Positions 1 through 64,000 of a DNA stretch of 64,000 nucleotides are shown piece by piece. The notes below the pieces were generated by a model. The model had not been told where the DNA came from and did not search any database. It saw only the letters and a list, made by a program, of their open reading frames with translations. The stretch spans positions 8,579 through 72,578 of the IMG/VR virus record IMGVR_UViG_3300009094_000001. One strand, given 5' to 3'. The position numbers and the translations under genes were made by a program. This stretch comes from a virus. The first letter of the stretch is position 1. The number at the start of each line of letters is the position of its first letter.

Positions 1-634
1 CCACAACGTCGGGGACCTCATGAAGGTTTTCTCGCCCGGCGAAATCGTGCTCAACGGCACCTACGTTATCCACACTCCGACGCACCAGTCGAAGAAAGGG
101 ACGGACCCGCTCAAAATCACCGTCATCGGTTTCAAGAAGAAGCAGTATGTCGAGAAGGTTTCTGGCGGAGCTAAAGGGTTGCTCGTGAACTCCGAGGCCG
201 AGGTCGAAGCCAACGGAGGCACCCTCAATTACGCGGTCTGGAAGCAGAACGACGACGCGCGCAAGACGAATCCTGCGCTGCCCGCCATCCGGCGATTCGA
301 GACGCTCGCAACCGCGTTGCTGCTGATTGAGCGCCCGGCGCATCTCACGGACAGCCTGCAATTTCCTTACGAGTTCGACGGCAAGTTTTACGCCCTCGCG
401 CTGTGGGGAATGAAGGGCACCGCGTTTACCAACGCCGCCAAGCATTTCTTCACCGCCCGCAAGATTGGTTTCTTGAAGACCGGTTATGCGGTCCGTTCGT
501 GGAACCTCACCACTCAGTTGGAGCCTTACAACAACGGCAACGTGTCGTGGATTCCTCAGGTGGAACCGTGCAAAGAAGCGAATTCCGACGCCTTCATTTC
601 CTTCGTCAAGGAAGTGATTGGTGCCGGCAACTAA
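1..634 (+). CDS. Putative phage ssDNA-binding/recombination protein (5' partial)
   Basis: Frame is open from position 2 (HNVGDL-MKVFSPGEIVLN); beta-rich and located upstream of the replication genes. Function inferred from context. Confidence 0.45.
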   Translation, partial: HNVGDLMKVFSPGEIVLNGTYVIHTPTHQSKKGTDPLKITVIGFKKKQYVEKVSGGAKGLLVNSEAEVEANGGTLNYAVWKQNDDARKTNPALPAIRRFETLATALLLIERPAHLTDSLQFPYEFDGKFYALALWGMKGTAFTNAAKHFFTARKIGFLKTGYAVRSWNLTTQLEPYNNGNVSWIPQVEPCKEANSDAFISFVKEVIGAGN

Positions 635-647
635 CCCACAAACACAC

Positions 648-875
648 ATGCCAAACACAACTACCAAGCCCGTCGGCCGGCCGCGCGCCGTCATCAAGCT
701 TCCGCGCAAGCGGGAATTCACCGTCGCGGACGTTATCGACATCAACGCGGTTTCGTCCCTCACGATTCGGAATTTCCTCAAGGAACTGATTCACACCGGG
801 AATCTCGTCACGGTAGGGACCACCAAGAACAAGGCCGGCCAGCGCGGGCGTCCTCGTTTCATCTATCGCCAGTAA
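648..875 (+). CDS. Small winged-helix DNA-binding protein with two GRPR (AT-hook-like) motifs
   Basis: MPNTTTKPVGRPR...VSSLTIRNFLKEL...GRPRFIY; ATG at 648 after an A/C-rich leader. Confidence 0.6.
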   Translation: MPNTTTKPVGRPRAVIKLPRKREFTVADVIDINAVSSLTIRNFLKELIHTGNLVTVGTTKNKAGQRGRPRFIYRQ

Positions 876-895
876 ACAACCCAGCCCCCGCGAAA

Positions 896-944
896 GGGGC
901 CGGGTGCAGAAGAAATTTTGCATCCGGCCCCCGACCTTTTGTTT
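896..944 (+). terminator. Long hairpin / probable intrinsic terminator
   Basis: GGGGCCGGGTGCAGAA-GAAA-TTTTGCATCCGGCCCC (16 bp including G-U pairs) followed by CGACCTTTTGTTT. Confidence 0.55.
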
Positions 945-1436
945 ATGACACAAATACCTCTCGGCAAAGACGGGAAGTTTTTTACCCTAGTCGATGACCA
1001 AGATGTCCCGTTTGTAAAACAAAACAGGTGGAGCAGACACCGGGGCCGAGGGACTTATTACGCCTCTCGATTGATTCACCGACGGGGAAAGCCCGCAAAA
1101 AGAATTTATCTGCATCGAGAGATTTTGTGCGCGGGCCGAGGTTTGAAGGTTGACCACCGAGACGGGAATGGATTGAACAACACTCGGGACAATTTACGGA
1201 CCGCAACAAACTCGCAAAATCATCAAGGAAAGATGACTCGCCCGGCCCATTTCAAAAGCAAGTTTCGCGGCGTGTATTGGCATAAGCAGAACAGAAATTG
1301 GTGCTCGCAGATTAAGTTTAATTACAAGAAGGCGCACCTCGGCTCCTTTTCTAAGGAGGAAGATGCCGCCCGTGCGTATGATTTAACCGCCCGAAAACTC
1401 TTTGGCGCGTTCGCTCAGTTGAATTTCCCGTCTTGA
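945..1436 (+). CDS. HNH-AP2 homing endonuclease
   Basis: LHREI..VDHRDGNGLNNTRDNLR HNH motif plus AP2 domain (FRGVYW..LGSF..EEDAARAYD). Confidence 0.9.
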   Translation: MTQIPLGKDGKFFTLVDDQDVPFVKQNRWSRHRGRGTYYASRLIHRRGKPAKRIYLHREILCAGRGLKVDHRDGNGLNNTRDNLRTATNSQNHQGKMTRPAHFKSKFRGVYWHKQNRNWCSQIKFNYKKAHLGSFSKEEDAARAYDLTARKLFGAFAQLNFPS

Positions 1437-1460
1437 CATGCGGCTGGCGTGTGGTAGATT
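1433..1460 (+). promoter_or_regulatory. sigma70-type promoter, leaderless
   Basis: TTGACA-N16-TAGATT; ATG 6 nt downstream (1467). Confidence 0.7.
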
Positions 1461-1466
1461 GGGGTA

Positions 1467-2084
1467 ATGATTATTGAGATAAATCGAGAGGAGTGGTTGC
1501 AGCGAGCGGTTCAAAAGCTGCGCCCCGTGTTTCTTGGGGCGGGGCACACAATTCCAGAACTTCGGGTTTCCGTCGGATGGCCCTCTAAAGGGGGGCTGGC
1601 GACAAAAAAGAGGGTTATCGGCCAGTGTTTTTACGGTCAATGTGCTGCTGACGGCAAGCCCCAGCTTTTCATCTCGCCGCTACTTGAGGAAGTCGGCGAC
1701 GCAGGCGGGGTGCTGCCGACCCTCGTCCACGAGGTTTGCCACGTCGCTGCCGGACCCGACGCGAAGCACGGCCCCCGATTCGTTAAGGTGATGAAGGCCC
1801 TCGGTCTCACCGGCAAGCCGACGGCTACAATTGCCGGCGAGGAGCTGCTGGCAAGGCTGCGCGAGATTTCAACGGAGCTGGGGCCCTTTCCGCACTCCAA
1901 GCTGGTTCCAATCAAGGATTACAAGCCTCAAAGCACGCGCATGATTAAGTGTGCCTGCGCACAGTGCGGATACCAAATTCGGCTGACTCGGAAGTGGCTT
2001 GAAGTCGGAATCCCGGAATGTCCGGTCGATAACCACGGGGAGCTGGAACAGGAAATCAAATTCAACGAACCGCCAAACGAATGA
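1467..2084 (+). CDS. SprT-like zinc metalloprotease
   Basis: LVHEVCH...HGPRF motif and C-terminal CxCxxC...CP zinc ribbon. Confidence 0.8.
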   Translation: MIIEINREEWLQRAVQKLRPVFLGAGHTIPELRVSVGWPSKGGLATKKRVIGQCFYGQCAADGKPQLFISPLLEEVGDAGGVLPTLVHEVCHVAAGPDAKHGPRFVKVMKALGLTGKPTATIAGEELLARLREISTELGPFPHSKLVPIKDYKPQSTRMIKCACAQCGYQIRLTRKWLEVGIPECPVDNHGELEQEIKFNEPPNE

Positions 2085-2290
2085 GCCCGCCCCCCGCCCT
2101 CGGATTGACAGACTACCCCTGTCCGCTTTGCGCGGCCCGACTGTGGGTCCAGCCCGGGACTCAACTAGACCCGAATGATGGCGTCACGGTATATTGTGCT
2201 AATTTGAATTGCCCCGCCCCCGAAGTGTTCGGCCACGGAAGCAATGAAAAGTCTGCGTATCAAATCATCAAAGAAAAATATCGCCCATGA
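2081..2290 (+). CDS. Small zinc-finger protein
   Basis: CPLC...CANLNC; ATGA overlaps with neighbours. Confidence 0.55.
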   Translation: MSPPPALGLTDYPCPLCAARLWVQPGTQLDPNDGVTVYCANLNCPAPEVFGHGSNEKSAYQIIKEKYRP

Positions 2291-2748
2291 GATTCTCGGG
2301 AGAAGAGCACTGCGAAGGTAAAAAGGTCTCGGCTGAGCGGGTCTGGGAAATCTACTGCAAGCTGTTAATCCGCTTTCAAACATTCCGGTGCCCCGGCCAA
2401 TTGAACCCGGTGATGGAAATCAAGCCGACGCGTCGCGGCTGTGCATACTATGCCCCGCTCCCGGGCTTTGTGATTCCGGCCCACATACTCGACACCTGCG
2501 AGGAATATGTGATTTTTTACATCTCACACGAGCTGTCGCATCACGCTTATGGCAGAATTCAACACGGGCCGGAGATGTGCAAGGTGGAGCGGGACATGCT
2601 GGCCCCGTTCGATATTTTTATCCACTACCGAGGCGGGTTCGGTAAAAACCAGCCTTGGTATCCTAGAGCGCTAACCCGGTCCACTGGTAGGGTTATTTGT
2701 GAAGTGGTCCGAGAGAACAGAAGAACCGTCGTAAAAATAAAATCATGA
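2287..2748 (+). CDS. Second SprT-like HExxH protein
   Basis: YISHELSHH...HGPE motif. Confidence 0.6.
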   Translation: MRFSGEEHCEGKKVSAERVWEIYCKLLIRFQTFRCPGQLNPVMEIKPTRRGCAYYAPLPGFVIPAHILDTCEEYVIFYISHELSHHAYGRIQHGPEMCKVERDMLAPFDIFIHYRGGFGKNQPWYPRALTRSTGRVICEVVRENRRTVVKIKS

Positions 2749-3350
2749 CACAAGAACAAATCGAAAAATTCATCCGCATTGGAAGAAAGTCCGGCTGGCC
2801 GGCGCTAACGAACGCGCCGCACAACCTTAGCGCCGCTGACGCGTCCACTGTTTATTTTGAATCGCGTAGGAGGGATGCTTCTGCAATGATATTTTCTTCA
2901 ATTTCTCCGGCGATGAAGCTCGAAGCGAACCCCGTCGTGTCCGCCAAGCGCCGGGTGCGCGCGTGGAAGAAACTTCTCAAGCCGCAGCCTTTCCCGGCCA
3001 ACGCGGGCGAGTGCATCCGAACCTCGGCCGAGGTGCCGGCTGGATACATCCCGTCGAAACTCAACCGCTCCTCGGTCAAATCCTGTGCGCTTGCGGAGTC
3101 TACGCGAATCCGCGCCGGCAAGTTCAAGCGCGTGTCGCCCTCGTTCGTGAAGCAAGTCGAGGCTGAGCTGGAAAACATCATCCGAGGCATCGGCGGAGCG
3201 GAGGATAGCGAAGCCCCTCCCGGGGAGTGGGATTTCCTCAACCGCAAGCAAATCTCCGCTCGGGTATTCGAGCAGCTCAACCGCGCGGTGCGAAAAATCA
3301 TCCTGCGCAAAGTGCGCGGGTATCCCTCCAAAGGTCAGACATTGAAATGA
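2745..3350 (+). CDS. Basic protein with C-terminal histone-fold-like region
   Basis: LNRSSVK..AL...KRVSPSFVKQVEAELENII...SKGQTLK resembles the alpha1-L1(RVS)-alpha2-L2(KT) pattern of prokaryotic histones. Confidence 0.45.
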   Translation: MTQEQIEKFIRIGRKSGWPALTNAPHNLSAADASTVYFESRRRDASAMIFSSISPAMKLEANPVVSAKRRVRAWKKLLKPQPFPANAGECIRTSAEVPAGYIPSKLNRSSVKSCALAESTRIRAGKFKRVSPSFVKQVEAELENIIRGIGGAEDSEAPPGEWDFLNRKQISARVFEQLNRAVRKIILRKVRGYPSKGQTLK

Positions 3351-3380
3351 CTTGACGAAACGACGAAAAGCCGGACCTTT
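3351..3380 (+). promoter_or_regulatory. Class II (phage-sigma) promoter
   Basis: CTTGACG-N15-GGACCTTT upstream of the DNA polymerase operon. Confidence 0.7.
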
Positions 3381-3391
3381 ATCCCGACTCA

Positions 3392-3595
3392 ATGTCTATC
3401 CCCGCGAAACCCAAGAGAACCAATCATTACAACGTGTTGTTCAACACGCTGGCCAAGCCGCTAGACTTAACCCACCCGGACGCAAATATGTTTGGGGCGT
3501 TTCCCTGTCCCTACTGTCAATCCATCTTTCGTTGGCCGAATCAGAAGAAACAACTCGTGTGTGATGATTGTGGTCTGGAACAACCGCTCGAATGA
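3392..3595 (+). CDS. Small zinc-ribbon protein
   Basis: CPYC...CDDC. Confidence 0.55.
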   Translation: MSIPAKPKRTNHYNVLFNTLAKPLDLTHPDANMFGAFPCPYCQSIFRWPNQKKQLVCDDCGLEQPLE

Positions 3596-5613
3596 ATACC
3601 ATCGGAGTTGACTTTGAGACCTTCTATCACAAGAAGCTGAAATACGGCATCGAGTGGCAGGGCGTTTGGAAATACTGCGATGATGCGCGCTTCGACCCCT
3701 ACCTGATTTCCGTTTACGACGGCTCCGAAGCTTGGGCCGGGCATCCTCGGGATTTTAACTGGAATTCTCTCGACGGTGCCCACCTTCTCTCACACAACGC
3801 TCAATTCGAGCGAACCGTTCACGCGGCGATGGTGCGCAAGAACCTTGCACCATCCTTGAACATCCCTAGATGGACTTGCACAGCTAACATGACTTCGTAT
3901 CTGTGCAACCGAAGGGCGCTCGACAAGGCTACGGAATTTTTATTGGGGGTCAAGATTTCCAAGGAGGTTCGGGATTACGCGGACGGAAAACACTGGGCGG
4001 ATATCGTCTCGGACGGACGCGCAGACGACATGCTGGCGTATGGCCGTTCCGACGTGGTGTATTGCCACGGGCTGTGGACCCGCTATGGACACCTCTGGCC
4101 GGAATGGGAACAAAGGGTCTCCGAGCTGACCATTCGGCAGGGCATGCGCGGGATTCAAATCAACGTTGAGCTGCTCAAGGAATACATCGTTGTCGCTACG
4201 CAGATGTTGCAAGCAACCGAGCGACTCTTACCGTGGATTGAGGAAGGCCGCGCGCCGACGAGCCCCAAGGCAATTGCAGAGGCTTGCCGCGCGGCGGATA
4301 TTCCGTGTCCCCCGGTGCAGTCTCATTTTGAAGACGGGGCGGAGCGGATGATGCAGTGGGAAGCCGCGTATGGACCGCGCTTCCCGTGGGTCGTCAACGT
4401 GTCAAGCTGGCGGCAGATTAACAAGTTCCTCGACTCGCTGCAAACGATTTCAGAGAGGCTACAAGACGATGGGATTTTTGCTTTCGGGCTCAAGTATTTT
4501 GGAGCGCACACCGGGAGATGGTCCGGGGCGGAGGGGTTCAACATGCAGAATCTACGCAAGACCCCCTTGTATCGAGACGAGGCCGGGTTGTTGATTGTGG
4601 ACCCCGCGCGGCTCAAGGAAATCGAGCGGGAGAAGGTGCTCCCATCTTACGTTACTTTTGCCCTCGATATTCGCAAGCTTTTTATTCCTCGTGCCGGGCG
4701 CAAGATGATTGTCTGTGATAGTTCGCAAATTGAGCCTCGCTGCCTCTCGTGGAGCGTCCAAGACCAAGCCAAGCTGGACATGTTGCGCGCGGGCAAGTCT
4801 CCGTATCAAGCGCACGCCGAATTAACGATGGGCTGGGACGGCGGAGACCTGAAAAAACTTATCGCCAGCGGACGCAAGGACCTCGCGGATTTTTATGCGC
4901 TGTCGAAGGCCCGAGAGCTTGGGCTGGGGTTCGGATGCGGATGGAAAAAATTTATCTTCATGGCGATGGACCTCGCGCAATATGACGTGACTAAGGACGA
5001 CCCCGAAGTCACTCCGAAGCTTAGCAAGACCGGTGAACCATGTCTCGACAAGGAGGGGAACATCATCATGGAATCTGGATACGGATTCAACTCCAAGCGC
5101 ATCGTCAAGGAGTGGCGCGCGGCAAACCCCTTGATTGCGGCGCGAGATTTCGACCACCCGGAAAATAACGGGCTCTGGGCGAGACTCGACGAAGCGTTCA
5201 AGGCTTCCTCCGGCCGGGATTTCGAGATTGAGTTACCATCCGGTCGGTGCCTGCGCTATGGTCAGGTGCGCCGCGAGTGCCGGACGGAGCAGGACGAGGA
5301 TACCGGCGCGTTTGTGCGACGCTGGGTCACCACTGCAAATATCGGCGGGCGGCGATTCGTCATCTATGGCGGGAAGCTTACAGAGAACATGATTCAAGCT
5401 TTTGCGCGGGACGTGTTTGCGCAGCAATTACTGGAACTTGACAATACTCCGGGAATTGCTACCTTGTTCTCGTCACACGACGAAGCGATTTTGGAAGCCG
5501 ACAACCATATCACCGAGGCCGACGTGCAAACCATCATGTCGAAAGCCCCCGACTGGGCACCCGGGCTGCCGGTTGCAGCCGAGGCAAAAGAAGTCCCCCA
5601 CTATGTTAAATAA
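3592..5613 (+). CDS. polA: Family A DNA polymerase with 3'-5' exonuclease
   Basis: ExoI VDFET; HTGRWS..FNMQNL; motif A DSSQIEPR; motif B KARELGLGFG; motif C HDE. ATG at 3592. Confidence 0.95.
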   Translation: MNTIGVDFETFYHKKLKYGIEWQGVWKYCDDARFDPYLISVYDGSEAWAGHPRDFNWNSLDGAHLLSHNAQFERTVHAAMVRKNLAPSLNIPRWTCTANMTSYLCNRRALDKATEFLLGVKISKEVRDYADGKHWADIVSDGRADDMLAYGRSDVVYCHGLWTRYGHLWPEWEQRVSELTIRQGMRGIQINVELLKEYIVVATQMLQATERLLPWIEEGRAPTSPKAIAEACRAADIPCPPVQSHFEDGAERMMQWEAAYGPRFPWVVNVSSWRQINKFLDSLQTISERLQDDGIFAFGLKYFGAHTGRWSGAEGFNMQNLRKTPLYRDEAGLLIVDPARLKEIEREKVLPSYVTFALDIRKLFIPRAGRKMIVCDSSQIEPRCLSWSVQDQAKLDMLRAGKSPYQAHAELTMGWDGGDLKKLIASGRKDLADFYALSKARELGLGFGCGWKKFIFMAMDLAQYDVTKDDPEVTPKLSKTGEPCLDKEGNIIMESGYGFNSKRIVKEWRAANPLIAARDFDHPENNGLWARLDEAFKASSGRDFEIELPSGRCLRYGQVRRECRTEQDEDTGAFVRRWVTTANIGGRRFVIYGGKLTENMIQAFARDVFAQQLLELDNTPGIATLFSSHDEAILEADNHITEADVQTIMSKAPDWAPGLPVAAEAKEVPHYVK

Positions 5614-5853
5614 ATGAATGCTATTGCTTACAAAACCAAAGACGGGCTTTATTGCATCGCCCCGGCCCCCTCTTTCAGCTCCCGTCACTACTCGTTGGAC
5701 ATTCCGTATTGCTCCATCCGCCGGGCGATTTATACCCGGTCTAGTTTGTGCTTTGCGGATGCCGACCCCCACGAGGTCTGTGAAGTCCTCACGCGAGAAT
5801 ACCGAAGAAATGGGGAAAGACACCAAGGCTTCCCAGTTTTTGAGGAAGTCTGA
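5614..5853 (+). CDS. Hypothetical protein
   Basis: ORF tightly fills the gap between the polymerase and primase genes. Confidence 0.5.
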   Translation: MNAIAYKTKDGLYCIAPAPSFSSRHYSLDIPYCSIRRAIYTRSSLCFADADPHEVCEVLTREYRRNGERHQGFPVFEEV

Positions 5854-8066
5854 TGTTTTTCCTTCGCAATCTTTCGTCCATCGACATCTCCCCCGGGTTA
5901 CCGTGGGAATTCACCGCGCTGGACCGCGTTCCTGTGCAGGCCCTCGGCAAGGAGGGCAAAAAAGCGCGCACGGAATGGATAACGAATCCTAAGACAGACT
6001 TCCACGTTTACACGCTATTCGAGGGCGTGAATTCCAACCTGCGCGTCCGCGCGCCGGGTAACGACGGGGAAGGAAACCCCGCGCGAGTTTTGCACGGGCT
6101 ACCGCTAGATTACGACTTCCCCCTTGCCGAGGCAGAAATTCTCGCCGGCATCGAACGTATGCCGCCCGACCTCCGACCGAACTGGCGGGAAACAACGCTC
6201 TCGGGAAATCTTCGCCTCCTATGGCTTTTTGCGTTTCCGGTAAATCTCCCCAGCCACGAGTTTGCAATCGAATTTCTGAAATCCCTCGACGCCGTTATCC
6301 CGTTCCGCAATCTCGCCGGCATCGACGAGTCCGCCCTCATTGCGCCGGAACGTCTATACACCAACGGCTGTCGTTGGCAGAAAATCAACCCGAATCCTTT
6401 TCCTCACGCGCTGCTAGCCGGCCACTTCATCAAGTTCTCTGATAAGTTCGATTGGAAGGGCGACAAGGACGCAACCCTCATCCCCCTCGATATCGTGGCT
6501 GAGCAGCTCCGACAAAAATTCCCGCGCTTCTCAGAATGGCCCGGGGATTTCGTGGAAGGCGCGCAGGGCCCTTCTTTTTGGATTGATGGGTCCGAGTCTC
6601 CGAAGTCCGCAATCGTTCGGCAGACCGGCATGCAGTCGATGGCGGCGCACCGGAGCAAGCCGTTTTACTTTTGGCCGGAACTAATCGGCGTGGAGTTTTG
6701 TAGCCGATACAAAACCGAGCAAATCGGGAAGGCCACCGACGGAATTTTTTACGACGAGAAGCAATACTATTCGCTGAATCAGGCCGGGGTTTGGTGCGCA
6801 GACCCAAAGGAGAATATCGTCGGACTCCTGAAAACCGAGCGCGGCCTTTCCGACCTCAAGCGCAAGGGCGAAACGACCTCGGAGATAGAAAGGGCCCTCG
6901 TGCATATCCAGCGTCGGAACCGCGTGCGCGTGGCTGCGCCGTTCGCCTTTTTCCCGGCCGGGCGAACCACTCTACTCGGAGAATCCGTCTTGAACACTCA
7001 CACACGAAAAGCGATGACGCCCGCTGAAAAACCCGGTCCGTTTCCCTTCATCGATAAGTTTCTCCGCACTCTGTTTAACCCCGCCGAGCAATACGAATTT
7101 TTCATCTCGTGGCTGAGTTACTATTACAAGGCTTGCCACGCAAGGAGCCCCCGCTCCGGGCACGCATTATACATGTTCGGCGGCACCAGCGTAGGAAAAA
7201 CCTTTTGCATGCGCGGAATCGTCGGCGGTCTCGTCGGCGGCTTCGCAGAACCGCAAGCTTTCTTCACGGGCGAGGACAGTTTTAACAGCGAGCTTTTTGA
7301 CTACGCATTATGGTGCATCGACGACGGCTCCCTCAGCAAGAACTACGCGATGCACCACAAGGTTACAGAGACCATCAAACGCACCGTAGCTAACCCCACG
7401 ATGCGCTGTCGCGGTCTCTATTCCAAGGGTGCAACGGTTAGTTGTCAACCAAGGATTTCTATCACGGGCAATCTCGACGAGGAGTCCAAGAAAAACCTCC
7501 CGGACATGGACATGTCACTCCGGGAAAAAATCATGGTGCTAAAAACTCACGAGCACGCGCAGGTGGAATTTCTGCCCTTCGATGAAATGACCGCGATGCT
7601 GGCCCGGGAGCTTCCATACTTTGCCCGATTTCTTCTGGACTGGGAAATTCCGCCGCAATGCAAGGCAACGGACCCGCGTTTCGGCGTGGCGAATTACCTC
7701 GAAAAGTCTCTCGTCGAATCCGCGAACCAGAACAGCATCTCTGGCGCGTTCAGCGAAATCCTCGACGAGTGGCAGACCATGTATTTTACGCAATACGAAC
7801 CGGGAGCTGATAAGTGGGAGGGGACTTCGTTGCAACTCTACAAGTCGATTATGCAGGACCATACCCTCGTTGAGGCGATGCGTCCTTTCGGAGTTCAGAA
7901 CGTCGGACGCATGTTGATTTCCCTCGCGAACAAGCACGTATTCAACATCTCAGTCTCCGGCGACGAAGGTCGGCGCATGTTTACCATCCCGAGAGATGTT
8001 TCTCGCTTCCCAAAAACAAAAAGCTTGATTGTTCCGGGGAACAGTGTAAAGTTCACAAAAGTATGA
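5853..8066 (+). CDS. Primase-helicase (D5-like/SF3-type P-loop NTPase)
   Basis: N-terminal primase-like region (LDYD, ETTLSGNLRLLW); Walker A GGTSVGKT; Walker B WCIDD; sensor ITGN. Confidence 0.8.
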   Translation: MFFLRNLSSIDISPGLPWEFTALDRVPVQALGKEGKKARTEWITNPKTDFHVYTLFEGVNSNLRVRAPGNDGEGNPARVLHGLPLDYDFPLAEAEILAGIERMPPDLRPNWRETTLSGNLRLLWLFAFPVNLPSHEFAIEFLKSLDAVIPFRNLAGIDESALIAPERLYTNGCRWQKINPNPFPHALLAGHFIKFSDKFDWKGDKDATLIPLDIVAEQLRQKFPRFSEWPGDFVEGAQGPSFWIDGSESPKSAIVRQTGMQSMAAHRSKPFYFWPELIGVEFCSRYKTEQIGKATDGIFYDEKQYYSLNQAGVWCADPKENIVGLLKTERGLSDLKRKGETTSEIERALVHIQRRNRVRVAAPFAFFPAGRTTLLGESVLNTHTRKAMTPAEKPGPFPFIDKFLRTLFNPAEQYEFFISWLSYYYKACHARSPRSGHALYMFGGTSVGKTFCMRGIVGGLVGGFAEPQAFFTGEDSFNSELFDYALWCIDDGSLSKNYAMHHKVTETIKRTVANPTMRCRGLYSKGATVSCQPRISITGNLDEESKKNLPDMDMSLREKIMVLKTHEHAQVEFLPFDEMTAMLARELPYFARFLLDWEIPPQCKATDPRFGVANYLEKSLVESANQNSISGAFSEILDEWQTMYFTQYEPGADKWEGTSLQLYKSIMQDHTLVEAMRPFGVQNVGRMLISLANKHVFNISVSGDEGRRMFTIPRDVSRFPKTKSLIVPGNSVKFTKV

Positions 8067-8245
8067 CTCCCGAGAAAGAACTGGTCCTAATCATCAAAGG
8101 CGCAATCTCTGAATTGCCCGCCGCCCAACGCGAAGCTGTCGAAGAGTTGGCAGACCATATTCGCAGGGCGCTTGTGACAGCGGGAGACCCCGTCGCATCT
8201 ATGGCCCTTGCCCTCGTCGGAGCAGAAGCAGCAGCCCGAGAGTGA
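8063..8245 (+). CDS. Hypothetical protein
   Basis: 60-aa ORF with ATGA/GTGA overlaps on both sides. Confidence 0.55.
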   Translation: MTPEKELVLIIKGAISELPAAQREAVEELADHIRRALVTAGDPVASMALALVGAEAAARE

Positions 8246-8895
8246 GTATGTCTGAATACTACAAACCAACAGAAGATTTGAGATTTGAGCCGCTGAATGG
8301 CGAGGAAGAGCGGGCGCTTTTCGACGCCGCGCGCTCCGGCTGCGAACACGCGAAGGAATTCATTATCCGAAGCCATCTTCTGTTTGCCGCCAAAGAAGGA
8401 CGCCGCTGGGCGCGCGGAGGACTGCCCGAGGACGAGGTGATATCCGCCGCGAACTTTGCGCTGATGAAAGCTTACGAGGCGTTCGACCACACGCGCGGGA
8501 ACCGCTTCGCGTCGTTCCTGCGCCCTTTTATCCGGGGGAGAATCGCGGAACTCTGGCGGGCGCAGAACGTGGTCGGCGAACATCAACGGAAGTTCGTTGA
8601 CAAGGAAGAACAGCCGGCCGGCAAGCTTCAAGAGCCGGTGGTTTATCAGGAGGTGGAAAGCGAGGACCACGCACGATTTCTGGAAAAGATGGTCAACGAG
8701 GCCAAGCAGGCGGTGCTGACGGAGAGGGAAAGAATCGTCCTCGACCAACACTTCGGGGCAGGCAAGGAAATGACGAAGATTGCGAAGCAACTCAAGTTAA
8801 CCCGCGAGCGCATTCGGCAAATCAAGGAGTGCGCGCTGCGAAAGCTGAACCGGGAACTGACCTTGCGCATGAAACTTGCGGGGGTGCAGAGATGA
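8242..8895 (+). CDS. Phage-encoded sigma-70-family sigma factor
   Basis: Region 1.2 (PLNGEEERAL), region 2 (FDHTRGNRFASF) and region 4 (IAKQLKLTRERIRQIKECALRKL). Confidence 0.9.
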   Translation: MSMSEYYKPTEDLRFEPLNGEEERALFDAARSGCEHAKEFIIRSHLLFAAKEGRRWARGGLPEDEVISAANFALMKAYEAFDHTRGNRFASFLRPFIRGRIAELWRAQNVVGEHQRKFVDKEEQPAGKLQEPVVYQEVESEDHARFLEKMVNEAKQAVLTERERIVLDQHFGAGKEMTKIAKQLKLTRERIRQIKECALRKLNRELTLRMKLAGVQR

Positions 8896-9425
8896 GAATC
8901 CTCGCGCTCGATTTAGGAACGATGACCGGATGGGCCATCTCGGGATACCATTTCAGCGCCGTTTTTGCTGGGACGTGGGTTCTTGAAACCCCGCGCGGCA
9001 TGCGCTACGCAAAAAAGCTGCGCATGGACCGGCGGCTAGACCCCCGGGTAATGGCGCTGGTGAATCACCTTGGGGAAGTGCATCGGAAAACCCCGCTTGA
9101 TTACATCGTGTTTGAGGACGTGCGATTCGCGAGTTCGCAGGCTCAGGCCCACCTTTGGGCAAGCTTTCGCGGCGCGGTCTGGGCGTTCGCGCACCTAAAC
9201 GGGATTCAGACGGAGTGCCTCGATACCGGCAAGCTGAAAATCTTCGCGACCGGCTCCGGTTCCGCAGACAAGCCGGCAATGTCGGCGGCGCTTGTGCGGC
9301 AATTCCCGGGCGTCTTCGCGCACGAAAAAGGGCTTGTGAAACACCGCGAAACGGGGACCTTATTGGGAGACGACGCAGTCGATGCCATCCACCTTTTGAA
9401 TTGGGCTCAGTCCATCCTGAAATGA
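8892..9425 (+). CDS. RuvC-like Holliday junction resolvase
   Basis: ILALDLG, IVFEDV, LKIFATGSGSADK, DDAVDA. Confidence 0.85.
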   Translation: MRILALDLGTMTGWAISGYHFSAVFAGTWVLETPRGMRYAKKLRMDRRLDPRVMALVNHLGEVHRKTPLDYIVFEDVRFASSQAQAHLWASFRGAVWAFAHLNGIQTECLDTGKLKIFATGSGSADKPAMSAALVRQFPGVFAHEKGLVKHRETGTLLGDDAVDAIHLLNWAQSILK

Positions 9426-9994
9426 AACCGCAACCACTTCCCATACCCTCCCGCGAGTCTACAAGTCACGGACAACTAAACGCGCTGCTGTGCATCACCC
9501 AAGCGCTGCAACCCTACCTGATACTTCCGCCGCAGGAGAACATCCCCAAGGAGCCTCAACTCGACGGCGGCACCGTGGCGGCTGCCGCAACAACGTTTAT
9601 CAAAACCTGCGCCAAGATTGACGAGCTGCTCGCGGATTTGTCCCGCTGGAATCTGGAAAGCCAAGACGCGCTTTACGACGCGCTGGTGAGGACGCAGGAA
9701 CAACAACAGGCATTTTTGAAAGCCCAGACCGCCGCCGCAGAGTCGATAACGCGCCCATCTTTTCAGCTAAAGCCCGTGCTGGTGCTCGTCGATAACGGCT
9801 ACGCGGCGGTATACGGGGACTTGACAACCGGCGCGTCAGTGGTAGGGTATGGGCTCACGCCGGAGCTTGCGTTTGCAGACTTTGATGCTGCGTGGCGTCG
9901 TCAGGCAATCGAGCAAAATGTGATTTCGCCAGTGGAGCAGCCCGCGCCTCCGCCGGCAGCGCCAGAAGTAAAACCAAAGCGAAAAAAGAAATGA
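9422..9994 (+). CDS. Hypothetical protein
   Basis: ATGA-coupled ORF starting MKPQPLP. Confidence 0.6.
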   Translation: MKPQPLPIPSRESTSHGQLNALLCITQALQPYLILPPQENIPKEPQLDGGTVAAAATTFIKTCAKIDELLADLSRWNLESQDALYDALVRTQEQQQAFLKAQTAAAESITRPSFQLKPVLVLVDNGYAAVYGDLTTGASVVGYGLTPELAFADFDAAWRRQAIEQNVISPVEQPAPPPAAPEVKPKRKKK

Positions 9995-11292
9995 ATAAAC
10001 CTTGGAGCAAATACGAGGACGAAACAATACGGACGTATTCAAATAACGCGCATGCCGCCAGTGTGCTCGGCCGCACAGAAGCGGCGATACGCGGGCGTCG
10101 GCAACGTCTCGGGCTCGTGAATCCAAAAAATCCAATCAACGAAAAGGAAGTTGTGTCGGAGACCAAGTTCCAACAGGAGAAAGAATCCACACCCTCAACT
10201 TTCGAGGAGGACCTCGACACGAGTCGAAACGAATACTGGAAGCACCAGTACAAGGCCCTCGAATCGAAATACAAGCAAGCCCTCAAGCAAACTTCCGTCG
10301 TTGAACAGCTCGTGGAGCGCGCGGCAGACCTCGCCCCGCTTTCTTATCAGTGCGCCGCCCCGGAAATCAAGCCCGTGCAACATTCCGGGAACCCGCAATC
10401 CGCTGTGTTGCTGTTATCAGATACGCACGTCGGCCAAATCGTCAAGCCGAGTCAAACGCTCGGGCTCGGGCTCTATAATTTCGAGGTGTTCCTTGCGAGG
10501 CTCAAATTCGTCGAGGATTCCGTTCGCAGCATCATCGGAGACCACACCACAACCGAAGTCCCGGAGCTGGTGGTTTGCCTCGGGGGCGATATGTTGCACG
10601 GCGCACTGAATCACAGCGCCGAAGCTGCTCAGCACACCACGCTGTTTTCACAATTTTACGGAGCCGGCCACGCACTCGCGCAGTTCCTTCGCAATCTCGC
10701 GCCGATTGTGCCGAAGATTCGCATCCAAACCGCCGTTGGAAACCACCCCCGATGGGGGCACCAACACAAGATGCCGACGCACAATCGCTACTCGAATCTT
10801 GACCACTTTCTTTACGCCTACGTGCAGGCGTTGACACGGGAGATTACGTCGATTGAATGGCAGCTCGACATGCAGCCGTTCAGTCTTTTCGACGTTCAGG
10901 GATTCCGCTTTCACCTCTCGCACGGGGACCACCTTCGCGGCGGAGACAAAGCGCTCGGGATTCCGAATCACGCCGTCGGCCGTATGGTTTCTGCCAACGT
11001 GCAGCTCTTCGGAAAGCACGATTTGCCGGCCCCGCACTACTACCTGACCGGGCACCTTCACCGCGATATCGCGTTGCCGCATGCACGCGGCAGTTTCATC
11101 GTCAACGGCGGGTTCGCCGGCATCGATGGATATTCGCTGACGGAGGGATTTTCGCCGGTTGACCCAACGCAGACATTTTTCCTCGTGCATCCGAAATACG
11201 GCAGGACCGCAACGTATCCGATTCAACTCAAGTTCGCCGAAGTGCAGGAACACCGCCCTTACACGATTCCCGAGGGATATGAAATCAACTAA
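9991..11292 (+). CDS. Calcineurin-like metallophosphoesterase with N-terminal Myb/HTH-like domain
   Basis: SDTHVG, LGGDM, VGNH, HGD, GHLH motifs; N-terminal WSKYED..LGRTEAAIR. Confidence 0.85.
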   Translation: MNKPWSKYEDETIRTYSNNAHAASVLGRTEAAIRGRRQRLGLVNPKNPINEKEVVSETKFQQEKESTPSTFEEDLDTSRNEYWKHQYKALESKYKQALKQTSVVEQLVERAADLAPLSYQCAAPEIKPVQHSGNPQSAVLLLSDTHVGQIVKPSQTLGLGLYNFEVFLARLKFVEDSVRSIIGDHTTTEVPELVVCLGGDMLHGALNHSAEAAQHTTLFSQFYGAGHALAQFLRNLAPIVPKIRIQTAVGNHPRWGHQHKMPTHNRYSNLDHFLYAYVQALTREITSIEWQLDMQPFSLFDVQGFRFHLSHGDHLRGGDKALGIPNHAVGRMVSANVQLFGKHDLPAPHYYLTGHLHRDIALPHARGSFIVNGGFAGIDGYSLTEGFSPVDPTQTFFLVHPKYGRTATYPIQLKFAEVQEHRPYTIPEGYEIN

Positions 11293-11300
11293 ACAAAAAA

Positions 11301-11696
11301 ATGAAGTTATTCCACAAAAGCAAAGACGGGGGTCCAGAGTCCAACGTGACGGGCTACTGGCTTATCGAATGGAAATCGCTATTCAGCATTGCGCTGTTGC
11401 GGTTCAGCCACGGGACCCGGGAGTCCTTCCACAGCCACGCGTTCAACTGCGCGTCCTGGCTGTTGTCGGGACAACTCAACGAGGAATTCAAAAACGGCAA
11501 CGGTCCGTATTTGATTCACAAGCCGGGATTCCGGCCAATCATTACGCGCCGGAATCATTTTCACCGCGTGTTCAGTGTGGGAACTTCGTGGGTCCTAACG
11601 TTTCGCGGACCGTGGTCAAAGACGTGGAACGAGTTTGACCCGCGCACGAACAAAACAATCACCTTGGCCCAGGGGCGGAAAGTGCTGCCCTCCTAA
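11301..11696 (+). CDS. Cupin-like protein
   Basis: FHSHAF...E...HFHRV metal-binding pattern. Confidence 0.6.
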   Translation: MKLFHKSKDGGPESNVTGYWLIEWKSLFSIALLRFSHGTRESFHSHAFNCASWLLSGQLNEEFKNGNGPYLIHKPGFRPIITRRNHFHRVFSVGTSWVLTFRGPWSKTWNEFDPRTNKTITLAQGRKVLPS

Positions 11697-11700
11697 ACTT

Positions 11701-12006
11701 ATGTGGACCCGCGAAACTGCATTTCAATTCCTCGAACCGCTCGAAAAATTCCTCGCCGCGAACGGCTATCACTGCGCCCTCGGCGGCGGGGTGATGTATC
11801 GAGGTAATTCCGACAAAGACCTCGACGTTATTGTGTATCCTCACGACCGGGATAACTGCATCTTGGTGGACGTGCTTTGGGAGCGCCTGCACGGCTTTCT
11901 ATCTCCGCTCAAGTCTTTCAAATCCAAAGGAAGCTCCCGCGACAGCAAAGACGTTCGTGTGTTTTACGTATTTCAAGGGCGCATCGATTTCTTTTTCCTG
12001 AAATAA
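11701..12006 (+). CDS. Minimal Pol-beta-type nucleotidyltransferase-like protein
   Basis: LGGGVMYRGNSDKDLDVIV...IDFFF, matching hGG..DxD..D. Confidence 0.6.
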   Translation: MWTRETAFQFLEPLEKFLAANGYHCALGGGVMYRGNSDKDLDVIVYPHDRDNCILVDVLWERLHGFLSPLKSFKSKGSSRDSKDVRVFYVFQGRIDFFFLK

Positions 12007-12034
12007 TCTCAGGAGCAAACCAACCAACCACGAA

Positions 12035-12433
12035 ATGAACAAATACAAAACCCTACTGGCGCTGGCGTCCCTGCTGGCGGTTATTCCTCCGGTGCATGCC
12101 GGCGTGAAAGAAATCGGCTCCGTCAACGGGCTCCGCGTTGTCCGCATCAAGACGGCTGGCGTGTTCTGCCCTAGCACGACGACCATCGTGTGCTACGACC
12201 CGAACAAGCCGGGCACCATCGAAGGCGTCCTCAATTCAGCGGCAGGCCCCGGGTTCGTCCCGGCGGCTGCTAACGCAGGCGGTCTCGTCGGCGCAGCGGC
12301 GCTGTTGCGCCCGAACCACACGACAGTCAACAACGACGGAGGAAATTCTTCCGCGAATTCGTCGGCTTCTGGTTCCGGCAGCTCCACCACGACCGGCGGA
12401 AGCTCTGGCTGGATTCCGCCCGGACATCGCTAA
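12035..12433 (+). CDS. Secreted protein with signal peptide and Ser/Gly-rich tail
   Basis: MNKYKTLLALASLLAVIPPVHA signal peptide. Confidence 0.6.
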   Translation: MNKYKTLLALASLLAVIPPVHAGVKEIGSVNGLRVVRIKTAGVFCPSTTTIVCYDPNKPGTIEGVLNSAAGPGFVPAAANAGGLVGAAALLRPNHTTVNNDGGNSSANSSASGSGSSTTTGGSSGWIPPGHR

Positions 12434-12462
12434 AAGGCATTATGGACAATTTAACCGGCCCA

Positions 12463-12490
12463 TTGACACTTCTTGTTTGCGTCCTAGCTT
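12463..12490 (+). promoter_or_regulatory. sigma70-type promoter, leaderless
   Basis: TTGACA-N16-TAGCTT; ATG 8 nt downstream. Confidence 0.55.
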
Positions 12491-12498
12491 CCGCCATA

Positions 12499-12609
12499 AT
12501 GGCACGCCTGTCGGTCCGTGAAATGATTCGAGACGAGGTGGAAAAAGAAGCCCGGCTCACTAAAAACGGAGAGAAGGACTACGGTTCTTTGGCAGACTGG
12601 GGGCTCTAA
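12499..12609 (+). CDS. 36-aa microprotein (MARLSVREMIRDEVEKEARL...)
   Basis: Sits between its own promoter and a terminator; not in the ORF track. Confidence 0.45.
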   Translation: MARLSVREMIRDEVEKEARLTKNGEKDYGSLADWGL

Positions 12610-12632
12610 AATTCACTTCGACGGAGCGTGAA

Positions 12633-12658
12633 CGCCCCATGACGGGGCGATTTTTTTA
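12633..12658 (+). terminator. Intrinsic terminator
   Basis: CGCCCC-ATGAC-GGGGCG-ATTTTTTT. Confidence 0.7.
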
Positions 12659-12659
12659 C

Positions 12660-12687
12660 TTGACGGGGCGGTTTTCTGTAGTAAATT
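12660..12687 (+). promoter_or_regulatory. sigma70-type promoter for structured RNA
   Basis: TTGACG-N16-TAAATT. Confidence 0.6.
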
Positions 12688-12693
12688 GATGGC

Positions 12694-12917
12694 GTCGGGC
12701 AAGTATCAGAGATGCCGCGAGCCGTCCTCGGAAGAGTGACCTGAGACTGAGATGGGCGCTGCGAACCCCCGACTGTCGGTTCAAAGGCGCACATGCCGGG
12801 AAACGTTCCCGGAATTAGGATAGGATATCTACTTGCGCGTTTACGGCTGGAAGCCGTCGCGTCACGGAGGATTGGGAGATGCTATCGAGGGACGTGTGCC
12901 CCTTTGAGCCGACACCA
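12694..12917 (+). ncRNA. Unidentified two-domain structured RNA
   Basis: GTCGGG(12694)/CCCGAC(12768) closes domain 1. GTCGGTTCAAAGG-CGCAC/GTGC-CCCTTTGAGCCGAC closes domain 2, which ends in ACCA and has internal hairpins. Confidence 0.6.
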
Positions 12918-12931
12918 ACTATAACAAAAAC

Positions 12932-13384
12932 ATGAGAACTGAACTTACTGACAAAGCCAGAGATTTCGCAGTGGAAGCCCACCGTGGACAATTTCGCAGA
13001 AACCGAACTACTCCCTATATTCTCCATCCAGCGCGCGTCGCAAAACACCTAGCTTCTAGGGGCGAGTCAGAAAACGTGGTTGCGGCAGCGTGGCTGCATG
13101 ACGTTCTTGAAGACACACAGACCACCGAGATTTTCCTTCGGTCCGCTGGTTTCCCGGACCGGGTTATTCAAGCCGTCGTTGCCCTTTCCAAACGCAAGGG
13201 CGAGAATTACGACGAATATTTGTCCCGGGTGATGTTTGATGCCATCGCCCGCAAGGTTAAAATCGCCGATATCCTTGACAACATCTCGGATTCCCCTACC
13301 CCCGGCCAGATTTCTCGCTACGCCAAAGCCCTGAACTTCCTCGTCAACCACCCCGGGGCCAAAAATTCACCGATTCCCGAATAA
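12932..13384 (+). CDS. HD-domain small alarmone hydrolase (Mesh1/SpoT-HD-like)
   Basis: AHRGQFRR..PYILHP..AAWLHDVLEDT..VKIADILDN. Confidence 0.85.
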   Translation: MRTELTDKARDFAVEAHRGQFRRNRTTPYILHPARVAKHLASRGESENVVAAAWLHDVLEDTQTTEIFLRSAGFPDRVIQAVVALSKRKGENYDEYLSRVMFDAIARKVKIADILDNISDSPTPGQISRYAKALNFLVNHPGAKNSPIPE

Positions 13385-13390
13385 AATTAC

Positions 13391-13419
13391 TTGACAGACC
13401 GCCCCGGACCGTGTAATTT
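13391..13419 (+). promoter_or_regulatory. sigma70-type promoter, leaderless
   Basis: TTGACA-N17-TAATTT; ATG 6 nt downstream (13426). Confidence 0.75.
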
Positions 13420-13425
13420 AACGCC

Positions 13426-14300
13426 ATGAGCAAAACGAATCTCGTGGCAATTGAGGGAAATACTTACAGAGTCAGGGAACAACTCAAGGCACTCGGCGCG
13501 CGTTGGAACGGCGCAAACCGGTGCTGGATGATTTCGGCCGAGCGCGCGGACGAAGCCCGGGCTATCGTCATCGGCAAACCCGAACCCAAGCCGGCTGTCC
13601 AAAAGGCGGACACTAACTGGTCCGACGAACAGAAGGCGATTTTCGCGTGGTTTGCCTCGGGGACCGGCAATCTTATCGTGCAGGCGTATGCTGGCACCGG
13701 CAAAACCACCACCATCAAGGAGGCTTTCACGCACGCGCCCGAGGAGGGCCGGCTGCTTTACGCGGTGTTCAACAAGAAGAACCAGCGCGAGGCGCAGGAG
13801 AAAATCACAGACCCCCGCGTGGATGTTCGCACGCTGCACTCCCTCGGGTATTTCTTCATCAAGAACGTCTGGCGCGACGCGAAGCCGGATGACTTCGTGG
13901 AAACGGACCGCCTCGTCGCCATTGACCCGACCCTGCCCGAGGAGGTTTCCTCGCAGGTGCTCAAGCTCGTCGGATTCTGCAAAAACCTCACGACCGGGAT
14001 TCCTGAACTGAACGCCGTCCTCGAAATTGCCGACGCGCGCAACATCTCCGTGCCCGATGACATGGAGCGCGATTTTCCCCCGGCCCGAGTTGCGTCCCTC
14101 GCGATTGAAGTGCTCAAGCAATCGCTGATTAAGGACCGCTCTGGCCGGGTTTCTTTCAACGACATGGTGTGGTTGCCCGTCGCCGCCGGCTGGGTGAAGC
14201 CGACCTTTTCGCTCGTGGTGGTTGACGAGGCCCAAGACATGAACATGCCCCAGCTCATGATGGCGGAGCGCGCGTGTAAACGACGAGGGCCAAAAAGGTG
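13426..14300 (+). pseudogene. Truncated UvrD/Rep-like SF1 helicase
   Basis: Motif I AYAGTGKT, Ia VFNK, TLHSLG, II VDEAQD. Similarity stops before motif III (GD..Q.IY); the ORF runs on to 14565 out of frame over the next gene. Confidence 0.7.
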
Positions 14301-14332
14301 CTCGTCCGCGCGTGCGGAAAGGCGGGTGCAGA

Positions 14333-14602
14333 ATGAGAAATATCGACATTGCGAAAACCTACATCAAGCACGGAGAAGACTGGTTCTTCGTGTCCACCAT
14401 CAATCGGGAGTCCTCTGCGGCGATTATTCCGTCATCGTGGTATGCCGAAACGATTGTTTGGAGCACCAATGTTGCCGGGGAGAGGCAGGAACTTCTTTGG
14501 CAGGGCGACGCCTATTTCGACAGCATCAAGACTCACCAGCGCGTTGTCGAGGCGCTACACGCTAAGGGTGCGGAGGGACTTAAAGGACCGGACGACGAAT
14601 GA
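14333..14602 (+). CDS. Hypothetical protein
   Basis: MRNIDIAK..FFVSTI..YAETIVW; ATGA-coupled to the next gene. Confidence 0.55.
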   Translation: MRNIDIAKTYIKHGEDWFFVSTINRESSAAIIPSSWYAETIVWSTNVAGERQELLWQGDAYFDSIKTHQRVVEALHAKGAEGLKGPDDE

Positions 14603-14796
14603 AAACCCCTGCTCACAACCACCAGTTTGAAGTGGTGTGGCGAGGTCGCTGGTATCGACTGGGGTCTTTTTCAGACCACATCAGGCACAAAGTTGACCCA
14701 ACCGGACCGGTGCGGATACTTTTCGACAAGTTATATAATCGGACTCTCGCGCCGGCTAAAGAAATCCACATTCCCTCAAACCCATTACCAAGATGA
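14599..14796 (+). CDS. Hypothetical protein
   Basis: ATGA-coupled ORF. Confidence 0.45.
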   Translation: MKTPAHNHQFEVVWRGRWYRLGSFSDHIRHKVDPTGPVRILFDKLYNRTLAPAKEIHIPSNPLPR

Positions 14797-14993
14797 CTAA
14801 GAAAGCTCTTATCTCCCGTCTCGAAACGTTGCAAGGTGATTATCGGAAGCGAAGTCGGGAGTATTCCCGCGAAGCCGTTTTTCAACGAAAAACCTCACAC
14901 CCGTTCGAGGCGAACCGGTATGAAGGAGTCGCGATGGCGAGCCGGTGGGTCGCCGAGGATTTGGAAGAACTCCTCGACTCGGTTAGAGGATAG
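14793..14993 (+). CDS. Hypothetical protein
   Basis: ATGA-coupled ORF; last of the + strand block. Confidence 0.45.
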   Translation: MTKKALISRLETLQGDYRKRSREYSREAVFQRKTSHPFEANRYEGVAMASRWVAEDLEELLDSVRG

Positions 14994-15153
14994 TCCGGCT
15001 CGGGTCGTTCGGCACCTTGTCGTTCGCGCGGTCGAGGGCCTTCTGGCGCTCCGCCTCTTCATCGATGGCGTAGTTGAAGGGAGACGACGGCGCGGGATTC
15101 GGATGAACGGCTGTCGGAGTTTCGGGCTGGAGTTTGTTGTTTCGTTCTGGCAT
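14983..15153 (-). CDS. Small hypothetical protein (56 aa)
   Basis: MPERNNKLQPETP...; last ORF of the late block, starting just after the upstream stop. Confidence 0.45.
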   Translation of the reverse strand: MPERNNKLQPETPTAVHPNPAPSSPFNYAIDEEAERQKALDRANDKVPNDPSRTIL

Positions 15154-15156
15154 AGG

Positions 15157-15729
15157 TCAAATAACGTTTTTTAATACGGAGTTCAAGATTCTCCCGCTGC
15201 CGGGAACTGCGCCCGAAGTAGGGGAACCAATCTGCAAGTTTGCCGCCCGCTTCGTCGCGAGGGATTTCTGTGCCGCACTCGACGGAGGGCTGCCGGCAGC
15301 AACTGGAGCGCCGGGCAAAGTAGACGGCGGCTGGCCGGAAATCGCACTCTCCGCGCCCTGTTTCACCGCATCGTATTTCGGGATATCCTTCGTCAGCGTT
15401 CCGGCCTTGTCGCGTTTCTTCAACTCGTCTTGGGCCACGAATGCCGAATTATACAACACTGTGGTTTTCCCGTCGGTGCTCTTGTAGAATCCAATCCCAG
15501 ACTCCTCAAGCGGCTTGACGTTCTGCACCACGACCTGAATCTCCGGGTCCTTACGCCCGGTTTCCGCCCAGACGGCCGGCGGCGCGCCGTTCAGGATTCC
15601 CAGCATGACGGGTAATTCCAAGACCGCGTCAGGGATTCCGGCGGTTGATTCTGAGTTCGCGGGGGGCTCCTGCGGAGAGGCGAGGATATCGGTCTCGGTC
15701 GGCAGGGAGTTGTTAACGGGTTCGGCCAT
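15157..15729 (-). CDS. Hypothetical (probable virion) protein
   Basis: 190-aa ORF in the late operon. Confidence 0.65.
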   Translation of the reverse strand: MAEPVNNSLPTETDILASPQEPPANSESTAGIPDAVLELPVMLGILNGAPPAVWAETGRKDPEIQVVVQNVKPLEESGIGFYKSTDGKTTVLYNSAFVAQDELKKRDKAGTLTKDIPKYDAVKQGAESAISGQPPSTLPGAPVAAGSPPSSAAQKSLATKRAANLQIGSPTSGAVPGSGRILNSVLKNVI

Positions 15730-15732
15730 ACA

Positions 15733-15888
15733 TTAAGGTCCAGTTTTTTGCTCGCCGGTCAAGGAAAGCGTTTCGTCCTCTTGCGGGTCGGCTGGCGGAA
15801 GTATCGCCCGCGCGCCCGAGAGTAAGAGTTCCATTTCCTCGGGGGATAGCCCGAGGTCTTCGAGTTCAATTGCCTTTTTCGGGGACAT
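15733..15888 (-). CDS. Small acidic hypothetical protein
   Basis: MSPKKAIELEDLGL...; ATG at 15888. Confidence 0.45.
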   Translation of the reverse strand: MSPKKAIELEDLGLSPEEMELLLSGARAILPPADPQEDETLSLTGEQKTGP

Positions 15889-18800
15889 AAGAGGTCTCCT
15901 GTTTGAAAGTGATTCGTTGGTTGCCCGGGGAGTCTGCCGGCACGATGCGCGCGTCGGTGAATCCCTCGGATTCGATGAAAGATTGTGCTTCCGCCCGGGT
16001 ATCAAAAATAGCCGGCTTCGTCCCGCCGATGAATTCGGTAGCCCAATAGCCCCTCGTCGTGGGGCCGATTCGAGACGGGCGCTCCACGCGAACACGAGCG
16101 CGCGGTTGTATTTCTCCCGGCAAAAATTGCGTTAACTTTTTCACACCAGCAATTTCGCCCGTTTTCGGCGCAACCGCAACTTTTTTCTTTTGGATTTTCG
16201 GCTCCTCTTTTAGCTGGAATTTCCCCGGGCCGACCTTCTCCGTTTTGGCGAAGAACGTGTTGAAATCCGACTTCTCGGCCGCAGCGACGTTCTCTCCTTT
16301 CAGCCAGCCCTGTTTTTGCCAGTGGTCCTTTTCCGCGAACCACAAAATTGCTTGCAGCGCATCCGGCTGGATTCCCACCTTTTCGGCGGCATGACGAAAA
16401 GCCTTCTGGCCGAACTCAAAATCGGCGTCAGTAACACCGGTCTCGCTCTCGGGGAGAATTCTCCATCGCTTGCCGGGTTGCTCTGCGCCCATGCGATGTA
16501 ACGCACGAGCTGCCCAGATATCAATCGTCGCCTCGAACGTGTCGCCGGTAAGGTTGCCCATGAAGTTCGGAGTCTTCGGTCCGACAACTTCCTCAAGCCA
16601 GCTACCGTCGAGAACACGCAGCAAAGGCTTACTGTGCATGCCGTATCGTAGCGGCTTGCCCTCGGGATTTTTCTCCGAACGATAGGGGGTCAGCTCATTC
16701 TTCTCAATCCACCAGTTCAGGAAATGTCCGCGAGTTGCCTGCTTGACTTTCGGCCCGGTTAATTTCTTGCCCGTGTCGTCGAGATATTCTTGAATATCGC
16801 CAGTTGCCCACTTCTGTTTCCCCTCGCGATATTTTTTGAGGATATCATCGAACGCACCCGCCTTGAACTGATTGTAGGCGTCGAGTGCGTATTTGAAATT
16901 CTGTTTTACATCCGTCTGCGGAGACGTTGCGCCGAGCAGCTCCGCAAAAAGCTTGCTGTCGTCGCCGAAAAGTTCCACCAGTTTTTTGCGCGCGAGCGAA
17001 TACCACGTAACGCCGGACGAGATTTCCGGGATATCCTTGATGCTGTTGTAATACTCCGCCAGCTTGTCGCCAAGCGCGGTAGCAGCCGCTTCGGTTGCCG
17101 CCTTACCTTCTTTTCCCTTGGACGCTTGCTTCGCTAGCTGTGTATCCGCAAAGTTGTAAACCTCAAGCTGACGACCGAGCTGCCCGCCATAAACAACCTT
17201 CGGCGAGCCGTCGTCGTTATACACGAACTGCGGAATTTTCGCCTCGGGGAATTTGATTTCCGCGTTGTCTTGGACTTCCTTGATGAAGGCTTTTTGTTCC
17301 TTCGGCGTCATTTCTGCAACCGGCAGGAACGCCCCTCGCAAAGACTCAACCCCCTCAGAAATTTTCCCTGCACGTTCGGCACCCTCCACGTCGAACAAAC
17401 TCGTGCGGAACGAATCCACGACTTGTCCCTTGTCATTCAGCAGTGAAACCGAAAGCCGGTCGATGCTGTCCTCTTGGTCTAGGAGTTGGTCAAGGATAGC
17501 TTTGCGCTGTTTCCCCCAGTGCTTCGCATTCACCTCGACGTGCGCTTCTCCCGTGCCCGACTCGTAACGGATGCGCGAAAACCCGGCGTTGAGTGCCGCT
17601 AGGCGTTCCTCCACGTCAGGGCTATCAGAAAACTTCGTGCCGAATTTCTTGTTGAGGTTCGTCGAGTTCTCGGCGAGGTATTGTTCGTGATACGATTGCG
17701 ACAGCGGGACAAATTCCTTGTTCGGCAGCACCCATCCAGTGAGCTTCGTTTCCGTTTTCTTGGGTTCAACGTTGTATTTCGAGAAGTCCACCTTCTCCAA
17801 ATCCCGCTTCGGCTTGCGCGGGAGGAACTCCGGCTCTTGACCGGGGATGTTCGGCTTTTCGATAATAACTTCCCCGTCGTAAGTAACCGACTTGTTAGCG
17901 CGAAACGCGATATCCTCGGCTGTCTGTCGTGCGATTCGACTCAGCTCCGCCGTTCCGTTTAGGTAGACCTTGTTGAGAGTATCATTCACTCCTCGAATCC
18001 AGCCGGAGGATTCCATCTGGTCGTAAATCTGGGCGGCATCCGAACCGGAAGGAACTCCGCCTAGGTCGCGCGCAGCTTCGACATGTCCTTCGGGGGCGAG
18101 CAACACCTTGCCGGTTTCTGCGTTCAGCCAAAATTGCGGCGTCGTTCCTTTCGTTCGGATGAAATCTGCACTCATCGCAGAGATTCGTCCCTGTTCAGGG
18201 GTTTCCAGATACCGAGGAAGTTCTTCCACCGGCTCTGCTTTCCTGCGAGGCAAAAACTCCACGCCCTCGCTGGGGAACGGCGGCTTGTAATCCGGGTTTA
18301 CGTATTTCCGAATCATCCCCGTCTTGCCGCCCTCTCCGGTCGCTGCCTCGATTGCCTCTTGGAAGAACTGGGCCTTGATGGAGCTGGCCCCGGCTGCGTC
18401 TATATCTCCCTTCGCGATGTCCTCTTTGAAGGTTGCGCGCTGCTCTCTTGCAAGCTCTCGGAGAGTTTCAATATCAGCGAGAGATTTAACATTCTCCCCG
18501 ATTTCATATGCCTTAAGAGTGAGGCTTTTTCCCCACTCTTTAATTTTGGCTTGAAACCCCGGCACGTCGAGGTTTCGTAAGTCGTCCCCGATTTGTTGAA
18601 TTGACTGTTCATTGGGTAAAAATCCGCCGCGAATCACGTCCGTAACCGGGGCTTTGAAATTCAGGTCCGTCCTAGGCTTCACGCTCGCGATATCTTTCGC
18701 GCGGATACGCTCCGTCACGTCGAGAAGTTCTCGCACGCTGACTCCCCGCGCGGACAGCTCGTTTCGCAGCGGGTTGACCTCTTTGAGGGACCGGCCCGGA

Positions 18801-21800
18801 AAAGATTTGAAAGCCTGCTTGCCGACGTTGCGCGGCTTGATAACGGACGGCGTTAACAGTTCGCGCTTGTTCAGCTCCGCGAGAATCTGGCCCTTGACGT
18901 TGCCGGGAGTCTTCCCGCGAATTTCGCGCGCGGTCTCCGGCGTTGCGAGTCCCTGCACGAGGTTCGCGAAGTTCGCGACCTCCGGCGTTAGCTGCGTCGG
19001 AACGTAATCCTTATTCTCGGCCGGAATGGAAAGCTCGCCCTCCGTCGGCCGGGTCAACCGTTGCCCATCACCGCGAAAACCGTTTGCTTGATTTTCGGTA
19101 TACGCCTGCACATCTGCCAAAGCTTTTCGCCACGCGGCGTCGGTCAGCTTGCCGTTGACGACCTCGTAAGGTAAAAGCGACTCCGCTTTCTTTTCGGACG
19201 CGAGTTTCGCAATCTGGTGGAGGTTTGAAATCACCTTGTCGGACGACATGGCGATAAGAGTCGGGGTGCCGCCCTGCTCTGTCCACCGCACTGGCACAAA
19301 GGTTTTCTGGTGAAGGTTGACGATGTCTGCCGGGGCGTTAGCCCGATTTTCGACGCGTAATCGTTCCAGCTCCGCGTATCCGGCGGCTTGCGCGCCGCGC
19401 CGGGGCGTGCGGCCTGTCGGTGCTGCCGGGGTGCCTGTATCCGCAATCCCGAGATGCTCGATTTCGAGGACCGGGTTGCCAGCTTCCATCTGGGCGGAGA
19501 TAGCGTTTACACGCTCAGTGACGGTCGGGTCGGCGTCCTTGGCAGCGAGTGCCTTGGCTTCCGTAACGCCCGTTTCTGCCGCGCGCTGCGCTAGGGCGTC
19601 CTGCTGGGCCTTGGTGACGCGTATATTGCGCGCTGGCGGAGCCGGGGCGGCGCTGGGGGGCGTTGGAGCGGCGGGAGCGGCTGCCGGCGGCGTGGGGGCG
19701 GCGGGCTGCGATTCTGGGGCATTGGCTAACAGCTCCCGAGCAGCACCTTCAAACTGAGCCCGTAATTTCTGGGTCAACGGCACGTTCAGGTCAGGGCTGG
19801 TGCGCCCTTGTGTCACGTCCGCGCCGAGGACTTCCCCCACCTGCGCGAGGACGCTTCCGACGGAGCGTAGGAATCCCGCCGGGGCCTTAAGCTGGCTCAC
19901 CGGCACGTTGTTGAACACCGCGTTGAAATTCTCGGCAATCAGCTCGTCAATGAACTTGGCTTCCGAAATCGGGCTGCCAAGTCGAGATTCGTATTGCGCC
20001 TTGAGCTGCGCGAGCTGGTCCGGTGCATAGTTCGCGCGCACGGATTCCGCGAGCGCGTTTTTCGTCTGGTCCGGGAGCAGCGCATACGTGAGGTGCCCGG
20101 ACTCGTGCCAGAGAGCGTTGGAATCTGCATTCAGCAGGACCACCTTGCGCCCGTCCGGCCGTTCAAAATCGAAATAGCCTTGGGCGTCAATTTTCCCTTG
20201 GATGCCCGCGAGTTCGTCGGCTGTTGGGGTTCGCCCGAGCTGCTCCGTTAGCTGCCCAATGATTTGGTTTGCAAAGGTCGTCTTGTCTACCGAGTAAATC
20301 TCACCGCCGAGCGGGCGAAAAATCTCCCGGGCGGTAGTCACATCTCCCTGCTCGTTGACGGAGCGCTTTACTAAGTTGGCCTTGTGCGCGGCGTCGAGAG
20401 TTGCATCGACACCGTAGTCAGGGCTGTTGACCGGCTCGAACTTCGTCGAGTGCGGGTCGAAAAAGGTTTTCGCCGCCAGCTCTCCGCCGACGCGCGCGAC
20501 TCCGTGAACCCCGCCGCCGACTGCGCCGAGCCCGAGACCGCCGCCGAGAATTGCGCCGGCCTGTTCCGAGCCTTCCGCTGCGGCTGCAAGAGGCAAAGAC
20601 ACCCCTGCGCCGATAGCTGCGCCCTTGAGCGGGCTGGTGAACAACGGGGCCGCAAGCCGCGTTCCTTCGACAATACTGGCGAGCGCAGGGGACAGCGGGG
20701 CCTTGCCCGAGACTTGCTGCCCAAAATTCTGGATTGCCTCGCCGGCCCGAGCGAGTTTCGGCGCGAGACGTTCGCCCGCATAAATTCCGGCAATCGTGCC
20801 GAAGGGCCCGCCCTTGACGGTTCCCACCACCGCGCCGGTTGTCGGGGCAGTTTTCCCCGCGAGCGAAACTGCCCTGCCTGCGACTTCAATCGGCTTGCCG
20901 ACGACCGCTCGCGCCGACGGGAGAGATTCAAGCACGGGCTTGATTGCAGTCCCAAGTTTGTCCGCTAGTTTGATTCCGGCTTGCACGGACGGAACCGTGG
21001 CGAGGACCTTCCCGCCCTTGCCGATGAGATTGAATCCAAGCTTGCCGACGCCGCCGGTAGCGACAAGCGTCAAAGGGTCCACCAGAGACATGTTCTCGAT
21101 GGCACTGGGGTCGAGGGTGATTCCCTCCTTCGCGAGTTCGTCCGCGTCGAGTCCGACGCCGCGCAGCAATTCGCCCCGGCCTTCGGTAGTTTCCCGAAGC
21201 TTGGTTTGAAAAGCTGCATCGGTGGAAAGCTCTTGTAGCAACTCTTGGTCGGTTTGTTCCTCTACGGACTTCCCGAAAATTTTCCTCGCCCCGGCCCTTG
21301 CGAGGTCTGCGATTCCAGTAGCCGAAGTTTCAGTTGCGGCAAGTGCCTTGGCTTGGGCCTCGGTGGATTGCCGGAGCCCTTCCGTCTGCAACTCCCGTTT
21401 CACCTGCGGGGATTCAAAAGACCCGAGAATAGTATTCGCGAGGTCCTGCAATCCCGTTAACACAAAAAGATTTGAGGCGGTCTGATACGCGCCTTGGGCG
21501 AACTTTCCGACTGTTGGGATGGCGGACTTAGCCGCCGCCTTTAATGTTTCGCCGACTTGAATTCCCTCCGCGCGACGGGAGCGGTAAGCCGCTAGAAGTT
21601 TTCGTAGACTCTCTGGGTTGCTAGCAATGTTGGGATTGCTCGCAAAAAAGTCTGTGGGGTTGAACTCTTTGTCGGCGGCGAGTTCTTCTGGGGTTTTAGT
21701 GGCGATGTCCTCGGTCGAAAATAACTTCGTAAAAGGCTGATTCGCATTGAAGGCGGCTCTGGGAGTTCCTGACGACGTTGTCGCGTCGGGAATCACCTCG

Positions 21801-21934
21801 AAAGGTTGGTCGGGATTAAACGCCGGCTTTGCGGGGACTGCTGACGCCGCCGGAGTAGCCGACTCCGTCACCTGAGTAAAGGGCAGGCTAGGATTAAACT
21901 GGGGCGGCAGCGCCGGCAATGGATAGTCGGCCAT
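15866..21934 (-). CDS. Giant internal virion/ejection (polyvalent) protein
   Basis: 2022 aa; N-terminal FNPxxPF repeats, Gly/Ala hydrophobic segments, zincin HESGH, and a C-terminal HhH-glycosylase-like domain (SPQT..GPKT.NF..NL..TIDIW..QAILW). Confidence 0.8.
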   Translation of the reverse strand: MADYPLPALPPQFNPSLPFTQVTESATPAASAVPAKPAFNPDQPFEVIPDATTSSGTPRAAFNANQPFTKLFSTEDIATKTPEELAADKEFNPTDFFASNPNIASNPESLRKLLAAYRSRRAEGIQVGETLKAAAKSAIPTVGKFAQGAYQTASNLFVLTGLQDLANTILGSFESPQVKRELQTEGLRQSTEAQAKALAATETSATGIADLARAGARKIFGKSVEEQTDQELLQELSTDAAFQTKLRETTEGRGELLRGVGLDADELAKEGITLDPSAIENMSLVDPLTLVATGGVGKLGFNLIGKGGKVLATVPSVQAGIKLADKLGTAIKPVLESLPSARAVVGKPIEVAGRAVSLAGKTAPTTGAVVGTVKGGPFGTIAGIYAGERLAPKLARAGEAIQNFGQQVSGKAPLSPALASIVEGTRLAAPLFTSPLKGAAIGAGVSLPLAAAAEGSEQAGAILGGGLGLGAVGGGVHGVARVGGELAAKTFFDPHSTKFEPVNSPDYGVDATLDAAHKANLVKRSVNEQGDVTTAREIFRPLGGEIYSVDKTTFANQIIGQLTEQLGRTPTADELAGIQGKIDAQGYFDFERPDGRKVVLLNADSNALWHESGHLTYALLPDQTKNALAESVRANYAPDQLAQLKAQYESRLGSPISEAKFIDELIAENFNAVFNNVPVSQLKAPAGFLRSVGSVLAQVGEVLGADVTQGRTSPDLNVPLTQKLRAQFEGAARELLANAPESQPAAPTPPAAAPAAPTPPSAAPAPPARNIRVTKAQQDALAQRAAETGVTEAKALAAKDADPTVTERVNAISAQMEAGNPVLEIEHLGIADTGTPAAPTGRTPRRGAQAAGYAELERLRVENRANAPADIVNLHQKTFVPVRWTEQGGTPTLIAMSSDKVISNLHQIAKLASEKKAESLLPYEVVNGKLTDAAWRKALADVQAYTENQANGFRGDGQRLTRPTEGELSIPAENKDYVPTQLTPEVANFANLVQGLATPETAREIRGKTPGNVKGQILAELNKRELLTPSVIKPRNVGKQAFKSFPGRSLKEVNPLRNELSARGVSVRELLDVTERIRAKDIASVKPRTDLNFKAPVTDVIRGGFLPNEQSIQQIGDDLRNLDVPGFQAKIKEWGKSLTLKAYEIGENVKSLADIETLRELAREQRATFKEDIAKGDIDAAGASSIKAQFFQEAIEAATGEGGKTGMIRKYVNPDYKPPFPSEGVEFLPRRKAEPVEELPRYLETPEQGRISAMSADFIRTKGTTPQFWLNAETGKVLLAPEGHVEAARDLGGVPSGSDAAQIYDQMESSGWIRGVNDTLNKVYLNGTAELSRIARQTAEDIAFRANKSVTYDGEVIIEKPNIPGQEPEFLPRKPKRDLEKVDFSKYNVEPKKTETKLTGWVLPNKEFVPLSQSYHEQYLAENSTNLNKKFGTKFSDSPDVEERLAALNAGFSRIRYESGTGEAHVEVNAKHWGKQRKAILDQLLDQEDSIDRLSVSLLNDKGQVVDSFRTSLFDVEGAERAGKISEGVESLRGAFLPVAEMTPKEQKAFIKEVQDNAEIKFPEAKIPQFVYNDDGSPKVVYGGQLGRQLEVYNFADTQLAKQASKGKEGKAATEAAATALGDKLAEYYNSIKDIPEISSGVTWYSLARKKLVELFGDDSKLFAELLGATSPQTDVKQNFKYALDAYNQFKAGAFDDILKKYREGKQKWATGDIQEYLDDTGKKLTGPKVKQATRGHFLNWWIEKNELTPYRSEKNPEGKPLRYGMHSKPLLRVLDGSWLEEVVGPKTPNFMGNLTGDTFEATIDIWAARALHRMGAEQPGKRWRILPESETGVTDADFEFGQKAFRHAAEKVGIQPDALQAILWFAEKDHWQKQGWLKGENVAAAEKSDFNTFFAKTEKVGPGKFQLKEEPKIQKKKVAVAPKTGEIAGVKKLTQFLPGEIQPRARVRVERPSRIGPTTRGYWATEFIGGTKPAIFDTRAEAQSFIESEGFTDARIVPADSPGNQRITFKQETSYVPEKGN

Positions 21935-21937
21935 AGA

Positions 21938-22516
21938 TTATCGAGCGCCCTTACTAAGATTCTCCGCTGCAAACAGCGGTTGAAAATTGGAAAAGTGAAA
22001 GCACTCACGCTGCTGTTCTGGGTCAGTCAAGTCAAACTTGGCGCAAGGTTTTATGTGGTCGAGGTGCCAGACCGGCCCGTGGTTTTCCCATGACATGCCG
22101 GGACGAAATTGCTTTTCAATATGCTGCCGGAATTCAGGCAGCGGGCAACCGAGAAGTTTTTTCGCCGAGCAGGCGCGGCTGTCCCGGTTTACCAGTTGTG
22201 AGAGTCGTTTTCGGAGGCGAAGCATCAGCTTATATTCGGGGTCGGTTCTCCGGCGGTTAAGGAAATACAACCGGATTTTTTCCCGATTTTCCTTCCGGTA
22301 ACGTGTGGCATACTCCTCCCGCTTCTCTGAATTGTTTGCCACGTATCTACGAGTCTGCTCAAGTAATTTTTCCCGATTGTTCAGATACCGAACGCGGTCC
22401 TTTTCCTTTTTGCACGCCCGACAATACCCAACAAAATGCCCTGAATATGGGCCAGACAACCGACGGCTTGAATTCTCGTCGGTCTGAACCTCTTTGCAGT
22501 ATGGACAAGTCTGCAT
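21938..22516 (-). CDS. HNH endonuclease
   Basis: CPYC..CRAC, PGMSWENHG..WHLDHIKP..FHFSNFQPL..ENLSKG. Confidence 0.85.
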   Translation of the reverse strand: MQTCPYCKEVQTDENSSRRLSGPYSGHFVGYCRACKKEKDRVRYLNNREKLLEQTRRYVANNSEKREEYATRYRKENREKIRLYFLNRRRTDPEYKLMLRLRKRLSQLVNRDSRACSAKKLLGCPLPEFRQHIEKQFRPGMSWENHGPVWHLDHIKPCAKFDLTDPEQQRECFHFSNFQPLFAAENLSKGAR

Positions 22517-22520
22517 AGAA

Positions 22521-23933
22521 TTATTCCGGGACGTATCGATTTCCATCCCAACGATACGTGGTTCCATTTTGCACTACCCGCTGCGTTCCTGCCGAGGGTG
22601 GTGCCACAGAGCCAGTCGCGGGTTGATTAGAAGAAGACGGACCCGCCTTCCTTGTTCTACTGTTCGCGCGGTTAATAAGGTCTACGTCCTGCTGAGGGAC
22701 AATCGAGCCCACCGGGGCCCCTAACCGACTCTCGGTTTCAACAAACTGTTCGATGGTAGGGATTGCAGATTGAACCTGTCCGAGGTAAACCTCTTCCGAC
22801 GCCTCCGCCAATTTAATGCGTTGTTCGGGGGTTAGCCTCAATCCCTTGACGACTTTGTTCCAATAATTACGAATTGTTTCTGGGACGCCCCTCGCGTTTT
22901 CAGAAGTAGCATACTCCCCCTCACGAACTGTAGACCCGGGGTCCAAAATCTTGAGCCAGCTAAAAATTGCTGCTTGGTCGTTTTGTGGCGTGCTTGGCTT
23001 ATTCGGGTCTAGCACGTTTGATAATTTGAAAAACGCAGACTGAACTTTTCGTAAATCTTGGATTTCTTGTTTTGTGCCGTATGCAGAATTCGTTACGCGA
23101 ACCTCAGACTCTAGTTTCGCTCCGGCCTCGCCAGCTTGTTTCGCCTGCGCTTCAATCACGCCGGGAATCGCCTTGATGCGCGCCGCCTCGATAGCCTGAT
23201 TACGCGCCAAGTCAGTTACGTCCTGTTTCAGCCGGTTAAAATATTCCGGCGTGCCTTTGAAAATCGTCAACGGCCGGGACTTGACCTCGTTCACGTATCG
23301 CTGATACGCCGCCTGCACCTCGGGGCGGTTCAGGTTGTCAGCCGCGTTAGTGCCGGCAGGATGTTGACCGCCTTGATTAAGAAACCATTCATCAATCGGA
23401 GCAGGAGTATTCGTAGCCGCCTCCGGGTCGGTGACGGTGAGGCGCTCCGGCGGAGGGGCTCCGTTTGCGGCTGTCCACGCGTCGAGGATTTGGTCAGTCG
23501 TGAGCTGCGCGACGGTTCGCAATCGCGTGTCAACATCCGGGCTGGCGAGTCCTGTAGTGATTTCAGCAGCTTTTGCACGCTGCAAATCGGAGGCTGCTGA
23601 TTCCGCTTCGGTAGGAAGCGCACGGATGGCAGCTTCGGTCTGTCCAACAGCGAGGGCTTGTCGTCGAGGTTGAATATTGATTTCATTTTCGAGTGCTCCG
23701 GTCTGTGCTCGCCGCGCGAGTGGGCGGATATTGCGGAGGTCTTCGAGATTCTGTTTTTGCGCTTCTGCCTCGACGGGCAAGGAAAGACCTCGACGAGTGA
23801 AGTCGTCCACCGTCAAGAAACCTTGACGGAATGCCTGCATCAAATCGCCAACAGCCGGCGTGATGTTGCCCTCGCCGATTGCTGCGATGTTTTGGGTATT
23901 TAACCCGCCCGCTCTGTCGGATGCTAAAGCCAT
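22521..23933 (-). CDS. Internal virion/ejection protein
   Basis: Position in the ejection module; DQAAIFSWLKILDPGSTVREGE motif seen in podovirus core proteins. Confidence 0.65.
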   Translation of the reverse strand: MALASDRAGGLNTQNIAAIGEGNITPAVGDLMQAFRQGFLTVDDFTRRGLSLPVEAEAQKQNLEDLRNIRPLARRAQTGALENEINIQPRRQALAVGQTEAAIRALPTEAESAASDLQRAKAAEITTGLASPDVDTRLRTVAQLTTDQILDAWTAANGAPPPERLTVTDPEAATNTPAPIDEWFLNQGGQHPAGTNAADNLNRPEVQAAYQRYVNEVKSRPLTIFKGTPEYFNRLKQDVTDLARNQAIEAARIKAIPGVIEAQAKQAGEAGAKLESEVRVTNSAYGTKQEIQDLRKVQSAFFKLSNVLDPNKPSTPQNDQAAIFSWLKILDPGSTVREGEYATSENARGVPETIRNYWNKVVKGLRLTPEQRIKLAEASEEVYLGQVQSAIPTIEQFVETESRLGAPVGSIVPQQDVDLINRANSRTRKAGPSSSNQPATGSVAPPSAGTQRVVQNGTTYRWDGNRYVPE

Positions 23934-23936
23934 ATA

Positions 23937-25013
23937 TTAATATCGAACCCCGTATTGAGAATACTGCGGGTTCTGCAAAATGCTTTGCGAAAGTCGAGTG
24001 TAGTCGATGAGCGGTTGCTGCCCGAGTTGGTATCCTGCCTGCATTCCGCCGGCCCCGCCAACTGCGCCAACTGTTCCGCCGCCTGCTCCGACGCTGCCGA
24101 CAGCGGGAGTCGCCATCGAACCGATTCCAGCCGTCGCAAGCCCCGTGCCCGCGCCGATGAGGCTAGCCGTAAATTGTCCCTGCGCCGCCGCTTGTCCGGC
24201 CGCAACTTGCCCGCGTTGGCCGAGCAGGTTCGCCTTGCCCTTGGTGCGCGCGATTTCGATATCGGTTGCCTGCAACCCGGAGAGCCCGCTCTCAGGCAGC
24301 AAAGCCTCGGAAAGCTGTAACCCCGCGCCGGCACGCTGAATTTCCGCCGCTTCTTTTGCAGCGACGGATGGGAAAATGTTGGCCAGCAAAGTCTGCCGGC
24401 TACGCGCGAGCGCGTCCGCCGTGCTGGCGAGTGCCGCGCCTTCCTGCGCACGTTGCGACTTGAGGGCGAGACCCGCTCCGCCGAGAAGTCGTGCGGTCGT
24501 TCCGCCGATTGCGCGCTCCCCCGTGCCGATGCCCGCCTGAGCGCCGGTGGTAAGACCAGAGCGAACAAGCTCCGCCTGAAATTCGGGAGGCAGTGACGCG
24601 CCTGCGTCGAAATCTTCTTGGGCCCGCTGGATGATAGAACTCTTGAGCCTCTCCATCCGTTCATCCGGCGCGATGCTTTCCTTGAAAAGCTGATTCGCGA
24701 CTTGACTGGTCTGCCGGGATTCCACCGGCTGCCGCGCGAGCTTGAGCAATTGCTCCTTGCTGTATTGACGCAAGTCTGCAATCTCCGGGTCGATTTCCTT
24801 TTGGAGGTCGAGACGATTGCGAGCGCGTTCCTCGTCGAATTGAATCGCGAGGCGATTGAGAGCGCCGGGGTCCAGCTTCCGGCGCAACAGCTCCTCTTGC
24901 CTGCCGATAGCTTTCTTTTGAGCCGACGCGGCTTTGTCGGATGCACGTTTTTGCGCGTATGCGGCACCCGCCGCACCCACTGCAATGACCGCTGCTGTCG
25001 TTATGACCGCCAA
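23937..25013 (-). CDS. Internal virion/pilot protein
   Basis: Hydrophobic Ala/Gly N-terminus (MAVITTAAVIAVGAAGAAY), Q/A-rich helices and Gly-rich C-terminus; follows the GNAT gene. Confidence 0.65.
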   Translation of the reverse strand: MAVITTAAVIAVGAAGAAYAQKRASDKAASAQKKAIGRQEELLRRKLDPGALNRLAIQFDEERARNRLDLQKEIDPEIADLRQYSKEQLLKLARQPVESRQTSQVANQLFKESIAPDERMERLKSSIIQRAQEDFDAGASLPPEFQAELVRSGLTTGAQAGIGTGERAIGGTTARLLGGAGLALKSQRAQEGAALASTADALARSRQTLLANIFPSVAAKEAAEIQRAGAGLQLSEALLPESGLSGLQATDIEIARTKGKANLLGQRGQVAAGQAAAQGQFTASLIGAGTGLATAGIGSMATPAVGSVGAGGGTVGAVGGAGGMQAGYQLGQQPLIDYTRLSQSILQNPQYSQYGVRY

Positions 25014-25028
25014 GGTATACCTCCCATA

Positions 25029-25484
25029 TTAAATTTCTTTACCAAAAGTTTTCTCTACCGGTCGGTAGCCACGTCGCAGGTAAATTCCGTCCAGCAATTC
25101 TATCTGCGGAGTTTCCAGCCTCGCCATAAGAATTTTCTTACAGCCCCGCAACGCTGCCTCCGCCTCAAACGCATCGAAAAGTTTCCCAGCTAACTTCGCG
25201 CCGCGATACTCCGGCAGCACATACCAAAAGGACTCGCTCGCGGTCAGTAGCCCCGAGAAGCAGTCGGGAACGAACGCGCAACCCAAAATCGCAACCGCCC
25301 GGTTCTCGTGGTAAATCACGAACAGCGCGCCGATTTCCGTATCGAGCAAAGGGCCCCAATACTTGTCGAACGCTTCGTAGTTGAACCCGCCGGGGTGGTT
25401 CACCTCTTTGGCGAACGCGTGCCCAATCTCTTCAACGTCCCGGAGATTAACGCGAGTAATTTTTTCGATGGGGTCTAGGTGCAT
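25029..25484 (-). CDS. GNAT acetyltransferase (virion module)
   Basis: ESFWYVLPEYRG...LFDAFEAEA..RGC...YLRRGY. Confidence 0.85.
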   Translation of the reverse strand: MHLDPIEKITRVNLRDVEEIGHAFAKEVNHPGGFNYEAFDKYWGPLLDTEIGALFVIYHENRAVAILGCAFVPDCFSGLLTASESFWYVLPEYRGAKLAGKLFDAFEAEAALRGCKKILMARLETPQIELLDGIYLRRGYRPVEKTFGKEI

Positions 25485-26071
25485 GGGGTAAAAAAGGAGC
25501 AGAACACGAGCCGCCCGTTTTCAGGAGTCGTCCCGAAAGCCTTGAACGGAAATCTTGAGTGGAACGCGGCGGTTGGATAAGTGATGGCTCTGTTATACCG
25601 CATCTCAGCGAGATGCGTTTGCTCCCACGCCGAAACATCGTCCCAGTCTTTTGTCAGGCCCTCCCAAACTCGCTTCGGGTTCTTCCCCCGCCGAAGGATT
25701 TCTTCCTTGGTCGGCCAAGCAGTGAAACCCGTCTTGCGGTGACGCCAGAAGGCCGTTCCGCCGGAGCAGTCCTCCGGCTTGCTGAGATACAGCACCAGCG
25801 CGCACTTGTCGTATTGAGCATCGGAGTGAATCGCGCTGTTGGGGCTCTCGTCGCCGAAATTCAGGCGAAAGACTGAGTATCTCTGTTCGATTGGGGCCCC
25901 CACCCACTCTTCGATTTCGGATTTGAAAAGATATCGGGCGGCGACGGCGACGCGCTTATATAACTGCCCGTCCGGCCCCGTGATGTCCTGAAAAGGCATG
26001 TCCGGCATTAGGGCTCGAATCGCCCCCGGGTCTCGGAGGAAATCATCTTTCACAATGTAGGGCGGCGTCAT
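25475..26071 (-). CDS. 2OG-Fe(II) oxygenase-like protein
   Basis: IHSD...ALVLYL..GGTAFW...YNRAI.Y...FHSR (HxD..H triad). Confidence 0.8.
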   Translation of the reverse strand: MTPPYIVKDDFLRDPGAIRALMPDMPFQDITGPDGQLYKRVAVAARYLFKSEIEEWVGAPIEQRYSVFRLNFGDESPNSAIHSDAQYDKCALVLYLSKPEDCSGGTAFWRHRKTGFTAWPTKEEILRRGKNPKRVWEGLTKDWDDVSAWEQTHLAEMRYNRAITYPTAAFHSRFPFKAFGTTPENGRLVFCSFFTPCT

Positions 26072-26076
26072 CTAGT

Positions 26077-26106
26077 AAAGGTCCCCGAAACAGGAACCAA
26101 GTCAAG
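26077..26106 (-). promoter_or_regulatory. Class II promoter
   Basis: CTTGACT-N15-GGACCTTT; ATG 5 nt downstream. Confidence 0.75.
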
Positions 26107-26109
26107 CCG

Positions 26110-27189
26110 TTACAGCTTATAAAGGGTCCAGAGCCAGAGCGATTGGGGCTCGTTGTCGTGAGGCTGAGCAGCAGTAGTATACGCCTCGGCGTCCGCCTTA
26201 TCGTATTGCTTTGCCGTAATCAGCGTAGCGCCCGTGGTTCCATTGCCTGCGGTGCCCGCTACTGGGTCGCCCGCGATGTCTTGGCCGATTCCCTGCTGGG
26301 GGTTCGACCGAAAGTGATTCGGCGGAACCGGTGTGGGAATCTCCATGTCGTCCCCGTCGTCGATTCGGTGAATCCGAAAACGCTGGTCCGGCGCGTTGGC
26401 GAACATGTGCCCGATTTCGTGCGTGTGCTGCTCAACCTGCCGCGAGTTCAGCGTGACGTTTTGCGAACCCGACTGCTCGCCGGCAGCCTTGCCGGAGATG
26501 CCGGACTGCGTGGATAACGCCGAGACCGGGCTGGTGCCGGGGTCCTTGGACGCCATGCCGAGAAATCGGCCGCGCTGCGATTCGTCGTCTCGCCCGAGCA
26601 CGTCCCAGCCCGGGTTGTGCCGGAGTGCCTCCGTCAAAATAGTGTGCGTGACGTGCTTCACGTCGCCGGGTGAACCTGCAACCGTGCGCCAAGTGCCGCG
26701 CTCCCAGCGAATCAGCACGTTGATATCCGTGTCGAAATAATTTTCGAGGTCAACGGGTTCGGTGGGGCGGTTCGCCGTCGGGCCGGAGTGCGTGATGTTT
26801 GCGGACGCCTGCCACTCGGCCCCGTCCCACGCATATAGACCGACAATTCGGTTTTGCGAGGTTCGGAGCCAGACGAGCGGGTCGTCCGGTCCCGGCGTGC
26901 CGGGATTCGCATCTTGGGCAAAGAACAACGGAAGCTGCGACGCGGAAATGTCCTGCGGAATGTAGCGCCCTGCGGACGCACTAAATACCCACCACTGCGT
27001 TCCGTTTTTCAACCACGGGCCAACATTAGAAGAGGGCTCCACTTCGCCGATGACAAAGAAGTTGGTTCCGACGGGACTCAGGATTGCCAATCGGCGCACC
27101 ATCTCCTCGAAAAATTCTTGGACAGTTCCTTGGAAATCTTGGGGGAGCGGGGCAGCTCGTAAAACCAAATTCGTGCGGTTCAGGGACAT
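26110..27189 (-). CDS. Tail fibre/collar-like protein
   Basis: GWD...RGRFLG...GSQNVTL....HTH...AQPHDN tail-collar/needle pattern. Confidence 0.65.
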   Translation of the reverse strand: MSLNRTNLVLRAAPLPQDFQGTVQEFFEEMVRRLAILSPVGTNFFVIGEVEPSSNVGPWLKNGTQWWVFSASAGRYIPQDISASQLPLFFAQDANPGTPGPDDPLVWLRTSQNRIVGLYAWDGAEWQASANITHSGPTANRPTEPVDLENYFDTDINVLIRWERGTWRTVAGSPGDVKHVTHTILTEALRHNPGWDVLGRDDESQRGRFLGMASKDPGTSPVSALSTQSGISGKAAGEQSGSQNVTLNSRQVEQHTHEIGHMFANAPDQRFRIHRIDDGDDMEIPTPVPPNHFRSNPQQGIGQDIAGDPVAGTAGNGTTGATLITAKQYDKADAEAYTTAAQPHDNEPQSLWLWTLYKL

Positions 27190-27653
27190 ACTAGATTTAC
27201 TTTCTCTGCAATGCGCTTATCTGCATTGCGGTTTTTTGTTCGGACTCTGTGACAATTAGAGCAAACCAACTGGCACTTATCAATTTCTTGGCGTAGCTCC
27301 TCCAATGGTCGGCAAGTCGCCTGACCGATGGTAAATTTCTTATCCCTTAGGTGGTCGAAATCCATGCACTCGGGGGGAAACATTCCGCCGCAATCATAGC
27401 AAGGACGTTCGGCTTTAATGAAATGAATCAGTCGATAAAACCGCTCTTCTCGCCGGTTTATTCCCGCCAGATATTTTTCTCGGTTGTCTTGATTCCATTT
27501 TGAGGTTCTCTTACACTGACACTTTCGGCAAGTGGAAGATAATTTCCCCCGCATGGATTTCTTGGCCGAGCTTACAGGATACCGATAAGTATTCTCGTCG
27601 GTTTTCGTCACGCCGCATTTTGTGCAGTTCGGATTGATTGGATTTACATTCAT
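27180..27653 (-). CDS. HNH endonuclease
   Basis: RPCYDCG..FDH..EIDKCQLVCSNCHRVRT. Confidence 0.85.
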   Translation of the reverse strand: MNVNPINPNCTKCGVTKTDENTYRYPVSSAKKSMRGKLSSTCRKCQCKRTSKWNQDNREKYLAGINRREERFYRLIHFIKAERPCYDCGGMFPPECMDFDHLRDKKFTIGQATCRPLEELRQEIDKCQLVCSNCHRVRTKNRNADKRIAEKVNLVCP

Positions 27654-28057
27654 GGTATTGTAACGGGCCCGATTAGGGGAGAAGGAAACGTTTCTCCGTA
27701 GTCCGGCTCTAAACCTGTTACTTTAAACCAATATTCGCCCGGTGTCAAGGAAGAAAAAACATCAAAGTGCGGGTCAACCAAGTTCGCCGTCAGTAACGAA
27801 AACGGTCCGCCCTCTGCCGTTGCGTAATACACCACGAACGCGTCGATATACGAGCGCGTGCTCCACGACAGGAAATTCCCGTCCATGAAAATCGTCTCCG
27901 GGCCGGCGAGTCGGTTCGTCTGCTCAACCTCCAGCGTGGCGGAAATTGCGCCGCCCGAGCCGGAACTCGACGCGAACATCTCGCACACCAGCGGCGAGAA
28001 GTAGTTAATCGACAACGCGCGACGAGTGACGCCGACGAAACTAGCAAATTCTCTCAC
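27650..28057 (-). CDS. Fn3/Ig-like virion protein
   Basis: LSW...YYAT...LTPGEYWFKVTG..GETFPS. Confidence 0.55.
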   Translation of the reverse strand: MREFASFVGVTRRALSINYFSPLVCEMFASSSGSGGAISATLEVEQTNRLAGPETIFMDGNFLSWSTRSYIDAFVVYYATAEGGPFSLLTANLVDPHFDVFSSLTPGEYWFKVTGLEPDYGETFPSPLIGPVTIP

Positions 28058-30048
28058 AGCGCTCCCTCCGGCAGGCTGACGATAGCCGGCAGCTCTTCCT
28101 CAAGCCGTTTCGCGGCTTTCCTCGTCGCGATGCGCATCGCAACCTTGTCAGCGGTTGCTTGCGAAATCGTGCTCTCGGCTTCCCCGATGCCGGTCTCGAT
28201 AAATCCGTCCTGCGTCAGCGTGACGGATTGGTTCGACCGGAAAATTTCAATCTCAGCAGCAAGACGGTCGGCGGCTTCGAGAAACTCCAACGAGGAATCC
28301 CCCGCGCCGTCGAATCGAACGAGCTTTTGTTCAGCTTCGTCTTCCTCGCACGCACCGCCGAGCTTTTCTCCCTCTACCGGGTCGGTATAAGTCAGCACTG
28401 CGTTCACCGCGCCGGGGCCGGAGACCACAATCAAAAGCTGGAAGGACTCGTCCATGAATTCGGCCTTGGCATCCTCCACCCCGCAGGAAGTCAGCGTCTC
28501 GTTCGTCCAGATTTCTTTCGCGTCTTGGGTCTTCAACTCTCGCGATTGCTTTTTCAACGCGTAGAGAATGTCGTCAGCCGTAATCACGTCGAGTGCGCGC
28601 AACATCCCCGCCGTCGCATTGATTCGCTTGGTGAGGATGCGCTTGTAGCGACCCCGCTGCCCACCTGCCCAGAACACAGCAACGTCGATGGTGCCGAGCA
28701 GCTCGCTCATGAAAACCTTGGCGAAACGAAACTGCTTTTTGACGGTAGGGTCCTGATTAAAGTAAGCCCGGGTTTCGAGATACCACGTAATGTGGCACCC
28801 GTCATCGAGGCGGTCGGGAGTGAACTCCTCCCACAGACGAACCAGCCCGTCGTAATCTTGAGAAAATGCAAAGACCGCGTTGGTGTCGTTCACCTGACCA
28901 ACCAGCCAAGTAATCGGCCTCGTGCCCGTCCAAAAGCTGTTCCAAGCCGGCGGAGCCATCGCATTCAGGGTTTGATACGCCCCGGTATCCATCACCCACG
29001 TATGCCGGTTGTAAATATCCGAGTGCGGAACGCTGACGAGAAGGTAGTTTTCCACAGACGCTATAGCGACGCCGCCGAGGTCTTCGGAGAGCTGGCCCTT
29101 GCTGTCATTCATGTCGGAATCACGATACGGAAGGGATGCGGTGATGAAATTAAGCCCGGCTGCGTCGAACGAAACGAGCCCAAACTCAGACCACCACCAC
29201 AACATCCCGTAATGCGCCTGCACGGACCGATTCGAGGTGCATCCGATGCTGGAAAGAACGACTTGCTGAAAATCCCGGGTCGTCGGCCACTGGGCACGGT
29301 CACGAATTGAGGCGAGAAAAAGAGAGGTGGTGTGGTCGGTGTAGACCAGTAATTGCGGCGACGTGGGGTTCGTCGTTTTATGTAACGCCGTGATGGGTCC
29401 CGGGAGCGTGAACGCACGCACGGTCGCGAAATAAATGTCTTCGGTGAAGGAGACTGGGTTCGCAATGTCGGAAGCGAAAAGGAAAATATCCCGCCCGACC
29501 CACAGCCGGTCTCCAACCCATTCCATCGGCCCGCCGAGAGGAATCGCCCCTGCGCCGCGTTGGTGCTCCGCAGTCGTGCCGTCGAAAACGGCGGGAGGAG
29601 TAAACCCCCCGTCCTGAATCACCATCAGCTCGCGGGCGTCAATCAGAGTCAACGAGCCGTCGGGATTACGCTCAACCGATTGCTGAACCTGCTTGAAAAA
29701 GACTTCCCTAGCACTCGGCAGAAACGAGACGCCCGGGATTTGTCGGTAGCTGGTAAACGGAGATTCGGAGATGTAAATCAACCCCTCAACCGCAAACAAA
29801 ATTACGCGGGTCCCCTGACGGGGGACGAACCACTCGCTGCCCTGAAAATTTCCCGGCGGGCAAACAAACTTGCACCGACGCCCGGGCCGGCACTGCACGA
29901 TGCCGCCGCGATTCACCGTGTTCATGGAGCGCGCGTATTGCCCGGGCTGTAATTGCGACGGGTGCGCGTTGCTGTTCATCCCGGGCAGGAAAGAAGTATC
30001 CCCGTCGGCGCGGCGGAATGGAACTTGGTTGAGCTGTGGAGAACTCAC
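28054..30048 (-). CDS. Tail nozzle / tubular protein B-like
   Basis: 664 aa, beta-rich; GMNS..HP N-terminus, RLWV..LFASDI; position after the adaptor gene. Confidence 0.7.
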   Translation of the reverse strand: MSSPQLNQVPFRRADGDTSFLPGMNSNAHPSQLQPGQYARSMNTVNRGGIVQCRPGRRCKFVCPPGNFQGSEWFVPRQGTRVILFAVEGLIYISESPFTSYRQIPGVSFLPSAREVFFKQVQQSVERNPDGSLTLIDARELMVIQDGGFTPPAVFDGTTAEHQRGAGAIPLGGPMEWVGDRLWVGRDIFLFASDIANPVSFTEDIYFATVRAFTLPGPITALHKTTNPTSPQLLVYTDHTTSLFLASIRDRAQWPTTRDFQQVVLSSIGCTSNRSVQAHYGMLWWWSEFGLVSFDAAGLNFITASLPYRDSDMNDSKGQLSEDLGGVAIASVENYLLVSVPHSDIYNRHTWVMDTGAYQTLNAMAPPAWNSFWTGTRPITWLVGQVNDTNAVFAFSQDYDGLVRLWEEFTPDRLDDGCHITWYLETRAYFNQDPTVKKQFRFAKVFMSELLGTIDVAVFWAGGQRGRYKRILTKRINATAGMLRALDVITADDILYALKKQSRELKTQDAKEIWTNETLTSCGVEDAKAEFMDESFQLLIVVSGPGAVNAVLTYTDPVEGEKLGGACEEDEAEQKLVRFDGAGDSSLEFLEAADRLAAEIEIFRSNQSVTLTQDGFIETGIGEAESTISQATADKVAMRIATRKAAKRLEEELPAIVSLPEGAL

Positions 30049-30993
30049 TTAATCAAGATAATCGCACTTATTCGAGATGCTGTTGCGGTCATCGACCTGC
30101 AAGGGACTCCCCATCGGGGGGTCCAGCGTCCATTGTTTTTGAGTAATCAGGCGCACGGCGTTCGCTTCGTATGCGTTGCCGTTCGCGAGGTCACCGTCCT
30201 GATACCACTTGAGCGCTCGCATCGCGAGAAGCAACGCGGGGCGGGAGTGGAGGAGAATCCGGTCGTGAATGGACGTAATTTCATACGTCCGCTTTCGGTA
30301 GACCAGCCGAACCCACGTTCCGGGGCGGTTGATTTTGATGCGCCGATATTGTGGCTTCGTTTCATCCGGCTCGTAAACGCCGAGAAGAGTCCCGGTAGAC
30401 GTTGAGCTGTCGAAGCTCGAAAGCCGAAGGGTTGAAATAGTAGGGTCCTTGACGACACCCGTAATACGCGCAACCATCGGGTCGTTCGCCGACGGGAGCG
30501 CGTAGTTGAAAATGGTAGGGACTCGCAAGCCGGGTTCGACGATGTCGCCAACGAGCGTTTGCAACGGCCTGCCCTGCGTGTCGAAGCCGAAAACCCGGAG
30601 CAACTTTCCGGCGTCTCGCTCGTCATCCACAAAAGCAATCAGCTTGGCTGGGCACTTGAGGTCCTTGTAAGTCGGGTGCGTTCCAGCGTCCGCCCAAGTC
30701 CAACTGCAACTGCAATCCCGGGAGCCGGGTCCGTTGAGATGGAACTGAAAAAGGATGTCTCGCCCGTGTGCTGGCCGGCCGCAGATGTTCACTCCGAGCG
30801 GGGTCTCGATTTCGCGCGGGAGCGTGACGCAGTTCCCGTCCACGCAAATATCCACCACGCCCACGAGCGGGTCGATATCGCCGGAGGTCGTCAGCAGTTC
30901 AATAGAGTCCGTTAGCTGTCGGAACAGCTTCGGCTCGTGACAATGGCCAAAGATTTCCTTGGCGCTGTCCCACACTTCCTCCGCGATAATCAT
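30049..30993 (-). CDS. Head-tail adaptor / tubular protein A-like
   Basis: TLPREIE motif, size, and position before the nozzle gene. Confidence 0.6.
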   Translation of the reverse strand: MIIAEEVWDSAKEIFGHCHEPKLFRQLTDSIELLTTSGDIDPLVGVVDICVDGNCVTLPREIETPLGVNICGRPAHGRDILFQFHLNGPGSRDCSCSWTWADAGTHPTYKDLKCPAKLIAFVDDERDAGKLLRVFGFDTQGRPLQTLVGDIVEPGLRVPTIFNYALPSANDPMVARITGVVKDPTISTLRLSSFDSSTSTGTLLGVYEPDETKPQYRRIKINRPGTWVRLVYRKRTYEITSIHDRILLHSRPALLLAMRALKWYQDGDLANGNAYEANAVRLITQKQWTLDPPMGSPLQVDDRNSISNKCDYLD

Positions 30994-31379
30994 TAATAAT
31001 CCTCCCCGTCATCTTCTTCAACTACGACTTTGGATTTCTTCGCCGTGACTTTCTTCATCTCCTTATCGAGAATGTCGCCGGAATCCTCCTCGGACTCGTC
31101 GGTATCCTCCTTCGTCGCCTTGGTGTCGAGAATTTCGTGGATATCGAGTTCAACTTTTTGAATAGTTTTGTCCCCAGTCTTGCGGTTCTCCTCGGAGCGT
31201 TTCTTGAACCGCACGGTCATCGTGCCCTCGTCAGGAAAGCCGTAGGGCTTCTCCCATTCGAGATACAGCGAGGGGTAGATTGTCTTCGGAACTTCACCGC
31301 CGACCGGCATCGGGAGGTCGAGGTCCTTCGGGGTTTTCCCGAGGTCGATGGGATACTTGGGTTGAGATTTCTTGGGCAT
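30993..31379 (-). CDS. Acidic hypothetical protein
   Basis: K/E/D-rich 128-aa ORF. Confidence 0.6.
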   Translation of the reverse strand: MPKKSQPKYPIDLGKTPKDLDLPMPVGGEVPKTIYPSLYLEWEKPYGFPDEGTMTVRFKKRSEENRKTGDKTIQKVELDIHEILDTKATKEDTDESEEDSGDILDKEMKKVTAKKSKVVVEEDDGEDY

Positions 31380-31382
31380 AGA

Positions 31383-32570
31383 TTAGTAGATTTTTCGGAC
31401 GCCGATGGCGGAGAGTTCTAGATTGGGAGTCGAGCCCCAGAAAATATTCAAGGTGTCGAAGGCCCCGGTGCTTTCGTCGAAGCTAAAGCTTCCAGTGACC
31501 GCGCCTGCGTCGGTCCCGGTGATATTGACAATGTCTTGGTTCCCCACGTCGCCCTCCAGTAATCGAATCAGCGCATCCTTGGACACGGAAAATTCTGCGT
31601 TGTTCGTGCTGGTGGAGCGCCAAACAAAAGAGTAGGTAACTGAGGTTGCAGAGGTCGCAAAAACGGGGCGGGTGATTTCCACGACCCAGACCGTCCGGCT
31701 GTCCTCTTGGGAGCCCCAGTGCCGACCGTCCGAACCAACGCCGCCGCCGTGCGTGGTGATGGTGTTGACGCGCTTGTCCGCCATGTTCGTCCCGATGCCT
31801 TGGGAATACCAGTTGCGGACCACGCCAGCATTGTGCGTCCACGTATACGTGCCGGAGTCCAGAGAAAACCCGATGAAGTTCGTGCAAGTCGCACTGCCGA
31901 CGGAGGTCGCGAGAGAATTGGTATTACACAGACCAAACCGAAAATTGGGGTTGAACGTCGCGGCTCCCGTGGCCCGGAACATTAGCACGATGCGAATCTT
32001 GTGCCACTCCCCGCCGAAATAAGGCGTCCTTGCGTATTCCCCGTTCGTTGCGAGGGAGAGCCGGTTCTCGGTTTTGCTGTTCGGGATGTTGCGCGACACA
32101 ATAGTCGCCGCAGTTCCGTTTCCGGCGGCTGACCATCCGAACCCTTGATTAAAGCTGGAAATTGACCCCGCCGCGTAATCGTCGAAGAACTCCCACGCGA
32201 TTCCGTCGCGGTTCGACCCGTCGGTGCCGTTAGTGCCGTTGGTGCCATTGGTCCCGTTCGTGCCATTGGTCCCGTTCGTGCCATTGGTCCCGTTCGTGCC
32301 GTTCGCACCCGGGGGGCCTTGGATACCTTGAATGCCCTGCGGACCCTGCGCGCCCGGCGCTCCATCTGCCCCTGCGGGACCGGGGGCACCGTCGCCCGAG
32401 GCTCCCGGAGGCCCTTGAATCCCCTGCGGGCCGACAGGGCCAATTGCGCCAACAACGTCGGGCCGGACCTTCTTGGTGATGTAACTGCCGTCCTCCTGCA
32501 ACTCCGCGATGAACAAAAATCCATCGGGGTGGGGCTGCGTTACTTCTGGATATTCAGAAACTTTTGCCAT
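31383..32570 (-). CDS. Collagen-like fibre protein
   Basis: Gly-X-Y repeats including (NGT)x9, then a beta-rich C-terminal domain. Confidence 0.8.
   Translation of the reverse strand: MAKVSEYPEVTQPHPDGFLFIAELQEDGSYITKKVRPDVVGAIGPVGPQGIQGPPGASGDGAPGPAGADGAPGAQGPQGIQGIQGPPGANGTNGTNGTNGTNGTNGTNGTNGTNGTDGSNRDGIAWEFFDDYAAGSISSFNQGFGWSAAGNGTAATIVSRNIPNSKTENRLSLATNGEYARTPYFGGEWHKIRIVLMFRATGAATFNPNFRFGLCNTNSLATSVGSATCTNFIGFSLDSGTYTWTHNAGVVRNWYSQGIGTNMADKRVNTITTHGGGVGSDGRHWGSQEDSRTVWVVEITRPVFATSATSVTYSFVWRSTSTNNAEFSVSKDALIRLLEGDVGNQDIVNITGTDAGAVTGSFSFDESTGAFDTLNIFWGSTPNLELSAIGVRKIY
32223..32303 (-). repeat. 9-nt coding repeat (NGT)x9
   Basis: Includes three exact copies of GTGCCATTGGTCCCGTTC at 32242-32295. 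Confidence 0.9.
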
Positions 32571-32572
32571 AC

Positions 32573-32791
32573 TTAAAAATTACGCCAGTCGTCGTAGATG
32601 AATCCGGCCGTTAGCTCGTCCAAAATCGGAGCGCCGAACTCGTCCTGCAAAATCTGCGGGTCGTTGTTCAAAAACCGTTGCGGCGGTAACTCGTGCCGAA
32701 TCCGATGCGCCTCTTTGATGCCGGCCTTCGGCGGGCAGCAACAGTCGGAGAATTCTCCGTTGATGTCGCGGATTATCGGATAGGGCGTCAT
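32573..32791 (-). CDS. Small Cys-containing virion protein
   Basis: SDCCCPP...ILQDEFGAPILDE. Confidence 0.55.
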   Translation of the reverse strand: MTPYPIIRDINGEFSDCCCPPKAGIKEAHRIRHELPPQRFLNNDPQILQDEFGAPILDELTAGFIYDDWRNF

Positions 32792-33933
32792 GCCAACTTG
32801 ATGAACAGTGCCTTCGACTCGATATAAGAAATCTCTTGGGTCGTGTCGTTCGCGGAGGACTGCCCATGAATCGAAATCACTTCGCCGTCCGCGCTGGTCG
32901 TCACTAACCCGGTGATGATGAAGTGCGCGAAGCGGTCAGAAGACGAATCCTGATTTATCACGTTGTTCGTCTCGGTCTTGTCGATATCCGCTGCTTGCGT
33001 TTCGTTATGCAGCTTGAAGGTCCACCGTCGGGTAGCCCCGGAGTTGTTGACTCCACCGAGGTCAAAAAGAACAAAGTAGGTTCCTGCCGTCGGCAACGTA
33101 AGCTGCAAATCCGTCGTCCCAAAATCAATCCTTTGATAAATGGTGGTCATCGCGTAATCCGTGGTGCCGCCAGTGACGGCTCCGTTGGAATTCGTCGCGG
33201 CCGAACCTGCGGGACCAGCCGCACCTGTCGCGCCGGCAGCGCCGGTATCCCCGGGGACGCCTTGGTCTCCCTTGTCGCCTTTGAGACCTTGCTCGCCCTG
33301 CGGGCCCGTAATCGACAGCCCGCGCGGGCCGGTCGGTAGCACGAGAGAGCCGGGCAAAATCACCGCACTCGGCGACGGAATCAATTCCACGAGCGTTGTA
33401 AAGACGGTCGTGTTGTCGAGGATATCCGTGATGCGGACCCACCCGAGGGTCGTGATGAAAACGGTCTGGCCGACGGAGACGACCGGGGTCGGGATTATGG
33501 TGAACTGAGAAGTCGGATTGTCATCGGAAGGAGCGTTGAACGCGGAGGTGATAACCGCGTAGGCGTTTCGCCCGTTCGTCCCGGCGGGACCTGTCGGACC
33601 GACGGGCCCCATCTGGCCGATGATTCCGTCATTGAACAGGCGCAGGAAATAGCACGCGAGCCCTTCGCCGTCGAGGCGTGGATTGCCCGGCAGGCCAACG
33701 TCCAAATCGCACGGGAGCGCCCAGCGGATTTCTCCGTCGATGACGACCCTTTCGATGCTGCCGAAAAACTGGCGCGTGAAGTTATCGAGCGCGCTCGGTA
33801 GCGTCTCGCAATCGACCGTGTTCTCCGGGCAGGCGTTGCACGGGTTGCAATTACCGGTGCCGCGATTCCCGTTGATGCAATCCTGACACAGGCCGGGGCC
33901 GCAGTTCGCACATCCGCAATTTTGGCAAGACAT
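32788..33933 (-). CDS. Collagen-like fibre with Cys-rich N-terminus
   Basis: MSCQNCGCANC...; two Gly-X-Y tracts; C-terminal TNF/C1q/BclA-like beta domain (LTLPTAGTYFV). Confidence 0.8.
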   Translation of the reverse strand: MSCQNCGCANCGPGLCQDCINGNRGTGNCNPCNACPENTVDCETLPSALDNFTRQFFGSIERVVIDGEIRWALPCDLDVGLPGNPRLDGEGLACYFLRLFNDGIIGQMGPVGPTGPAGTNGRNAYAVITSAFNAPSDDNPTSQFTIIPTPVVSVGQTVFITTLGWVRITDILDNTTVFTTLVELIPSPSAVILPGSLVLPTGPRGLSITGPQGEQGLKGDKGDQGVPGDTGAAGATGAAGPAGSAATNSNGAVTGGTTDYAMTTIYQRIDFGTTDLQLTLPTAGTYFVLFDLGGVNNSGATRRWTFKLHNETQAADIDKTETNNVINQDSSSDRFAHFIITGLVTTSADGEVISIHGQSSANDTTQEISYIESKALFIKLA

Positions 33934-33934
33934 A

Positions 33935-34486
33935 TTATTGCTTGGAATCGTCGATTCCGTCTTTGTTCGCATCGACGAATCCACGGAGTTTCCCGTGGCG
34001 ATTCGCAAACCAATACAGCACGGCGGCACCGATGCATGCGCCGAGAATCAAAAGCTCGTTTCCGACAATCAGCGTCGGGAGCACAATCAACGCAAGGCCC
34101 GCGAGAGTAATCACCGCACTGGTCGTCACGCTGGCTCCGACGAGAAGTTTCAGCGGAGGATAGACAAAGCTGGCCGCGCCGAACAGGAACACCAGCACGC
34201 CAATCCACGACACCCCGCGCAAAGACGAAAGCTTGGCGGCAACTTCGCGCCCCGTGTCTTTCTGAGCAGCGCCGAGGACCGTGTTGATTTCTTCGGTCGT
34301 TTTTCCATCTTTGGTCTCCTGCGTTCGTTTGTAAACCTGCGTAGTCCCTGTCTTCGGATTCTGCGACTGTTTCGTAGTGACGGTTGTTCCGTCCGGGGAT
34401 TTGTAAGAAACGCGCCCGGGTTTCAGCGGCGCAAAGGAGCAGCCGGAAATTGCTGCAATTAAAAGGATGAGGGGTAAACTTTTCAT
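33935..34486 (-). CDS. Lipoprotein with three C-terminal TM helices (unimolecular-spanin-like)
   Basis: Lipobox ISG-C with Ser at +2; three hydrophobic segments; ATGA-coupled to the holin candidate. Confidence 0.55.
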   Translation of the reverse strand: MKSLPLILLIAAISGCSFAPLKPGRVSYKSPDGTTVTTKQSQNPKTGTTQVYKRTQETKDGKTTEEINTVLGAAQKDTGREVAAKLSSLRGVSWIGVLVFLFGAASFVYPPLKLLVGASVTTSAVITLAGLALIVLPTLIVGNELLILGACIGAAVLYWFANRHGKLRGFVDANKDGIDDSKQ

Positions 34487-34689
34487 TCTGATTTTCGAGT
34501 CTTGCGCCACTTCGCCCAGATATAGAGAATCGTGACGGCGGCGACACCAAACTGCCCGATTTTGATTAGCCCGTCGAGTAGCGGGCCGGCTTTGTCGAAA
34601 AATTCCGTAAGCCACGGAACCGTGACGCCGATGACTGCGGCGGTTTTTACCTTCACCCACTCGGGCACTTGGGTATTCTCGGTCAGCAT
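34483..34689 (-). CDS. Putative holin
   Basis: 68 aa, hydrophobic segments, basic C-terminus (WAKWRKTRKSE). Confidence 0.55.
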   Translation of the reverse strand: MLTENTQVPEWVKVKTAAVIGVTVPWLTEFFDKAGPLLDGLIKIGQFGVAAVTILYIWAKWRKTRKSE

Positions 34690-35108
34690 AGTTTTTCCCT
34701 GCGGGCATCCGTTCGGACCCGGTGACAATTGGCACAAACCAATTGGCACTTGTCGATTTCTTTACGAACGTCATCCCACGAATATTTATAGCCTTTGGTG
34801 AGTTCAAAGGACTTGTCTCGGAGATGGTCAAACTCCATCGCAGACGGAGGAAAAATCGAGCCACAGTCATAGCAGGGACGCTCGGATTTCAAAGAGTTCA
34901 ACCGCTCTCGATAATCATTCCGAATTTCCGACATTCGTTCTCGGGAGACGATTTTAATTTGCTCGCGCTCCTCTGAGGATAGCCTCGCCCTATATTCCTG
35001 CGTATTCTCGGCGGCGCAGAGCCGACAATAGGAATATCTCCGGCCAGATTTTCCGGTCGTAAAATTTTCCTCCGGCTGAGGGAGCTTACATTTCGAGCAT
35101 ATTTTCAT
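34683..35108 (-). CDS. HNH endonuclease
   Basis: CSKC..CRLC..RPCYDCG..FDH..EIDKCQLVCANCHRVRT. Confidence 0.85.
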   Translation of the reverse strand: MKICSKCKLPQPEENFTTGKSGRRYSYCRLCAAENTQEYRARLSSEEREQIKIVSRERMSEIRNDYRERLNSLKSERPCYDCGSIFPPSAMEFDHLRDKSFELTKGYKYSWDDVRKEIDKCQLVCANCHRVRTDARREKLC

Positions 35109-35110
35109 AA

Positions 35111-35150
35111 GAAAAACGGGGGCAGTTTCCTCGAAAGAAAACCACCCCCG
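35111..35150 (-). terminator. Intrinsic terminator after the major capsid gene
   Basis: CGGGGGTGGTTTTCT-TTCG-AGGAAACTGCCCCCG-TTTTTC on the minus strand. Confidence 0.85.
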
Positions 35151-35172
35151 CCCCCACGAGTCTAGTTATCGC

Positions 35173-36495
35173 TTAGGTGATTTCTTCCCCAACACAACCA
35201 CCCGGATTATTACAGTCTTCGGCCTCGCACACACCCAAGGTCGCGAACGAATCCGCGCCAGTGAAGCTGGACGAGCTAGGCACCTCGCAAGCTTCCAAGC
35301 CGAGGTCGGCCGGGCAGCGGAGGTAGAGAATCGGCACGATATGCTGCGGACGGACCGGCTGATACGCACGAGTAATCTGATACTTGTGCTGGCCGAAGTC
35401 ACCCCACAGGTTGCAATCGTTGTCGATTTCGTAGTGCCAATCGAGTTCGCCCATGTAAAGCTGGGGCGCGAACTTGAACGTGCCCTCGCCGGTGTAGCGT
35501 TCCGGGGTCAGGCGGTTGAATGAATTGTCGGCGAACAGGAAGCCAACTTCCCAGAGCGCGGCGAGCCACGTCGGGTTTGCCTTGGCATACGCCGTGTTCT
35601 TGCAGGTGTTGACGACCGTGATGACGGGGTCAATGAGCGCCAGCGTGCCGTCCTCGTTGAAACCGTTAGCCCGGAGGGGCCGTTGGTCGGTGCCGAGAGC
35701 GATGCCGCGATACGCGCCAGCCTGCTCAAAAGAGTAGGCGGAGATGGCAACCTCGCCGAGGCGATAGCTGCCCTGCGTCAAGCAACAGATGGCGTCCTTG
35801 ACGGACGTTTCGTTGCGGAACGCTTCGATGATGTCGGAGCTGCCGATGAAACGGAAATGGGGCATGCCCTTCCCGCCGGCATCGAACATTTCGGCGAACA
35901 GCGCTTCCTTCAAGTAGCGGGCGATGGTGTGCAGCGCCTTGAAAGAAATCGGAGCGGTCGGAGCGATGGGGGCGAACTTGACGCCAACATCCGTCTCGTT
36001 ACCGCCGGTGAACAGCGAGTCGAAATCGTAGCCGATGGCGGCGACGAACTTGGAAGCGGAACGCAGATACAACTGGGCGCGAATGTCCGAGTTGATATAC
36101 TGGGTCATCAGCTTCTTGAGCGAATCCTCGGCAGCGAGGTAGCTGGACTTGAACGCGGCGAAGCCTTTCTTGACGCAGACCCGAGGGCCGAGACCGCGTT
36201 TCGATTCGAGCTGTGCCGTGAATTCGACGGCGTCCGTGAGGTCTTGGAGACCAACGGTGCCGCACAATTCCAAATCGCACACAAACGTCGGAAGGGCGAG
36301 GCTATCCCCGGGGGCAGCCTGTTGCTGCACAGCCGTCCTGATAACATCAGAAACGCCGGAGGGGAACGTTCCACCTCCAATCACATTCATAAAAGGACTG
36401 TTAGCCGCGAGAGCCTTCGCGATGGTGCCCACAAGGCGGGCGGAATCCTTCCTCGCAATATCTGAGAGGTCGGAGGGGGTAATACAATCGGCCAT
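35173..36495 (-). CDS. Major capsid protein
   Basis: 440 aa; downstream of portal and scaffold, with its own promoter and strong terminator. Confidence 0.8.
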   Translation of the reverse strand: MADCITPSDLSDIARKDSARLVGTIAKALAANSPFMNVIGGGTFPSGVSDVIRTAVQQQAAPGDSLALPTFVCDLELCGTVGLQDLTDAVEFTAQLESKRGLGPRVCVKKGFAAFKSSYLAAEDSLKKLMTQYINSDIRAQLYLRSASKFVAAIGYDFDSLFTGGNETDVGVKFAPIAPTAPISFKALHTIARYLKEALFAEMFDAGGKGMPHFRFIGSSDIIEAFRNETSVKDAICCLTQGSYRLGEVAISAYSFEQAGAYRGIALGTDQRPLRANGFNEDGTLALIDPVITVVNTCKNTAYAKANPTWLAALWEVGFLFADNSFNRLTPERYTGEGTFKFAPQLYMGELDWHYEIDNDCNLWGDFGQHKYQITRAYQPVRPQHIVPILYLRCPADLGLEACEVPSSSSFTGADSFATLGVCEAEDCNNPGGCVGEEIT

Positions 36496-36647
36496 ATACT
36501 GAAATTTTCTGTCTTAACCGCTTGGAGCGGTTATGGTTGAGTTGGTGTGCGTGTGTAAACGCACGGTTCTTTGTCTCGCGGCCAGCCGAAACAAAATTGG
36601 CCTATCTCAACCTAGAGCAGCGGCAGAGGATGCTTTAGCTCTGTGGG
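36496..36647 (-). promoter_or_regulatory. Structured 5' leader of the capsid gene
   Basis: Stems GGTTGAG/CTCAACC, TTTGTTTCG/CGAGACAAA, GTGCGT/ACGCAC, TAACCGCT/AGCGGTTA. Confidence 0.55.
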
Positions 36648-36677
36648 AAAGGTCCACACTTCGGACCAAAAGTCAAG
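36648..36677 (-). promoter_or_regulatory. Class II promoter
   Basis: CTTGACT-N15-GGACCTTT upstream of the capsid gene. Confidence 0.8.
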
Positions 36678-37527
36678 AGATTTTCGTCTTTCCCGGGACA
36701 TACATCATCTCCCCGAGGTGTCCGACCACGCAACCCAAATCGACGTAGCACTGGTGCCCCGCTTGGGCGGCGCGTCGGCAGAACTGAACGTCTTCGCCCA
36801 CGCCGAGGTTGCTCATACGTTGCGAGACGGCGAGCGCGCTTTCCAGACGTTTCGTGATGTCGGGTATGACGTTGATGTAATCAAGGTCGGACAAATTATA
36901 GAGGTCGGTCAAGGAATCCTGCACGGCTTCCACGAGGTCGTGCTCCGACGACGTGAAAAAATTCGAGCCGGTGCCATCCGGCTTGCGCGCGAGGCGGGGG
37001 AATTTCCTCTCGATGTCGAGGAAGACCGATTTATGGATGAGAACCCAGCCGAACCCGACCCACTGCGTCGGGCGAAGTTCGTCGCGCGGGCCGGCGTTCA
37101 CGTATTTTTCCAACTGCACGCCTTCCGCGAAAATGGATTTCGAGTGGGGCCAACGTCCACGATACAGCCCTCCTACGAGCGTCTTGCCGTGACTGAGAAG
37201 CCTGTCGATTCCGTGAAGGCCGGCGAAAAGCGGCGGGAGGTCGAAGCCCGTGAACTGATTGTAGAGAGCTGCGTTGCCGAAGGGCGGCACGTTGTCATCA
37301 TCGCACATCAGGCACCACTCCATGCCGGAGCGCAAAAACTGGTCAGCAAGTTTATTGCGCGAATGAGCCACAAAGGCGTCACCGAAATCCAGTGACAACG
37401 CCATGCGCTTCTTGTCGAAGAGCGTCATCAGCGCAAACAGCGTGCGGGGGTTCGTGGTTTTGTAGAACGGCAGGCACAACATCACCTGCTTGTTCTCGAT
37501 TAGCATCGTAGGGGTTGCTTCGCTCAT
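36673..37527 (-). CDS. GT-A fold (GT2-like) glycosyltransferase
   Basis: RNKLA..FL..MCDDD..GFGWVLIH..GEDVQFC..VD..VGH. Confidence 0.8.
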   Translation of the reverse strand: MSEATPTMLIENKQVMLCLPFYKTTNPRTLFALMTLFDKKRMALSLDFGDAFVAHSRNKLADQFLRSGMEWCLMCDDDNVPPFGNAALYNQFTGFDLPPLFAGLHGIDRLLSHGKTLVGGLYRGRWPHSKSIFAEGVQLEKYVNAGPRDELRPTQWVGFGWVLIHKSVFLDIERKFPRLARKPDGTGSNFFTSSEHDLVEAVQDSLTDLYNLSDLDYINVIPDITKRLESALAVSQRMSNLGVGEDVQFCRRAAQAGHQCYVDLGCVVGHLGEMMYVPGKTKIS

Positions 37528-38810
37528 CGGGACGCCATCTTTTCTTTGAAAAGGTTGTCAATCGCGACAACGCTCGGGGTATTCACGTTATCCGTCACCG
37601 GATTCGACGTGCTGTCGGGCTTCGCAGACGGCGCTAGCCGCGCGGTGCTCGCGCCCTTGACCTTCTCGAATTTTTCAGTCACTTCCTTGAGGCTGGCCTC
37701 CAGCGCCTTGACCTTCTCCGTGCTCTCGACCGTCATGCGCGCAATATCCGCGCGGGCCTTCAAAAGCTGCACGTAGCCGACGGCGAGCAGGCTGCGCAAC
37801 TCAGGCGAGTTGTCGGCAACGGCTTGGGCTAAAAATTCGTTCGACTCCTTCACGAGTTTGTTGTGCGCTTCCACCGCAGTCTTCTCCGCCGGTGTTGCGC
37901 CGTCTTTGGCCTTGCGCTCCTCCAGCCATCCGAGTTGAGGGGCCAGCTCCTTTACCTTGAGTTCAACCTGCTTGTTGTGCTGCGCAACCACGTCGGTTTG
38001 GGAAGCCTGCTTGTTGCGCAGGTATTCGTCGGCGTTCGCCTTGGCTTCGGCAATGGCCTTGTTTTTCTTTTCGAGAATATTTTCGTTCTCGATGATTTTC
38101 GCGTCCACGAAACGCTTGAGCCGCCCGTCCATCTTGACGGCGTCCCAGTCCACTTCGGAAGGACCGCCCAGCGCTTTGATTTTGGCGATGTGTTCGTCGG
38201 TAAAACCGTCGGCCTTGAGCCGGGCGTAAATCGATTCTGTGTTGTCCGCAATCGTCTTATCGAAGGTCTTGAACTCCGGGTCCGCCTCTACATCAAGCTT
38301 GCTGCGAAAAGACCTCAGCTCCTTCAACTCGTTTTCGAGTTCGACCGGGACTCCGTTGCCCAGCTTCGCGGCGAGTTCGTCGCGTTCCTTTTTCAGTGCA
38401 TCGCGCTCCTGCTCCGCCGCAGCCACGCGCTCGCGCGCGAGGGTCTTGAGTTTATCAAAGGACTCGTTCGTCTTCGGCTTGCTGTATGGGGGCAGCGTAA
38501 TCGCGTCGAAATCGTCGGTTGGTTTCGCGGCGGGCTCGGGCTTCGGCTCAGCGGTCGGCTCGGTGGGCTCGGGCTTCGCGGCAGGCTCGGGCTCCGTAGT
38601 CGGCTCAGGCTTCGCAGCCGGTTCTGCCGGGGGCTCCGGCTCAGTTTTCGCGGCTGGCTCGGGCTTCGGCTCGGGGTTGGTTTTCTCGGCCGTCTTTGCG
38701 GCAATCATCTTGTCGAGTTCAGCGGCGGACTCGGGGTCAATAGAGGGCTGACTGTCAAAGCCGGGAATCGCGGACAATTCGCGGAGGTCAGAGGAGGGGG
38801 TTGCGGCCAT
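37524..38810 (-). CDS. Scaffolding protein
   Basis: Pro/Glu-rich N-terminus (PEPAAK repeats), long coiled coils; between portal and capsid genes. Confidence 0.7.
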   Translation of the reverse strand: MAATPSSDLRELSAIPGFDSQPSIDPESAAELDKMIAAKTAEKTNPEPKPEPAAKTEPEPPAEPAAKPEPTTEPEPAAKPEPTEPTAEPKPEPAAKPTDDFDAITLPPYSKPKTNESFDKLKTLARERVAAAEQERDALKKERDELAAKLGNGVPVELENELKELRSFRSKLDVEADPEFKTFDKTIADNTESIYARLKADGFTDEHIAKIKALGGPSEVDWDAVKMDGRLKRFVDAKIIENENILEKKNKAIAEAKANADEYLRNKQASQTDVVAQHNKQVELKVKELAPQLGWLEERKAKDGATPAEKTAVEAHNKLVKESNEFLAQAVADNSPELRSLLAVGYVQLLKARADIARMTVESTEKVKALEASLKEVTEKFEKVKGASTARLAPSAKPDSTSNPVTDNVNTPSVVAIDNLFKEKMASR

Positions 38811-38812
38811 AT

Positions 38813-39127
38813 TTATCGGGGGTTTGCGCCGTCCCACTTGGATTCATCGTCCAAGTCGGCATAGGCTTCTTTCGTTTGGGGTTTGGGTCGGAACTCGGCG
38901 GGCGGGTCAACGGTAAGTGAAACCAGCAAGTCGAAAATGGTCTGGGCTCCCTTCACCTCTCCCGCGCGCACGAGCGTTTTATTTTTGTGCTCGCCGTCGA
39001 GTAGGTCGGGGATATATCTGTGCAGAATGTGCAGGACCTTGTCGCCGGTTTTCCCGGAGAAAAATTCCTTGAGATTTTGCGCGTCCGTGGAATCCCAGAG
39101 GATTCCGGTCTTCGTGGGGGAGAACAT
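38813..39127 (-). CDS. Small head-assembly protein
   Basis: Directly after the portal gene, as in many podoviruses. Confidence 0.55.
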   Translation of the reverse strand: MFSPTKTGILWDSTDAQNLKEFFSGKTGDKVLHILHRYIPDLLDGEHKNKTLVRAGEVKGAQTIFDLLVSLTVDPPAEFRPKPQTKEAYADLDDESKWDGANPR

Positions 39128-39129
39128 GT

Positions 39130-41223
39130 TTAAGCGGTGGGTGGGATTTGTCCGGCGTCAATTGCGGCAGCTTCTTGTTGGGCTTGTCCGGCGACTTGGC
39201 CAATCTGGGCCTGCTGTTCGGCGAGTTGAGTCAGCTCGCCCATGATTCCTCGGAGCTTCGTCGCAACGTCCTTCGCAGGCGCGAGTGCTTCCTTCGGTGC
39301 GCCGGCAGCTTCCGCTGCTTCGATGTGCGCTTCCGCATGCTTCAACAGCGCGGTCAGCGTCGCAACCGCGTGCGGGTCCGCAGTCGCAGCCATCGCTGCG
39401 TTTTCCATCGCCGGCAGCAAAACCTGCAAATGAACGAGATGATTATCGCGCGGCGACACCGGCACCTCTGCGCCTTGGCCGACGATGATAAGCAGCTCCA
39501 ACTGCTGCTGGCGTGATTGCTCGGCGACAACAGTCGGGTCTTCGTCGGGCAGAATAACCGCCTTGGCAAATTCTTCGTTGACTTGCGCCGACACCTTACG
39601 CATCTGCAATTCTTTCTGATTATACAACGGGTTGCCGGCGGCTTCTGTCGCGGCAATGACAATCTGCTGGCGCTCCAAGTCGGTGTAATCCTTGACTGTC
39701 TCCGCCACAGGCTGCTTGGAAAGCTTGTTCAGCTCTTCGCGCGTCATGACTTTCAGCAGACGTTTCTGCATCTCCTTGGCGTCCTTTTCCGTGGTGTCCG
39801 GGTCGCACAACCTTTTCTGAATCGTCGTCATGAAGTCCGCGAACTGATTCAGAAATCGTCCGATGATGGTGTCGCGAGATTGCTCCTCGCGCGCGGCGAA
39901 CAAATCCACCTGCGCCTTGGTGACGCGCTCACCCTCGAAAACTTTCGGCGTAGTTGCGCCGGCCATCTGGTCGAGTAGCCCGGTGAGGAATGCGTCGAGC
40001 TGCAAAAACGGCTCCACACTTCCGTCCAGTTGCTTTTCGACGACGGTGAACCCGGCCCCAATGAGAATCGCGTTTCCGACGATGCTCATTTTGAAACGCT
40101 GCAACTGTTTCTCGTCGCCTTGGATGATAATCTTGCCGGAGAGATTCAGCCGGTCAACGACCTCGTTCCGCGAGCGGTCGAGAATGCCTGCCATCGCGTA
40201 GATTTCACGCCCGATTCCCTTCGACCCGTGCATCGTTCCGTTGCCCTGCTGGAAACTGAAAAACGAGACCGCGTCCGCCATGCTATCGTATTGGTCGTGG
40301 CTGACGAAAAGCTCAGCAAAACCGTGCGAGTCGAATACGTAGTGGGAAATCTTCCCGGTAATCTCCGTCGCAAACAAATGCCAAAGACACACCGCCCGCG
40401 CGCCGGCCTCGTAAGAGGTGCCGACGACGGATTCGCGAATCAGGTCCTCGTAAGCCCGCTCCGGGTCTTTCATGTCGGAGCGACGATGCTCCGGCATCGC
40501 GGCGTTGATGGACTTGACGGTTTCCTTGATGTCCCAGCCACGGGTCTGCGCTGCTTCCTTGTCGGAAATTACTATCGCAAGTTCGTGAATGAGGACTTCC
40601 TCCCGGAGCGCGACAACCTGCGCAAAGTTCGGCAGTTGCTTGGTCCCGGTCGGGATGAAAAAATGGTCCTGCCGGAAAAACTTCGGGAACCAGTGAAATT
40701 CGTCAAGCTGCGCAAGCGCCGCGTATCCGAACAGAGCGTTTTCCTGACCGAGTTCGGAGAGCATGGAACGCCAGCCGGGCCTCGCGCGGCAAGTCGTGGT
40801 GATTTCTCGACGAAAAGCTTCCGTCTTTGCGGCGGCACCCGGTTCGTCGTCGGGGAGCGAAGAGTTCGTCAGGTATTTTACGCCCTCAATCGCTTCGACA
40901 AAGCGCGGCGCAACCTTGTCGATGAGCATCGGCAAAGGTTTGCTTGTAAAATTCGTCTTCCAGCCGAGTCCCTCCGCCTCCAGCGCGGTTTGGGAGAAGG
41001 GTCGCTCGCTGTTATACTTCGCCATGATGCGCGCGTTCTTGAGATTACGCTCTTTGTTCGCGCATTCGAGAGTCGTGATGATGGATTTCGCCTGCGCTGC
41101 GTCGATGATGGACCGATTTTTCGGCTTGACCGCGTTGCTCAGGTTCGGAGACGCAATCGCGCCGACGTAATCGTTCTGGTCGTCCGTCGTCGGAGGGTAT
41201 GCAGGAAAGTCAATGGCGGGCAT
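39130..41223 (-). CDS. Portal protein
   Basis: 697 aa, helical, DNHLVHL motif near the Q-rich C-terminus; position after terminase. Confidence 0.8.
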   Translation of the reverse strand: MPAIDFPAYPPTTDDQNDYVGAIASPNLSNAVKPKNRSIIDAAQAKSIITTLECANKERNLKNARIMAKYNSERPFSQTALEAEGLGWKTNFTSKPLPMLIDKVAPRFVEAIEGVKYLTNSSLPDDEPGAAAKTEAFRREITTTCRARPGWRSMLSELGQENALFGYAALAQLDEFHWFPKFFRQDHFFIPTGTKQLPNFAQVVALREEVLIHELAIVISDKEAAQTRGWDIKETVKSINAAMPEHRRSDMKDPERAYEDLIRESVVGTSYEAGARAVCLWHLFATEITGKISHYVFDSHGFAELFVSHDQYDSMADAVSFFSFQQGNGTMHGSKGIGREIYAMAGILDRSRNEVVDRLNLSGKIIIQGDEKQLQRFKMSIVGNAILIGAGFTVVEKQLDGSVEPFLQLDAFLTGLLDQMAGATTPKVFEGERVTKAQVDLFAAREEQSRDTIIGRFLNQFADFMTTIQKRLCDPDTTEKDAKEMQKRLLKVMTREELNKLSKQPVAETVKDYTDLERQQIVIAATEAAGNPLYNQKELQMRKVSAQVNEEFAKAVILPDEDPTVVAEQSRQQQLELLIIVGQGAEVPVSPRDNHLVHLQVLLPAMENAAMAATADPHAVATLTALLKHAEAHIEAAEAAGAPKEALAPAKDVATKLRGIMGELTQLAEQQAQIGQVAGQAQQEAAAIDAGQIPPTA

Positions 41224-41232
41224 GGTCTTGTT

Positions 41233-41262
41233 AAAGGTCCGTAAAAAGGGGTCTGAGTCAAG
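41233..41262 (-). promoter_or_regulatory. Class II promoter
   Basis: CTTGACT-N15-GGACCTTT; ATG 9 nt downstream. Confidence 0.8.
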
Positions 41263-41265
41263 TAT

Positions 41266-41511
41266 TTACCGATTGGTAACTACCCACCGGTGCCGGGGGC
41301 ATTTTTCGGTCGCGAGCTGGGCTTTTAGGTCCACAAAACAGGTGCAAGCATTGCACTGGCGGATACTTGGGTCGAATTCCGGGCATTTCTCGCACGCGGC
41401 GAGTCGCTGTTTCACCGACTCATCGTCCAGCAGCAGGGGGTCGCCCTTGACGAGGGTTTTGACGACCCGACAAGCCGACTTCGCGGCGTTTTTCAGGTTC
41501 GGGAGCCTCAT
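41266..41511 (-). CDS. Small Cys-rich protein
   Basis: RLAACEKCP..QCNACTCF..K..CP..RW. Confidence 0.7.
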   Translation of the reverse strand: MRLPNLKNAAKSACRVVKTLVKGDPLLLDDESVKQRLAACEKCPEFDPSIRQCNACTCFVDLKAQLATEKCPRHRWVVTNR

Positions 41512-42098
41512 ACCTTACGCCAACAATTCGCCGGTAGCGACGGATTTGCGCTCGGGTTCTGATAAATGTGCACGCTGGTCGAGGTATCCTCCCCCAACAC
41601 ACGGCAGCCCTTCAACTTTTCGCCGATGGACGAGCTGCCGCCGAATAAAATCTGCTTGGCTGTCTTCCGCATGGCCTTGCAAGACCCGCAATTCGACGAG
41701 AGGGCCTTCTGCATCGGGCAGCCGGCGCAGATTGCTGCGCGACGACGCGCTTCTTCTCGGGAAACCGGCTGGGCTCCGCCAACTCGGCGCAGGCGAAGGA
41801 TTCCGACTAGCCATTGCACAACGGCGCGAGACGAGGCACGCGTCGATTGGTTTGCGGCAGCAACCGCGCGCTGCACCGGGGCCTCGGGTTTCGCCTCTTG
41901 GCAGTAGTCTGGTTGACGAGCGCAAACTTGGTCGAGGATTTCCTGCTCCGGGTCTCCCGGGGGTTTACCCGCGCGCTTACGATAGGACGCGACGCGCACC
42001 GCGAGGTGCTCCCACTGGTCAGCCTTGTGCTTGACGCCGTCCTCGTCGATGAAATATTTTCCGCCAATAGCGCGCAGGAATTTGTTAAACTTCTTCAT
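41508..42098 (-). CDS. Cys-rich protein
   Basis: RAAICAGCP..CGSC..GC..CW; similar pattern to the neighbouring ORF. Confidence 0.65.
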   Translation of the reverse strand: MKKFNKFLRAIGGKYFIDEDGVKHKADQWEHLAVRVASYRKRAGKPPGDPEQEILDQVCARQPDYCQEAKPEAPVQRAVAAANQSTRASSRAVVQWLVGILRLRRVGGAQPVSREEARRRAAICAGCPMQKALSSNCGSCKAMRKTAKQILFGGSSSIGEKLKGCRVLGEDTSTSVHIYQNPSANPSLPANCWRKV

Positions 42099-43987
42099 AG
42101 GTCAACCTCAGAAAACCGGTTTGTGATGTCAATGCGAACCTCGTCGCCGGAATAATAGTCCTCGTAGTCATCGCCGCCAGAAAGCGTGTTCTCGGAACTC
42201 ATGCCAAGGACAACGCCGGACGCTTTGCGGACCGCCTGCACCAGCAGGGACAACGCGTCGCAGTCGTCCGGGGACTTCCCTTGATTCCGGGACTTGTAGT
42301 CGGGCTTCGGCTCCACCTTGGAAAACTTCCCAGTCGCGCGGAATAGACGCCCGGTCATCTGCGGGTAAAGCTCGGAGGTCTCCAGCCCGGGCAGCGCTTT
42401 GAGGTATCCAAACTCAATGAACTTTCGCAGCGCGAACATCAGCTCGCTCTGCATGCGGTCGTAGAGTTTGTGCGCCACGTCGGAATCTTCCACCATGATG
42501 CGAGTCTCGGACGCGCTCTCGGAGTAGTTGACGCCGGTAATCCCGACGCCCCACTCGTATTTCATAAGGTCAAAAACCCCTTGCATGTTACCCGTTCGGT
42601 CGAGTGCCAGCCACTCTGGCGTAATTCCGAGAGATTTCGCCAGCCGCACGATTTCATTTTTCATCGCGACGGTATCGCCCTTCGGCAGGAGGAAAATCTT
42701 ATCGAGTTGCAACGCGAAGCGGGGGTATGCGCGGCCCTTGGCGTTCTTGAACATGATGATGCGCCCGTTCGGATGTTGCAGCGTCGGCGGGAACTTTATC
42801 CCGGTTGCCATGCCCCACTTCCCGGACGCGAAGCGAGCGGAGTCTCCGCCCTCCAACGCACCGTCCACGCCCCCGCACGGTCTTGGATTTTCATACCAAA
42901 TAAACTCCGCCTTGAACTCGTCCAGCATGCCGACGGGAATAATCGATAGAACGGTGCCGAGGGGCGGGAAGCATCCGCGCGCCATCGCCCAGTATCCCGG
43001 CGTGTCCGTTCCGCCAGAGTTGCGGATGATTTGATTGAACCCCTCCAAGGTCTGCAACCCCGGGAAAATAACTCTCCCGGCTTTGACGTTCTCGCTGTAT
43101 TTTGCGTCTAGGCGCACGACGAACCAGCCGCGAGTGGACCGCCACTCAAAGTGCGTGTCCGGGTCAAACGAAGGCCAGCCAAAGGGCGGCTCGCAGCGCT
43201 GCCCGACGAGGTCGTTCTGGTCCGTGGGGTTGAACGCGCCCCCGACTTTAAGTCCGTCGCCGGACATATTCGACATGATGTTGTCGAGGTCCCGATGCAC
43301 GCCGGCCGGAATGTTCGCGATTTCGTCGAGGAACACAAACAACCGGGACATCTCGCCGAAAATGGGGTGCGGGACCTTACGTGGAATGCGCTTCACGCCC
43401 TGCAATCTCCCGGCGGCTTTTTTCCCGAGAGGAATCACGACGCCGGTGATGGAGCCTTTGCGCGCCCGCTTGTCGAGACCGATGTAAAGCTTTCCGACCT
43501 CTCCCGGAAGCGGAATGGTGCTGGTTTTGTGCAGCGTGACTAAGTGCGTGAAAAGATTATCCTCCAAGTGCGTCTCGCTCGGGCCGAGGACTTTAATTGT
43601 AGTATATTCCGGGTCGCGAATCCATTGCAGAAACAGCCACACGGCGGAGGAAAAGGATTTGCCCATCGACCCCGCGCCCATGAACAGCATGAAATTGTTG
43701 TTCTCCCACGCGTCCCACACGCGCCGAACGCACTCCGGCTCTGCCGTGAATTGCGTGGGGCCCCAGAGCAGCCTCGCGGCATCCTCAAGCCCGTCGTTGT
43801 TCAGGCAATATTGCAACAAAATATTCAGGAGCGTGTATGCCTCCGCCTTTTTTGTCGGGTCTGGGACCTTGGTGCCTGTGCTGCGCACCCACTCCGCGAC
43901 GAGCTTCGCGGCTTCAAAGGGCTTGTCCGCGTGTAGCAACACGCTGACCTCGTTTACGAGCTGTTTTTGTGGTCCGTCGGGTAGCAT
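42095..43987 (-). CDS. terL: Terminase large subunit
   Basis: Walker A GAGSMGKS, Walker B VFLDE, nuclease GVDG..GGD, LDRTG, SPDDCDA; ATG at 43987 overlaps the upstream TAA. Confidence 0.9.
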   Translation of the reverse strand: MLPDGPQKQLVNEVSVLLHADKPFEAAKLVAEWVRSTGTKVPDPTKKAEAYTLLNILLQYCLNNDGLEDAARLLWGPTQFTAEPECVRRVWDAWENNNFMLFMGAGSMGKSFSSAVWLFLQWIRDPEYTTIKVLGPSETHLEDNLFTHLVTLHKTSTIPLPGEVGKLYIGLDKRARKGSITGVVIPLGKKAAGRLQGVKRIPRKVPHPIFGEMSRLFVFLDEIANIPAGVHRDLDNIMSNMSGDGLKVGGAFNPTDQNDLVGQRCEPPFGWPSFDPDTHFEWRSTRGWFVVRLDAKYSENVKAGRVIFPGLQTLEGFNQIIRNSGGTDTPGYWAMARGCFPPLGTVLSIIPVGMLDEFKAEFIWYENPRPCGGVDGALEGGDSARFASGKWGMATGIKFPPTLQHPNGRIIMFKNAKGRAYPRFALQLDKIFLLPKGDTVAMKNEIVRLAKSLGITPEWLALDRTGNMQGVFDLMKYEWGVGITGVNYSESASETRIMVEDSDVAHKLYDRMQSELMFALRKFIEFGYLKALPGLETSELYPQMTGRLFRATGKFSKVEPKPDYKSRNQGKSPDDCDALSLLVQAVRKASGVVLGMSSENTLSGGDDYEDYYSGDEVRIDITNRFSEVDL

Positions 43988-44349
43988 TAATGAACAAATC
44001 TTCCAGCTGGCTCCAGCCACTTCTCGTCGCGGGAAATAAAGGTGTGGGTGTAGGCGTCTAACTGGTAAACCAGAGCTTCCCCCCGGTCCCTCCCAAAGAA
44101 CCTTCTCATAATCCACGCAATGTCGTGGGAAACCTGACTGAGGTCGGAGTAAAAAACCATCCCCTTACATTCTTCCCAGCGGGCGAAGTCCTCGATAAAT
44201 TCGGTGCTCGGCACCCACTTCAACCAATCCTGCTTTACATTTTTCTTAAGTCGCTCGTCATCCCAGATGCACGCGAAGAAAAATCGAATAGGCTCAGCCG
44301 GCGGAGGCGGAAAAGGTTTTGTTTCCTCAGTTGTGTCGCCCAGTTCCAT
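43987..44349 (-). CDS. Hypothetical protein
   Basis: Coupled between fcl and terL. Confidence 0.55.
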   Translation of the reverse strand: MELGDTTEETKPFPPPPAEPIRFFFACIWDDERLKKNVKQDWLKWVPSTEFIEDFARWEECKGMVFYSDLSQVSHDIAWIMRRFFGRDRGEALVYQLDAYTHTFISRDEKWLEPAGRFVH

Positions 44350-45283
44350 GTCGGGTCTCCGGGTTCAGCAGGAAATCGTCGTAGGTCGCGTGAAACGCCC
44401 ACTCGGGGTTGTGACGCGGCTCCCAGCCAAGCGCGCGAATTTTCGAGTTGTCCATGATTTTTCGTAGCACGCCGACGGGTTGGCTCGGGTCGAAAACAAT
44501 CTTGCCGCGATAGCCAACGACCTTGGCCAGCGTGTGCGCGAGGCAATCAACGGACCACTCCTCTCCAGAGCCGGTGTTGATAGGTTCGTCGTCCTCGTAT
44601 TTCTGCATCACGGCGATGAGTGCGTTGGCGAGGTCGGCCGAGTAAAGCAGTTCCCGCTTCGCCGTGCCGTCGCCCCAAATCACGAACTCCGGCGCGTTCT
44701 CGCACTTCGCGCGGTGCAGTCTGGCGATAAGCCCGGGGACGAGGTGCGCGTCGTGTTCGTTGAAGTTGTCGTTTTCGCCGAAGAGATTGCAAGGCTGCGC
44801 GGAGACTACGTTCAGTTTGCCCGCGCGCCTCAAAAACTGTCCGAGGCGTATTCCGCAGAGCTTCGCCAGCGCGTAGCCTTCATTGGTTTGTTCAAGGGGT
44901 CCAGTAAGCAGGGCGGATTCTTTTATCGGCTGCTCCGCATTTTTTGGATAAATGCAGCTGCTCCCGAGGAACACCAGCTTTTCGCAGCCATACCTCGACG
45001 CGTTCAACATCACGTTCTCTTGGATGCGCAGATTATCGATGAGGAACTCCGACGGGCTCACAATATTCGCTTTGATTCCCCCAACGCGCGCGGCTGCGAG
45101 GAACACGTATTTCGGATTATGACACGAAAACCACCACTCCACCGCGACGGGGTCGCATAGGTCCACCTCGTTGCGGGGGGCCGTGAGGATGTTAGTGAAA
45201 CCCCTTTCGCGAAGTTCCCGAACGAGCGCGGAGCCGACCAGCCCACGATGCCCGGCGACAAAAATCTTTGAATCTTTTTCCAT
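44327..45283 (-). CDS. fcl: GDP-L-fucose synthase-like epimerase/reductase
   Basis: AGHRGLVGSA, LAAARVGGI, LGSSCIYP, YALAK, WGDG..RE; ATG at 45283. Confidence 0.9.
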   Translation of the reverse strand: MEKDSKIFVAGHRGLVGSALVRELRERGFTNILTAPRNEVDLCDPVAVEWWFSCHNPKYVFLAAARVGGIKANIVSPSEFLIDNLRIQENVMLNASRYGCEKLVFLGSSCIYPKNAEQPIKESALLTGPLEQTNEGYALAKLCGIRLGQFLRRAGKLNVVSAQPCNLFGENDNFNEHDAHLVPGLIARLHRAKCENAPEFVIWGDGTAKRELLYSADLANALIAVMQKYEDDEPINTGSGEEWSVDCLAHTLAKVVGYRGKIVFDPSQPVGVLRKIMDNSKIRALGWEPRHNPEWAFHATYDDFLLNPETRHGTGRHN

Positions 45284-45284
45284 G

Positions 45285-45983
45285 TTAAAAGGGGCGAATC
45301 GCTTCGATGAATTTATACTTCGGCCAATATCCGCGACTGTGCATCGCAAATCCGTAGTGAACAAGCGGGCTCGTGCGGTATCCGGCGTAATCATACAACG
45401 CGCAAACACCGTTCGTCTTTACCATCCATTCCGGCTTGGGTCGTGCAGCATCCCCGGCGACGGGATGAAACATGCGCGCAAGCATTGACAAATCATCTTG
45501 GTGGTATACATTAGAATTGTGCGCGAAGTCCAGTTCATCATATTTCCAAGAAGCGAAAAGCTCCGCGATGTCAAGAAAATGCTGGGGGATGCCGAGGACC
45601 GCGCCCATGTAAATCGACTCCGGCGGAGTGTCGCAGAGGATTTCCATTTTCCCCGGCTCCGGCGGGCGCGGGGCGAACCCATAATTAATCACATCGTAGT
45701 CGGACAAAAGCACCGGCTCGTTTACACGCTCGCCGATGACATACGCGCCAAACCAACGGAGAAAACACGCGGCGGTGTAGTCCACGGGATACGCAGTCGG
45801 CTTGGCGTAATAATGCTCCTTGAAGAATTCAAAGCGGGGGTGGTCCCGGATATGACTCTCGTCGATGACGAGCGGCTCCCAGCCGGCCTTGCGCCAACTG
45901 CGCTCCCAGATTTTGATTAGCTCACGCTGCGATTGGTCGGACCAGAGACCGGGGACAGGGACATAATACGTGATAACCTTCAC
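45285..45983 (-). CDS. Putative glycosyltransferase (DxD)
   Basis: WERSW..GW..CFLRW..LSDYDVIN; GTG start overlaps the upstream TGA. Confidence 0.6.
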   Translation of the reverse strand: MKVITYYVPVPGLWSDQSQRELIKIWERSWRKAGWEPLVIDESHIRDHPRFEFFKEHYYAKPTAYPVDYTAACFLRWFGAYVIGERVNEPVLLSDYDVINYGFAPRPPEPGKMEILCDTPPESIYMGAVLGIPQHFLDIAELFASWKYDELDFAHNSNVYHQDDLSMLARMFHPVAGDAARPKPEWMVKTNGVCALYDYAGYRTSPLVHYGFAMHSRGYWPKYKFIEAIRPF

Positions 45984-46720
45984 AATAACCTTTTCCGGGC
46001 AATTTCCAGCAAGCTGTTGTCCTTGGTTCCGTGGACCCATCGAACGCCGGCCGCGCGCAGGATATCCCACTCCGCTGGCTGGAACGTCGGACGCTTCCAG
46101 TGCGATTGAATGCCGGGGATGTTCGCCCAGCCCTTCAATTCATATTGCGGAGCTAACACCCAATCGTGTCCGCCGCCGCCCCGGATTACACTACCCGCTT
46201 GTTTCGCGAGAAAAGTCAAAAAATCCAGCTCGCCAGAAATCAGCATGCAGTCCGCGTTAATGTGGGAACCGCCTTGGCAGCGCGCATTGCCGCCGACCAT
46301 TGCGCCGGCAACTTTGACTCCATGTTTACACAGCCGGTCCCACTCGCTGTGCAAATAGAGAAGCCCGTCGTTGACGAGCGGCGCGGTGTCCGAGGCGAGA
46401 TTGAGAATGGCTTTATACTTTGGAAGCTTTCCGCCGGAGATTCCGCGCAGGCACCAGTCAATACTGCCGAAAAATAATCCGTTGCATCCCTGCGGCCATC
46501 CCGTCTCGGGACGTTGAGAAATTGCGGTGAAAACGGTGAATTTCCTTGAGACGTGGTTAATCGAAGCGGTATCGTGTTTGCAGTCCCGTCTGGCCACGAA
46601 CGCAAAATCACATGCTCCTGAGTGGACGGACTGGAGGTCCGCCAGCAGGCGCGCGAGCGTCATCGCTTGGGCCCGGTCGCCTTTCCAGTAAGACAGGAGA
46701 ATCAGGATTTTGTCGGTCAC
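45980..46720 (-). CDS. Putative glycosyltransferase-like protein
   Basis: GWPQGCN..SDTAPL..W..HIN..D..VHGTKD pattern and position inside the sugar cluster. Confidence 0.5.
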   Translation of the reverse strand: MTDKILILLSYWKGDRAQAMTLARLLADLQSVHSGACDFAFVARRDCKHDTASINHVSRKFTVFTAISQRPETGWPQGCNGLFFGSIDWCLRGISGGKLPKYKAILNLASDTAPLVNDGLLYLHSEWDRLCKHGVKVAGAMVGGNARCQGGSHINADCMLISGELDFLTFLAKQAGSVIRGGGGHDWVLAPQYELKGWANIPGIQSHWKRPTFQPAEWDILRAAGVRWVHGTKDNSLLEIARKRLL

Positions 46721-47748
46721 TATACCTTCCTCGCCATGTCAACCATCAGTTGACCGAAGTCGTTCGCGCCAGTTCCCGAGTTCGCGTGGTCTTCGATGAT
46801 TTCCAGCACTGCGCTGACCAGCTTCGGTTCGACCTTCCGGTTCAACCCGAGAATTGGACAGTCCGGCCCGAGTGGTTGCCAGTGCTCGTCATCTTCCTTC
46901 ATGTCCTCCTCAAGTTTCTCGTTGCCGACGCGGGTATAATCGTTAAAAATCTCGATGCCCGGAGAAATTTTCTTCACGAGCGCATCGATACGCAGCGGTT
47001 TCCCCATGTCAAGACAATACTTACCGGGTTTAAAGGTCAACGTGGACAGCGCGAGCCCGACCGCTTCTTTGGCGGTAACGAAAAAACGAGCCATGTCCGG
47101 GTGATTGAGGGTGAACCTCGCCCCGAGTGTTCCTCCGGCTACCTTGCGTTCGACGATTTCCACCAGCGAACCGGCTGAACCTAGCACGTTGCCGAGTCGA
47201 ATTGTCCTCGCGAGTTTGCAGTTCGCGTCAATCCACGCCTCAGCCAGCTTTTTACTCGCGCCCATGACGGTAGTCGGCTTCACTGCTTTGTCGGTGGAAA
47301 CGTAAACGAGACGAACCCCGTGCTTCTCGCACTGCCGGGCCAGCCAAATGGTCGTTTGCGTGTTGTTCGCGAAAGCCGCGCGCGGATTTGATTCCATCAG
47401 CCCGACGTGCTTGTGTGCGGCGGTGTGGAAAACGCAGTCCACGCTGCCATCTCGCAGAAGGGTTGCGACTTCCTCGGAAAGCACGTCGGCAATAATAGGG
47501 TGAATCCAGTCCTTTCCCGGCTCGTCGCGCAAGCATCGAATCAACTGAAAAATCGAGTCCTCGCCGTGCCCGAGAATGTAAACGTTATTGGGGCTTGCCT
47601 TGTTGATTCTACGAACCAGCGCGGAGCCGATAGACCCGCCGGCACCGGTGACGAGGATGTTTTTCGTCAGCAGCTCGCGGTCAATGGCTTTCTCGTCGAA
47701 GGTGTGCTCCGGCCGGCGGAGCAGGTGTGCGTAGTCTTTATCAATCAC
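46720..47748 (-). CDS. UDP-GlcNAc 4,6-dehydratase (CapD/PglF/WbpM catalytic domain only)
   Basis: TGAGGSIGS, FHTAAHKHV, STDKAV, MGASKK, GNVLGS.GS, EKLEE. Start uncertain (GTG 47748 or ATG 47805). Confidence 0.85.
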   Translation of the reverse strand: MIDKDYAHLLRRPEHTFDEKAIDRELLTKNILVTGAGGSIGSALVRRINKASPNNVYILGHGEDSIFQLIRCLRDEPGKDWIHPIIADVLSEEVATLLRDGSVDCVFHTAAHKHVGLMESNPRAAFANNTQTTIWLARQCEKHGVRLVYVSTDKAVKPTTVMGASKKLAEAWIDANCKLARTIRLGNVLGSAGSLVEIVERKVAGGTLGARFTLNHPDMARFFVTAKEAVGLALSTLTFKPGKYCLDMGKPLRIDALVKKISPGIEIFNDYTRVGNEKLEEDMKEDDEHWQPLGPDCPILGLNRKVEPKLVSAVLEIIEDHANSGTGANDFGQLMVDMARKV

Positions 47749-47771
47749 TGTATGTAAATTGAAGCAGAATT

Positions 47772-48353
47772 TTATTGTGGCCCGTCGGTAACCCGACTCG
47801 GGCATTGCTTATCCTGGCCATCCTCCGCTAGTTTCTGCTTCCCGGAAGGGCGATTACGCTCTGGTCCGGCTATGTCGGGAGTTATGGTCGGGAAGTTCGG
47901 CGAAGCAAACTCGCCAAAATATTTGCGCGCGGCGACATCATAGGCTTTCGCGGCTTCGATTTCAAATTGAAAAGTCCCCAAGTGAATCTGTTTTCTACCC
48001 ATCTGAATTTGCGCCGCCCACTTTTTATCTCGATTTTTCCATGATACTCCGCGATATCTGGACGAGGCCCTAGGTGATTTACGCAGGTGCCCCATCTTGT
48101 TTTGCGAGGAGGTCGCCGGCCGCAAATTTTCCCTCTGGTTATTAAGGCCGTCACCATCGCGATGGTCAATTTCCGAATGCCCGGGCAAAAGAAAACGATG
48201 GAGCCGCTGTGTCCCACTTCTTCGAGGGAGATTGCGAATTGCGTAGAAAGTATGCCGGTCCCTTCGGGCACACCACTTAAACTGATTAACCGCCTCGTAA
48301 TCGGCGTCGTCAACCATTGCGAATTTGCCCTGCGACAGCTTGATGGTCTTCAC
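47772..48353 (-). CDS. HNH-AP2 homing endonuclease
   Basis: IDHRDGDGLNNQRENLR plus AP2 domain (YRGVSW..LGTF..AAKAYD). Confidence 0.9.
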   Translation of the reverse strand: MKTIKLSQGKFAMVDDADYEAVNQFKWCARRDRHTFYAIRNLPRRSGTQRLHRFLLPGHSEIDHRDGDGLNNQRENLRPATSSQNKMGHLRKSPRASSRYRGVSWKNRDKKWAAQIQMGRKQIHLGTFQFEIEAAKAYDVAARKYFGEFASPNFPTITPDIAGPERNRPSGKQKLAEDGQDKQCPSRVTDGPQ

Positions 48354-48360
48354 TGGAAAT

Positions 48361-48422
48361 TGGTGGACCCTATCGCGGCCCCGGCGTCCGGCTAACGGAC
48401 GGAGACTGAGTTCTCAGTGTCC
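48361..48422 (-). ncRNA. Short CCA-ending tRNA-like element
   Basis: GGAC...GTCC-ACCA closing stem; hairpins ACTGAG/CTCAGT and CGTCCG/CGGACG; no T-arm. Confidence 0.35.
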
Positions 48423-48431
48423 GGCTTAAAT

Positions 48432-48516
48432 TGGCACTCGGGGCCGATTCGTTTTTGCATCCGTCGGCAATTTCGACGTGTATCACGCCGGTGTTTTATT
48501 CTTAAACTACCCGAGT
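48432..48516 (-). tRNA. Aberrant tRNA-like RNA
   Basis: Perfect 7-bp acceptor ACTCGGG/CCCGAGT plus GCCA; D arm; anticodon loop TGATACA; T stem GCCGA/TCGGC with a 16-nt loop. Confidence 0.55.
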
Positions 48517-48519
48517 TTT

Positions 48520-48680
48520 AGTGCCCCTGTCTTTATACCCCCGGGACGGGAGGGTTGTTGAGGTTCGGTGCAGGCGCGACCTGTAACGCACCGGAGCCTC
48601 AACTATCGCGATTTACCACCATACCCCGTATACCGGAGACAGGATTTACCACGCGATACATTCCCCCGTTGCTGCGGGAG
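48520..48680 (-). ncRNA. Unidentified structured, possibly pseudoknotted RNA between tRNA-like genes
   Basis: TATCGCG/CGCGATA stem, long GTTGAGG..CCTCAAC hairpin, and CCTGTCT/AGACAGG crossing pairing. Confidence 0.45.
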
Positions 48681-48685
48681 AAATT

Positions 48686-48758
48686 TGGCGGGCAGAGACG
48701 GGTTTTAACCGCCGTTTCCGAGACAAAAGCTCGGTGTCCTCACTTAGACGATTCGCCC
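48686..48758 (-). tRNA. Non-canonical tRNA, anticodon UUU (Lys)
   Basis: GGGCGAA..GTCTAAGTGAGGAC-A-CCGAG CTTTTGT CTCGG-AAAC-GGCGG TTAAAAC CCGTC-TCTGCCC-G-CCA. Confidence 0.65.
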
Positions 48759-48779
48759 TATCAAAAGAACAACCGCTAC

Positions 48780-48809
48780 AAAGGTCCGCAAAACGAACCC
48801 AAAGTCAAG
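48780..48809 (-). promoter_or_regulatory. Class II promoter for the tRNA-like cluster and sugar operon
   Basis: CTTGACT-N15-GGACCTTT. Confidence 0.8.
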
Positions 48810-48890
48810 CTACCGAACGCCCTTCGCTGCGACGAAAATGAACAGCACTGTGATGGCGACGAACGCTGCAAAAATCTCTACATTAGTCAT
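48810..48890 (-). CDS. 26-aa single-TM microprotein
   Basis: MTNVEIFAAFVAITVLFIFVAAKGVR, 6 nt after its own TTGACA-N16-TAAGGT promoter (48897-48924). Confidence 0.5.
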   Translation of the reverse strand: MTNVEIFAAFVAITVLFIFVAAKGVR

Positions 48891-49105
48891 GGCGCAACCT
48901 TATCACCGTTCTCCGGCTTGTCAAGCGGAAATTTCTCGTTGAAATTCGTGCAGCCCTCCGTCCGGCAGGTGGTGCCCCGCTTTGACGTGACGAGGATTTC
49001 CCCGCAGTCGGGACAGCGTTCGGGGTTGCCGGCGGTGTGGACGTTTTCTCCTGCAAGTCCACATTCCTTGCGTAACACTCGTTTATGTGCACCCCGGGGG
49101 TTCAA
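48887..49105 (-). CDS. Small zinc-finger protein
   Basis: CPDCG...CRTEGC; start uncertain. Confidence 0.45.
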   Translation of the reverse strand: MNPRGAHKRVLRKECGLAGENVHTAGNPERCPDCGEILVTSKRGTTCRTEGCTNFNEKFPLDKPENGDKVAP

Positions 49106-49299
49106 TACCCGGCCCTCCGTTTCTTGCGCTTCTTTGGGCACTTGCACTTGCGGGCTTCCCATTCGCCGTCTTCAATCCACGAGGCCGGCGTGAGCGGACC
49201 TCCGACCTTTTCGGAGTGCTTCGCGTTACCGGCAGAACCGGCGTTGAGCCGTCTTGCGTATCGCAGAAGCGATAGTGAGCCGTTGAGTGTGAGGTTCAT
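49102..49299 (-). CDS. Small basic hypothetical protein
   Basis: ATG just after the upstream stop. Confidence 0.4.
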   Translation of the reverse strand: MNLTLNGSLSLLRYARRLNAGSAGNAKHSEKVGGPLTPASWIEDGEWEARKCKCPKKRKKRRAGY

Positions 49300-49300
49300 A

Positions 49301-49504
49301 TTATTCAAAGCAGAGGTCGCCGAGGAAGGCGCAGCGGAGCTTTCCGCCCTGCGCCCCTCCAAACTTGTTGCATTCCTCCAGCCACGCCGTGCTGCCTTTA
49401 TCGCCGTCAAAATTTATTGCGCGCAGGAGGTAGGTCTTCCCGGTCGGCCCCTCGTGGGCGAGCCGGACGACTCTATTCAGAAGGTCAACATGATTCGTTG
49501 TCAT
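49301..49504 (-). CDS. Hypothetical protein (leaderless)
   Basis: TTGACA-N17-TAACGT (49511-49539) with ATG 6 nt downstream. Confidence 0.55.
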   Translation of the reverse strand: MTTNHVDLLNRVVRLAHEGPTGKTYLLRAINFDGDKGSTAWLEECNKFGGAQGGKLRCAFLGDLCFE

Positions 49505-49623
49505 TGCGACACGTTACCAGCAGATTTCGGGTTTGTCAAGGGAATTCCAGCCGTCGCCCCAGAGTTTTTCCAGCCGGGAAAAATAGTGCTCGTAGTCGCA
49601 ACACAAACTCCACATGGAATACT

Positions 49624-50502
49624 TCATGCGAGCCCGGTCGCTCCTGTTGGTCCGGTCGGCCCAGTTGCGCCCGTGTCCCCTGTTGGTATAAATTCTAGAA
49701 CATATTCCTGCCCGTCGGTCGGTAAGGGGGAGCCCGCCGGGAACGAGACGGCCAAAGTAAAATAACCGCCAGAAGAGCTTATCGAGCTGACGAAAAAGGT
49801 ATTGAGTAGGTTGTCAGTGTTATCGTTGCTCTTGACCACCAGCGTCCCGCCGCCGGAGCCGACGATACCAACCGCTAAAACCGTCCAATAAGTTCCGAGG
49901 TTGATTCCCCCAACTGCATCCGCACTGACGTAAACTTCCGTAACGGCCGCGACGGCAGCATTGTTATATCGAAAAAAGCCCGAGCCCGGGTCGCTGTTGG
50001 TGGTGTCGTCACTGAAATCGTATCGAAGCCCGCCCTTGTCGCCCTGCGGTCCAGTGGGTCCAGTGGGTCCTGTCGCGCCCGTGGCTCCGGTTGCTCCGGT
50101 TGCTCCGGTTGCTCCGGTTGCTCCGGTTGCTCCGGTTGCTCCGGTTGCTCCGGTTGGTCCCGTCGGCCCCGTTGGACCACTCGCCCCAGTGGCTCCAGTT
50201 GCGCCCGTAGGTCCAGTAACTCCGTCTGCGCCTGTCGGCCCCGTTGGACCACTCGCGCCGGTTGCGCCAGTCGGACCAGTAGCCCCGGTTGCACCGCTCG
50301 CTCCAGTCGGTCCAGTCGGTCCAGTCGGACCTGTTGCACCATCCACGCCGTCAATACCGTCGGTGCCATTAAGCCCCGGCGGTCCAGTGGGTCCCGTCGG
50401 CCCAGTTGGACCGGTAGGACCACCCGAGGGAATTCCGTTTTCCAACGCCTGCGCAATTTTCTTGAGCAGTGTATTGTCTGAGTTGTAACAACAGTCTACC
50501 AT
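49624..50502 (-). CDS. BclA-like collagen protein (GPT/GAT repeats)
   Basis: Long (GPT/GAT)n tract, a globular domain, then a second short Gly-X-Y tract at the C-terminus. Confidence 0.85.
50084..50155. repeat. Tandem 9-mer GCTCCGGTT x8
   Basis: Eight exact copies encoding (GAT)n. Confidence 0.9.
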
Positions 50503-50807
50503 TACGGAGGGGTCGGGCCGAGTGCAGTTGATAAAGCCGCGATTTCGTCTGCCGCTGCGGCTAGCGTAGCTGCGTCAGCGGCGGCGAATTTGCGTAGCAG
50601 CAACGCCACGTCGGTATTACCCGCCGAAGTTTCCTGAACAAAAATGGACTTCGCCCCCGAAATCGCCGAGGTAACTTGCTTGGAGAGTTTGTTCAGCGCT
50701 GAGCTTAGTGACCCGCCCGCCTGCTGCTTTATCGCGGCGACGGCGAAATCCGATAACGCCGAAAAGTCGGACGCCTGAAACGTCACCACGTCATTTACGA
50801 TTGTCAT
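50502..50807 (-). CDS. Ala-rich hypothetical virion protein
   Basis: ATG at 50807; stop overlaps the collagen gene start. Confidence 0.55.
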
Positions 50808-50947
50808 ATCACTCCTAAAAGCTTGGCCCACTTTGTCAGCAGCCGGTTAATCGAGTCGTCCCGCTTTGGTGCGTGTAACCCGCCGGCAGCGTTGGAAAGC
50901 GCGCGGACGATAAGCACGAGATATTGCTGATTTGTCGAAGGTCCCAC
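50804..50947 (-). CDS. 47-aa hypothetical protein
   Basis: GTG start after the upstream TAG; ATGA overlap with the next gene; not in the ORF track. Confidence 0.45.
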   Translation of the reverse strand: MGPSTNQQYLVLIVRALSNAAGGLHAPKRDDSINRLLTKWAKLLGVI

Positions 50948-50948
50948 G

Positions 50949-51215
50949 CTATGGAACTAACGTCACTGTAACGGTGCCGGGGGCAGACGGGAGGTCCGGG
51001 CCTTCTGCTTCGGCAGTAAAAGGTCCGTAGCCGATGAAGTTGTGCGCGCGGACGCGCCAGCGATATTTCCCGGCGGAAGGAGTCTCGAAAACGATGTGGT
51101 TGGTGTCCACGAGGGACTTCACGTTCCAAAAACCATTGTCAATCTGTTCCCACACCTCGTAAGTGTCTACTAATTCGGAAGGGGAGTTCGCCGGCCAGTC
51201 GAGTCGGATGTTCAT
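50949..51215 (-). CDS. Stand-alone fibronectin type III domain protein
   Basis: LDW..YEVW..GKYRWRVRAHNFIGYGPF..PSAPG. Confidence 0.75.
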   Translation of the reverse strand: MNIRLDWPANSPSELVDTYEVWEQIDNGFWNVKSLVDTNHIVFETPSAGKYRWRVRAHNFIGYGPFTAEAEGPDLPSAPGTVTVTLVP

Positions 51216-51220
51216 GCATG

Positions 51221-51250
51221 AAAGGTCCGCAAAACGGGAGGGGAGTCAAG
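51221..51250 (-). promoter_or_regulatory. Class II promoter
   Basis: CTTGACT-N15-GGACCTTT; ATG 5 nt downstream. Confidence 0.8.
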
Positions 51251-51257
51251 CGTTGCG

Positions 51258-51770
51258 TCAGATGAAAAACTCGGGCTCTGGCAACGTCGGCGGTAGGCCA
51301 GCTCGTCGTCGCGCCGTGCGGACACGATGGCAGTTGGAACACACCAAATCGCATTTTGCCATCTCCTTGAGAAGGTCTTCTCGCTTGGTCAGCTTCAACA
51401 AACTACTCACATTCGCGGATTTAGTCGAGGGGTCCCGGTGGTCAAAATCCATCGAGTGTGGATGAAAAATACCCCCGCAATCAGCGCATGGCTTTCGACT
51501 TTTTTCCGCCGCAATCATCTTATAGCGGTCCCGGGAAAGCTGTCGGGACCATTCCTTTTGACGCTCTATTTTTGCCTCGGGGGGAAGCGCCACAAGCGCC
51601 CTCCTCCGAAGTAGCACGGCCTGTTTGTCGGGGGGTAGCGATGCCAATTTCTTAGCTCGGTCCTTCTCGGTTCGACAATCCCGACAGATATGGTCCCTAG
51701 CCCGCCGAGGGCCTTTTGAATGAAAGTGTTCTGGGGGTCTAATGGCTTTGCATCGATTACAAGTTTTCAT
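51258..51770 (-). CDS. HNH endonuclease
   Basis: CNRC..CRDC..PCADCG..FDHRDP..KCDLVCSNCHRVRT. Confidence 0.85.
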   Translation of the reverse strand: MKTCNRCKAIRPPEHFHSKGPRRARDHICRDCRTEKDRAKKLASLPPDKQAVLLRRRALVALPPEAKIERQKEWSRQLSRDRYKMIAAEKSRKPCADCGGIFHPHSMDFDHRDPSTKSANVSSLLKLTKREDLLKEMAKCDLVCSNCHRVRTARRRAGLPPTLPEPEFFI

Positions 51771-51776
51771 ACCCCC

Positions 51777-51806
51777 AAAGGTCCGCACTAAAAACCCAAA
51801 GTCAAG
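51777..51806 (-). promoter_or_regulatory. Class II promoter
   Basis: CTTGACT-N15-GGACCTTT; ATG 6 nt downstream. Confidence 0.8.
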
Positions 51807-52143
51807 GGCTTTTAACCTCGCGGGTCTCAAAAATAATATTGCCCGGGAGGCGTCGAGCGACATCGTGGGGCCCCCAAGTCCCCCGGGTCTATACCGATAA
51901 AGTGCTCAGAATCAGGACGTTTCGTCGGTCCGGCGGTTCGGTGGCAGGGCGCGCCACAGGCTGACGGATTGTGCCCAGTGTGCGGGCTACAGGTCGTTGA
52001 GGCGTAGTGACATCGAGGCGGTGGGGCGTTTTGGCGTGAGAATCACGCACCGACTGTGCCAAAAAGTCACTTCTGGGTCGTTTTGTCGCGCTTCGCTCGA
52101 TTTAAATTCGCTCAAGCTGTAGGTCAAGCCACAAAATACCTGC

Positions 52144-52172
52144 TTGACAAGCTGCGCGCCGTGGTGTAATTT
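52144..52172 (+). promoter_or_regulatory. sigma70-type promoter, leaderless
   Basis: TTGACA-N17-TAATTT; ATG at 52179 opens a 24-aa ORF (MSKELL..., ends 52253). Confidence 0.75.
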
Positions 52173-52271
52173 ATCGGCATGAGCAAAGAACTACTTCAAC
52201 AGTCGGAACAACTGGGGCGCGAGTGCTGCCTTGGAAAACCAACCGACCGCTGAGAATCCGCAGGTAAATAT

Positions 52272-52508
52272 ATGAAGAACCGAGTTTTCTTTTTTCACTA
52301 CAACAAGCCCGCGTCGCAAGCGCAAAAGAAAAACGTGCTGACGGTCCATTGGAAGGGTGCGTGCTGCCTCGCCCATCACATTAAATGTTTTCGGCCCGTC
52401 GAGACTGCACACCGGAAATCTCAGCCGCGCTGCGTCATCAAAGGAAAGGCCGAATCAATAGCTTTCTCTTTAACCGAGAGCGGCGAAACCCTCGCTACGA
52501 TTATATGA
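52272..52508 (+). CDS. Hypothetical phage protein
   Basis: FFFHYNKPAS..LTVHWKGAC..QPRCVIKG. Confidence 0.6.
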   Translation: MKNRVFFFHYNKPASQAQKKNVLTVHWKGACCLAHHIKCFRPVETAHRKSQPRCVIKGKAESIAFSLTESGETLATII

Positions 52509-52696
52509 AAAGCGTTCGACGGAAAATAGTAAAAAGGTATCCACCCACGGCAATCCACGGGTGCTATGTCCGAATAGTCAAATTATCTTGCGGCCACGAA
52601 CAAGAGATATCGAACGCTTTTTATTCCCACACTGGAAGCACGACTATTTGTCACCGCTGCTCGGTTCCGAAGCAGGAGAATCCACAGCCTGTATGA
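52505..52696 (+). CDS. Small zinc-binding protein
   Basis: LSCGH...CHRC; ATGA-coupled. Confidence 0.5.
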   Translation: MKSVRRKIVKRYPPTAIHGCYVRIVKLSCGHEQEISNAFYSHTGSTTICHRCSVPKQENPQPV

Positions 52697-52875
52697 AACT
52701 CTGGAGATTAACGCGAATCACAAAAACCCACGTCTATGTCCTTCCACTTTGTTACGGAGCTTGCTCCCGCGCACGGCAGCGCGGCCTGTCTCGACGAATC
52801 CCTATTGAGGAATTTCACCGGGACTGGGAACGACTCCCTCAGCGCGAGTGCTGTCTTCGCCAGAGGACAGCTTGA
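52693..52875 (+). CDS. Hypothetical protein
   Basis: ATGA-coupled ORF. Confidence 0.4.
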   Translation: MKLWRLTRITKTHVYVLPLCYGACSRARQRGLSRRIPIEEFHRDWERLPQRECCLRQRTA

Positions 52876-52908
52876 CTACGAGGTCATCCTAAAAGCGTGG
52901 CAATGAGT

Positions 52909-54651
52909 TCACTCCACAGTAACGCTCTTGGCCAGACCACGCGGCTTGTCCACGTCTCGGCCGAGTGCAACAGCGATGTGATACGCGAACAGTTGCAACG
53001 GTATCGCTGCCAGCATTGGCACAAAGGGCTCAGCAGTCTCGGGCAGCCAGATTACGTCGTCAACCTCGGATGCGATGCTGTCGTTGCCCTCGGTAGCAAG
53101 TGCAATCACCGGACCACCACGGGACTTAATCTCGCGTAGGTTACTGAACGTCTTGCTGTATAGCCTACCGTTCGGTATGACGATGACGCTTGGGGTGCTG
53201 CTGTCAATCATCGCCAGCGGTCCATGCTTCATCTCTCCGGCTGGCAATCCTTCTGCGTGAATGTAGGAAATCTCCTTGAGCTTCAACGCGCCTTCCAACG
53301 CAATCGGGTAGTTGTATCCTCGGCCAAGGAAAAAGAAACTCTTGGCGTTTGCGTATTTGGTGGCGATGCTTTGAATTTCGTAATCCTTGGCGAGTAGCAT
53401 TTCAATTTGCTCTGGTATCGCCTTGAGTGCGGATTGCAAAGCCTTGTCGTGGGGTGGAACTGCAAGTGAGGCTAGCACACGAAGCTGGGCGGTGAATGTT
53501 TTCGTCGCAGCCACTCCAATCTCGGGGCCCGCGTCTAGATAGATAACGCGGTGTGCTTCTCGCGCAAGCGTGCTGCCGGGCGCGTTACAGATTGCAACGG
53601 TCCAGTGGTCTTTGTTCTCGCGAACGCAGGCCAACGTGTCTGCCGTCTCTCCGCTTTGGGACAGCGCCAGAATCACAGGTCTTTTTCCAGTGACGTGGCT
53701 TGAATACCGGAACTCGCTAGCGAAATCAACCTGCGTAGGAATACCGGCGAACTCCTCAAAAAAGTATTTGCCAATCAGCGCTGCGTGTCTGCTCGTGCCG
53801 CAGGCGGGAATGAAAATCTGCTCGACTCCGCGTAGCGCAGATAGAGCCCCGTCGCTGCTGCTAATCCTTCTGATTACTTCCGGCTGCTCGTAAATCTCAC
53901 TGAGCATCGCGTGGGGAAATCCTGCGCTGGGGTCAGTGGGCGGTGCGCTGCGCAGCCTCTTCATTTCTCTGAACTGTAGTTCAGGAGTAAGCGCCACTAA
54001 ATCACCGTCCCGCAAGTAAACAACATTCAGAGTGTGCTCGCGAATTGCCTCGGCATCGCTGGATAAAAACCTCTCGTTATCTCCAATGCCGACGACAAGG
54101 GGCAATCCTTTACAAGCGCCGACCACCACACCGGGCCAATCCACACAGGCCACGGCGATTGCGTAGTCTCCGACGACCTCGCGCAAGGCATCAGCAACTG
54201 AGCTGGCTAGATGAAAACGCTTTTCGTAATACGCTCCAATCAACCACGCGAGAACTTCGCTATCCGTGCCGGAAGAGAACCGAGGCTCTCCTTGCAGCTC
54301 TCGAATACGGTTGTGCAGATACCCAACGTTCTCGATGATGCCGTTATGGACAACTGCAATTCTCCCGCTCTTGTCAGTGTGTGGGTGCGCGTTGGCGTCA
54401 CTCGGTTCTCCATGCGTGGCCCAGCGCGTGTGGCCGATACCGGTTGTTCCTCGAATCTCTACGGGGTCGGCGAGAAGGAGCGGCTCAAGGCCCTCGCTGA
54501 TTTTCCCGGCCTTCTTGCGGACAAACATTCGGTCATCTGACACGACTGCGAGGCCAGCGCTATCATAGCCCCGATACTCAAGCTTCTTGAGGCCGGCGAG
54601 GATAATCGGCTTGGCTTGGTGCTGCCCAACGTATCCGTAAATTCCACACAT
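52909..54651 (-). CDS. glmS: Glutamine--fructose-6-phosphate aminotransferase
   Basis: MCGI, LEYRGYDSAG, GHTRWATHG, HNG, SQSGETADT, EGALKLKE, KHGP, PRGLAKSVTVE. Confidence 0.97.
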   Translation of the reverse strand: MCGIYGYVGQHQAKPIILAGLKKLEYRGYDSAGLAVVSDDRMFVRKKAGKISEGLEPLLLADPVEIRGTTGIGHTRWATHGEPSDANAHPHTDKSGRIAVVHNGIIENVGYLHNRIRELQGEPRFSSGTDSEVLAWLIGAYYEKRFHLASSVADALREVVGDYAIAVACVDWPGVVVGACKGLPLVVGIGDNERFLSSDAEAIREHTLNVVYLRDGDLVALTPELQFREMKRLRSAPPTDPSAGFPHAMLSEIYEQPEVIRRISSSDGALSALRGVEQIFIPACGTSRHAALIGKYFFEEFAGIPTQVDFASEFRYSSHVTGKRPVILALSQSGETADTLACVRENKDHWTVAICNAPGSTLAREAHRVIYLDAGPEIGVAATKTFTAQLRVLASLAVPPHDKALQSALKAIPEQIEMLLAKDYEIQSIATKYANAKSFFFLGRGYNYPIALEGALKLKEISYIHAEGLPAGEMKHGPLAMIDSSTPSVIVIPNGRLYSKTFSNLREIKSRGGPVIALATEGNDSIASEVDDVIWLPETAEPFVPMLAAIPLQLFAYHIAVALGRDVDKPRGLAKSVTVE

Positions 54652-55259
54652 TATGGTTTTTCCTCCGGGGTATCCGTAATCTGCTTAACAGTCACATCGA
54701 CGCTGGACTTCAATTCGGATTCCACGTCGATGGCTTTGACCTTGGGGTTGTTGAGCGCCGACATCACCGCCATGTGCAGCGCGGTTGCGTTCATCTCTTC
54801 GGAGTCATTGTCAACGCGCTTCACACGCTCGCCGGCAGTGTCGCCGAGTGCCGCGTATTTCATCGAGTGGCATTTCTCCATCGCTGCGGTGAGGTCCGCA
54901 AAAAACCGTCCGCTGACATGGCGTGAACCGTCCTTGGCCACGCTGGCGATTGCTTCAATAATCTCCTCGTTAGTCATGTCGGAGAACTGTTCCAACACGC
55001 GATTGATTAGCTCGCTGGTCTGGTGCGCCTGAACAAACGAAAGCGCGCGGTTCTGCGCTCGCTCGAAATCTCCGGGGCGTCCGGTTTTAGATAGGAGCGT
55101 GATGCGTCGGAGCTGCTCATTCCAACCCTCGTCTTTCGCCAGCTTGCGAACGAAGTCCGGGTCAAGGTTTAACGCATTGGCGGTTTTATCCACGTCCCCG
55201 ACGAACGCGGAATAAACTAAAAAAATACGAACTATATTTACGTCATTTTTACCGCGCAT
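54651..55259 (-). CDS. Putative terminase small subunit
   Basis: N-terminal HTH (DVDKTANALNL..VRKLAKDEGW) followed by helices; under a class II promoter. Confidence 0.45.
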   Translation of the reverse strand: MRGKNDVNIVRIFLVYSAFVGDVDKTANALNLDPDFVRKLAKDEGWNEQLRRITLLSKTGRPGDFERAQNRALSFVQAHQTSELINRVLEQFSDMTNEEIIEAIASVAKDGSRHVSGRFFADLTAAMEKCHSMKYAALGDTAGERVKRVDNDSEEMNATALHMAVMSALNNPKVKAIDVESELKSSVDVTVKQITDTPEEKP

Positions 55260-55731
55260 CTGCTTCCTCCTCGTGTTTTTTCAAGTAATCCTTTACCTTA
55301 TCTAAGATTGATATCGACTCACCTGCTAACCCAATCAGACAATTGCACTTTCCACACAACAAGCCCCGAACTTGGCCCGTCGTGTGGTTGTGGTCCACAT
55401 GCAAGTCGCGTCCTTTGCTATCTGCGGTTTCTGCCGGAAGGGAGCAAATGGCGCACACGCCGCCCTGCTTCTCTTTTTGTGCTGAAAACCAACCTTCTGG
55501 AACGCCATATTGATACTTCCGTTGCTTATCCCGACGCTGCTCTAACGTCCACGTTTTTCTCCGCTCCCGTTGCCTTTGGTTTACCTCGCGAACTTTATCA
55601 GGATTTTCCTTGCGCCATTTCCGGGCGTATTCAGCATACTTCTCCCTATTCTCTTGCCGTCTCTTCCTGCCATAGTCGGGATTTTTCTCCCTCCATTGCC
55701 TGTTGAGTTCCTTACGTCGTTCTGAGGTCAT
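55249..55731 (-). CDS. Endonuclease VII-family nuclease
   Basis: QGGVCAIC..LHVDHNH.TGQVRGLLCGKCN..IG. Confidence 0.9.
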   Translation of the reverse strand: MTSERRKELNRQWREKNPDYGRKRRQENREKYAEYARKWRKENPDKVREVNQRQRERRKTWTLEQRRDKQRKYQYGVPEGWFSAQKEKQGGVCAICSLPAETADSKGRDLHVDHNHTTGQVRGLLCGKCNCLIGLAGESISILDKVKDYLKKHEEEADAR

Positions 55732-55862
55732 GGTTTTGCAGACTTGCCACCGTTGTTGTTCCACCACTCCCTTCGCTTCTTCTCGCGCAAGCGTTTCTTT
55801 GCATCTGCATGTAAACGTCGAGTGGATTGCGACTGGCCTTTGAATAAATCCGGTTGTTTCAC
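55728..55862 (-). CDS. 44-aa basic microprotein
   Basis: GTG 5 nt after a class II promoter; ATGA overlap with the EndoVII gene. Confidence 0.45.
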   Translation of the reverse strand: MKQPDLFKGQSQSTRRLHADAKKRLREKKRREWWNNNGGKSAKP

Positions 55863-55867
55863 CGTTA

Positions 55868-55940
55868 AAAGGTCCGCAGAAACGTCAAGAAGTCAAGCCG
55901 CAAGAAATAACTTGACAGCATGCGCGCGGCGGTGTAGATT
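55868..55940. promoter_or_regulatory. Back-to-back promoters: class II (-, 55868-55897) and sigma70 (+, 55912-55940)
   Basis: CTTGACT-N15-GGACCTTT on minus; TTGACA-N17-TAGATT on plus. Confidence 0.75.
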
Positions 55941-55946
55941 ATGGGC

Positions 55947-56198
55947 ATGAGCAAAGAACTCTTCGGGGCACAAATCAACACGGCGCGGAAACTCGCCAAC
56001 TAAAAAGGAATCGAAGCGCTACGCAATCCGCACGCGCTTATCGGCAAGATGTGCCGGTGCGGGGATTGTTTCTGCTGCGCCGCTTTGCTAGAACCGAAAA
56101 GTGTCAACAGGGCGCAATTGGTAAAAGCCTTACTGTCAACTAATTATGAGCGAACCATTGAAATTCTTCCCGCCATTCACCGTCACGACCAAGCGTGA
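55947..56198 (+). pseudogene. Small Cys-rich gene with in-frame TAA
   Basis: MSKELFGAQINTARKLAN*KGIEALRNPH..CRCGDCFCC; stop at 56001-56003. Confidence 0.45.
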
Positions 56199-56520
56199 GC
56201 TGAACTTCGGCGTGAAGCAGCCCAAGGAGGGTGTCGTGCCGCTTACAATCCCGGCCGGCATGCGCATCGAAGTCGCCTTTGCGGAAGGCAACGACCAGTT
56301 CGTTTATGTCTTAGGACAGAACAGCTTACGTAACCTCCGGCTCAGCATCACGCGCGCGAAAGGTGCAATCACCGGATTCTCCGCCCGTCCCAGCGAGCGC
56401 ACCCTTGAAAAGTGGCTATTCGACGACGTGGTCAAGACCCCAACCGGGCATCGAGTGGAGCCAGACGGTCACGGGCCGGACGGTAGCCCAAGCTGGCTTC
56501 GGGTGCTGGGCCTCATCTAA
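56146..56520 (+). CDS. Hypothetical phage protein (VEPDG motif)
   Basis: PSERTLEKW..VEPDGHGPDGSPSWLRVLGLI. Confidence 0.65.
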   Translation: MSEPLKFFPPFTVTTKRELNFGVKQPKEGVVPLTIPAGMRIEVAFAEGNDQFVYVLGQNSLRNLRLSITRAKGAITGFSARPSERTLEKWLFDDVVKTPTGHRVEPDGHGPDGSPSWLRVLGLI

Positions 56521-56806
56521 AAAGGCTCCCGGCAGACGCCGGGCGGACAAAAAGGGGGTGCGGGCGCGAGCCCGAAAACCCCAACTAATAAAAAAGTCAT
56601 AACTAGTTGCAATCAGGCAACCTTTTTTCTATTAACTCGTTCTTATATCTGGTGGATTGGAAGATTAGTAAAGGGGGCCCCCACCCCCTCACCCAAGTAG
56701 GGGGGGGGGTATGTGTTGTTCCCGGCTTCGCCGACCAAATCCCGCAACGCGTTAATATTTTTTCGAGATGCCGAAACGCCGTTCCGCCGAAATTATTAAA
56801 AGACAA

Positions 56807-56836
56807 CTTGACAATTCAATAATCCGTCGGACCTTT
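56807..56836 (+). promoter_or_regulatory. Class II promoter
   Basis: CTTGACA-N15-GGACCTTT; ATG 6 nt downstream (56843). Confidence 0.75.
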
Positions 56837-56842
56837 ACCCCG

Positions 56843-57349
56843 ATGAAAATCGAAGTCAACACGCCGGAAGGCCGGAAGGTCATCCAATACTGGGGCGTGT
56901 CCTACGTCAAGGAGAGGACCCAACCAAAGCTTTTCATCGACCCGCTTGGAAACTACAACCGTGCTGCTCACGAGCGCGCAATCGCCAAGGAGGAGCAGCA
57001 GCATTGGGAAGGCAGCGGAGAGCCACAAAGGAGCCCGATGGAAACGCACCGCTCTGGGTATTACATGACTTATGCTTACATCTTCGGCAAGGTCTGGCAC
57101 GTTGGCGTTTCTCAACTCGCCCGACGGGCAGCTCGACTACACGACAGCGTGCTTTTCCACTTGTGGGGATTCTACAAAAATCCCAAGACACGATTCAACC
57201 TTGCATCTGCTGAGCAATATTTAGCCAGCCCACCAGAGCTTTTCCCCGAGGTGGAAAAACTTCGTGCAAAGCTGATTGCAGAACTAACCCGAGAAGGTTC
57301 TGACGTTTCCCATTACAATCTCAGTTACGCAGATAAGGCCCGCCGATGA
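56843..57349 (+). CDS. Hypothetical protein
   Basis: Promoter-proximal ATG. Confidence 0.6.
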   Translation: MKIEVNTPEGRKVIQYWGVSYVKERTQPKLFIDPLGNYNRAAHERAIAKEEQQHWEGSGEPQRSPMETHRSGYYMTYAYIFGKVWHVGVSQLARRAARLHDSVLFHLWGFYKNPKTRFNLASAEQYLASPPELFPEVEKLRAKLIAELTREGSDVSHYNLSYADKARR

Positions 57350-57915
57350 AAGACTCCGACAAGATACTAACCGCTGATTTACAATACGCGCTTCCGGGAT
57401 ACTCGGGTCAGTTTGGATACCCGACCTTCGGAGACGTGAAGCAATACCTACCAGATTATTTTTCAGGGGACTGGGAGGAGTGGGACTTGCCGAACAAATC
57501 TTCTGTTATCCTTCGCTGGCACGGGCGTCAGGAGGACCTAGCCCAACAGCGCCTCTGGCAGGAGGAGGACAGAAAAGTTCTTGCGCGCATCGAGTCGGAC
57601 GAGCAATCCAAGAAACAGGTTGAAGAACAAAAACGTCTCGCGAGGGTTTCTCGACAAGAGAGTGAATCCGCAAGACGCGCGCACGGTGCATCTATCGTTG
57701 CGCAGCAAACCGCTTGCAGCGAGCGCAAGCGAATCGACAACCTCGTGGAGCAGGCCAACGATTACATCGCCAACGTGAGCAAGCTTGTAGCTACGCTGCG
57801 CGGAATACCGGCCGCGCGTTTACACGAGGTGGACACCGACTCGCTGTTTTTCAACTGTGGCCGGGTCAAGAAAATCATTGAGCCGACCGCGCCCGGTCAA
57901 ATCTCCCCGGTGTGA
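57346..57915 (+). CDS. Hypothetical coiled-coil protein
   Basis: ATGA-coupled 189-aa ORF. Confidence 0.6.
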   Translation: MKDSDKILTADLQYALPGYSGQFGYPTFGDVKQYLPDYFSGDWEEWDLPNKSSVILRWHGRQEDLAQQRLWQEEDRKVLARIESDEQSKKQVEEQKRLARVSRQESESARRAHGASIVAQQTACSERKRIDNLVEQANDYIANVSKLVATLRGIPAARLHEVDTDSLFFNCGRVKKIIEPTAPGQISPV

Positions 57916-57979
57916 CGACACTCGAAATTCTCACAATTCTCTGCTTGACAATGGTAGCATATAGGCTATTCTTCCCGCG

Positions 57980-58576
57980 ATGAAACGCAACAAAATTGTC
58001 TACAAGCTGACTGATGAGAATGGCCGCACATACAATGGAACTCAGTGGGGGCCCGGCATCTCGCACTCTGGAACCGGCGATGGAGAACTCTGCGGGCCCG
58101 GGTTTATCCACTACTACGACGATGCCCTGCTTGCCGTTTTGCTGAATCCTATTCATGCGGATTTCAAAAATCCGAGATTGTGGGAATCAAAGCCGAGTGG
58201 AAAAACTAAGCAGGATAATGGATTGAAATCCGGTAGCAGGACATTGAAGACCATTCGAGAGATTCCACTGCCAGTCGTGACTACGGAAGTCAGGATAGCG
58301 TTTGCGATTTACTGCGCCCTTGAGTGTTCTGTTTCAGACTCTTTTAGAGTGTGGGCGGAGCGCTGGCTATCCGGCGAAGACCGCTCTGTTGGGTCGGCGG
58401 AGCAGGCGGCGCGGGCGGCGTGGGCGGCGGCGGCGGAGCAGGCGACGGCGGAGCAGGCGACGGCGGCGCGGGCGGCGGCGCGGGCGGCGGCGGCGGCGGA
58501 GCAAAATAAAAAATTTTCCTTAGTTGAACTTGCACAGAAAGCACTTAAACATGAACAACAACACATTTCAAACTGA
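57980..58576 (+). CDS. Hypothetical protein with Ala-rich repeat tail (leaderless)
   Basis: TTGACA-N16-TATTCT at 57945-57972; LCGPGFIHYY..NPIHA..PRLWE; GCGGCG-rich repeat at about 58395-58502. Confidence 0.7.
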   Translation: MKRNKIVYKLTDENGRTYNGTQWGPGISHSGTGDGELCGPGFIHYYDDALLAVLLNPIHADFKNPRLWESKPSGKTKQDNGLKSGSRTLKTIREIPLPVVTTEVRIAFAIYCALECSVSDSFRVWAERWLSGEDRSVGSAEQAARAAWAAAAEQATAEQATAARAAARAAAAAEQNKKFSLVELAQKALKHEQQHISN

Positions 58577-59666
58577 ACCCGGCTGCGGATTCAGGCCCGG
58601 AGACCGGTGGGTGACGGAGGTCCCCTCGATTGGAAGGGTGGTCCGCGTCATCGACTTCGTATCGGAAACTCACGTTGTCTACACCCGGACTGTAGGAGAC
58701 GGACCCGGCGAATACCGCCAGTATTCGCGCCAGCGACCGCTCGCCCTCAGGGACTACTGGGATAGCTACGAAACCGCGAAGTGTTTTCGCGTCGGCGTGC
58801 AGGTTTTCCCTGCGGTCGAGGTGGATTTTGGCTGCAATTCTTCTTGCGGCTCCGGCAAACCCGACAATCAAGTCGAGGTCAAAGTAACCACCGGCGGGCA
58901 ATCCAAGAGCGTGGTTTTTGATGTCCCGACCGCAACAGAGGTTCAGCAACTCCGGGAACAGCTCAGGACTTTCGACGCCGCGAACCTCTGGCAGGCGAAT
59001 CAAATTAAAGCGCTGACCCACGACAACGAACAGCTGCGGAAAGAGCGGGACGGCGCAAGGACCGAAGGGAGGAAAATCCTCGAAAACTTCTGGTCGTTGA
59101 ATGAAACCCAGAACCGGCAGAACAAGCAGATTTTCGATTTGCGCGAAGAGCTTCGCGGAACCAAGGAACAGCTCATCCAGACCGAGGGCTTGCGCTGTTC
59201 TCAAGTCCGGGCTTTGGATAGCCAAATCGACGAACTGACGAAACGACTCGCCGACGCAACGGAACTTGAGAACCGTCTTCGTGAAAACGTCAAGCTCCTT
59301 CAAGGTCGCATCGACAACTTAGTGCAAGCCGAGAAAGCGGCGGGGTATTACACCAATTGGGACACTTTCCTTGCCCGCATTACGGCAGAACATGACTGCT
59401 CCACCATCACCTTCGACGCCGTTACCGGTGAGCCGAACGTCGGATTTCGGGTCGGCGACGTGTGGGAATGTTCCGGCACTAATAACTTCACGCGCACTAT
59501 CTTGGAAGTTTCCCCGGAGTGGGTTTGTTACAAGGTCGTTAACAACGAGACCAAGTATCGAATGGAAGAGCGGATTAGCAGAATTCCCGGTGTAGGAACC
59601 TGCACCACAAAAAACTGGAAGGATTACACCGCCGGTCTTGTCAAGTTCACGCGCGCAGCCGCATAG
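58551..59666 (+). CDS. Coiled-coil protein with a duplicated terminal domain
   Basis: GFRPGDRW and GFRVGDVW domains flank a long coiled coil. Confidence 0.65.
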   Translation: MNNNTFQTEPGCGFRPGDRWVTEVPSIGRVVRVIDFVSETHVVYTRTVGDGPGEYRQYSRQRPLALRDYWDSYETAKCFRVGVQVFPAVEVDFGCNSSCGSGKPDNQVEVKVTTGGQSKSVVFDVPTATEVQQLREQLRTFDAANLWQANQIKALTHDNEQLRKERDGARTEGRKILENFWSLNETQNRQNKQIFDLREELRGTKEQLIQTEGLRCSQVRALDSQIDELTKRLADATELENRLRENVKLLQGRIDNLVQAEKAAGYYTNWDTFLARITAEHDCSTITFDAVTGEPNVGFRVGDVWECSGTNNFTRTILEVSPEWVCYKVVNNETKYRMEERISRIPGVGTCTTKNWKDYTAGLVKFTRAAA

Positions 59667-59671
59667 TTTTT

Positions 59672-60148
59672 ATGTCAAACTCAAACCAGAACACACCGCC
59701 ACCCAACAACATCATCCCCTTTCCCCTCACCGGGAGTAAGGTCATCCAACCCGCCAGCAGAGGCACCATTCCCGAAGAGCTGGCGAGGCTGGACGGGCAG
59801 CCGCTCGCTTGTGCAAAACCCGAGGAGAATCGAATCATCGACATCGATGCGAAGGTTATTCCCGGCAAGGAAACCGCCAACAATGTGGAGTTCCAGCTGC
59901 ACGACGACGGTGCGCTCATGCGCTACATCGAACGCCCGGGGTTTTCGCCGCAATGCATCCTCGTTGACGGCGTCGGCCGGCAGTTCGGCATCGTGCGCAA
60001 CGCAGAAGTCGGCGAGCTTGTCTGTAATGGAGTAAACTTTTTGCACATGGCAAAGACGATGATGGACGCCGAGGAAAAGTTGAAGGCCGATAAGGATAAC
60101 CCGGGCGGACCTCCTCCCGCGCTGCTTTTGCCTCCGACGACTTCTTGA
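59672..60148 (+). CDS. Hypothetical protein
   Basis: 158-aa ORF in the operon. Confidence 0.6.
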   Translation: MSNSNQNTPPPNNIIPFPLTGSKVIQPASRGTIPEELARLDGQPLACAKPEENRIIDIDAKVIPGKETANNVEFQLHDDGALMRYIERPGFSPQCILVDGVGRQFGIVRNAEVGELVCNGVNFLHMAKTMMDAEEKLKADKDNPGGPPPALLLPPTTS

Positions 60149-60149
60149 C

Positions 60150-60602
60150 ATGGCTGCGATTCCTTTAACTCAGGGCTTCTTTGCTCGCGTGAGCTTGCAA
60201 GATTACCCTCGCGTGTCGCAATTCAAGTGGTGCGTAGCGAAGCGAAGGAACACCCGATACGCGGTCAGCAGGCAAGCGGGGGCCGGTAGGGTTGTCTACC
60301 TGCACTCCTTCATATTAGGAGAGGGTCCGGGAGAGGTTTCACACAGAAACGGAGACGGTCTAGATTGTAGAAGGGGAAACATACGCCGGACAACCCATCA
60401 GGAAAATCTACTCGGCCCTCAGAAAAAGCGGCCGGGAACACTTAGCCGTTTCCGGGGAGTCAGTTGGGACCGGCGGCGGAATAAATGGTATGCCAAGTCG
60501 AACAGGCTTGGAAAGCAAGTTTTCTTAGGGTATCACGACTCGGAAACTGCGGCTTCGCGCGCTTTTCAAAAGTGGAGCCGTGAATACTTGAAACAAATCT
60601 AA
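60150..60602 (+). CDS. HNH-AP2 endonuclease (possibly degenerate)
   Basis: YLHSFI..VSHRNGDGLDCRRGNI plus AP2 domain (FRGVSW..LGYH). Confidence 0.8.
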   Translation: MAAIPLTQGFFARVSLQDYPRVSQFKWCVAKRRNTRYAVSRQAGAGRVVYLHSFILGEGPGEVSHRNGDGLDCRRGNIRRTTHQENLLGPQKKRPGTLSRFRGVSWDRRRNKWYAKSNRLGKQVFLGYHDSETAASRAFQKWSREYLKQI

Positions 60603-60608
60603 ATTCCT

Positions 60609-60707
60609 ATGCAAGAAATAATTCATTTTCTAGTCGCCGCCGGATTCTTCTGTTTCGGATTCGTCCTCGGCTACATTATTGTGCAGTGGTTGCTCGAAAA
60701 CGATTGA
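60609..60707 (+). CDS. 32-aa single-TM microprotein
   Basis: MQEIIHFLVAAGFFCFGFVLGYIIVQWLLEND. Confidence 0.5.
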   Translation: MQEIIHFLVAAGFFCFGFVLGYIIVQWLLEND

Positions 60708-60709
60708 GT

Positions 60710-61015
60710 ATGAATAAGGCTCCAAAGCGTAAACGGCCGCCCGGTCCGTCCTCCCGAGACCTCGGGCTCGATAGTAATCAAGCCGGCAAGGGAGATACCG
60801 CGCGCAGTTGTTTTTCCGAAGATTACAAAGAGAACTTTTCCGAAATCGCCGGGTTCGGCAGCGCTGCGGGATTCACCCAAAAGAAAAACGGCCGGCAGGT
60901 GAAGACCTACAGTCGAAACGCCGAAACGCCGAACTCGCCTTCCGACTCGACGCCGCATTTGCCTAAACCGAGACGGGAAGTGGACTGGAGCCGCCGGGAC
61001 TGCCGAGACCGATAA
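60710..61015 (+). CDS. Hypothetical protein
   Basis: AGKGD..R...Y.ENF..I motif of small phage proteins. Confidence 0.55.
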   Translation: MNKAPKRKRPPGPSSRDLGLDSNQAGKGDTARSCFSEDYKENFSEIAGFGSAAGFTQKKNGRQVKTYSRNAETPNSPSDSTPHLPKPRREVDWSRRDCRDR

Positions 61016-61022
61016 AATCACC

Positions 61023-61133
61023 GTGAAAAACTTCATCGAAAACCTGAAATTCGTAGGCGTCGTTGCACTGTGCGTGCTCGTCATCATCGCCTCGATTGTG
61101 CTATCGTTCGTCAAGTTCGTCATCGTATTATGA
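61023..61133 (+). CDS. 36-aa single-TM microprotein
   Basis: VKNFIENLKFVGVVALCVLVIIASIVLSFVKFVIVL. Confidence 0.45.
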   Translation: MKNFIENLKFVGVVALCVLVIIASIVLSFVKFVIVL

Positions 61134-61240
61134 AACTCTGGAAACTGCTACTGGTCCTCTCCGGCATCGCGCTGCTGGCCACGCTTACGCTCGTAGCCAT
61201 CGTGTCCCTTGTCATCAAACTCGTCTGGACCTCGTTGTGA
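61130..61240 (+). CDS. 36-aa single-TM microprotein
   Basis: MKLWKLLLVLSGIALLATLTLVAIVSLVIKLVWTSL; ATGA/GTGA-coupled. Confidence 0.45.
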   Translation: MKLWKLLLVLSGIALLATLTLVAIVSLVIKLVWTSL

Positions 61241-61509
61241 TTCCCATCACCGATATCGAAGACCCGCGCTTGGCTCCTAACTGGACTGGGGATGTTCGCT
61301 CCGCTGCCGAAGTGGAGAAGGATTTTTTGGAATCCCCGAAGCGGGTAGCGGCGTTGTTACAAGCCATCCGGGAGTTCAGGGGCGGAATTGCGAAGGATTT
61401 TGTTCTGCGCAGGGCTCGGGAGATTCTTGATGAAAAGCCAGTGAAGCTGCTGAGCCCTGCTCAGGTTGTGAGTGAGTGTGACGACCGAAGCACCCCCGAC
61501 ATTTTTTGA
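61237..61509 (+). CDS. Hypothetical protein
   Basis: GTG start overlapping the upstream TGA. Confidence 0.5.
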   Translation: MIPITDIEDPRLAPNWTGDVRSAAEVEKDFLESPKRVAALLQAIREFRGGIAKDFVLRRAREILDEKPVKLLSPAQVVSECDDRSTPDIF

Positions 61510-61744
61510 ACGCGTTATGCCCTTCGATTACTCACAACCAATCCCGGACGAGTTCAAGTGCCCGGCTGTCGAGGAGGCCGTTAGGCGGCTGACGGAAACC
61601 GTCAATAAAATGCGGCAGGAAGCGTGGCGGGCCGGCTATGAAAAAGGTCTAGCTGATGCCAAGGTCAAGCACGATGCGCTGGCTGACCGGATTGCGCATC
61701 CGTATCTCGGACTTGCCGGCTGGAATTTTCCGCCGTCCGCATGA
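61472..61744 (+). CDS. Hypothetical protein
   Basis: ORF with a GYEKG motif; start uncertain. Confidence 0.5.
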   Translation: MSVTTEAPPTFFERVMPFDYSQPIPDEFKCPAVEEAVRRLTETVNKMRQEAWRAGYEKGLADAKVKHDALADRIAHPYLGLAGWNFPPSA

Positions 61745-61962
61745 ACCCCTTTCTCGAATCTGAGGACCCGCCAATCAACGATGTCTGGCACCGGATTATT
61801 AAATATGCCAGGGTTGTTCCGGGGGCAGAGCATGATTTTGCCGAGTATGAAACAAACCGGCAGCTTTGCCTCGACGGCAACCTGTCGGGGGAATTACGAG
61901 AAAAGTATAAAGGTATCGCGGGTGCAGCGGCGAAGCGAATTATTGCAAGATTTGGGGAGTAA
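61741..61962 (+). CDS. Hypothetical protein
   Basis: ATGA-coupled ORF. Confidence 0.5.
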   Translation: MNPFLESEDPPINDVWHRIIKYARVVPGAEHDFAEYETNRQLCLDGNLSGELREKYKGIAGAAAKRIIARFGE

Positions 61963-62001
61963 TTCCTTGACAGGTAGACCCGCCGGGTGTATAGTTCCGG
62001 C

Positions 62002-62271
62002 ATGAGCAAGAACACCGCCAGCCACGAATTCACCGCAAAAAACCTTGGGGACTGCGCCGTTTGGACTCGGCCTGATGGGTCCTCTCAGTCCGTGACAATC
62101 ACGGGGACGGATTTTAACGTCGCGCCGGGGTATTATCCGAATCAGGAGGATGAGCTTCGGCTGTCGTGGAAGGATTCCTCCGACGCAATCGCCCGCTCGG
62201 TTTACTTGCCCCGTTCCCGTTGGAACGAGTTGACCTTGTTCCCCGCCGGCTGCAAATTCATGGTAGTATGA
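62002..62271 (+). CDS. Hypothetical protein (leaderless)
   Basis: TTGACA-N17-TATAGT at 61967-61995; ATG 6 nt downstream. Confidence 0.6.
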   Translation: MSKNTASHEFTAKNLGDCAVWTRPDGSSQSVTITGTDFNVAPGYYPNQEDELRLSWKDSSDAIARSVYLPRSRWNELTLFPAGCKFMVV

Positions 62272-62498
62272 ACGACTCTTGGAAAACGTTGCCACTTGGA
62301 GAGATTATCAAGTGGGGCGACTTTTGGTTCCGCCCTTACGATAGCACTTGGGTTGAAGTGGGTGCCGGCTTGGTCGGACGGCGGACTAGCCCGAGCACGC
62401 TCGTCTCCCGCAAACAAGAGCACGGTCGAAAATGGTATTCGACCGTCTTGCACTTCTTGGAAAAAAATCGATTTGACAAACTGCGCGCGAGCGAGTAA
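62268..62498 (+). CDS. Hypothetical protein
   Basis: ATGA-coupled ORF. Confidence 0.45.
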   Translation: MNDSWKTLPLGEIIKWGDFWFRPYDSTWVEVGAGLVGRRTSPSTLVSRKQEHGRKWYSTVLHFLEKNRFDKLRASE

Positions 62499-62509
62499 CC
62501 TACCCCGTT

Positions 62510-62902
62510 ATGAGCAACAAAATTTACAACGTCGGGGCGTTCGGGATTCCGCAGGATATCCAGCTCCAAATACACACGGCGCGGCTAATGCTTACTTGGA
62601 GCACTCATGCCGCTCACGAGATTCAGACCGACCGATACGGGGGAATCCCAGTGAGCCTCGCCGGTAGCTGTGTCGATTTTAAGGGATTGGACTGGTCGTT
62701 AGTTGAGGCCGAAACCACCGACACACTGCGCGGTGAAGTGGTCACAAAATTTGTCGTGCGACGCGATATCGACGCCGGTCGGTCGCTGGTGCTCGTCATC
62801 CGCCCCGACGGGCCCGGACGTGGATTCGTAATCACCGCATGGATTAACCTGACGACGGATACCCACAGAACGCTCAACAAAAACCGATTCGACAGGCCAT
62901 GA
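62510..62902 (+). CDS. Hypothetical phage protein (leaderless)
   Basis: TTGACA-N17-TAACCT at 62473-62501; STHA..DRYG..TAWIN..D.H.TL motif. Confidence 0.65.
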   Translation: MSNKIYNVGAFGIPQDIQLQIHTARLMLTWSTHAAHEIQTDRYGGIPVSLAGSCVDFKGLDWSLVEAETTDTLRGEVVTKFVVRRDIDAGRSLVLVIRPDGPGRGFVITAWINLTTDTHRTLNKNRFDRP

Positions 62903-63101
62903 GCAGGATATTAACAAATTCTACTTTCTTTTCGCCGGGGATGAATACTACCCCAATGGGGGTTATGCCGACTTCGTGGGTAATTTTGAACTCGCGTCGG
63001 AGGCGGTTGCCCGTGCCGCAAAAAATTCGCATGACTGGTGGCACGTCATTGACATCCGAACCGGCGGAGTTGTAGAAACTAGCGGAACTGGAATATTATG
63101 A
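62899..63101 (+). pseudogene. Frameshifted small phage gene (FLFAGDEYYPNGG..D type)
   Basis: ATG 62899 is out of frame with KFYFLFAGDEYYPNGGYADF..WWHVID, which ends at TGA 63101. Confidence 0.45.
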
Positions 63102-63343
63102 GCAACCCACTCGACCCCAACTTCAAGTCCCTTGCCCGAGAACACAAGGGAAAGGTCGCCCGCACGCACAAAGACAACACGTCCGAGTGCCGACTGTCCC
63201 GCCAGCAATTCGACCGGTTGCCAGCGCACGAAAAGGTGAACGCGTATTTCGCCAGCAACATCTCGCGGCGTGCCCAAGCGGAGTTCCACAATAATCCGAA
63301 GCTCTCGCTGTATAACTTTTCGTTGACCCTCAACCCGCGATAA
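63098..63343 (+). CDS. Hypothetical protein
   Basis: ATGA-coupled ORF. Confidence 0.5.
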   Translation: MSNPLDPNFKSLAREHKGKVARTHKDNTSECRLSRQQFDRLPAHEKVNAYFASNISRRAQAEFHNNPKLSLYNFSLTLNPR

Positions 63344-63344
63344 C

Positions 63345-63635
63345 ATGCCACTGCCTAAAGAACTTATCATCACCGTCACGCCTGCCGATGCACAAAACTG
63401 TGGGTGCTATTCAAGCATCCACAACTGCCTTTTTGCAACTGCGGTCAAGCGACAAACCGGGTTGTCCGTTTGTTGCGGGGACGCAACACTCACCATCGAT
63501 TCCGTGCGTTATTGGATTCACGAGGGAAGCCAAGCCATTCTCCGGCGATACAATTCCTCGCGAAATAAGAATTGGACTCTGTTGTCCAAGCCGTTAGTCA
63601 AGAAATCTTTCAAAGTTAAGATTACACGCGCGTGA
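63345..63635 (+). CDS. Hypothetical protein
   Basis: ITVT..D...CLFATAVKRQ. Confidence 0.55.
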   Translation: MPLPKELIITVTPADAQNCGCYSSIHNCLFATAVKRQTGLSVCCGDATLTIDSVRYWIHEGSQAILRRYNSSRNKNWTLLSKPLVKKSFKVKITRA

Positions 63636-64000
63636 GAAGGGTATTCGTTTACACGCGCGTATCCACCGCTGAACAAACCGATGGCGGCGGGCATGACCGA
63701 CAATTCGAGGCTTGCTCCTCTTTTTGTGCCAGCAAAGGCTGGGAGGTCCTTCGGAGCTTCGATGAGCAGTCTTCCGGCAGCATTTCCGCGCTGGACCGGC
63801 CAATTTTGGCGGAGCTGATTTCTCTTTGCGGCGATGCTTACGACGTGAAGACAATTGTAGTGGAGCGCCCGGACCGAATTGCGAGGGACCTCATTGTTAG
63901 CGAGCTTTTCTTTCGTGAATGCCGCGACCGGGGCATTGAGGTTTACGCTGCCGACTGCGGCACGGAGCTGGTCAACGCGGAGTCGGACCCGTCCCAGACG
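63632..64000 (+). CDS. Serine recombinase (3' partial)
   Basis: VFVYTRVSTAEQ..RQ..DEQSSG..RP.L..VVERPDRIARD; absent from the ORF track because it has no stop in the window. Confidence 0.9.
   Translation, partial: MRRVFVYTRVSTAEQTDGGGHDRQFEACSSFCASKGWEVLRSFDEQSSGSISALDRPILAELISLCGDAYDVKTIVVERPDRIARDLIVSELFFRECRDRGIEVYAADCGTELVNAESDPSQT

Follow-up and report, generated by a model that had tools for sequence, protein, structure and literature searches.

In a 72.6-kb phage genome, the strongest plus-strand fold after G+C correction belongs to a non-coding module that has sharp mosaic boundaries and lies just upstream of an alarmone-hydrolase-like gene. This 141-nt segment, referred to here as domain 2 or the rod, is probably a real, selected structured element and most likely an RNA; it is an orphan candidate, resembling known kinds of element and belonging to no family tested. 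Few structured RNAs are known from phages of Verrucomicrobiota or Planctomycetota, and phage accessory cassettes tend to be interpreted solely in terms of protein genes. The gene with which the rod travels is of a class that excerpts from the literature tie to toxic alarmone synthetase systems.

The phage record comprises 72,578 bases with direct terminal repeats, is rated complete and has a G+C content of 56%. The window analysed here is the 64,000-nt stretch covering its bases 8579–72578, and all positions are counted within the window. The host is probably a bacterium of the Verrucomicrobiota/Planctomycetota (PVC) group, as suggested by the closest bacterial homologues of the HD-domain protein, which lie in these two phyla, together with the lack of Shine–Dalgarno use. 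The rod locus sits in a plus-strand replication block, with an exonuclease-like gene on one side and a UvrD-type helicase gene on the other, and its features are as follows.

9892–11292: exonuclease-like gene (phrog_284)
12633–12656, plus strand: intrinsic terminator (stem 12633–12649 with 6 G-C pairs and a 5-nt loop, then a run of seven T)
12660–12687, plus strand: sigma70-like promoter, a consensus match only (TTGACG at 12660–12665, 16-nt spacer, TAAATT at 12682–12687)
12694–12773, plus strand: domain 1, an 80-nt leader segment closed by GUCGGG/CCCGAC, which varies between relatives
12774–12914, plus strand: domain 2, the 141-nt rod (46 predicted pairs, three-way junction, side hairpin)
12914–12931, plus strand: ACCA (12914–12917), then ACUAUAACAAAAAC, an unpaired A-rich spacer of 14 nt that runs to the start codon of the HD gene
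12932–13384, plus strand: HD-domain gene with a 150-aa product of the RelA/SpoT hydrolase type (HD_4, spoT_relA, phrog_990)
13426 (start): UvrD-type helicase gene

Fold, anatomy and coding potential of the rod

Folded on its own, domain 2 reached −66.9 kcal/mol with a z-score of −5.38, and none of 200 shuffled sequences folded as well. In a scan of the whole genome (2,071 windows of 141 nt, plus strand only, energy regressed on G+C), to whose regular grid the exact domain 2 window had deliberately been added, domain 2 was the top outlier with a residual of −24.1 kcal/mol (z −4.25). The grid window lying one base off it ranked first among the regular grid windows (z −3.8), and the next independent window stood at z −2.9.

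The predicted rod starts from a foot in which U12774 (position −1) precedes G12775:C12913, the first pair of an uninterrupted 13-bp helix, and on the 3′ side A12914 and C12915 C12916 A12917 are followed by the A/U-rich ACUAUAAC. The closing stem comprises 14 bp, a C/C mismatch and a further 7 bp, with two G-U pairs, and the 14-nt ends of the rod are inverted repeats at 13 of 14 positions. The three-way junction carries a perfect 7-bp side hairpin (CCGGGAA-ACG-UUCCCGG), the inner helix is GAUAG/CUAUC, and the largest internal loop (8 × 16 nt), which includes GGAGGAUUGGGAG, lies 11 bp from the apical loop; the upper part consists of a GCGCG/CGCGU helix and an ACGGCU-GGA-AGCCGU tip. The drawing of domain 2 in the initial annotation, with its closing stem, CCGGGAA side hairpin, GAUAG/CUAUC stem and apical hairpin, was essentially right. 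The reverse complement also folded well (−55.9 kcal/mol, z −4.9), 11 kcal/mol worse than the plus strand, because three stem pairs are G-U on the plus strand. The plus-strand stems hold these three G-U pairs and zero A-C pairs, an asymmetry that points weakly to a plus-strand RNA.

The full 227-nt stretch from the start of domain 1 folded at −94.7 kcal/mol (z −3.25). Domain 1 alone had a z-score of −0.71 and was equalled in 53 of 200 shuffles, a fold no better than chance, and domain 1 is not supported as a structure by these predictions. Of the structured RNA of about 225 nt first described here, only the second domain is borne out, and the GTCGGG/CCCGAC closure proposed for the first is not supported. 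Likeness between the two domains was marginal, the local alignment score being equalled by 106 of 2,000 shuffles and the global score by 18 of 1,000. A 28-nt, 93% match to domain 1 in one Chthoniobacterales genome was dismissed, as it lies inside a permease gene on the opposite strand.

The segment had been said to contain no convincing open reading frame, and this held: only a 43-aa ORF (12793–12924) and an 18-codon ORF (12879–12935) are present. The former has no counterpart in a collection of 5.8 billion proteins, and in a rod homologue from run X5 (see below) a 1-nt deletion at 12839 breaks its reading frame. The latter, which has GGAGGA upstream and an ATGA overlap with the HD start, could be read as a coupling leader peptide; we set this reading aside since the phage shows no Shine–Dalgarno use.

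Comparison with known RNA families likewise bore out the earlier remark that the family is not a recognised one. At gathering thresholds, Rfam 15 placed no family at the rod locus when the whole window was scanned, and a scan of 12550–13000 (451 nt) at E ≤ 10 had a viral frameshift element (E 6.6), positioned on the terminator and promoter, as its sole hit, with no match to any 6S, riboswitch, tRNA, tmRNA, SRP or ribozyme model. ARAGORN found nothing tRNA-like at the rod, which is without a T-loop. The rod is present in a single copy in the phage genome, and a search for antisense targets turned up no complementary stretch of more than 12 nt elsewhere in that genome.

Distribution of the rod and its HD-domain neighbour

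The presence downstream of an alarmone-hydrolase-like gene, of the RelA/SpoT type, was confirmed. Its 150-aa product matches Pfam HD_4 at 37.8 bits (cut-off 27.2), phrog_990 at E 3e-46 and, in part, the spoT_relA subfamily model at E 1.6e-15, and its translation contains HDVLEDT; HDxxED is the motif of this hydrolase type. On these three matches and the motif, the label of RelA/SpoT-type small hydrolase is sound at the family level, and the protein can be described as small-alarmone-hydrolase-like from its sequence. It has 111 relatives in IMG/VR, 450 in a metagenome collection and 278 in GTDB genomes, none of the best 80 of each set exceeding 56% identity; in the metagenome and genome sets the ceiling was 55%.

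The rod does not follow this protein family. It was absent from 240 loci of HD homologues (80 viral, 80 metagenomic and 80 bacterial), where R1, a single-sequence covariance model of domain 2, gave a best E value of 1.9; most of these homologues have another ORF directly upstream. In all, R1 searches of 92, 80, 80 and 26 sources yielded no usable homologue. Searching 12660–12931 with blastn and nhmmer against the first 161 HD loci produced no match. Five related phage records, whose helicases are 46–71% identical, have neither the rod (by R1 and by blastn of 12610–12931) nor the HD gene, and blastn detected no rod homologue among INPHARED phages. Exact-pattern searches of IMG/VR with three rod 17-mers and one 16-base motif common to both domains hit 23 stretches, all of them chance. 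Blastn against 401 sampled Verrucomicrobiota genomes gave nine matches of 19–40 nt (E 1e-4 to 1e-2 per genome), which we judged to be chance, and against 401 sampled Planctomycetota genomes gave none.

Homologues of the rod were found only in X5, from a sediment study, and X7, from a soil study, both distinct from the likely source, at about 89% identity. These came from an alignment of contigs of four small-share runs to 11300–14300 at 80% likeness, interpreted only over the parts that contigs covered. No RNA run is listed among those that carry 11300–14300. In X5, a 31,409-nt contig aligns at 12033–12063, at 12319–12434 and then continuously over 12775–14282, where it is about 88–89% identical (161 changes and 16 gaps in 1,508 positions). 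Between the last two blocks, 174 unrelated letters replace 12434–12775, so that a 55-aa ORF, the terminator, the promoter and domain 1 are all gone; the rod, the HD gene and the helicase gene remain joined. In X7, a 213-nt contig aligns at 12775–12915 only, with 12 changes and 4 gaps, leaving 16 and 58 unaligned letters at its ends, and a separate 361-nt contig with unrelated flanks aligns at 12702–12770 only (13 changes, 81% alike). Similarity therefore begins at G12775, the first paired base, in both runs, and in X7 it stops one base beyond the last paired base. With both breakpoints at its foot, the rod appears from these alignments to be a discrete, self-contained accessory module that is separate from domain 1. 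Its behaviour in the two runs is that of a self-contained functional unit in phage mosaics.

Because the five related phages are without both the rod and the HD gene and hold other cargo between exonuclease and helicase, such as HNH-AP2 and endonuclease VII-like genes, the pair can be read, from gene content, as accessory cargo in a hypervariable slot. In one related phage, L171, a terminator and a promoter with TTGACA occur in the same slot, together with some 400 nt of non-coding DNA ahead of an unrelated 153-aa ORF. Two tRNA-like pieces with GGGUUCGAnnCCC T-arms lie there, scoring 22.9 and 20.2 bits against the tRNA-Sec model, which is below threshold; ARAGORN found nothing in the L171 slot.

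Probable transcription and candidate processing at the foot of the rod

The terminator reported upstream of the rod was confirmed (12633–12649, then seven T); it closes the preceding operon. The sigma70 promoter behind it is present as a TTGACG/TAAATT site matching 9 of 12 consensus positions, and as a promoter it is a consensus match only, one of 4 such sites in 3 kb where 1.0 ± 0.9 are expected by chance. Its −35 region duplicates the 3′ arm of the terminator (12661–12675 against 12640–12654, 93% identical). Across the genome, the pattern TTGACN-N15-19-TANNNT occurs at 19 sites, of which nine have an ATG 6–8 nt past the −10 hexamer, a pattern suggesting that leaderless mRNAs arise from sigma70-type promoters in this phage; the helicase gene, with TAATTT-aacgcc-ATG, is an example. 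Start codons tend to follow stretches rich in A/T, the HD start being no exception (ACUAUAACAAAAAC-AUG), and a Shine–Dalgarno sequence precedes 12 of 72 start codons, no enrichment over a background of 17.5%. At the site upstream of the rod, G12694, the first base of the GTCGGG stem and the inferred start, is the 7th base after the −10 hexamer (TAAATT-gatggc-G12694), the same spacing as that from the −10 to the A of the ATG at the leaderless promoters. Despite this leaderless-type spacing, 238 non-coding bases come next.

With a strong terminator upstream and none detected by the terminator scan between rod and HD gene, expression of the HD gene needs a promoter within 12657–12931. If TTGACG/TAAATT is that promoter, the rod would be co-transcribed with the HD gene. 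A second, −10-like hexamer, TATAAC, occupies 12920–12925, 6 nt 5′ of the HD ATG, and has a poor −35 (2 of 6 positions); judged by sequence, it could drive a leaderless HD mRNA that does not include the rod. On balance the arrangement of signals suggests that the rod is probably transcribed as a non-coding element. The annotation had the RNA ending in ACCA; the ACCA does stand at 12914–12917, and neither a terminator nor any other sign marks an RNA end there.

As a tentative explanation, and one that may well prove mistaken, we propose that the rod is a transcribed 5′-leader module that is cut at its base to yield a stable hairpin RNA and a hydrolase mRNA with a short leader. The rod (12775–12914 plus ACCA to 12917) would be transcribed on the plus strand as the 5′ part of the HD mRNA. 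Bacterial RNase P could then cut between 12774 and 12775, where the foot resembles a tRNA acceptor/T-stem minihelix, and an RNase E-like enzyme could cut just past the CCA; alternatively, RNase III might cut within the predicted 21-bp stem. Such cutting would release a stable hairpin RNA about 143 nt long and leave the HD mRNA with some 14 nt of leader, the short-leader or leaderless arrangement apparently used at promoter-proximal genes elsewhere in this phage. That the rod is transcribed, where it is cut and what the freed hairpin might do are inferred.

The foot of the rod bears the features of non-tRNA substrates of RNase P (U−1/G+1, a helix of about 12 bp and a single-stranded 3′ RCCA), a resemblance only, and the predicted closing stem (14 bp, C/C, 7 bp) offers about 20 bp of near-continuous double-stranded RNA, the length of an RNase III substrate. 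According to excerpts of two reviews, the GGU of L15 in bacterial RNase P pairs with the 3′ RCCA of the substrate, U is preferred at −1, hairpin model substrates of the acceptor/T-stem type are cleaved, and the RNAs processed include phage regulatory RNAs, C4 among them, as well as pre-4.5S RNA (PMC4919922, PMC11143913). In E. coli tRNA precursors, RNase E cuts 1–3 nt past the encoded CCA, as stated in an excerpt of PMC2190699. The phage has a tRNA-Lys(UUU) gene of its own at 48686–48758, the sole tRNA predicted by ARAGORN, and this gene likewise encodes its CCA, with an A/U-rich trailer behind it. The C4 antisense RNA of P1/P7 and E. coli pre-4.5S RNA, both named as RNase P substrates in PMC4919922, are among the closest known systems. 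What the rod would share with such phage regulatory RNAs and other non-tRNA hairpins is a hairpin or rod form encoded by a phage and driven by a promoter, an acceptor-like foot with a 3′ RCCA, and release from a longer transcript. Unlike these RNAs, the rod is longer and branched; it shows no sequence or covariance-model similarity to any described family, and the search for an antisense target in the phage found none.

Several observations speak against processing at the foot. The ACCA after the stem is weak evidence, a CCA at one fixed offset being a 1-in-64 chance, and in a loose genome-wide count NCCA follows 68 of 6,950 12-nt stems, a figure that does not discriminate. U12774 can pair with A12914, and a −1/+73 pair can displace the RNase P cut or make cleavage less efficient. 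The rod also lacks a T-loop, and nothing tRNA-like is recognised in it by either ARAGORN or Rfam. Moreover, were a short leader all that is needed, a promoter could simply adjoin the ATG, as it does elsewhere in this phage, so that processing alone leaves the existence of the rod unexplained. Should the rod prove to be a stable RNA released by processing, it would represent a new family among the few phage hairpin RNAs matured by tRNA enzymes, and a test case for a long leader in a phage that apparently relies on leaderless mRNAs.

Alternative roles and known counterparts

Release from the HD mRNA is one of several ways to account for the rod, and a rather unlikely one that nevertheless deserves weight is that the rod works in trans as a stable RNA. 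It might be a sponge or decoy for a protein, for example a 6S-like binder of RNA polymerase, or it might mimic an acceptor stem, and the HD gene would merely share its promoter. Its exceptional stability, the minihelix features with ACCA at its foot and its gene-like behaviour in mosaics, where the likeness of two independent contigs sets in at 12775 and that of X7 ends at 12915, all fit such an RNA, as does the slot of L171 with its terminator, promoter and roughly 400 nt of non-coding DNA holding two tRNA-like pieces. It is opposed by the lack of a terminator or other defined 3′ end past the rod, of any 6S or other Rfam match and of complementarity beyond 12 nt to the rest of the phage genome, and by the occurrence of the rod as a single copy that is absent from the five related phage records. 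The particular suggestion of a 6S-like decoy that sequesters sigma70 holoenzyme found no support. 6S RNA is about 180–200 nt long, with a large central bubble between long closing and terminal stems; the rod shares with it a mostly double-stranded form with internal loops and a sigma70-type promoter, but is 141 nt long, has its largest loop beside the apex rather than in the centre and fails the Rfam 6S models. Pfam searches covering 91 ORFs (72 in the window at E ≤ 1e-4 and 19 more at E ≤ 0.01, 12 of these from the left 8.6 kb) identified no sigma factor, and the phage's promoters look sigma70-dependent; as its promoter-proximal genes appear to be driven by sigma70, a sponge for sigma70 would hurt the phage itself. 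The other role originally offered for the rod, that of a cis-regulator of the hydrolase, gained no support either, and in the form of a riboswitch-like element that senses (p)ppGpp, a related nucleotide or a protein and sets translation or stability of the hydrolase mRNA we regard it as highly improbable. The rod is co-oriented with a RelA/SpoT-type gene, lies in its 5′ leader and is still joined to it in X5, and a three-way junction with purine-rich internal loops would suit a sensor; of all this, only co-transcription and the linkage in X5 favour regulation of the hydrolase in particular. Against it, no riboswitch model matches at E ≤ 10, the 14 + 7 bp closing helix has a stability well beyond that of a P1 able to switch, the structure does not take in the HD start region and so leaves no evident expression platform, and none of the 240 other HD-homologue loci carries the rod. 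The ppGpp and PRPP riboswitches (ykkC subtype 2) are likewise leader RNAs beside alarmone-metabolism genes; the rod differs from them in matching no model, in its very long closing helix and in that same absence from other HD loci.

The remaining explanations would make the rod ordinary. That it serves only as an RNase III site or 5′ stabiliser setting the half-life or translation of the HD mRNA seems unlikely to us. A near-perfect closing helix of 21 bp, about two helical turns, is placed between the promoter and the first gene, and domain 1 opens with a stem at the inferred +1; yet that domain 1 stem is no better than chance, and no comparable intergenic hairpin exists in the phage (next window z −2.9), so the rod is not part of a general punctuation system. 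This reading overlaps with processing at the foot and is inseparable from it here. The RNase III processing hairpins of the lambda N leader and the T7 early mRNAs are similar in placing a stem of about 20 bp between promoter and first phage gene, and differ from the rod, which is a single instance with a three-way junction and side hairpin. We also hold it distinctly improbable that the signal acts at the DNA level, the imperfect 141-bp palindrome being a mobile-element relic, the scar of a recombination or insertion event, or a site that binds a protein and overlaps a leaderless promoter of the HD gene. The good fold of the minus strand (z −4.9), the inverted 14-nt ends (13 of 14), the coincidence of module breakpoints with palindrome ends, the hypervariable slot with HNH-AP2 and endonuclease VII-like genes in relatives, and the TATAAC 6 nt before the HD ATG would all agree with this. 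The palindrome nonetheless occurs once in the phage and in none of the five related phages, the 401 Verrucomicrobiota and 401 Planctomycetota genomes or the IMG/VR pattern searches; its flanks, CCCGAC|T and A|CCAACT, show no target-site duplication; its plus-strand mismatches are G-U and not a mix of G-U and A-C; and GC skew gives no sign of a replication origin. ERIC and Correia elements, palindromic repeats whose transcripts fold as hairpins, resemble the rod as imperfect palindromes of about 130–150 bp with inverted ends and sharp boundaries. The rod, by comparison, is single-copy, has no target duplication and went undetected in IMG/VR and in the genomes sampled from the host phyla.

One further possibility, which we consider barely credible, is that the cassette is a two-part counter-defence. 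Once cut at its foot, the rod would offer its 13-bp acceptor-like helix with a free ACCA end as a decoy substrate that soaks up a toxin of the CapRel/FaRel2 type, and the hydrolase, transcribed along with it, would take the pyrophosphate off tRNA or degrade the toxic alarmone. In excerpts from the literature, toxic small alarmone synthetases of this type pyrophosphorylate the CCA end of tRNA. Were it true, the phage would have an anti-defence RNA of a new kind, a mimic of the tRNA end coupled with its repair enzyme.

Promoters and translation starts

At nine TTGACA-type promoters in the window, an ATG lies 6–8 nt past the -10 element, and the phage apparently produces leaderless mRNAs. Shine-Dalgarno enrichment was not found at start codons (12/72, against a background of 17.5%). 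Several of the nine promoters are followed by ATGAGCAA.

Window 1433, 13391, 48924(-), 49539(-), 52144, 55912, 57945, 61967 and 62473: TTGACA-type promoters with a near ATG

Two elements overlap or immediately precede the start of the gene encoding the RelA/SpoT-type HD hydrolase-like protein.

Window 12879-12935: 18-codon ORF (MLSRDVCPFEPTPTITKT) preceded by GGAGGA, its stop overlapping the HD start in ATGA
Window 12920-12925: TATAAC hexamer, 6 nt before the HD ATG

The 18-codon ORF has the look of an upstream ORF that couples translation to the HD gene, but the phage seems to do without Shine-Dalgarno sites. The TATAAC hexamer stands in the same geometry to the HD ATG as do the leaderless promoters elsewhere in the phage; the matching -35 agrees at just 2/6 positions and lies inside the 3' strand of the rod (domain 2, the stable predicted hairpin before the HD gene).

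Repeats in the terminator, promoter and domains 1 and 2

Part of the upstream terminator, comprising its loop, 3' arm and T-run (12640-12654, TGACGGGGCGATTTT), recurs 21 nt further on at 12661-12675 (TGACGGGGCGGTTTT), and this second copy supplies the -35 hexamer of the promoter. Either the promoter was born from a duplicated terminator half, or 12661-12675 would constitute a second, alternative terminator arm. Domains 1 and 2 may be a diverged tandem duplication, alignment scores being only marginal (p about 0.02-0.05). Both begin with GTCGG (12694-12733 and 12775-12814 compared), exactly 18 nt after it each carries a 22-nt segment of ATGCCG, 11 nt and then CGGAA (77% identity, same register, spacing of 81 nt), and all four domain ends have GTCGG/CCGAC.

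The variable slot in relatives

The slot flanked by the exonuclease and helicase genes varies in content among related phage records (L169, L171 and L172).

L171 3090-3530: terminator, TTGACA promoter and a non-coding stretch of ~400 nt, in the slot equivalent to that of the rod
L171 3148-3245 and 3455-3517: two tRNA-like pieces with GGGUUCGAnnCCC T-arms and acceptor-like stems of 5-7 bp
L169 3148-3627 and L172 2585-3067: HNH-AP2 homing-endonuclease-like genes, in the slot
Window 918-1433 and 47772-48350(-): HNH-AP2 homing-endonuclease-like genes, scattered in this phage
Window 12442-12609: 55-aa ORF with a hydrophobic stretch at its N terminus

The L171 tRNA-like pieces scored under the Rfam threshold and were not detected by ARAGORN; the second ends 12 nt upstream of an unrelated 153-aa ORF. 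Two relatives lack the 55-aa ORF. Its region is skipped in a contig from a soil study (X7), where 12433 is joined to 12618 with 7 different letters between, and is swapped for other sequence in a sediment study (X5).

Helicase gene, cargo and host

Window 13426-14602 region: UvrD-type helicase ORF, 379 aa, C-terminal part garbled
Window 14312-14602: 96-aa ORF overlapping the end of the helicase ORF
Window 48686-48758(-): tRNA-Lys(UUU), CCA encoded, with an unusual T-loop (GGUUAAAACCC); Rfam score 44 bits
L174 (genome left end, 1-8700, outside the window) 2778-3263 and 6242-7126: genes for a NUDIX hydrolase and an RNA-ligase-family protein (PF09414)

Because the 379-aa helicase ORF has a garbled end overlapped by the 96-aa ORF, whereas the helicases of L169, L171 and L172 span 546-551 aa, the sequence suggests a frameshift near 14290, whether from misassembly, in a pseudogene or by recoding. 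Taken with the HD hydrolase, the NUDIX hydrolase and PF09414 protein hint that the phage carries counter-defence cargo directed at nucleotides or tRNA. Among bacteria, the HD protein's nearest homologues (L175-L208, from the best 80 of 278 relatives in GTDB genomes) are 47-54% identical and come nearly all from Verrucomicrobiota and Planctomycetota, an origin that hints at the host phylum.

Follow-up and report, generated by a model that had tools for sequence, protein, structure and literature searches.

A possible phage-encoded virion glycosylation module with candidate glycosyltransferase genes beside the putative capsid gene

The window analysed here, a stretch of 64,000 nucleotides, is contained in a complete genome of 72.6 kb, bounded by direct terminal repeats, of an uncultured soil-type phage. 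Positions 25029-55897 carry its late gene set on the minus strand (Table 1). The PglF-like, GTc246, GTb234 and Fcl genes are joined by start/stop overlaps into one tight unit that continues into the terminase gene, and the GPT-collagen unit sits between the GlmS unit and the PglF unit. The clade to which the phage belongs is large and uncultured, and none of its relatives is in culture; GT284, the putative capsid, the putative portal and the terminase had no match among INPHARED phages. We compared 80 related viral loci, all of which contain GT284 by construction of the search; counts of what lies between genes are based on the 67 loci that contain both GT284 and the capsid gene.

Table 1. Features of the late region and the basis of each assignment.
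Feature	Position	Strand	Basis
GNAT-type acetyltransferase, 151 aa	25029..25484	-	phrog_1249, E 1.2e-12
DUF6445 protein, 198 aa	25475..26071	-	PF20043 50.9 bits; phrog_1644
Promoter motif of DUF6445 gene	26077-26106	-	motif search
Collagen-like fibre protein with GTN/NGT run, 395 aa	31383..32570	-	PF01391 48.7 bits
Collagen-like fibre protein, 413 aa, core clade gene	32788..34029	-	PF01391 30.9 bits; PHROG tail-fibre families
Putative major capsid protein, 440 aa	35173..36495	-	conservation; own promoter
Promoter motif directly ahead of putative capsid gene	36648..36677	-	motif search
GT284, core GT-A/GT2-like glycosyltransferase candidate	36673..37527	-	last gene of portal-scaffold unit
Putative scaffolding protein, 437 aa	37524..38837	-	position and composition
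Putative portal, 697 aa	39130..41223	-	position; conserved in 75/80 loci
Promoter motif of putative portal	41233-41262	-	motif search
Terminase large subunit	42095..44116	-	phrog_2, E 1.2e-8
Fcl-type 3,5-epimerase/4-reductase (SDR), 318 aa	44327..45283	-	PF01370 185 bits
GTb234, accessory protein, weak glycosyltransferase candidate	45285..45989	-	D-x-D motif and one fusion
GTc246, core clade protein, candidate glycosyltransferase domain of no described family	45980..46720	-	fusions, context
Soluble PglF/CapD-type UDP-GlcNAc 4,6-dehydratase, 361 aa	46720..47805	-	PF02719 (Polysacc_synt_2) 184.8 bits
tRNA-Lys	48686-48758		in unit headed by promoter motif 48780..48809
Promoter motif heading tRNA-Lys, HNH-AP2, PglF-like, GTc246, GTb234, Fcl, terminase	48780..48809	-	motif search
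Collagen-like protein, GPT/GAT, 292 aa	49624..50502	-	PF01391 74.1 bits; PHROG tail-fibre families
Promoter motif ahead of p109 and GPT/GAT collagen-like gene	51221..51250	-	motif search
GlmS, glutamine--fructose-6-phosphate transaminase, 580 aa	52909..54651	-	TIGR01135; SIS and GATase domains
Promoter motif heading p172 (HNH), p202, GlmS	55868..55897	-	motif search

A sequence-only reading of this DNA had placed these genes in late-strand operons with class II promoters. Indeed, the motif CTTGAC-N16-GGACCTTT had nine matches in the window against none in 100 shuffles, seven of them on the late strand, where they head the units of GlmS, GPT-collagen, PglF to terminase, portal to GT284, capsid and DUF6445. 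The remaining two, however, precede plus-strand genes, the DNA polymerase among them; thus the promoter class is not strictly late, and timing cannot separate the competing readings weighed below.

The three nucleotide-sugar enzymes named in that reading proved to be genuine. GlmS scored 665.6 bits against TIGR01135, far above the cut-off of 418. The best solved relative of the PglF-like protein was C. jejuni WlaL/PglF (5bju, E 1.4e-38, residues 28-281), whose STDKA...MGxxK stretch is conserved; the phage form is short and soluble, no hydrophobic segment was found in it, and it scored far under the PseB and FnlA equivalog cut-offs. A bacillosamine route would be incomplete, since the genome has no PglE-type aminotransferase. 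Fcl, whose true start is Met43 of the long ORF, matched solved GDP-fucose synthases at E 8.6e-84 to 6e-79, including E. coli Fcl/GMER over its full length (1bws, 1bsv; E 6e-79), and the columns of E. coli S107, C109, Y136, K140 and H179 are all conserved. It differs from the E. coli enzyme in falling under the NF047922 equivalog cut-off (369 bits against 500), in being unpaired with Gmd, which was not found in the phage's own genome, and in sharing a unit with a UDP-GlcNAc dehydratase. Because the catalytic positions are kept and its orthologues in relatives adjoin Gmd, GDP-L-fucose is the likelier product, which speaks against the 6-deoxy-HexNAc route first assigned to Fcl; the enzyme is, by its sequence, probably a GDP-L-fucose synthase. 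None of the 10 near-complete relatives has GlmS, and none of the five searched for the PglF family has a member of it; PglF-like genes were otherwise found on only two contigs. Both genes behave like accessory metabolic genes.

The three glycosyltransferase-like (GT-like) ORFs fared unevenly. Pfam, NCBIfam and PDB-sequence searches gave no match for GT284, GTc246 or GTb234, profile-profile comparisons among the three were empty, and none contains a membrane or hydrophobic segment. GT284 has 476 homologues (with a Pfam domain in none of the 120 listed), in which D76-D77-D78 and G244-E245-D246-V247 are invariant, and its Atlas model aligned over 193-225 residues to viral GT2 clusters carrying PF00535, with TM 0.63-0.72. 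We take the Atlas match as a lead, not a test; it gives GT284 GT-A/GT2 support as a candidate glycosyltransferase. GTc246 and GTb234, by contrast, had no family match, and PDB profile searches with them were empty. The GTc246 family (1494 representatives at E<=1e-3) conserves E109-x-D111, H153, N155 and H230, and a Pfam scan of 121 members gave nothing consistent. Among 10 fused GTc forms scanned, two had a GT domain that scored over the cut-off (PF03407, 35.9 bits; PF00535, 69.7 bits), and one further form reached 22.6 bits for PF00535, just under the cut-off of 23.3. This motif, the fusions and the gene context suggest that GTc246 is a candidate glycosyltransferase. GTb234 has 47 homologues without a Pfam domain in any, and a Pfam scan of its family matched none of 39 members; D97-x-D99 is invariant, and in the natural fusion P0338 a GTb-like domain is joined to a GTc domain. 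Motif, fusion and context make it a weak candidate.

We named the putative portal, scaffold and capsid from position and conservation, no family or PDB match being found for them. No protein of the clade is better conserved than the putative capsid (50-96% identity), which has a Cys-rich C-terminal tail with a Ser cluster; in the putative scaffold, a PEPK/T-rich N-terminus precedes a charged helical region. The last gene of the portal-scaffold unit is GT284, and the capsid promoter comes immediately after it. In 67/78 loci the scaffold match ends no more than 400 nt upstream of GT284, and in a more distant relative (28% identity) the GT284 homologue still follows the portal gene at a distance of about 2 kb. 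GTc246 was present in 74 of the 80 loci, between GT284 and the capsid gene in 65/67.

In relatives, the slot between the scaffold and capsid genes thus holds GT284 and GTc246 as core genes together with a hypervariable island of 0.6 to 5.1 kb, in which Gmd, Fcl, pyruvyl transferase and sulfotransferase genes occur. Ten island representatives were scanned: four were Gmd (404-462 bits), one a polysaccharide pyruvyl transferase (PF04230), one a sulfotransferase (PF13469) and four had no family. Fcl-type matches fell inside the island in 32/67 loci, and every annotatable non-HNH gene inserted beside GT284/GTc was a glycan enzyme. A 247-aa family, c2, tends to accompany the SDR genes (23/32 SDR-positive against 4/35 SDR-negative loci). 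An apparent link between c2 and a capsid-tail motif, GD[DN]E[ST]P (16/25 versus 2/39, Fisher p 4e-7), was lost on the tree, where the motif is confined to one subclade: among independent pairs, 1-2 went the same way, none the opposite way and 4-5 showed no difference (sign test p at least 0.5).

The proposed system had been built around collagen fibres. The three collagen-like proteins are real, all matching PF01391. The GPT/GAT protein has 49 G-X-Y triplets with Thr at Y in 37; the core clade protein has 19 triplets and matches in 54/80 loci; the third has 26, eight of them GTN, and 11 N-x-S/T sequons. Collagen-like genes, however, lie downstream of the capsid gene in 28/29 relatives with nucleotide-sugar (SDR) genes and in 22/22 without, and the fraction of Thr at Y is alike in both groups (0.29 versus 0.34, p 0.73). 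Since collagen fibres occur with and without the sugar genes, the link has no specific support. The closest relative has an identical PglF-GTc-GTb-Fcl cassette and no GPT-collagen gene or collagen-like run within 3.3 kb upstream. The supposed 2OG-Fe(II) oxygenase matched DUF6445 and none of the 2OG-Fe(II) models tried, nor any solved structure; by eye it has an H-x-D...H pattern that would fit a dioxygenase.

All together, we tentatively favour, with confidence a little short of even, that the late region includes a phage-encoded protein-glycosylation module acting on virion proteins in the cytoplasm. GlmS would raise the UDP-GlcNAc pool, and the PglF-like enzyme would form UDP-4-keto-6-deoxy-GlcNAc. 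Fcl would convert host-made GDP-4-keto-6-deoxymannose to GDP-L-fucose, which we judge about twice as likely as the alternative, reduction of the UDP-keto sugar to a 6-deoxy-HexNAc. GT284, GTc246 and GTb234 would be soluble, cytoplasmic glycosyltransferases that act during head assembly and attach a short glycan to one of the virion proteins. We infer that the glycan most likely goes onto the putative capsid protein, where the Ser-rich C-terminal tail may be the site, and less likely onto the collagen-like fibres; the most distant subclade, which has GT284 and GTc and no Ser-cluster tail, counts against this. The earlier idea of a glycan coat on fibres or capsid thus gains from the two core candidate GTs in the head operon and from the glycan-gene slot, but loses its focus on collagen.

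The enzymes might instead change the LPS, capsule or exopolysaccharide of the host, blocking superinfection or aiding release. LPS-type gene islands of cyanophages are assumed to remodel the host surface. The hypervariable island with its polysaccharide-tailoring enzymes (PF04230, PF13469) fits such a role, as does the sporadic occurrence of GlmS and PglF, and an Fcl without Gmd needs a host pathway. The head operon could then simply be a place that tolerates insertions and is strongly expressed late; this would count against a role on the virion, and so does the usual substrate of pyruvyl and sulfo transferases, cell-surface polysaccharides. Cyanophage Gmd/Fcl genes, reported as metabolic genes and with no virion role shown in the available text of PMC10611076, weigh in the same direction. 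Against this stand the core, not accessory, status of GT284 and GTc246 and the near-constant place of GTc between GT284 and capsid. Moreover, no membrane-anchored priming transferase, flippase or polymerase is encoded in the genome, the candidate GTs have no hydrophobic segment, and whole-genome searches with PF00535 and PF01041 were empty. We regard host-surface remodelling as unlikely, if still a serious contender. It seems quite improbable that the glycans go mainly onto the fibres, as in BclA, with their Thr-rich GPT/GAT or NGT repeats glycosylated and DUF6445 hydroxylating them. Phage fibres commonly contain Thr-rich collagen repeats, to our knowledge without any known glycan; the core GTs adjoin the capsid gene, not the fibre genes, and the distribution of the collagen genes, the closest relative and the DUF6445 searches all argue against it. 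In its favour are the three collagen-like proteins with their Thr and sequon content, the GPT-collagen unit placed between the GlmS and PglF units, and the precedent of Mimivirus L230, which hydroxylates and glucosylates viral collagen-like proteins (PMC9614988).

Sugars are also carried on modified DNA bases, in T-even phages and in newer glycosyl-5hmC and 5hC systems, and the transferases could serve such hypermodification to evade restriction. Phage GTs adding diverse glycans to DNA are documented (10.1101/2023.12.21.572611, PMC13326640), the DNA polymerase gene is under the same class of promoter as the sugar genes, and the H-x-D...H pattern of DUF6445 would suit a dioxygenase. Neither the thymidylate-synthase/dCMP-hydroxymethylase family nor a C5-cytosine methylase, however, was found in the complete genome; a TET/JBP search was likewise empty, but its control matched in no genome, so that it carries no information. 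The core GTs are found in the scaffold-capsid interval, away from the replication genes on the other strand, and we know of no role on DNA for the sulfo and pyruvyl transferases of the relatives' islands. This leaves DNA as target only the faintest chance. Finally, the three ORFs may not be glycosyltransferases, GT284 and GTc246 being other head-assembly factors and the nucleotide-sugar enzymes unrelated accessory metabolic genes. The empty database and profile-profile searches, and the standing of the Atlas match as a lead, agree with this. The invariant acidic triad and Atlas alignment of GT284, the repeated fusion of GTc to recognised GT domains and the glycan enzymes inserted beside both genes point the other way, and we consider it very unlikely.

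Glycosylation of virions has precedents. Mycobacteriophages Che8, Corndog and Myrna are reported to glycosylate their virions by phage GTs (PMC12363180, PMC11256854). Like our phage they are tailed phages of bacteria for which soluble GTs are proposed (Freeman et al. 2023 as cited in PMC12363180, PMC11256854), with cytoplasmic glycosylation of capsid (and tail) proteins. Their glycans, according to these sources, are shown on virions, whereas our phage is known from genes alone; the GTs of Maravista (cluster F1, a close relative of Che8) lie near the genome 3' end (PMC11256854), not in a scaffold-capsid slot; and GlmS, PglF, Fcl and Gmd are not described in the available text of either paper, whereas the first three are present here. 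No sequence relation to these phages was found (INPHARED; GT284, capsid, portal, terminase). In chlorovirus PBCV-1, GFAT serves hyaluronan synthesis. PBCV-1, as described in the available part of PMC9614988, has a glycosylated capsid and viral GMD, GMER and GFAT; like our phage it encodes sugar-nucleotide enzymes (GMER/Fcl, GFAT/GlmS) and GTs, the latter only candidates here, and its glycan sits on the major capsid protein, our proposed target, made in the cytoplasm with upstream precursors from the host. It differs in being a giant virus of eukaryotes, in its multi-domain GTs and N-linked glycans, and in having GMD. Mimivirus shares with our phage several collagen-like proteins and GFAT/GlmS and GNAT-type enzymes, its own GFAT and GNAT serving GlcNAc, and has deoxy-amino-sugar pathways and the viral-collagen-glycosylating L230, a collagen hydroxylase/glucosyltransferase (PMC9614988, in the part available). 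Our phage has no such lysyl-hydroxylase/GT fusion, its DUF6445 protein is not recognised by the 2OG-Fe(II) models tried, and the collagen genes of its clade do not track the sugar genes. Cyanomyophage Gmd/Fcl genes sit in hypervariable islands. In cyanomyophages such as P-SSM2 Gmd and Fcl occupy variable regions, as in our clade, but by the available account are not embedded in a head operon beside core candidate GTs (PMC10611076).

Mycobacteriophages and chloroviruses are already known to glycosylate their virions, and the genes described here may represent a further, unproven variant. If so, this phage would sugar-coat its own particle, as only a few phages and giant viruses have so far been shown to do.

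The virus record, from which the window takes bases 8579-72578, is a single sequence of 72,578 bp with direct terminal repeats and is rated 100% complete. Its plus strand encodes the replication proteins, namely a family A polymerase-like protein, a UvrD-like helicase and a sigma-70-type factor, and the minus strand carries nearly all genes from about 15 kb to 55.8 kb. Among the INPHARED cultured phages, neither 19.5 kb of DNA nor the capsid, GT284, terminase and portal proteins found a match. Hundreds of relatives were present in the protein collection and in IMG/VR, their contigs grouping around 67-75 kb. Scanning genome contigs for a host returned 12 loci; these lie in MAGs of diverse taxa, among them Peribacteraceae, Rhodoferax, Hyphomicrobiales and Sulfuritalea, and are probably mis-binned phage contigs. 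Three sequencing runs containing the full sequence carry the label rhizosphere metagenome and are possibly its own source; no RNA run was listed as containing it.

Using an alignment of GT284, one of three candidate glycosyltransferase ORFs, we fetched 80 related viral loci with 10-kb flanks and mapped the window's late proteins onto them by tblastn. The gene order kept in relatives is terminase - p196 - p81 - portal - p104 - scaffold - GT284 - GTc246 - [island] - capsid - lipoprotein - collagen-like fibre, where GTc246 is the second candidate transferase and the island a variable gene slot. GTc246 lies between GT284 and the capsid gene in 65 of the 67 loci holding both. Only the two closest relatives of the window depart from this: in these, as in the window itself, GTc is displaced upstream of the terminase, alongside PglF, GTb and Fcl. 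A distant contig, whose GT284 homologue is 28% identical, still has it about 2 kb downstream of the portal gene.

Several smaller features of the late region were also recorded. Between terminase and portal come two small Cys-rich proteins that carry CxxC pairs, p81 (81 aa) and p196 (196 aa), found in 56/80 and 72/80 loci, respectively; p81 matches phrog_13558. A small lipoprotein-like gene directly after the capsid/HNH genes, conserved in 28 related loci, has the signal MKSLPLILLIAAISGC and C-terminal hydrophobic segments (max KD19 2.46). The sole family match of a 2022-aa protein, which comes after Gly/Ala-rich proteins of 358 and 470 aa, is DUF7178 near its C-terminus; it may be an internal or ejection protein. 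Tape-measure, sheath and tube genes were not recognised in the window, so the podovirus label of the sequence-only reading is tentative. In the closest relative (L093), a 355-aa ORF precedes the PglF-GTc-GTb-Fcl cassette, at the place taken in the window by HNH-AP2 and tRNA-Lys.

The island measures 0.6-5.1 kb across relatives. Clustering of 189 non-overlapping island ORFs gave, besides GTc, a short-chain dehydrogenase/reductase (SDR) cluster (46 ORFs, 32 loci), a 247-aa family that we call c2 (27 loci), HNH endonucleases and smaller groups. Pfam identified four representatives as GDP-mannose 4,6-dehydratase (Gmd; 404-462 bits), one as a polysaccharide pyruvyl transferase and one as a sulfotransferase, four being without family; the remaining members of the SDR cluster are Fcl orthologues (38-58% identity). 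Thus, homing endonucleases aside, all annotatable island genes are glycan enzymes. c2 accompanies SDR genes, with 23 of the 32 loci with SDR against 4 of the 35 without in a raw count that ignores kinship. p172-like HNH ORFs sit in the scaffold-capsid island of 11 relatives.

The sequence-only reading had proposed three glycosyltransferase-like ORFs: GT284, GTc246 and GTb234. All three are predicted to be soluble and none matched Pfam, NCBIfam or PDB sequences, singly or as a profile. The best case is GT284, a candidate GT-A/GT2 enzyme in which D76-D77-D78 and G244-E245-D246-V247 are invariant in a 36-homologue alignment. The ESM Atlas model of the exact protein (pTM 0.76) reaches TM 0.63-0.72 over 193-225 aligned residues to PF00535-bearing viral clusters, and its EDV..C.R motif appears to resemble the C-terminal motif of many GT2 enzymes. 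For GTc246 and GTb234 the proposal stands on motifs, fusions and context. The GTc family, with 1494 representatives at E<=1e-3, conserves E-x-D, H-x-N and a C-terminal H-G-x-K. Its profile found no match in PDB, the ESM Atlas gave only weak leads (at 0.92), and 121 members showed no consistent Pfam family (NTP_transf_3 in 3/121, E>=0.084). Among ten fused members scanned, one carries PF03407 (35.9 bits), one PF00535 (69.7 bits) and a third PF00535 just under the cut-off (22.6 against 23.3 bits); in the other seven the partner region has no family match. GTb234 has 47 homologues and an invariant D97-x-D99; no GT family matched any of 39 members and the PDB search was empty. In one natural protein, P0338, a GTb-like and a GTc domain are fused. 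Comparing profiles of the GT candidates and island families with one another gave no match. The same held for comparisons with the GT2/PF03407 domains of the fused proteins, where the GT2-vs-GT2 positive control failed too, so that this comparison had no power. In the complete genome, a six-frame PF00535 search was empty at E<=0.1, and no membrane priming transferase, GT2 or aminotransferase was found.

The three sugar enzymes recognised by the sequence-only reading were all confirmed. GlmS matches TIGR01135 over residues 2-580 with 665.6 bits, well over the equivalog cut-off of 418.05; the protein begins Met-Cys and has an N-terminal glutaminase domain (GATase_6) followed by two SIS stretches. 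The 361-aa PglF-like protein scores 184.8 bits against PF02719 (Polysacc_synt_2; gathering 20.2), and its closest solved relative is the catalytic domain of Campylobacter jejuni PglF (5bju, E 1.4e-38). Its stretch stdkavkpttvmgaskk pairs with STDKAVRPTNIMGCTKR in 5bju, keeping STDKA...MGxxK; PglF reportedly has a catalytic Thr-Asp-Lys stretch, with Met replacing the usual SDR Tyr. No hydrophobic segment was detected in this protein. With the models of the inverting dehydratases it scores far too low, for PseB (TIGR03589) 87.6 against an equivalog cut-off of 407.75 bits and for FnlA (TIGR04130) 64.2 against 730 bits. Solved GDP-L-fucose synthases match the Fcl-type protein with E-values between 8.6e-84 and 6e-79; against NF047922 the protein scores 369.2 bits, under the equivalog cut-off of 500. 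In GDP-L-fucose synthases a Ser/Tyr/Lys triad is catalytic, and a Cys and a His form the acid/base pair for 3,5-epimerisation. All five columns, corresponding to S107, C109, Y136, K140 and H179 of the Escherichia coli enzyme, are conserved in the alignment with 1bws.

These three genes behave as accessory genes. GlmS was found in none of 10 near-complete relatives, and a single-sequence scan of viral contigs returned only two distant N-terminal matches; it was also not found in two PglF-bearing records, a weak search as these are fragmentary (62% and 43% complete). The PglF family was found in none of five near-complete relatives searched; elsewhere, PglF-like genes occur only in the closest relative (viral-contig scan) and in one other locus, again adjoining GTb and Fcl. 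Gmd adjoins Fcl orthologues in relatives, and Fcl without Gmd is also common among them; in the complete genome of the window phage a PF16363 search matched only the Fcl and PglF genes. The window Fcl is 57.9% identical to orthologues paired with Gmd and 57.0% to one paired with PglF. Since it is equally close to both, the product suggested by the sequence is probably GDP-L-fucose, made from host GDP-4-keto-6-deoxymannose, rather than a reduced UDP-keto sugar, and the place that the sequence-only reading gave this enzyme in a 6-deoxy-HexNAc route is thus not favoured.

That reading had placed these genes in late-strand operons headed by class II promoters. The motif CTTGAC-N16-GGACCTTT is real, with nine copies in the window against none in 100 shuffles. 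Seven copies are on the late strand: they head p172-p202-GlmS, p109-collagen(GPT), tRNA-Lys - HNH-AP2 - PglF - GTc - GTb - Fcl - terminase, portal-scaffold-GT284, the capsid-to-fibres unit and a unit beginning with DUF6445, and the last lies just before what is probably the real start of an HNH gene. The class is not exclusively late, however, because two copies precede plus-strand genes, the polymerase among them. The phage-encoded sigma-70-family factor, in which regions 2 and 4 are present, may read this motif. A second class on the plus strand, CTTGACA-N17-TGTAATTTA-like and followed about 7 nt on by GGCATGAGCAA, suggests by its sequence sigma-70-type promoters with leaderless or near-leaderless starts; one copy opposes the late strand in the 1 kb separating GlmS from the late gene that comes next. 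A sigma-70/terminator consensus scan of 25-45 kb gave nothing above shuffles. Immediately after the motif heading the PglF-to-terminase unit comes the tRNA-Lys (anticodon TTT). The late operons also hold at least six HNH-type endonuclease genes, one fused to an AP2 domain; several of the proteins have the C-terminal pattern CYDCGG.FPP..MDFDH...CxNCH in common.

Window positions of the features described, with one feature of the closest relative in the last row
Feature	Position	Strand	Remark
Sigma-70-family factor	8242-8892	+	phage-encoded
CTTGACA-N17-TGTAATTTA-like promoter	13390-13439	+	
CTTGACA-N17-TGTAATTTA-like promoter	52143-52192	+	
CTTGACA-N17-TGTAATTTA-like promoter	55911-55960	+	
CTTGACA-N17-TGTAATTTA-like promoter	61966-62015	+	
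2022-aa protein	15866-21934	-	
HNH-type gene	21938-22567	-	
HNH-type gene	27180-27653	-	
HNH-type gene	34683-35108	-	
HNH-type gene	47772-48353	-	
HNH-type gene	51258-51863	-	
HNH-type gene	55249-55767	-	
GNAT acetyltransferase	25029-25484	-	phrog_1249
Lipoprotein-like gene	33935-34345	-	
Capsid C-terminal tail	35173-35350		
GT284	36673-37527	-	candidate transferase
p81 and p196	41266-42098	-	
Fcl-type protein	44327-45283		
GTb234	45285-45989	-	candidate transferase
GTc246	45980-46720	-	candidate transferase
PglF-like protein	46720-47805		
tRNA-Lys	48686-48758	-	
GlmS	52909-54651		
355-aa ORF of L093	710-1777	+	positions in L093

We then considered the collagen fibres around which the sequence-only reading had built its proposal. 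The three collagen-like proteins do exist, with PF01391 scores of 48.7, 30.9 and 74.1 bits (gathering 27.2) and 26, 19 and 49 G-X-Y triplets. Eight triplets of the first are GTN, and 37 of the 49 in the third have Thr at Y. Their supposed co-occurrence with sugar genes did not discriminate: collagen-like runs follow the capsid gene in 28/29 loci with SDR sugar genes and in 22/22 without, and the Thr fraction at Y is 0.29 and 0.34, respectively (p 0.73). In the closest relative, which carries the PglF-GTc-GTb-Fcl cassette, no collagen-like run was found in the 3.3 kb upstream. Collagen fibres are thus a trait of the clade and not a partner of the sugar genes. The accompanying 2OG-Fe(II) oxygenase was not borne out either: the only family match of this protein is DUF6445 (50.9 bits), searches with PF13640 and PF13759 gave no hit at E<=10, and phmmer against PDB returned nothing relevant. 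An H-x-D...H pattern is visible by eye, and DUF6445 probably belongs to the 2OG-Fe(II) oxygenase clan. A GNAT acetyltransferase gene adjoins the DUF6445 gene; its product may act together with the phage GlmS.

The 440-aa protein is the most conserved of the clade and has its own promoter; as it matched no family or PDB entry, "capsid" is a positional name. Its C-terminal tail has a conserved Ser cluster, SSS[FY][ST]G, and then a hypervariable extension. In the comparison of the window with loci L001-L080 the tail shows the Cys-rich pattern RC.ADLGL..C..SSS[FY][ST]G.D....GVC, with an extension of 0-29 residues. The tail motif GD[DN]E[ST]P occurs in 16 of the 25 c2-bearing loci against 2 of the 39 that lack c2 (Fisher p 4e-7). 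In the capsid-core tree, however, it is restricted to one subclade, and independent pairs were concordant in 1-2 cases, opposite in none and without difference in 4-5 (sign test p at least 0.5). The raw association is thus not independent evidence, and we rejected it as such. Two sister loci without c2 and SDR genes have GDNEAP in place of the GDNE[ST]P of their relatives. In the most distant subclade GT284 and GTc are present and the Ser-cluster tail is absent.

PglF, GTc, GTb and Fcl form a tight unit with overlapping starts and stops that reads through into the terminase gene, and GT284 is the last gene ahead of the capsid promoter. From this cassette, the core GT284 and GTc in the head operon, the sugar island, the soluble transferases and the lack of membrane machinery, we infer a cytoplasmic protein-glycosylation system that would work while heads assemble, its acceptor being most likely the 440-aa putative capsid protein. 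GlmS would raise UDP-GlcNAc, from which pool the PglF-like enzyme would yield UDP-4-keto-6-deoxy-GlcNAc; the Fcl enzyme would supply GDP-L-fucose or, alternatively, reduce the UDP-keto sugar. Of the readings weighed, a virion glycosylation module explains these genes best, although its probability falls a little short of even; counting the variant in which fibres are the target, it becomes somewhat more likely than not, the capsid being the better candidate of the two. The proposal of the sequence-only reading is confirmed in part as an observation and supported in part as an interpretation, its collagen link and oxygenase finding no support.

A serious alternative is a role of the sugar genes in host-surface remodelling. 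Pyruvyl and sulfo transferases belong to polysaccharide metabolism, the accessory behaviour of GlmS, PglF and Fcl would fit such a role, and cyanophages have Gmd/Fcl with no virion role shown in the relevant passages of PMC10611076; against this, GT284 and GTc are core genes of the head operon and the genome holds no membrane machinery. Glycosylation of the phage DNA is less likely, since neither a thymidylate-synthase-like nor a C5-methylase gene was found in the genome; a TET/JBP search was also empty, but its control matched in no genome and it carries no weight. Finally, GT284, GTc246 and GTb234 may not be glycosyltransferases at all: no family matched any of them, and against this stand the invariant residues and the model of GT284, the fusions of GTc to recognised GT domains and the glycan enzymes inserted beside them in relatives.

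To our knowledge, phage virion glycosylation has been shown only for some mycobacteriophages. In Che8, Corndog and Myrna, phage GTs are established as its agents (passages of PMC12363180 and PMC11256854). Chlorovirus PBCV-1 encodes GMD, GMER and GFAT and also has its own GTs for building the glycans of its major capsid protein, and Mimivirus encodes GFAT, paired with a GNAT acetylating GlcN-6-P, deoxy-amino-sugar enzymes and the collagen-modifying L230 (passages of PMC9614988). The system proposed here would work alike and has no sequence relation to these. It differs in that the slot between scaffold and capsid genes has two candidate GT families as fixed members, both undescribed, that a variable tailoring island occupies the same slot, and that the window phage adds GlmS and a PglF-type dehydratase. 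A full-text literature search found no description of two GT genes placed between the scaffold and capsid genes of a phage.

We consider it possible, if rather unlikely in this full form, that a widespread uncultured clade, mainly from soil and rhizosphere metagenomes, has built capsid glycosylation into its head-assembly operon through two core undescribed GT-A families and a hypervariable "glycan-type island" swapping GDP-fucose, 6-deoxy-HexNAc, pyruvyl and sulfate modules between lineages. Capsids would then carry diversifying, serotype-like glycan coats, possibly sulfated or pyruvylated, a bacterial-virus counterpart of chlorovirus capsid glycans. Should the genes act on the host surface instead, the clade would still have an unusual fixed site of glycan-gene exchange beside its capsid gene. 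If the virion is indeed glycosylated, this would belong to the conserved core of head morphogenesis in a large environmental clade without a cultured member, and the process would have a nucleotide-sugar supply of its own and a tailoring island open to swapping. The clade would then also provide two new families of glycosyltransferase whose protein acceptor is defined, and a testable model of how phage particles alter their surface chemistry, which bears on adsorption to the soil matrix, stability and escape from grazing or binding.
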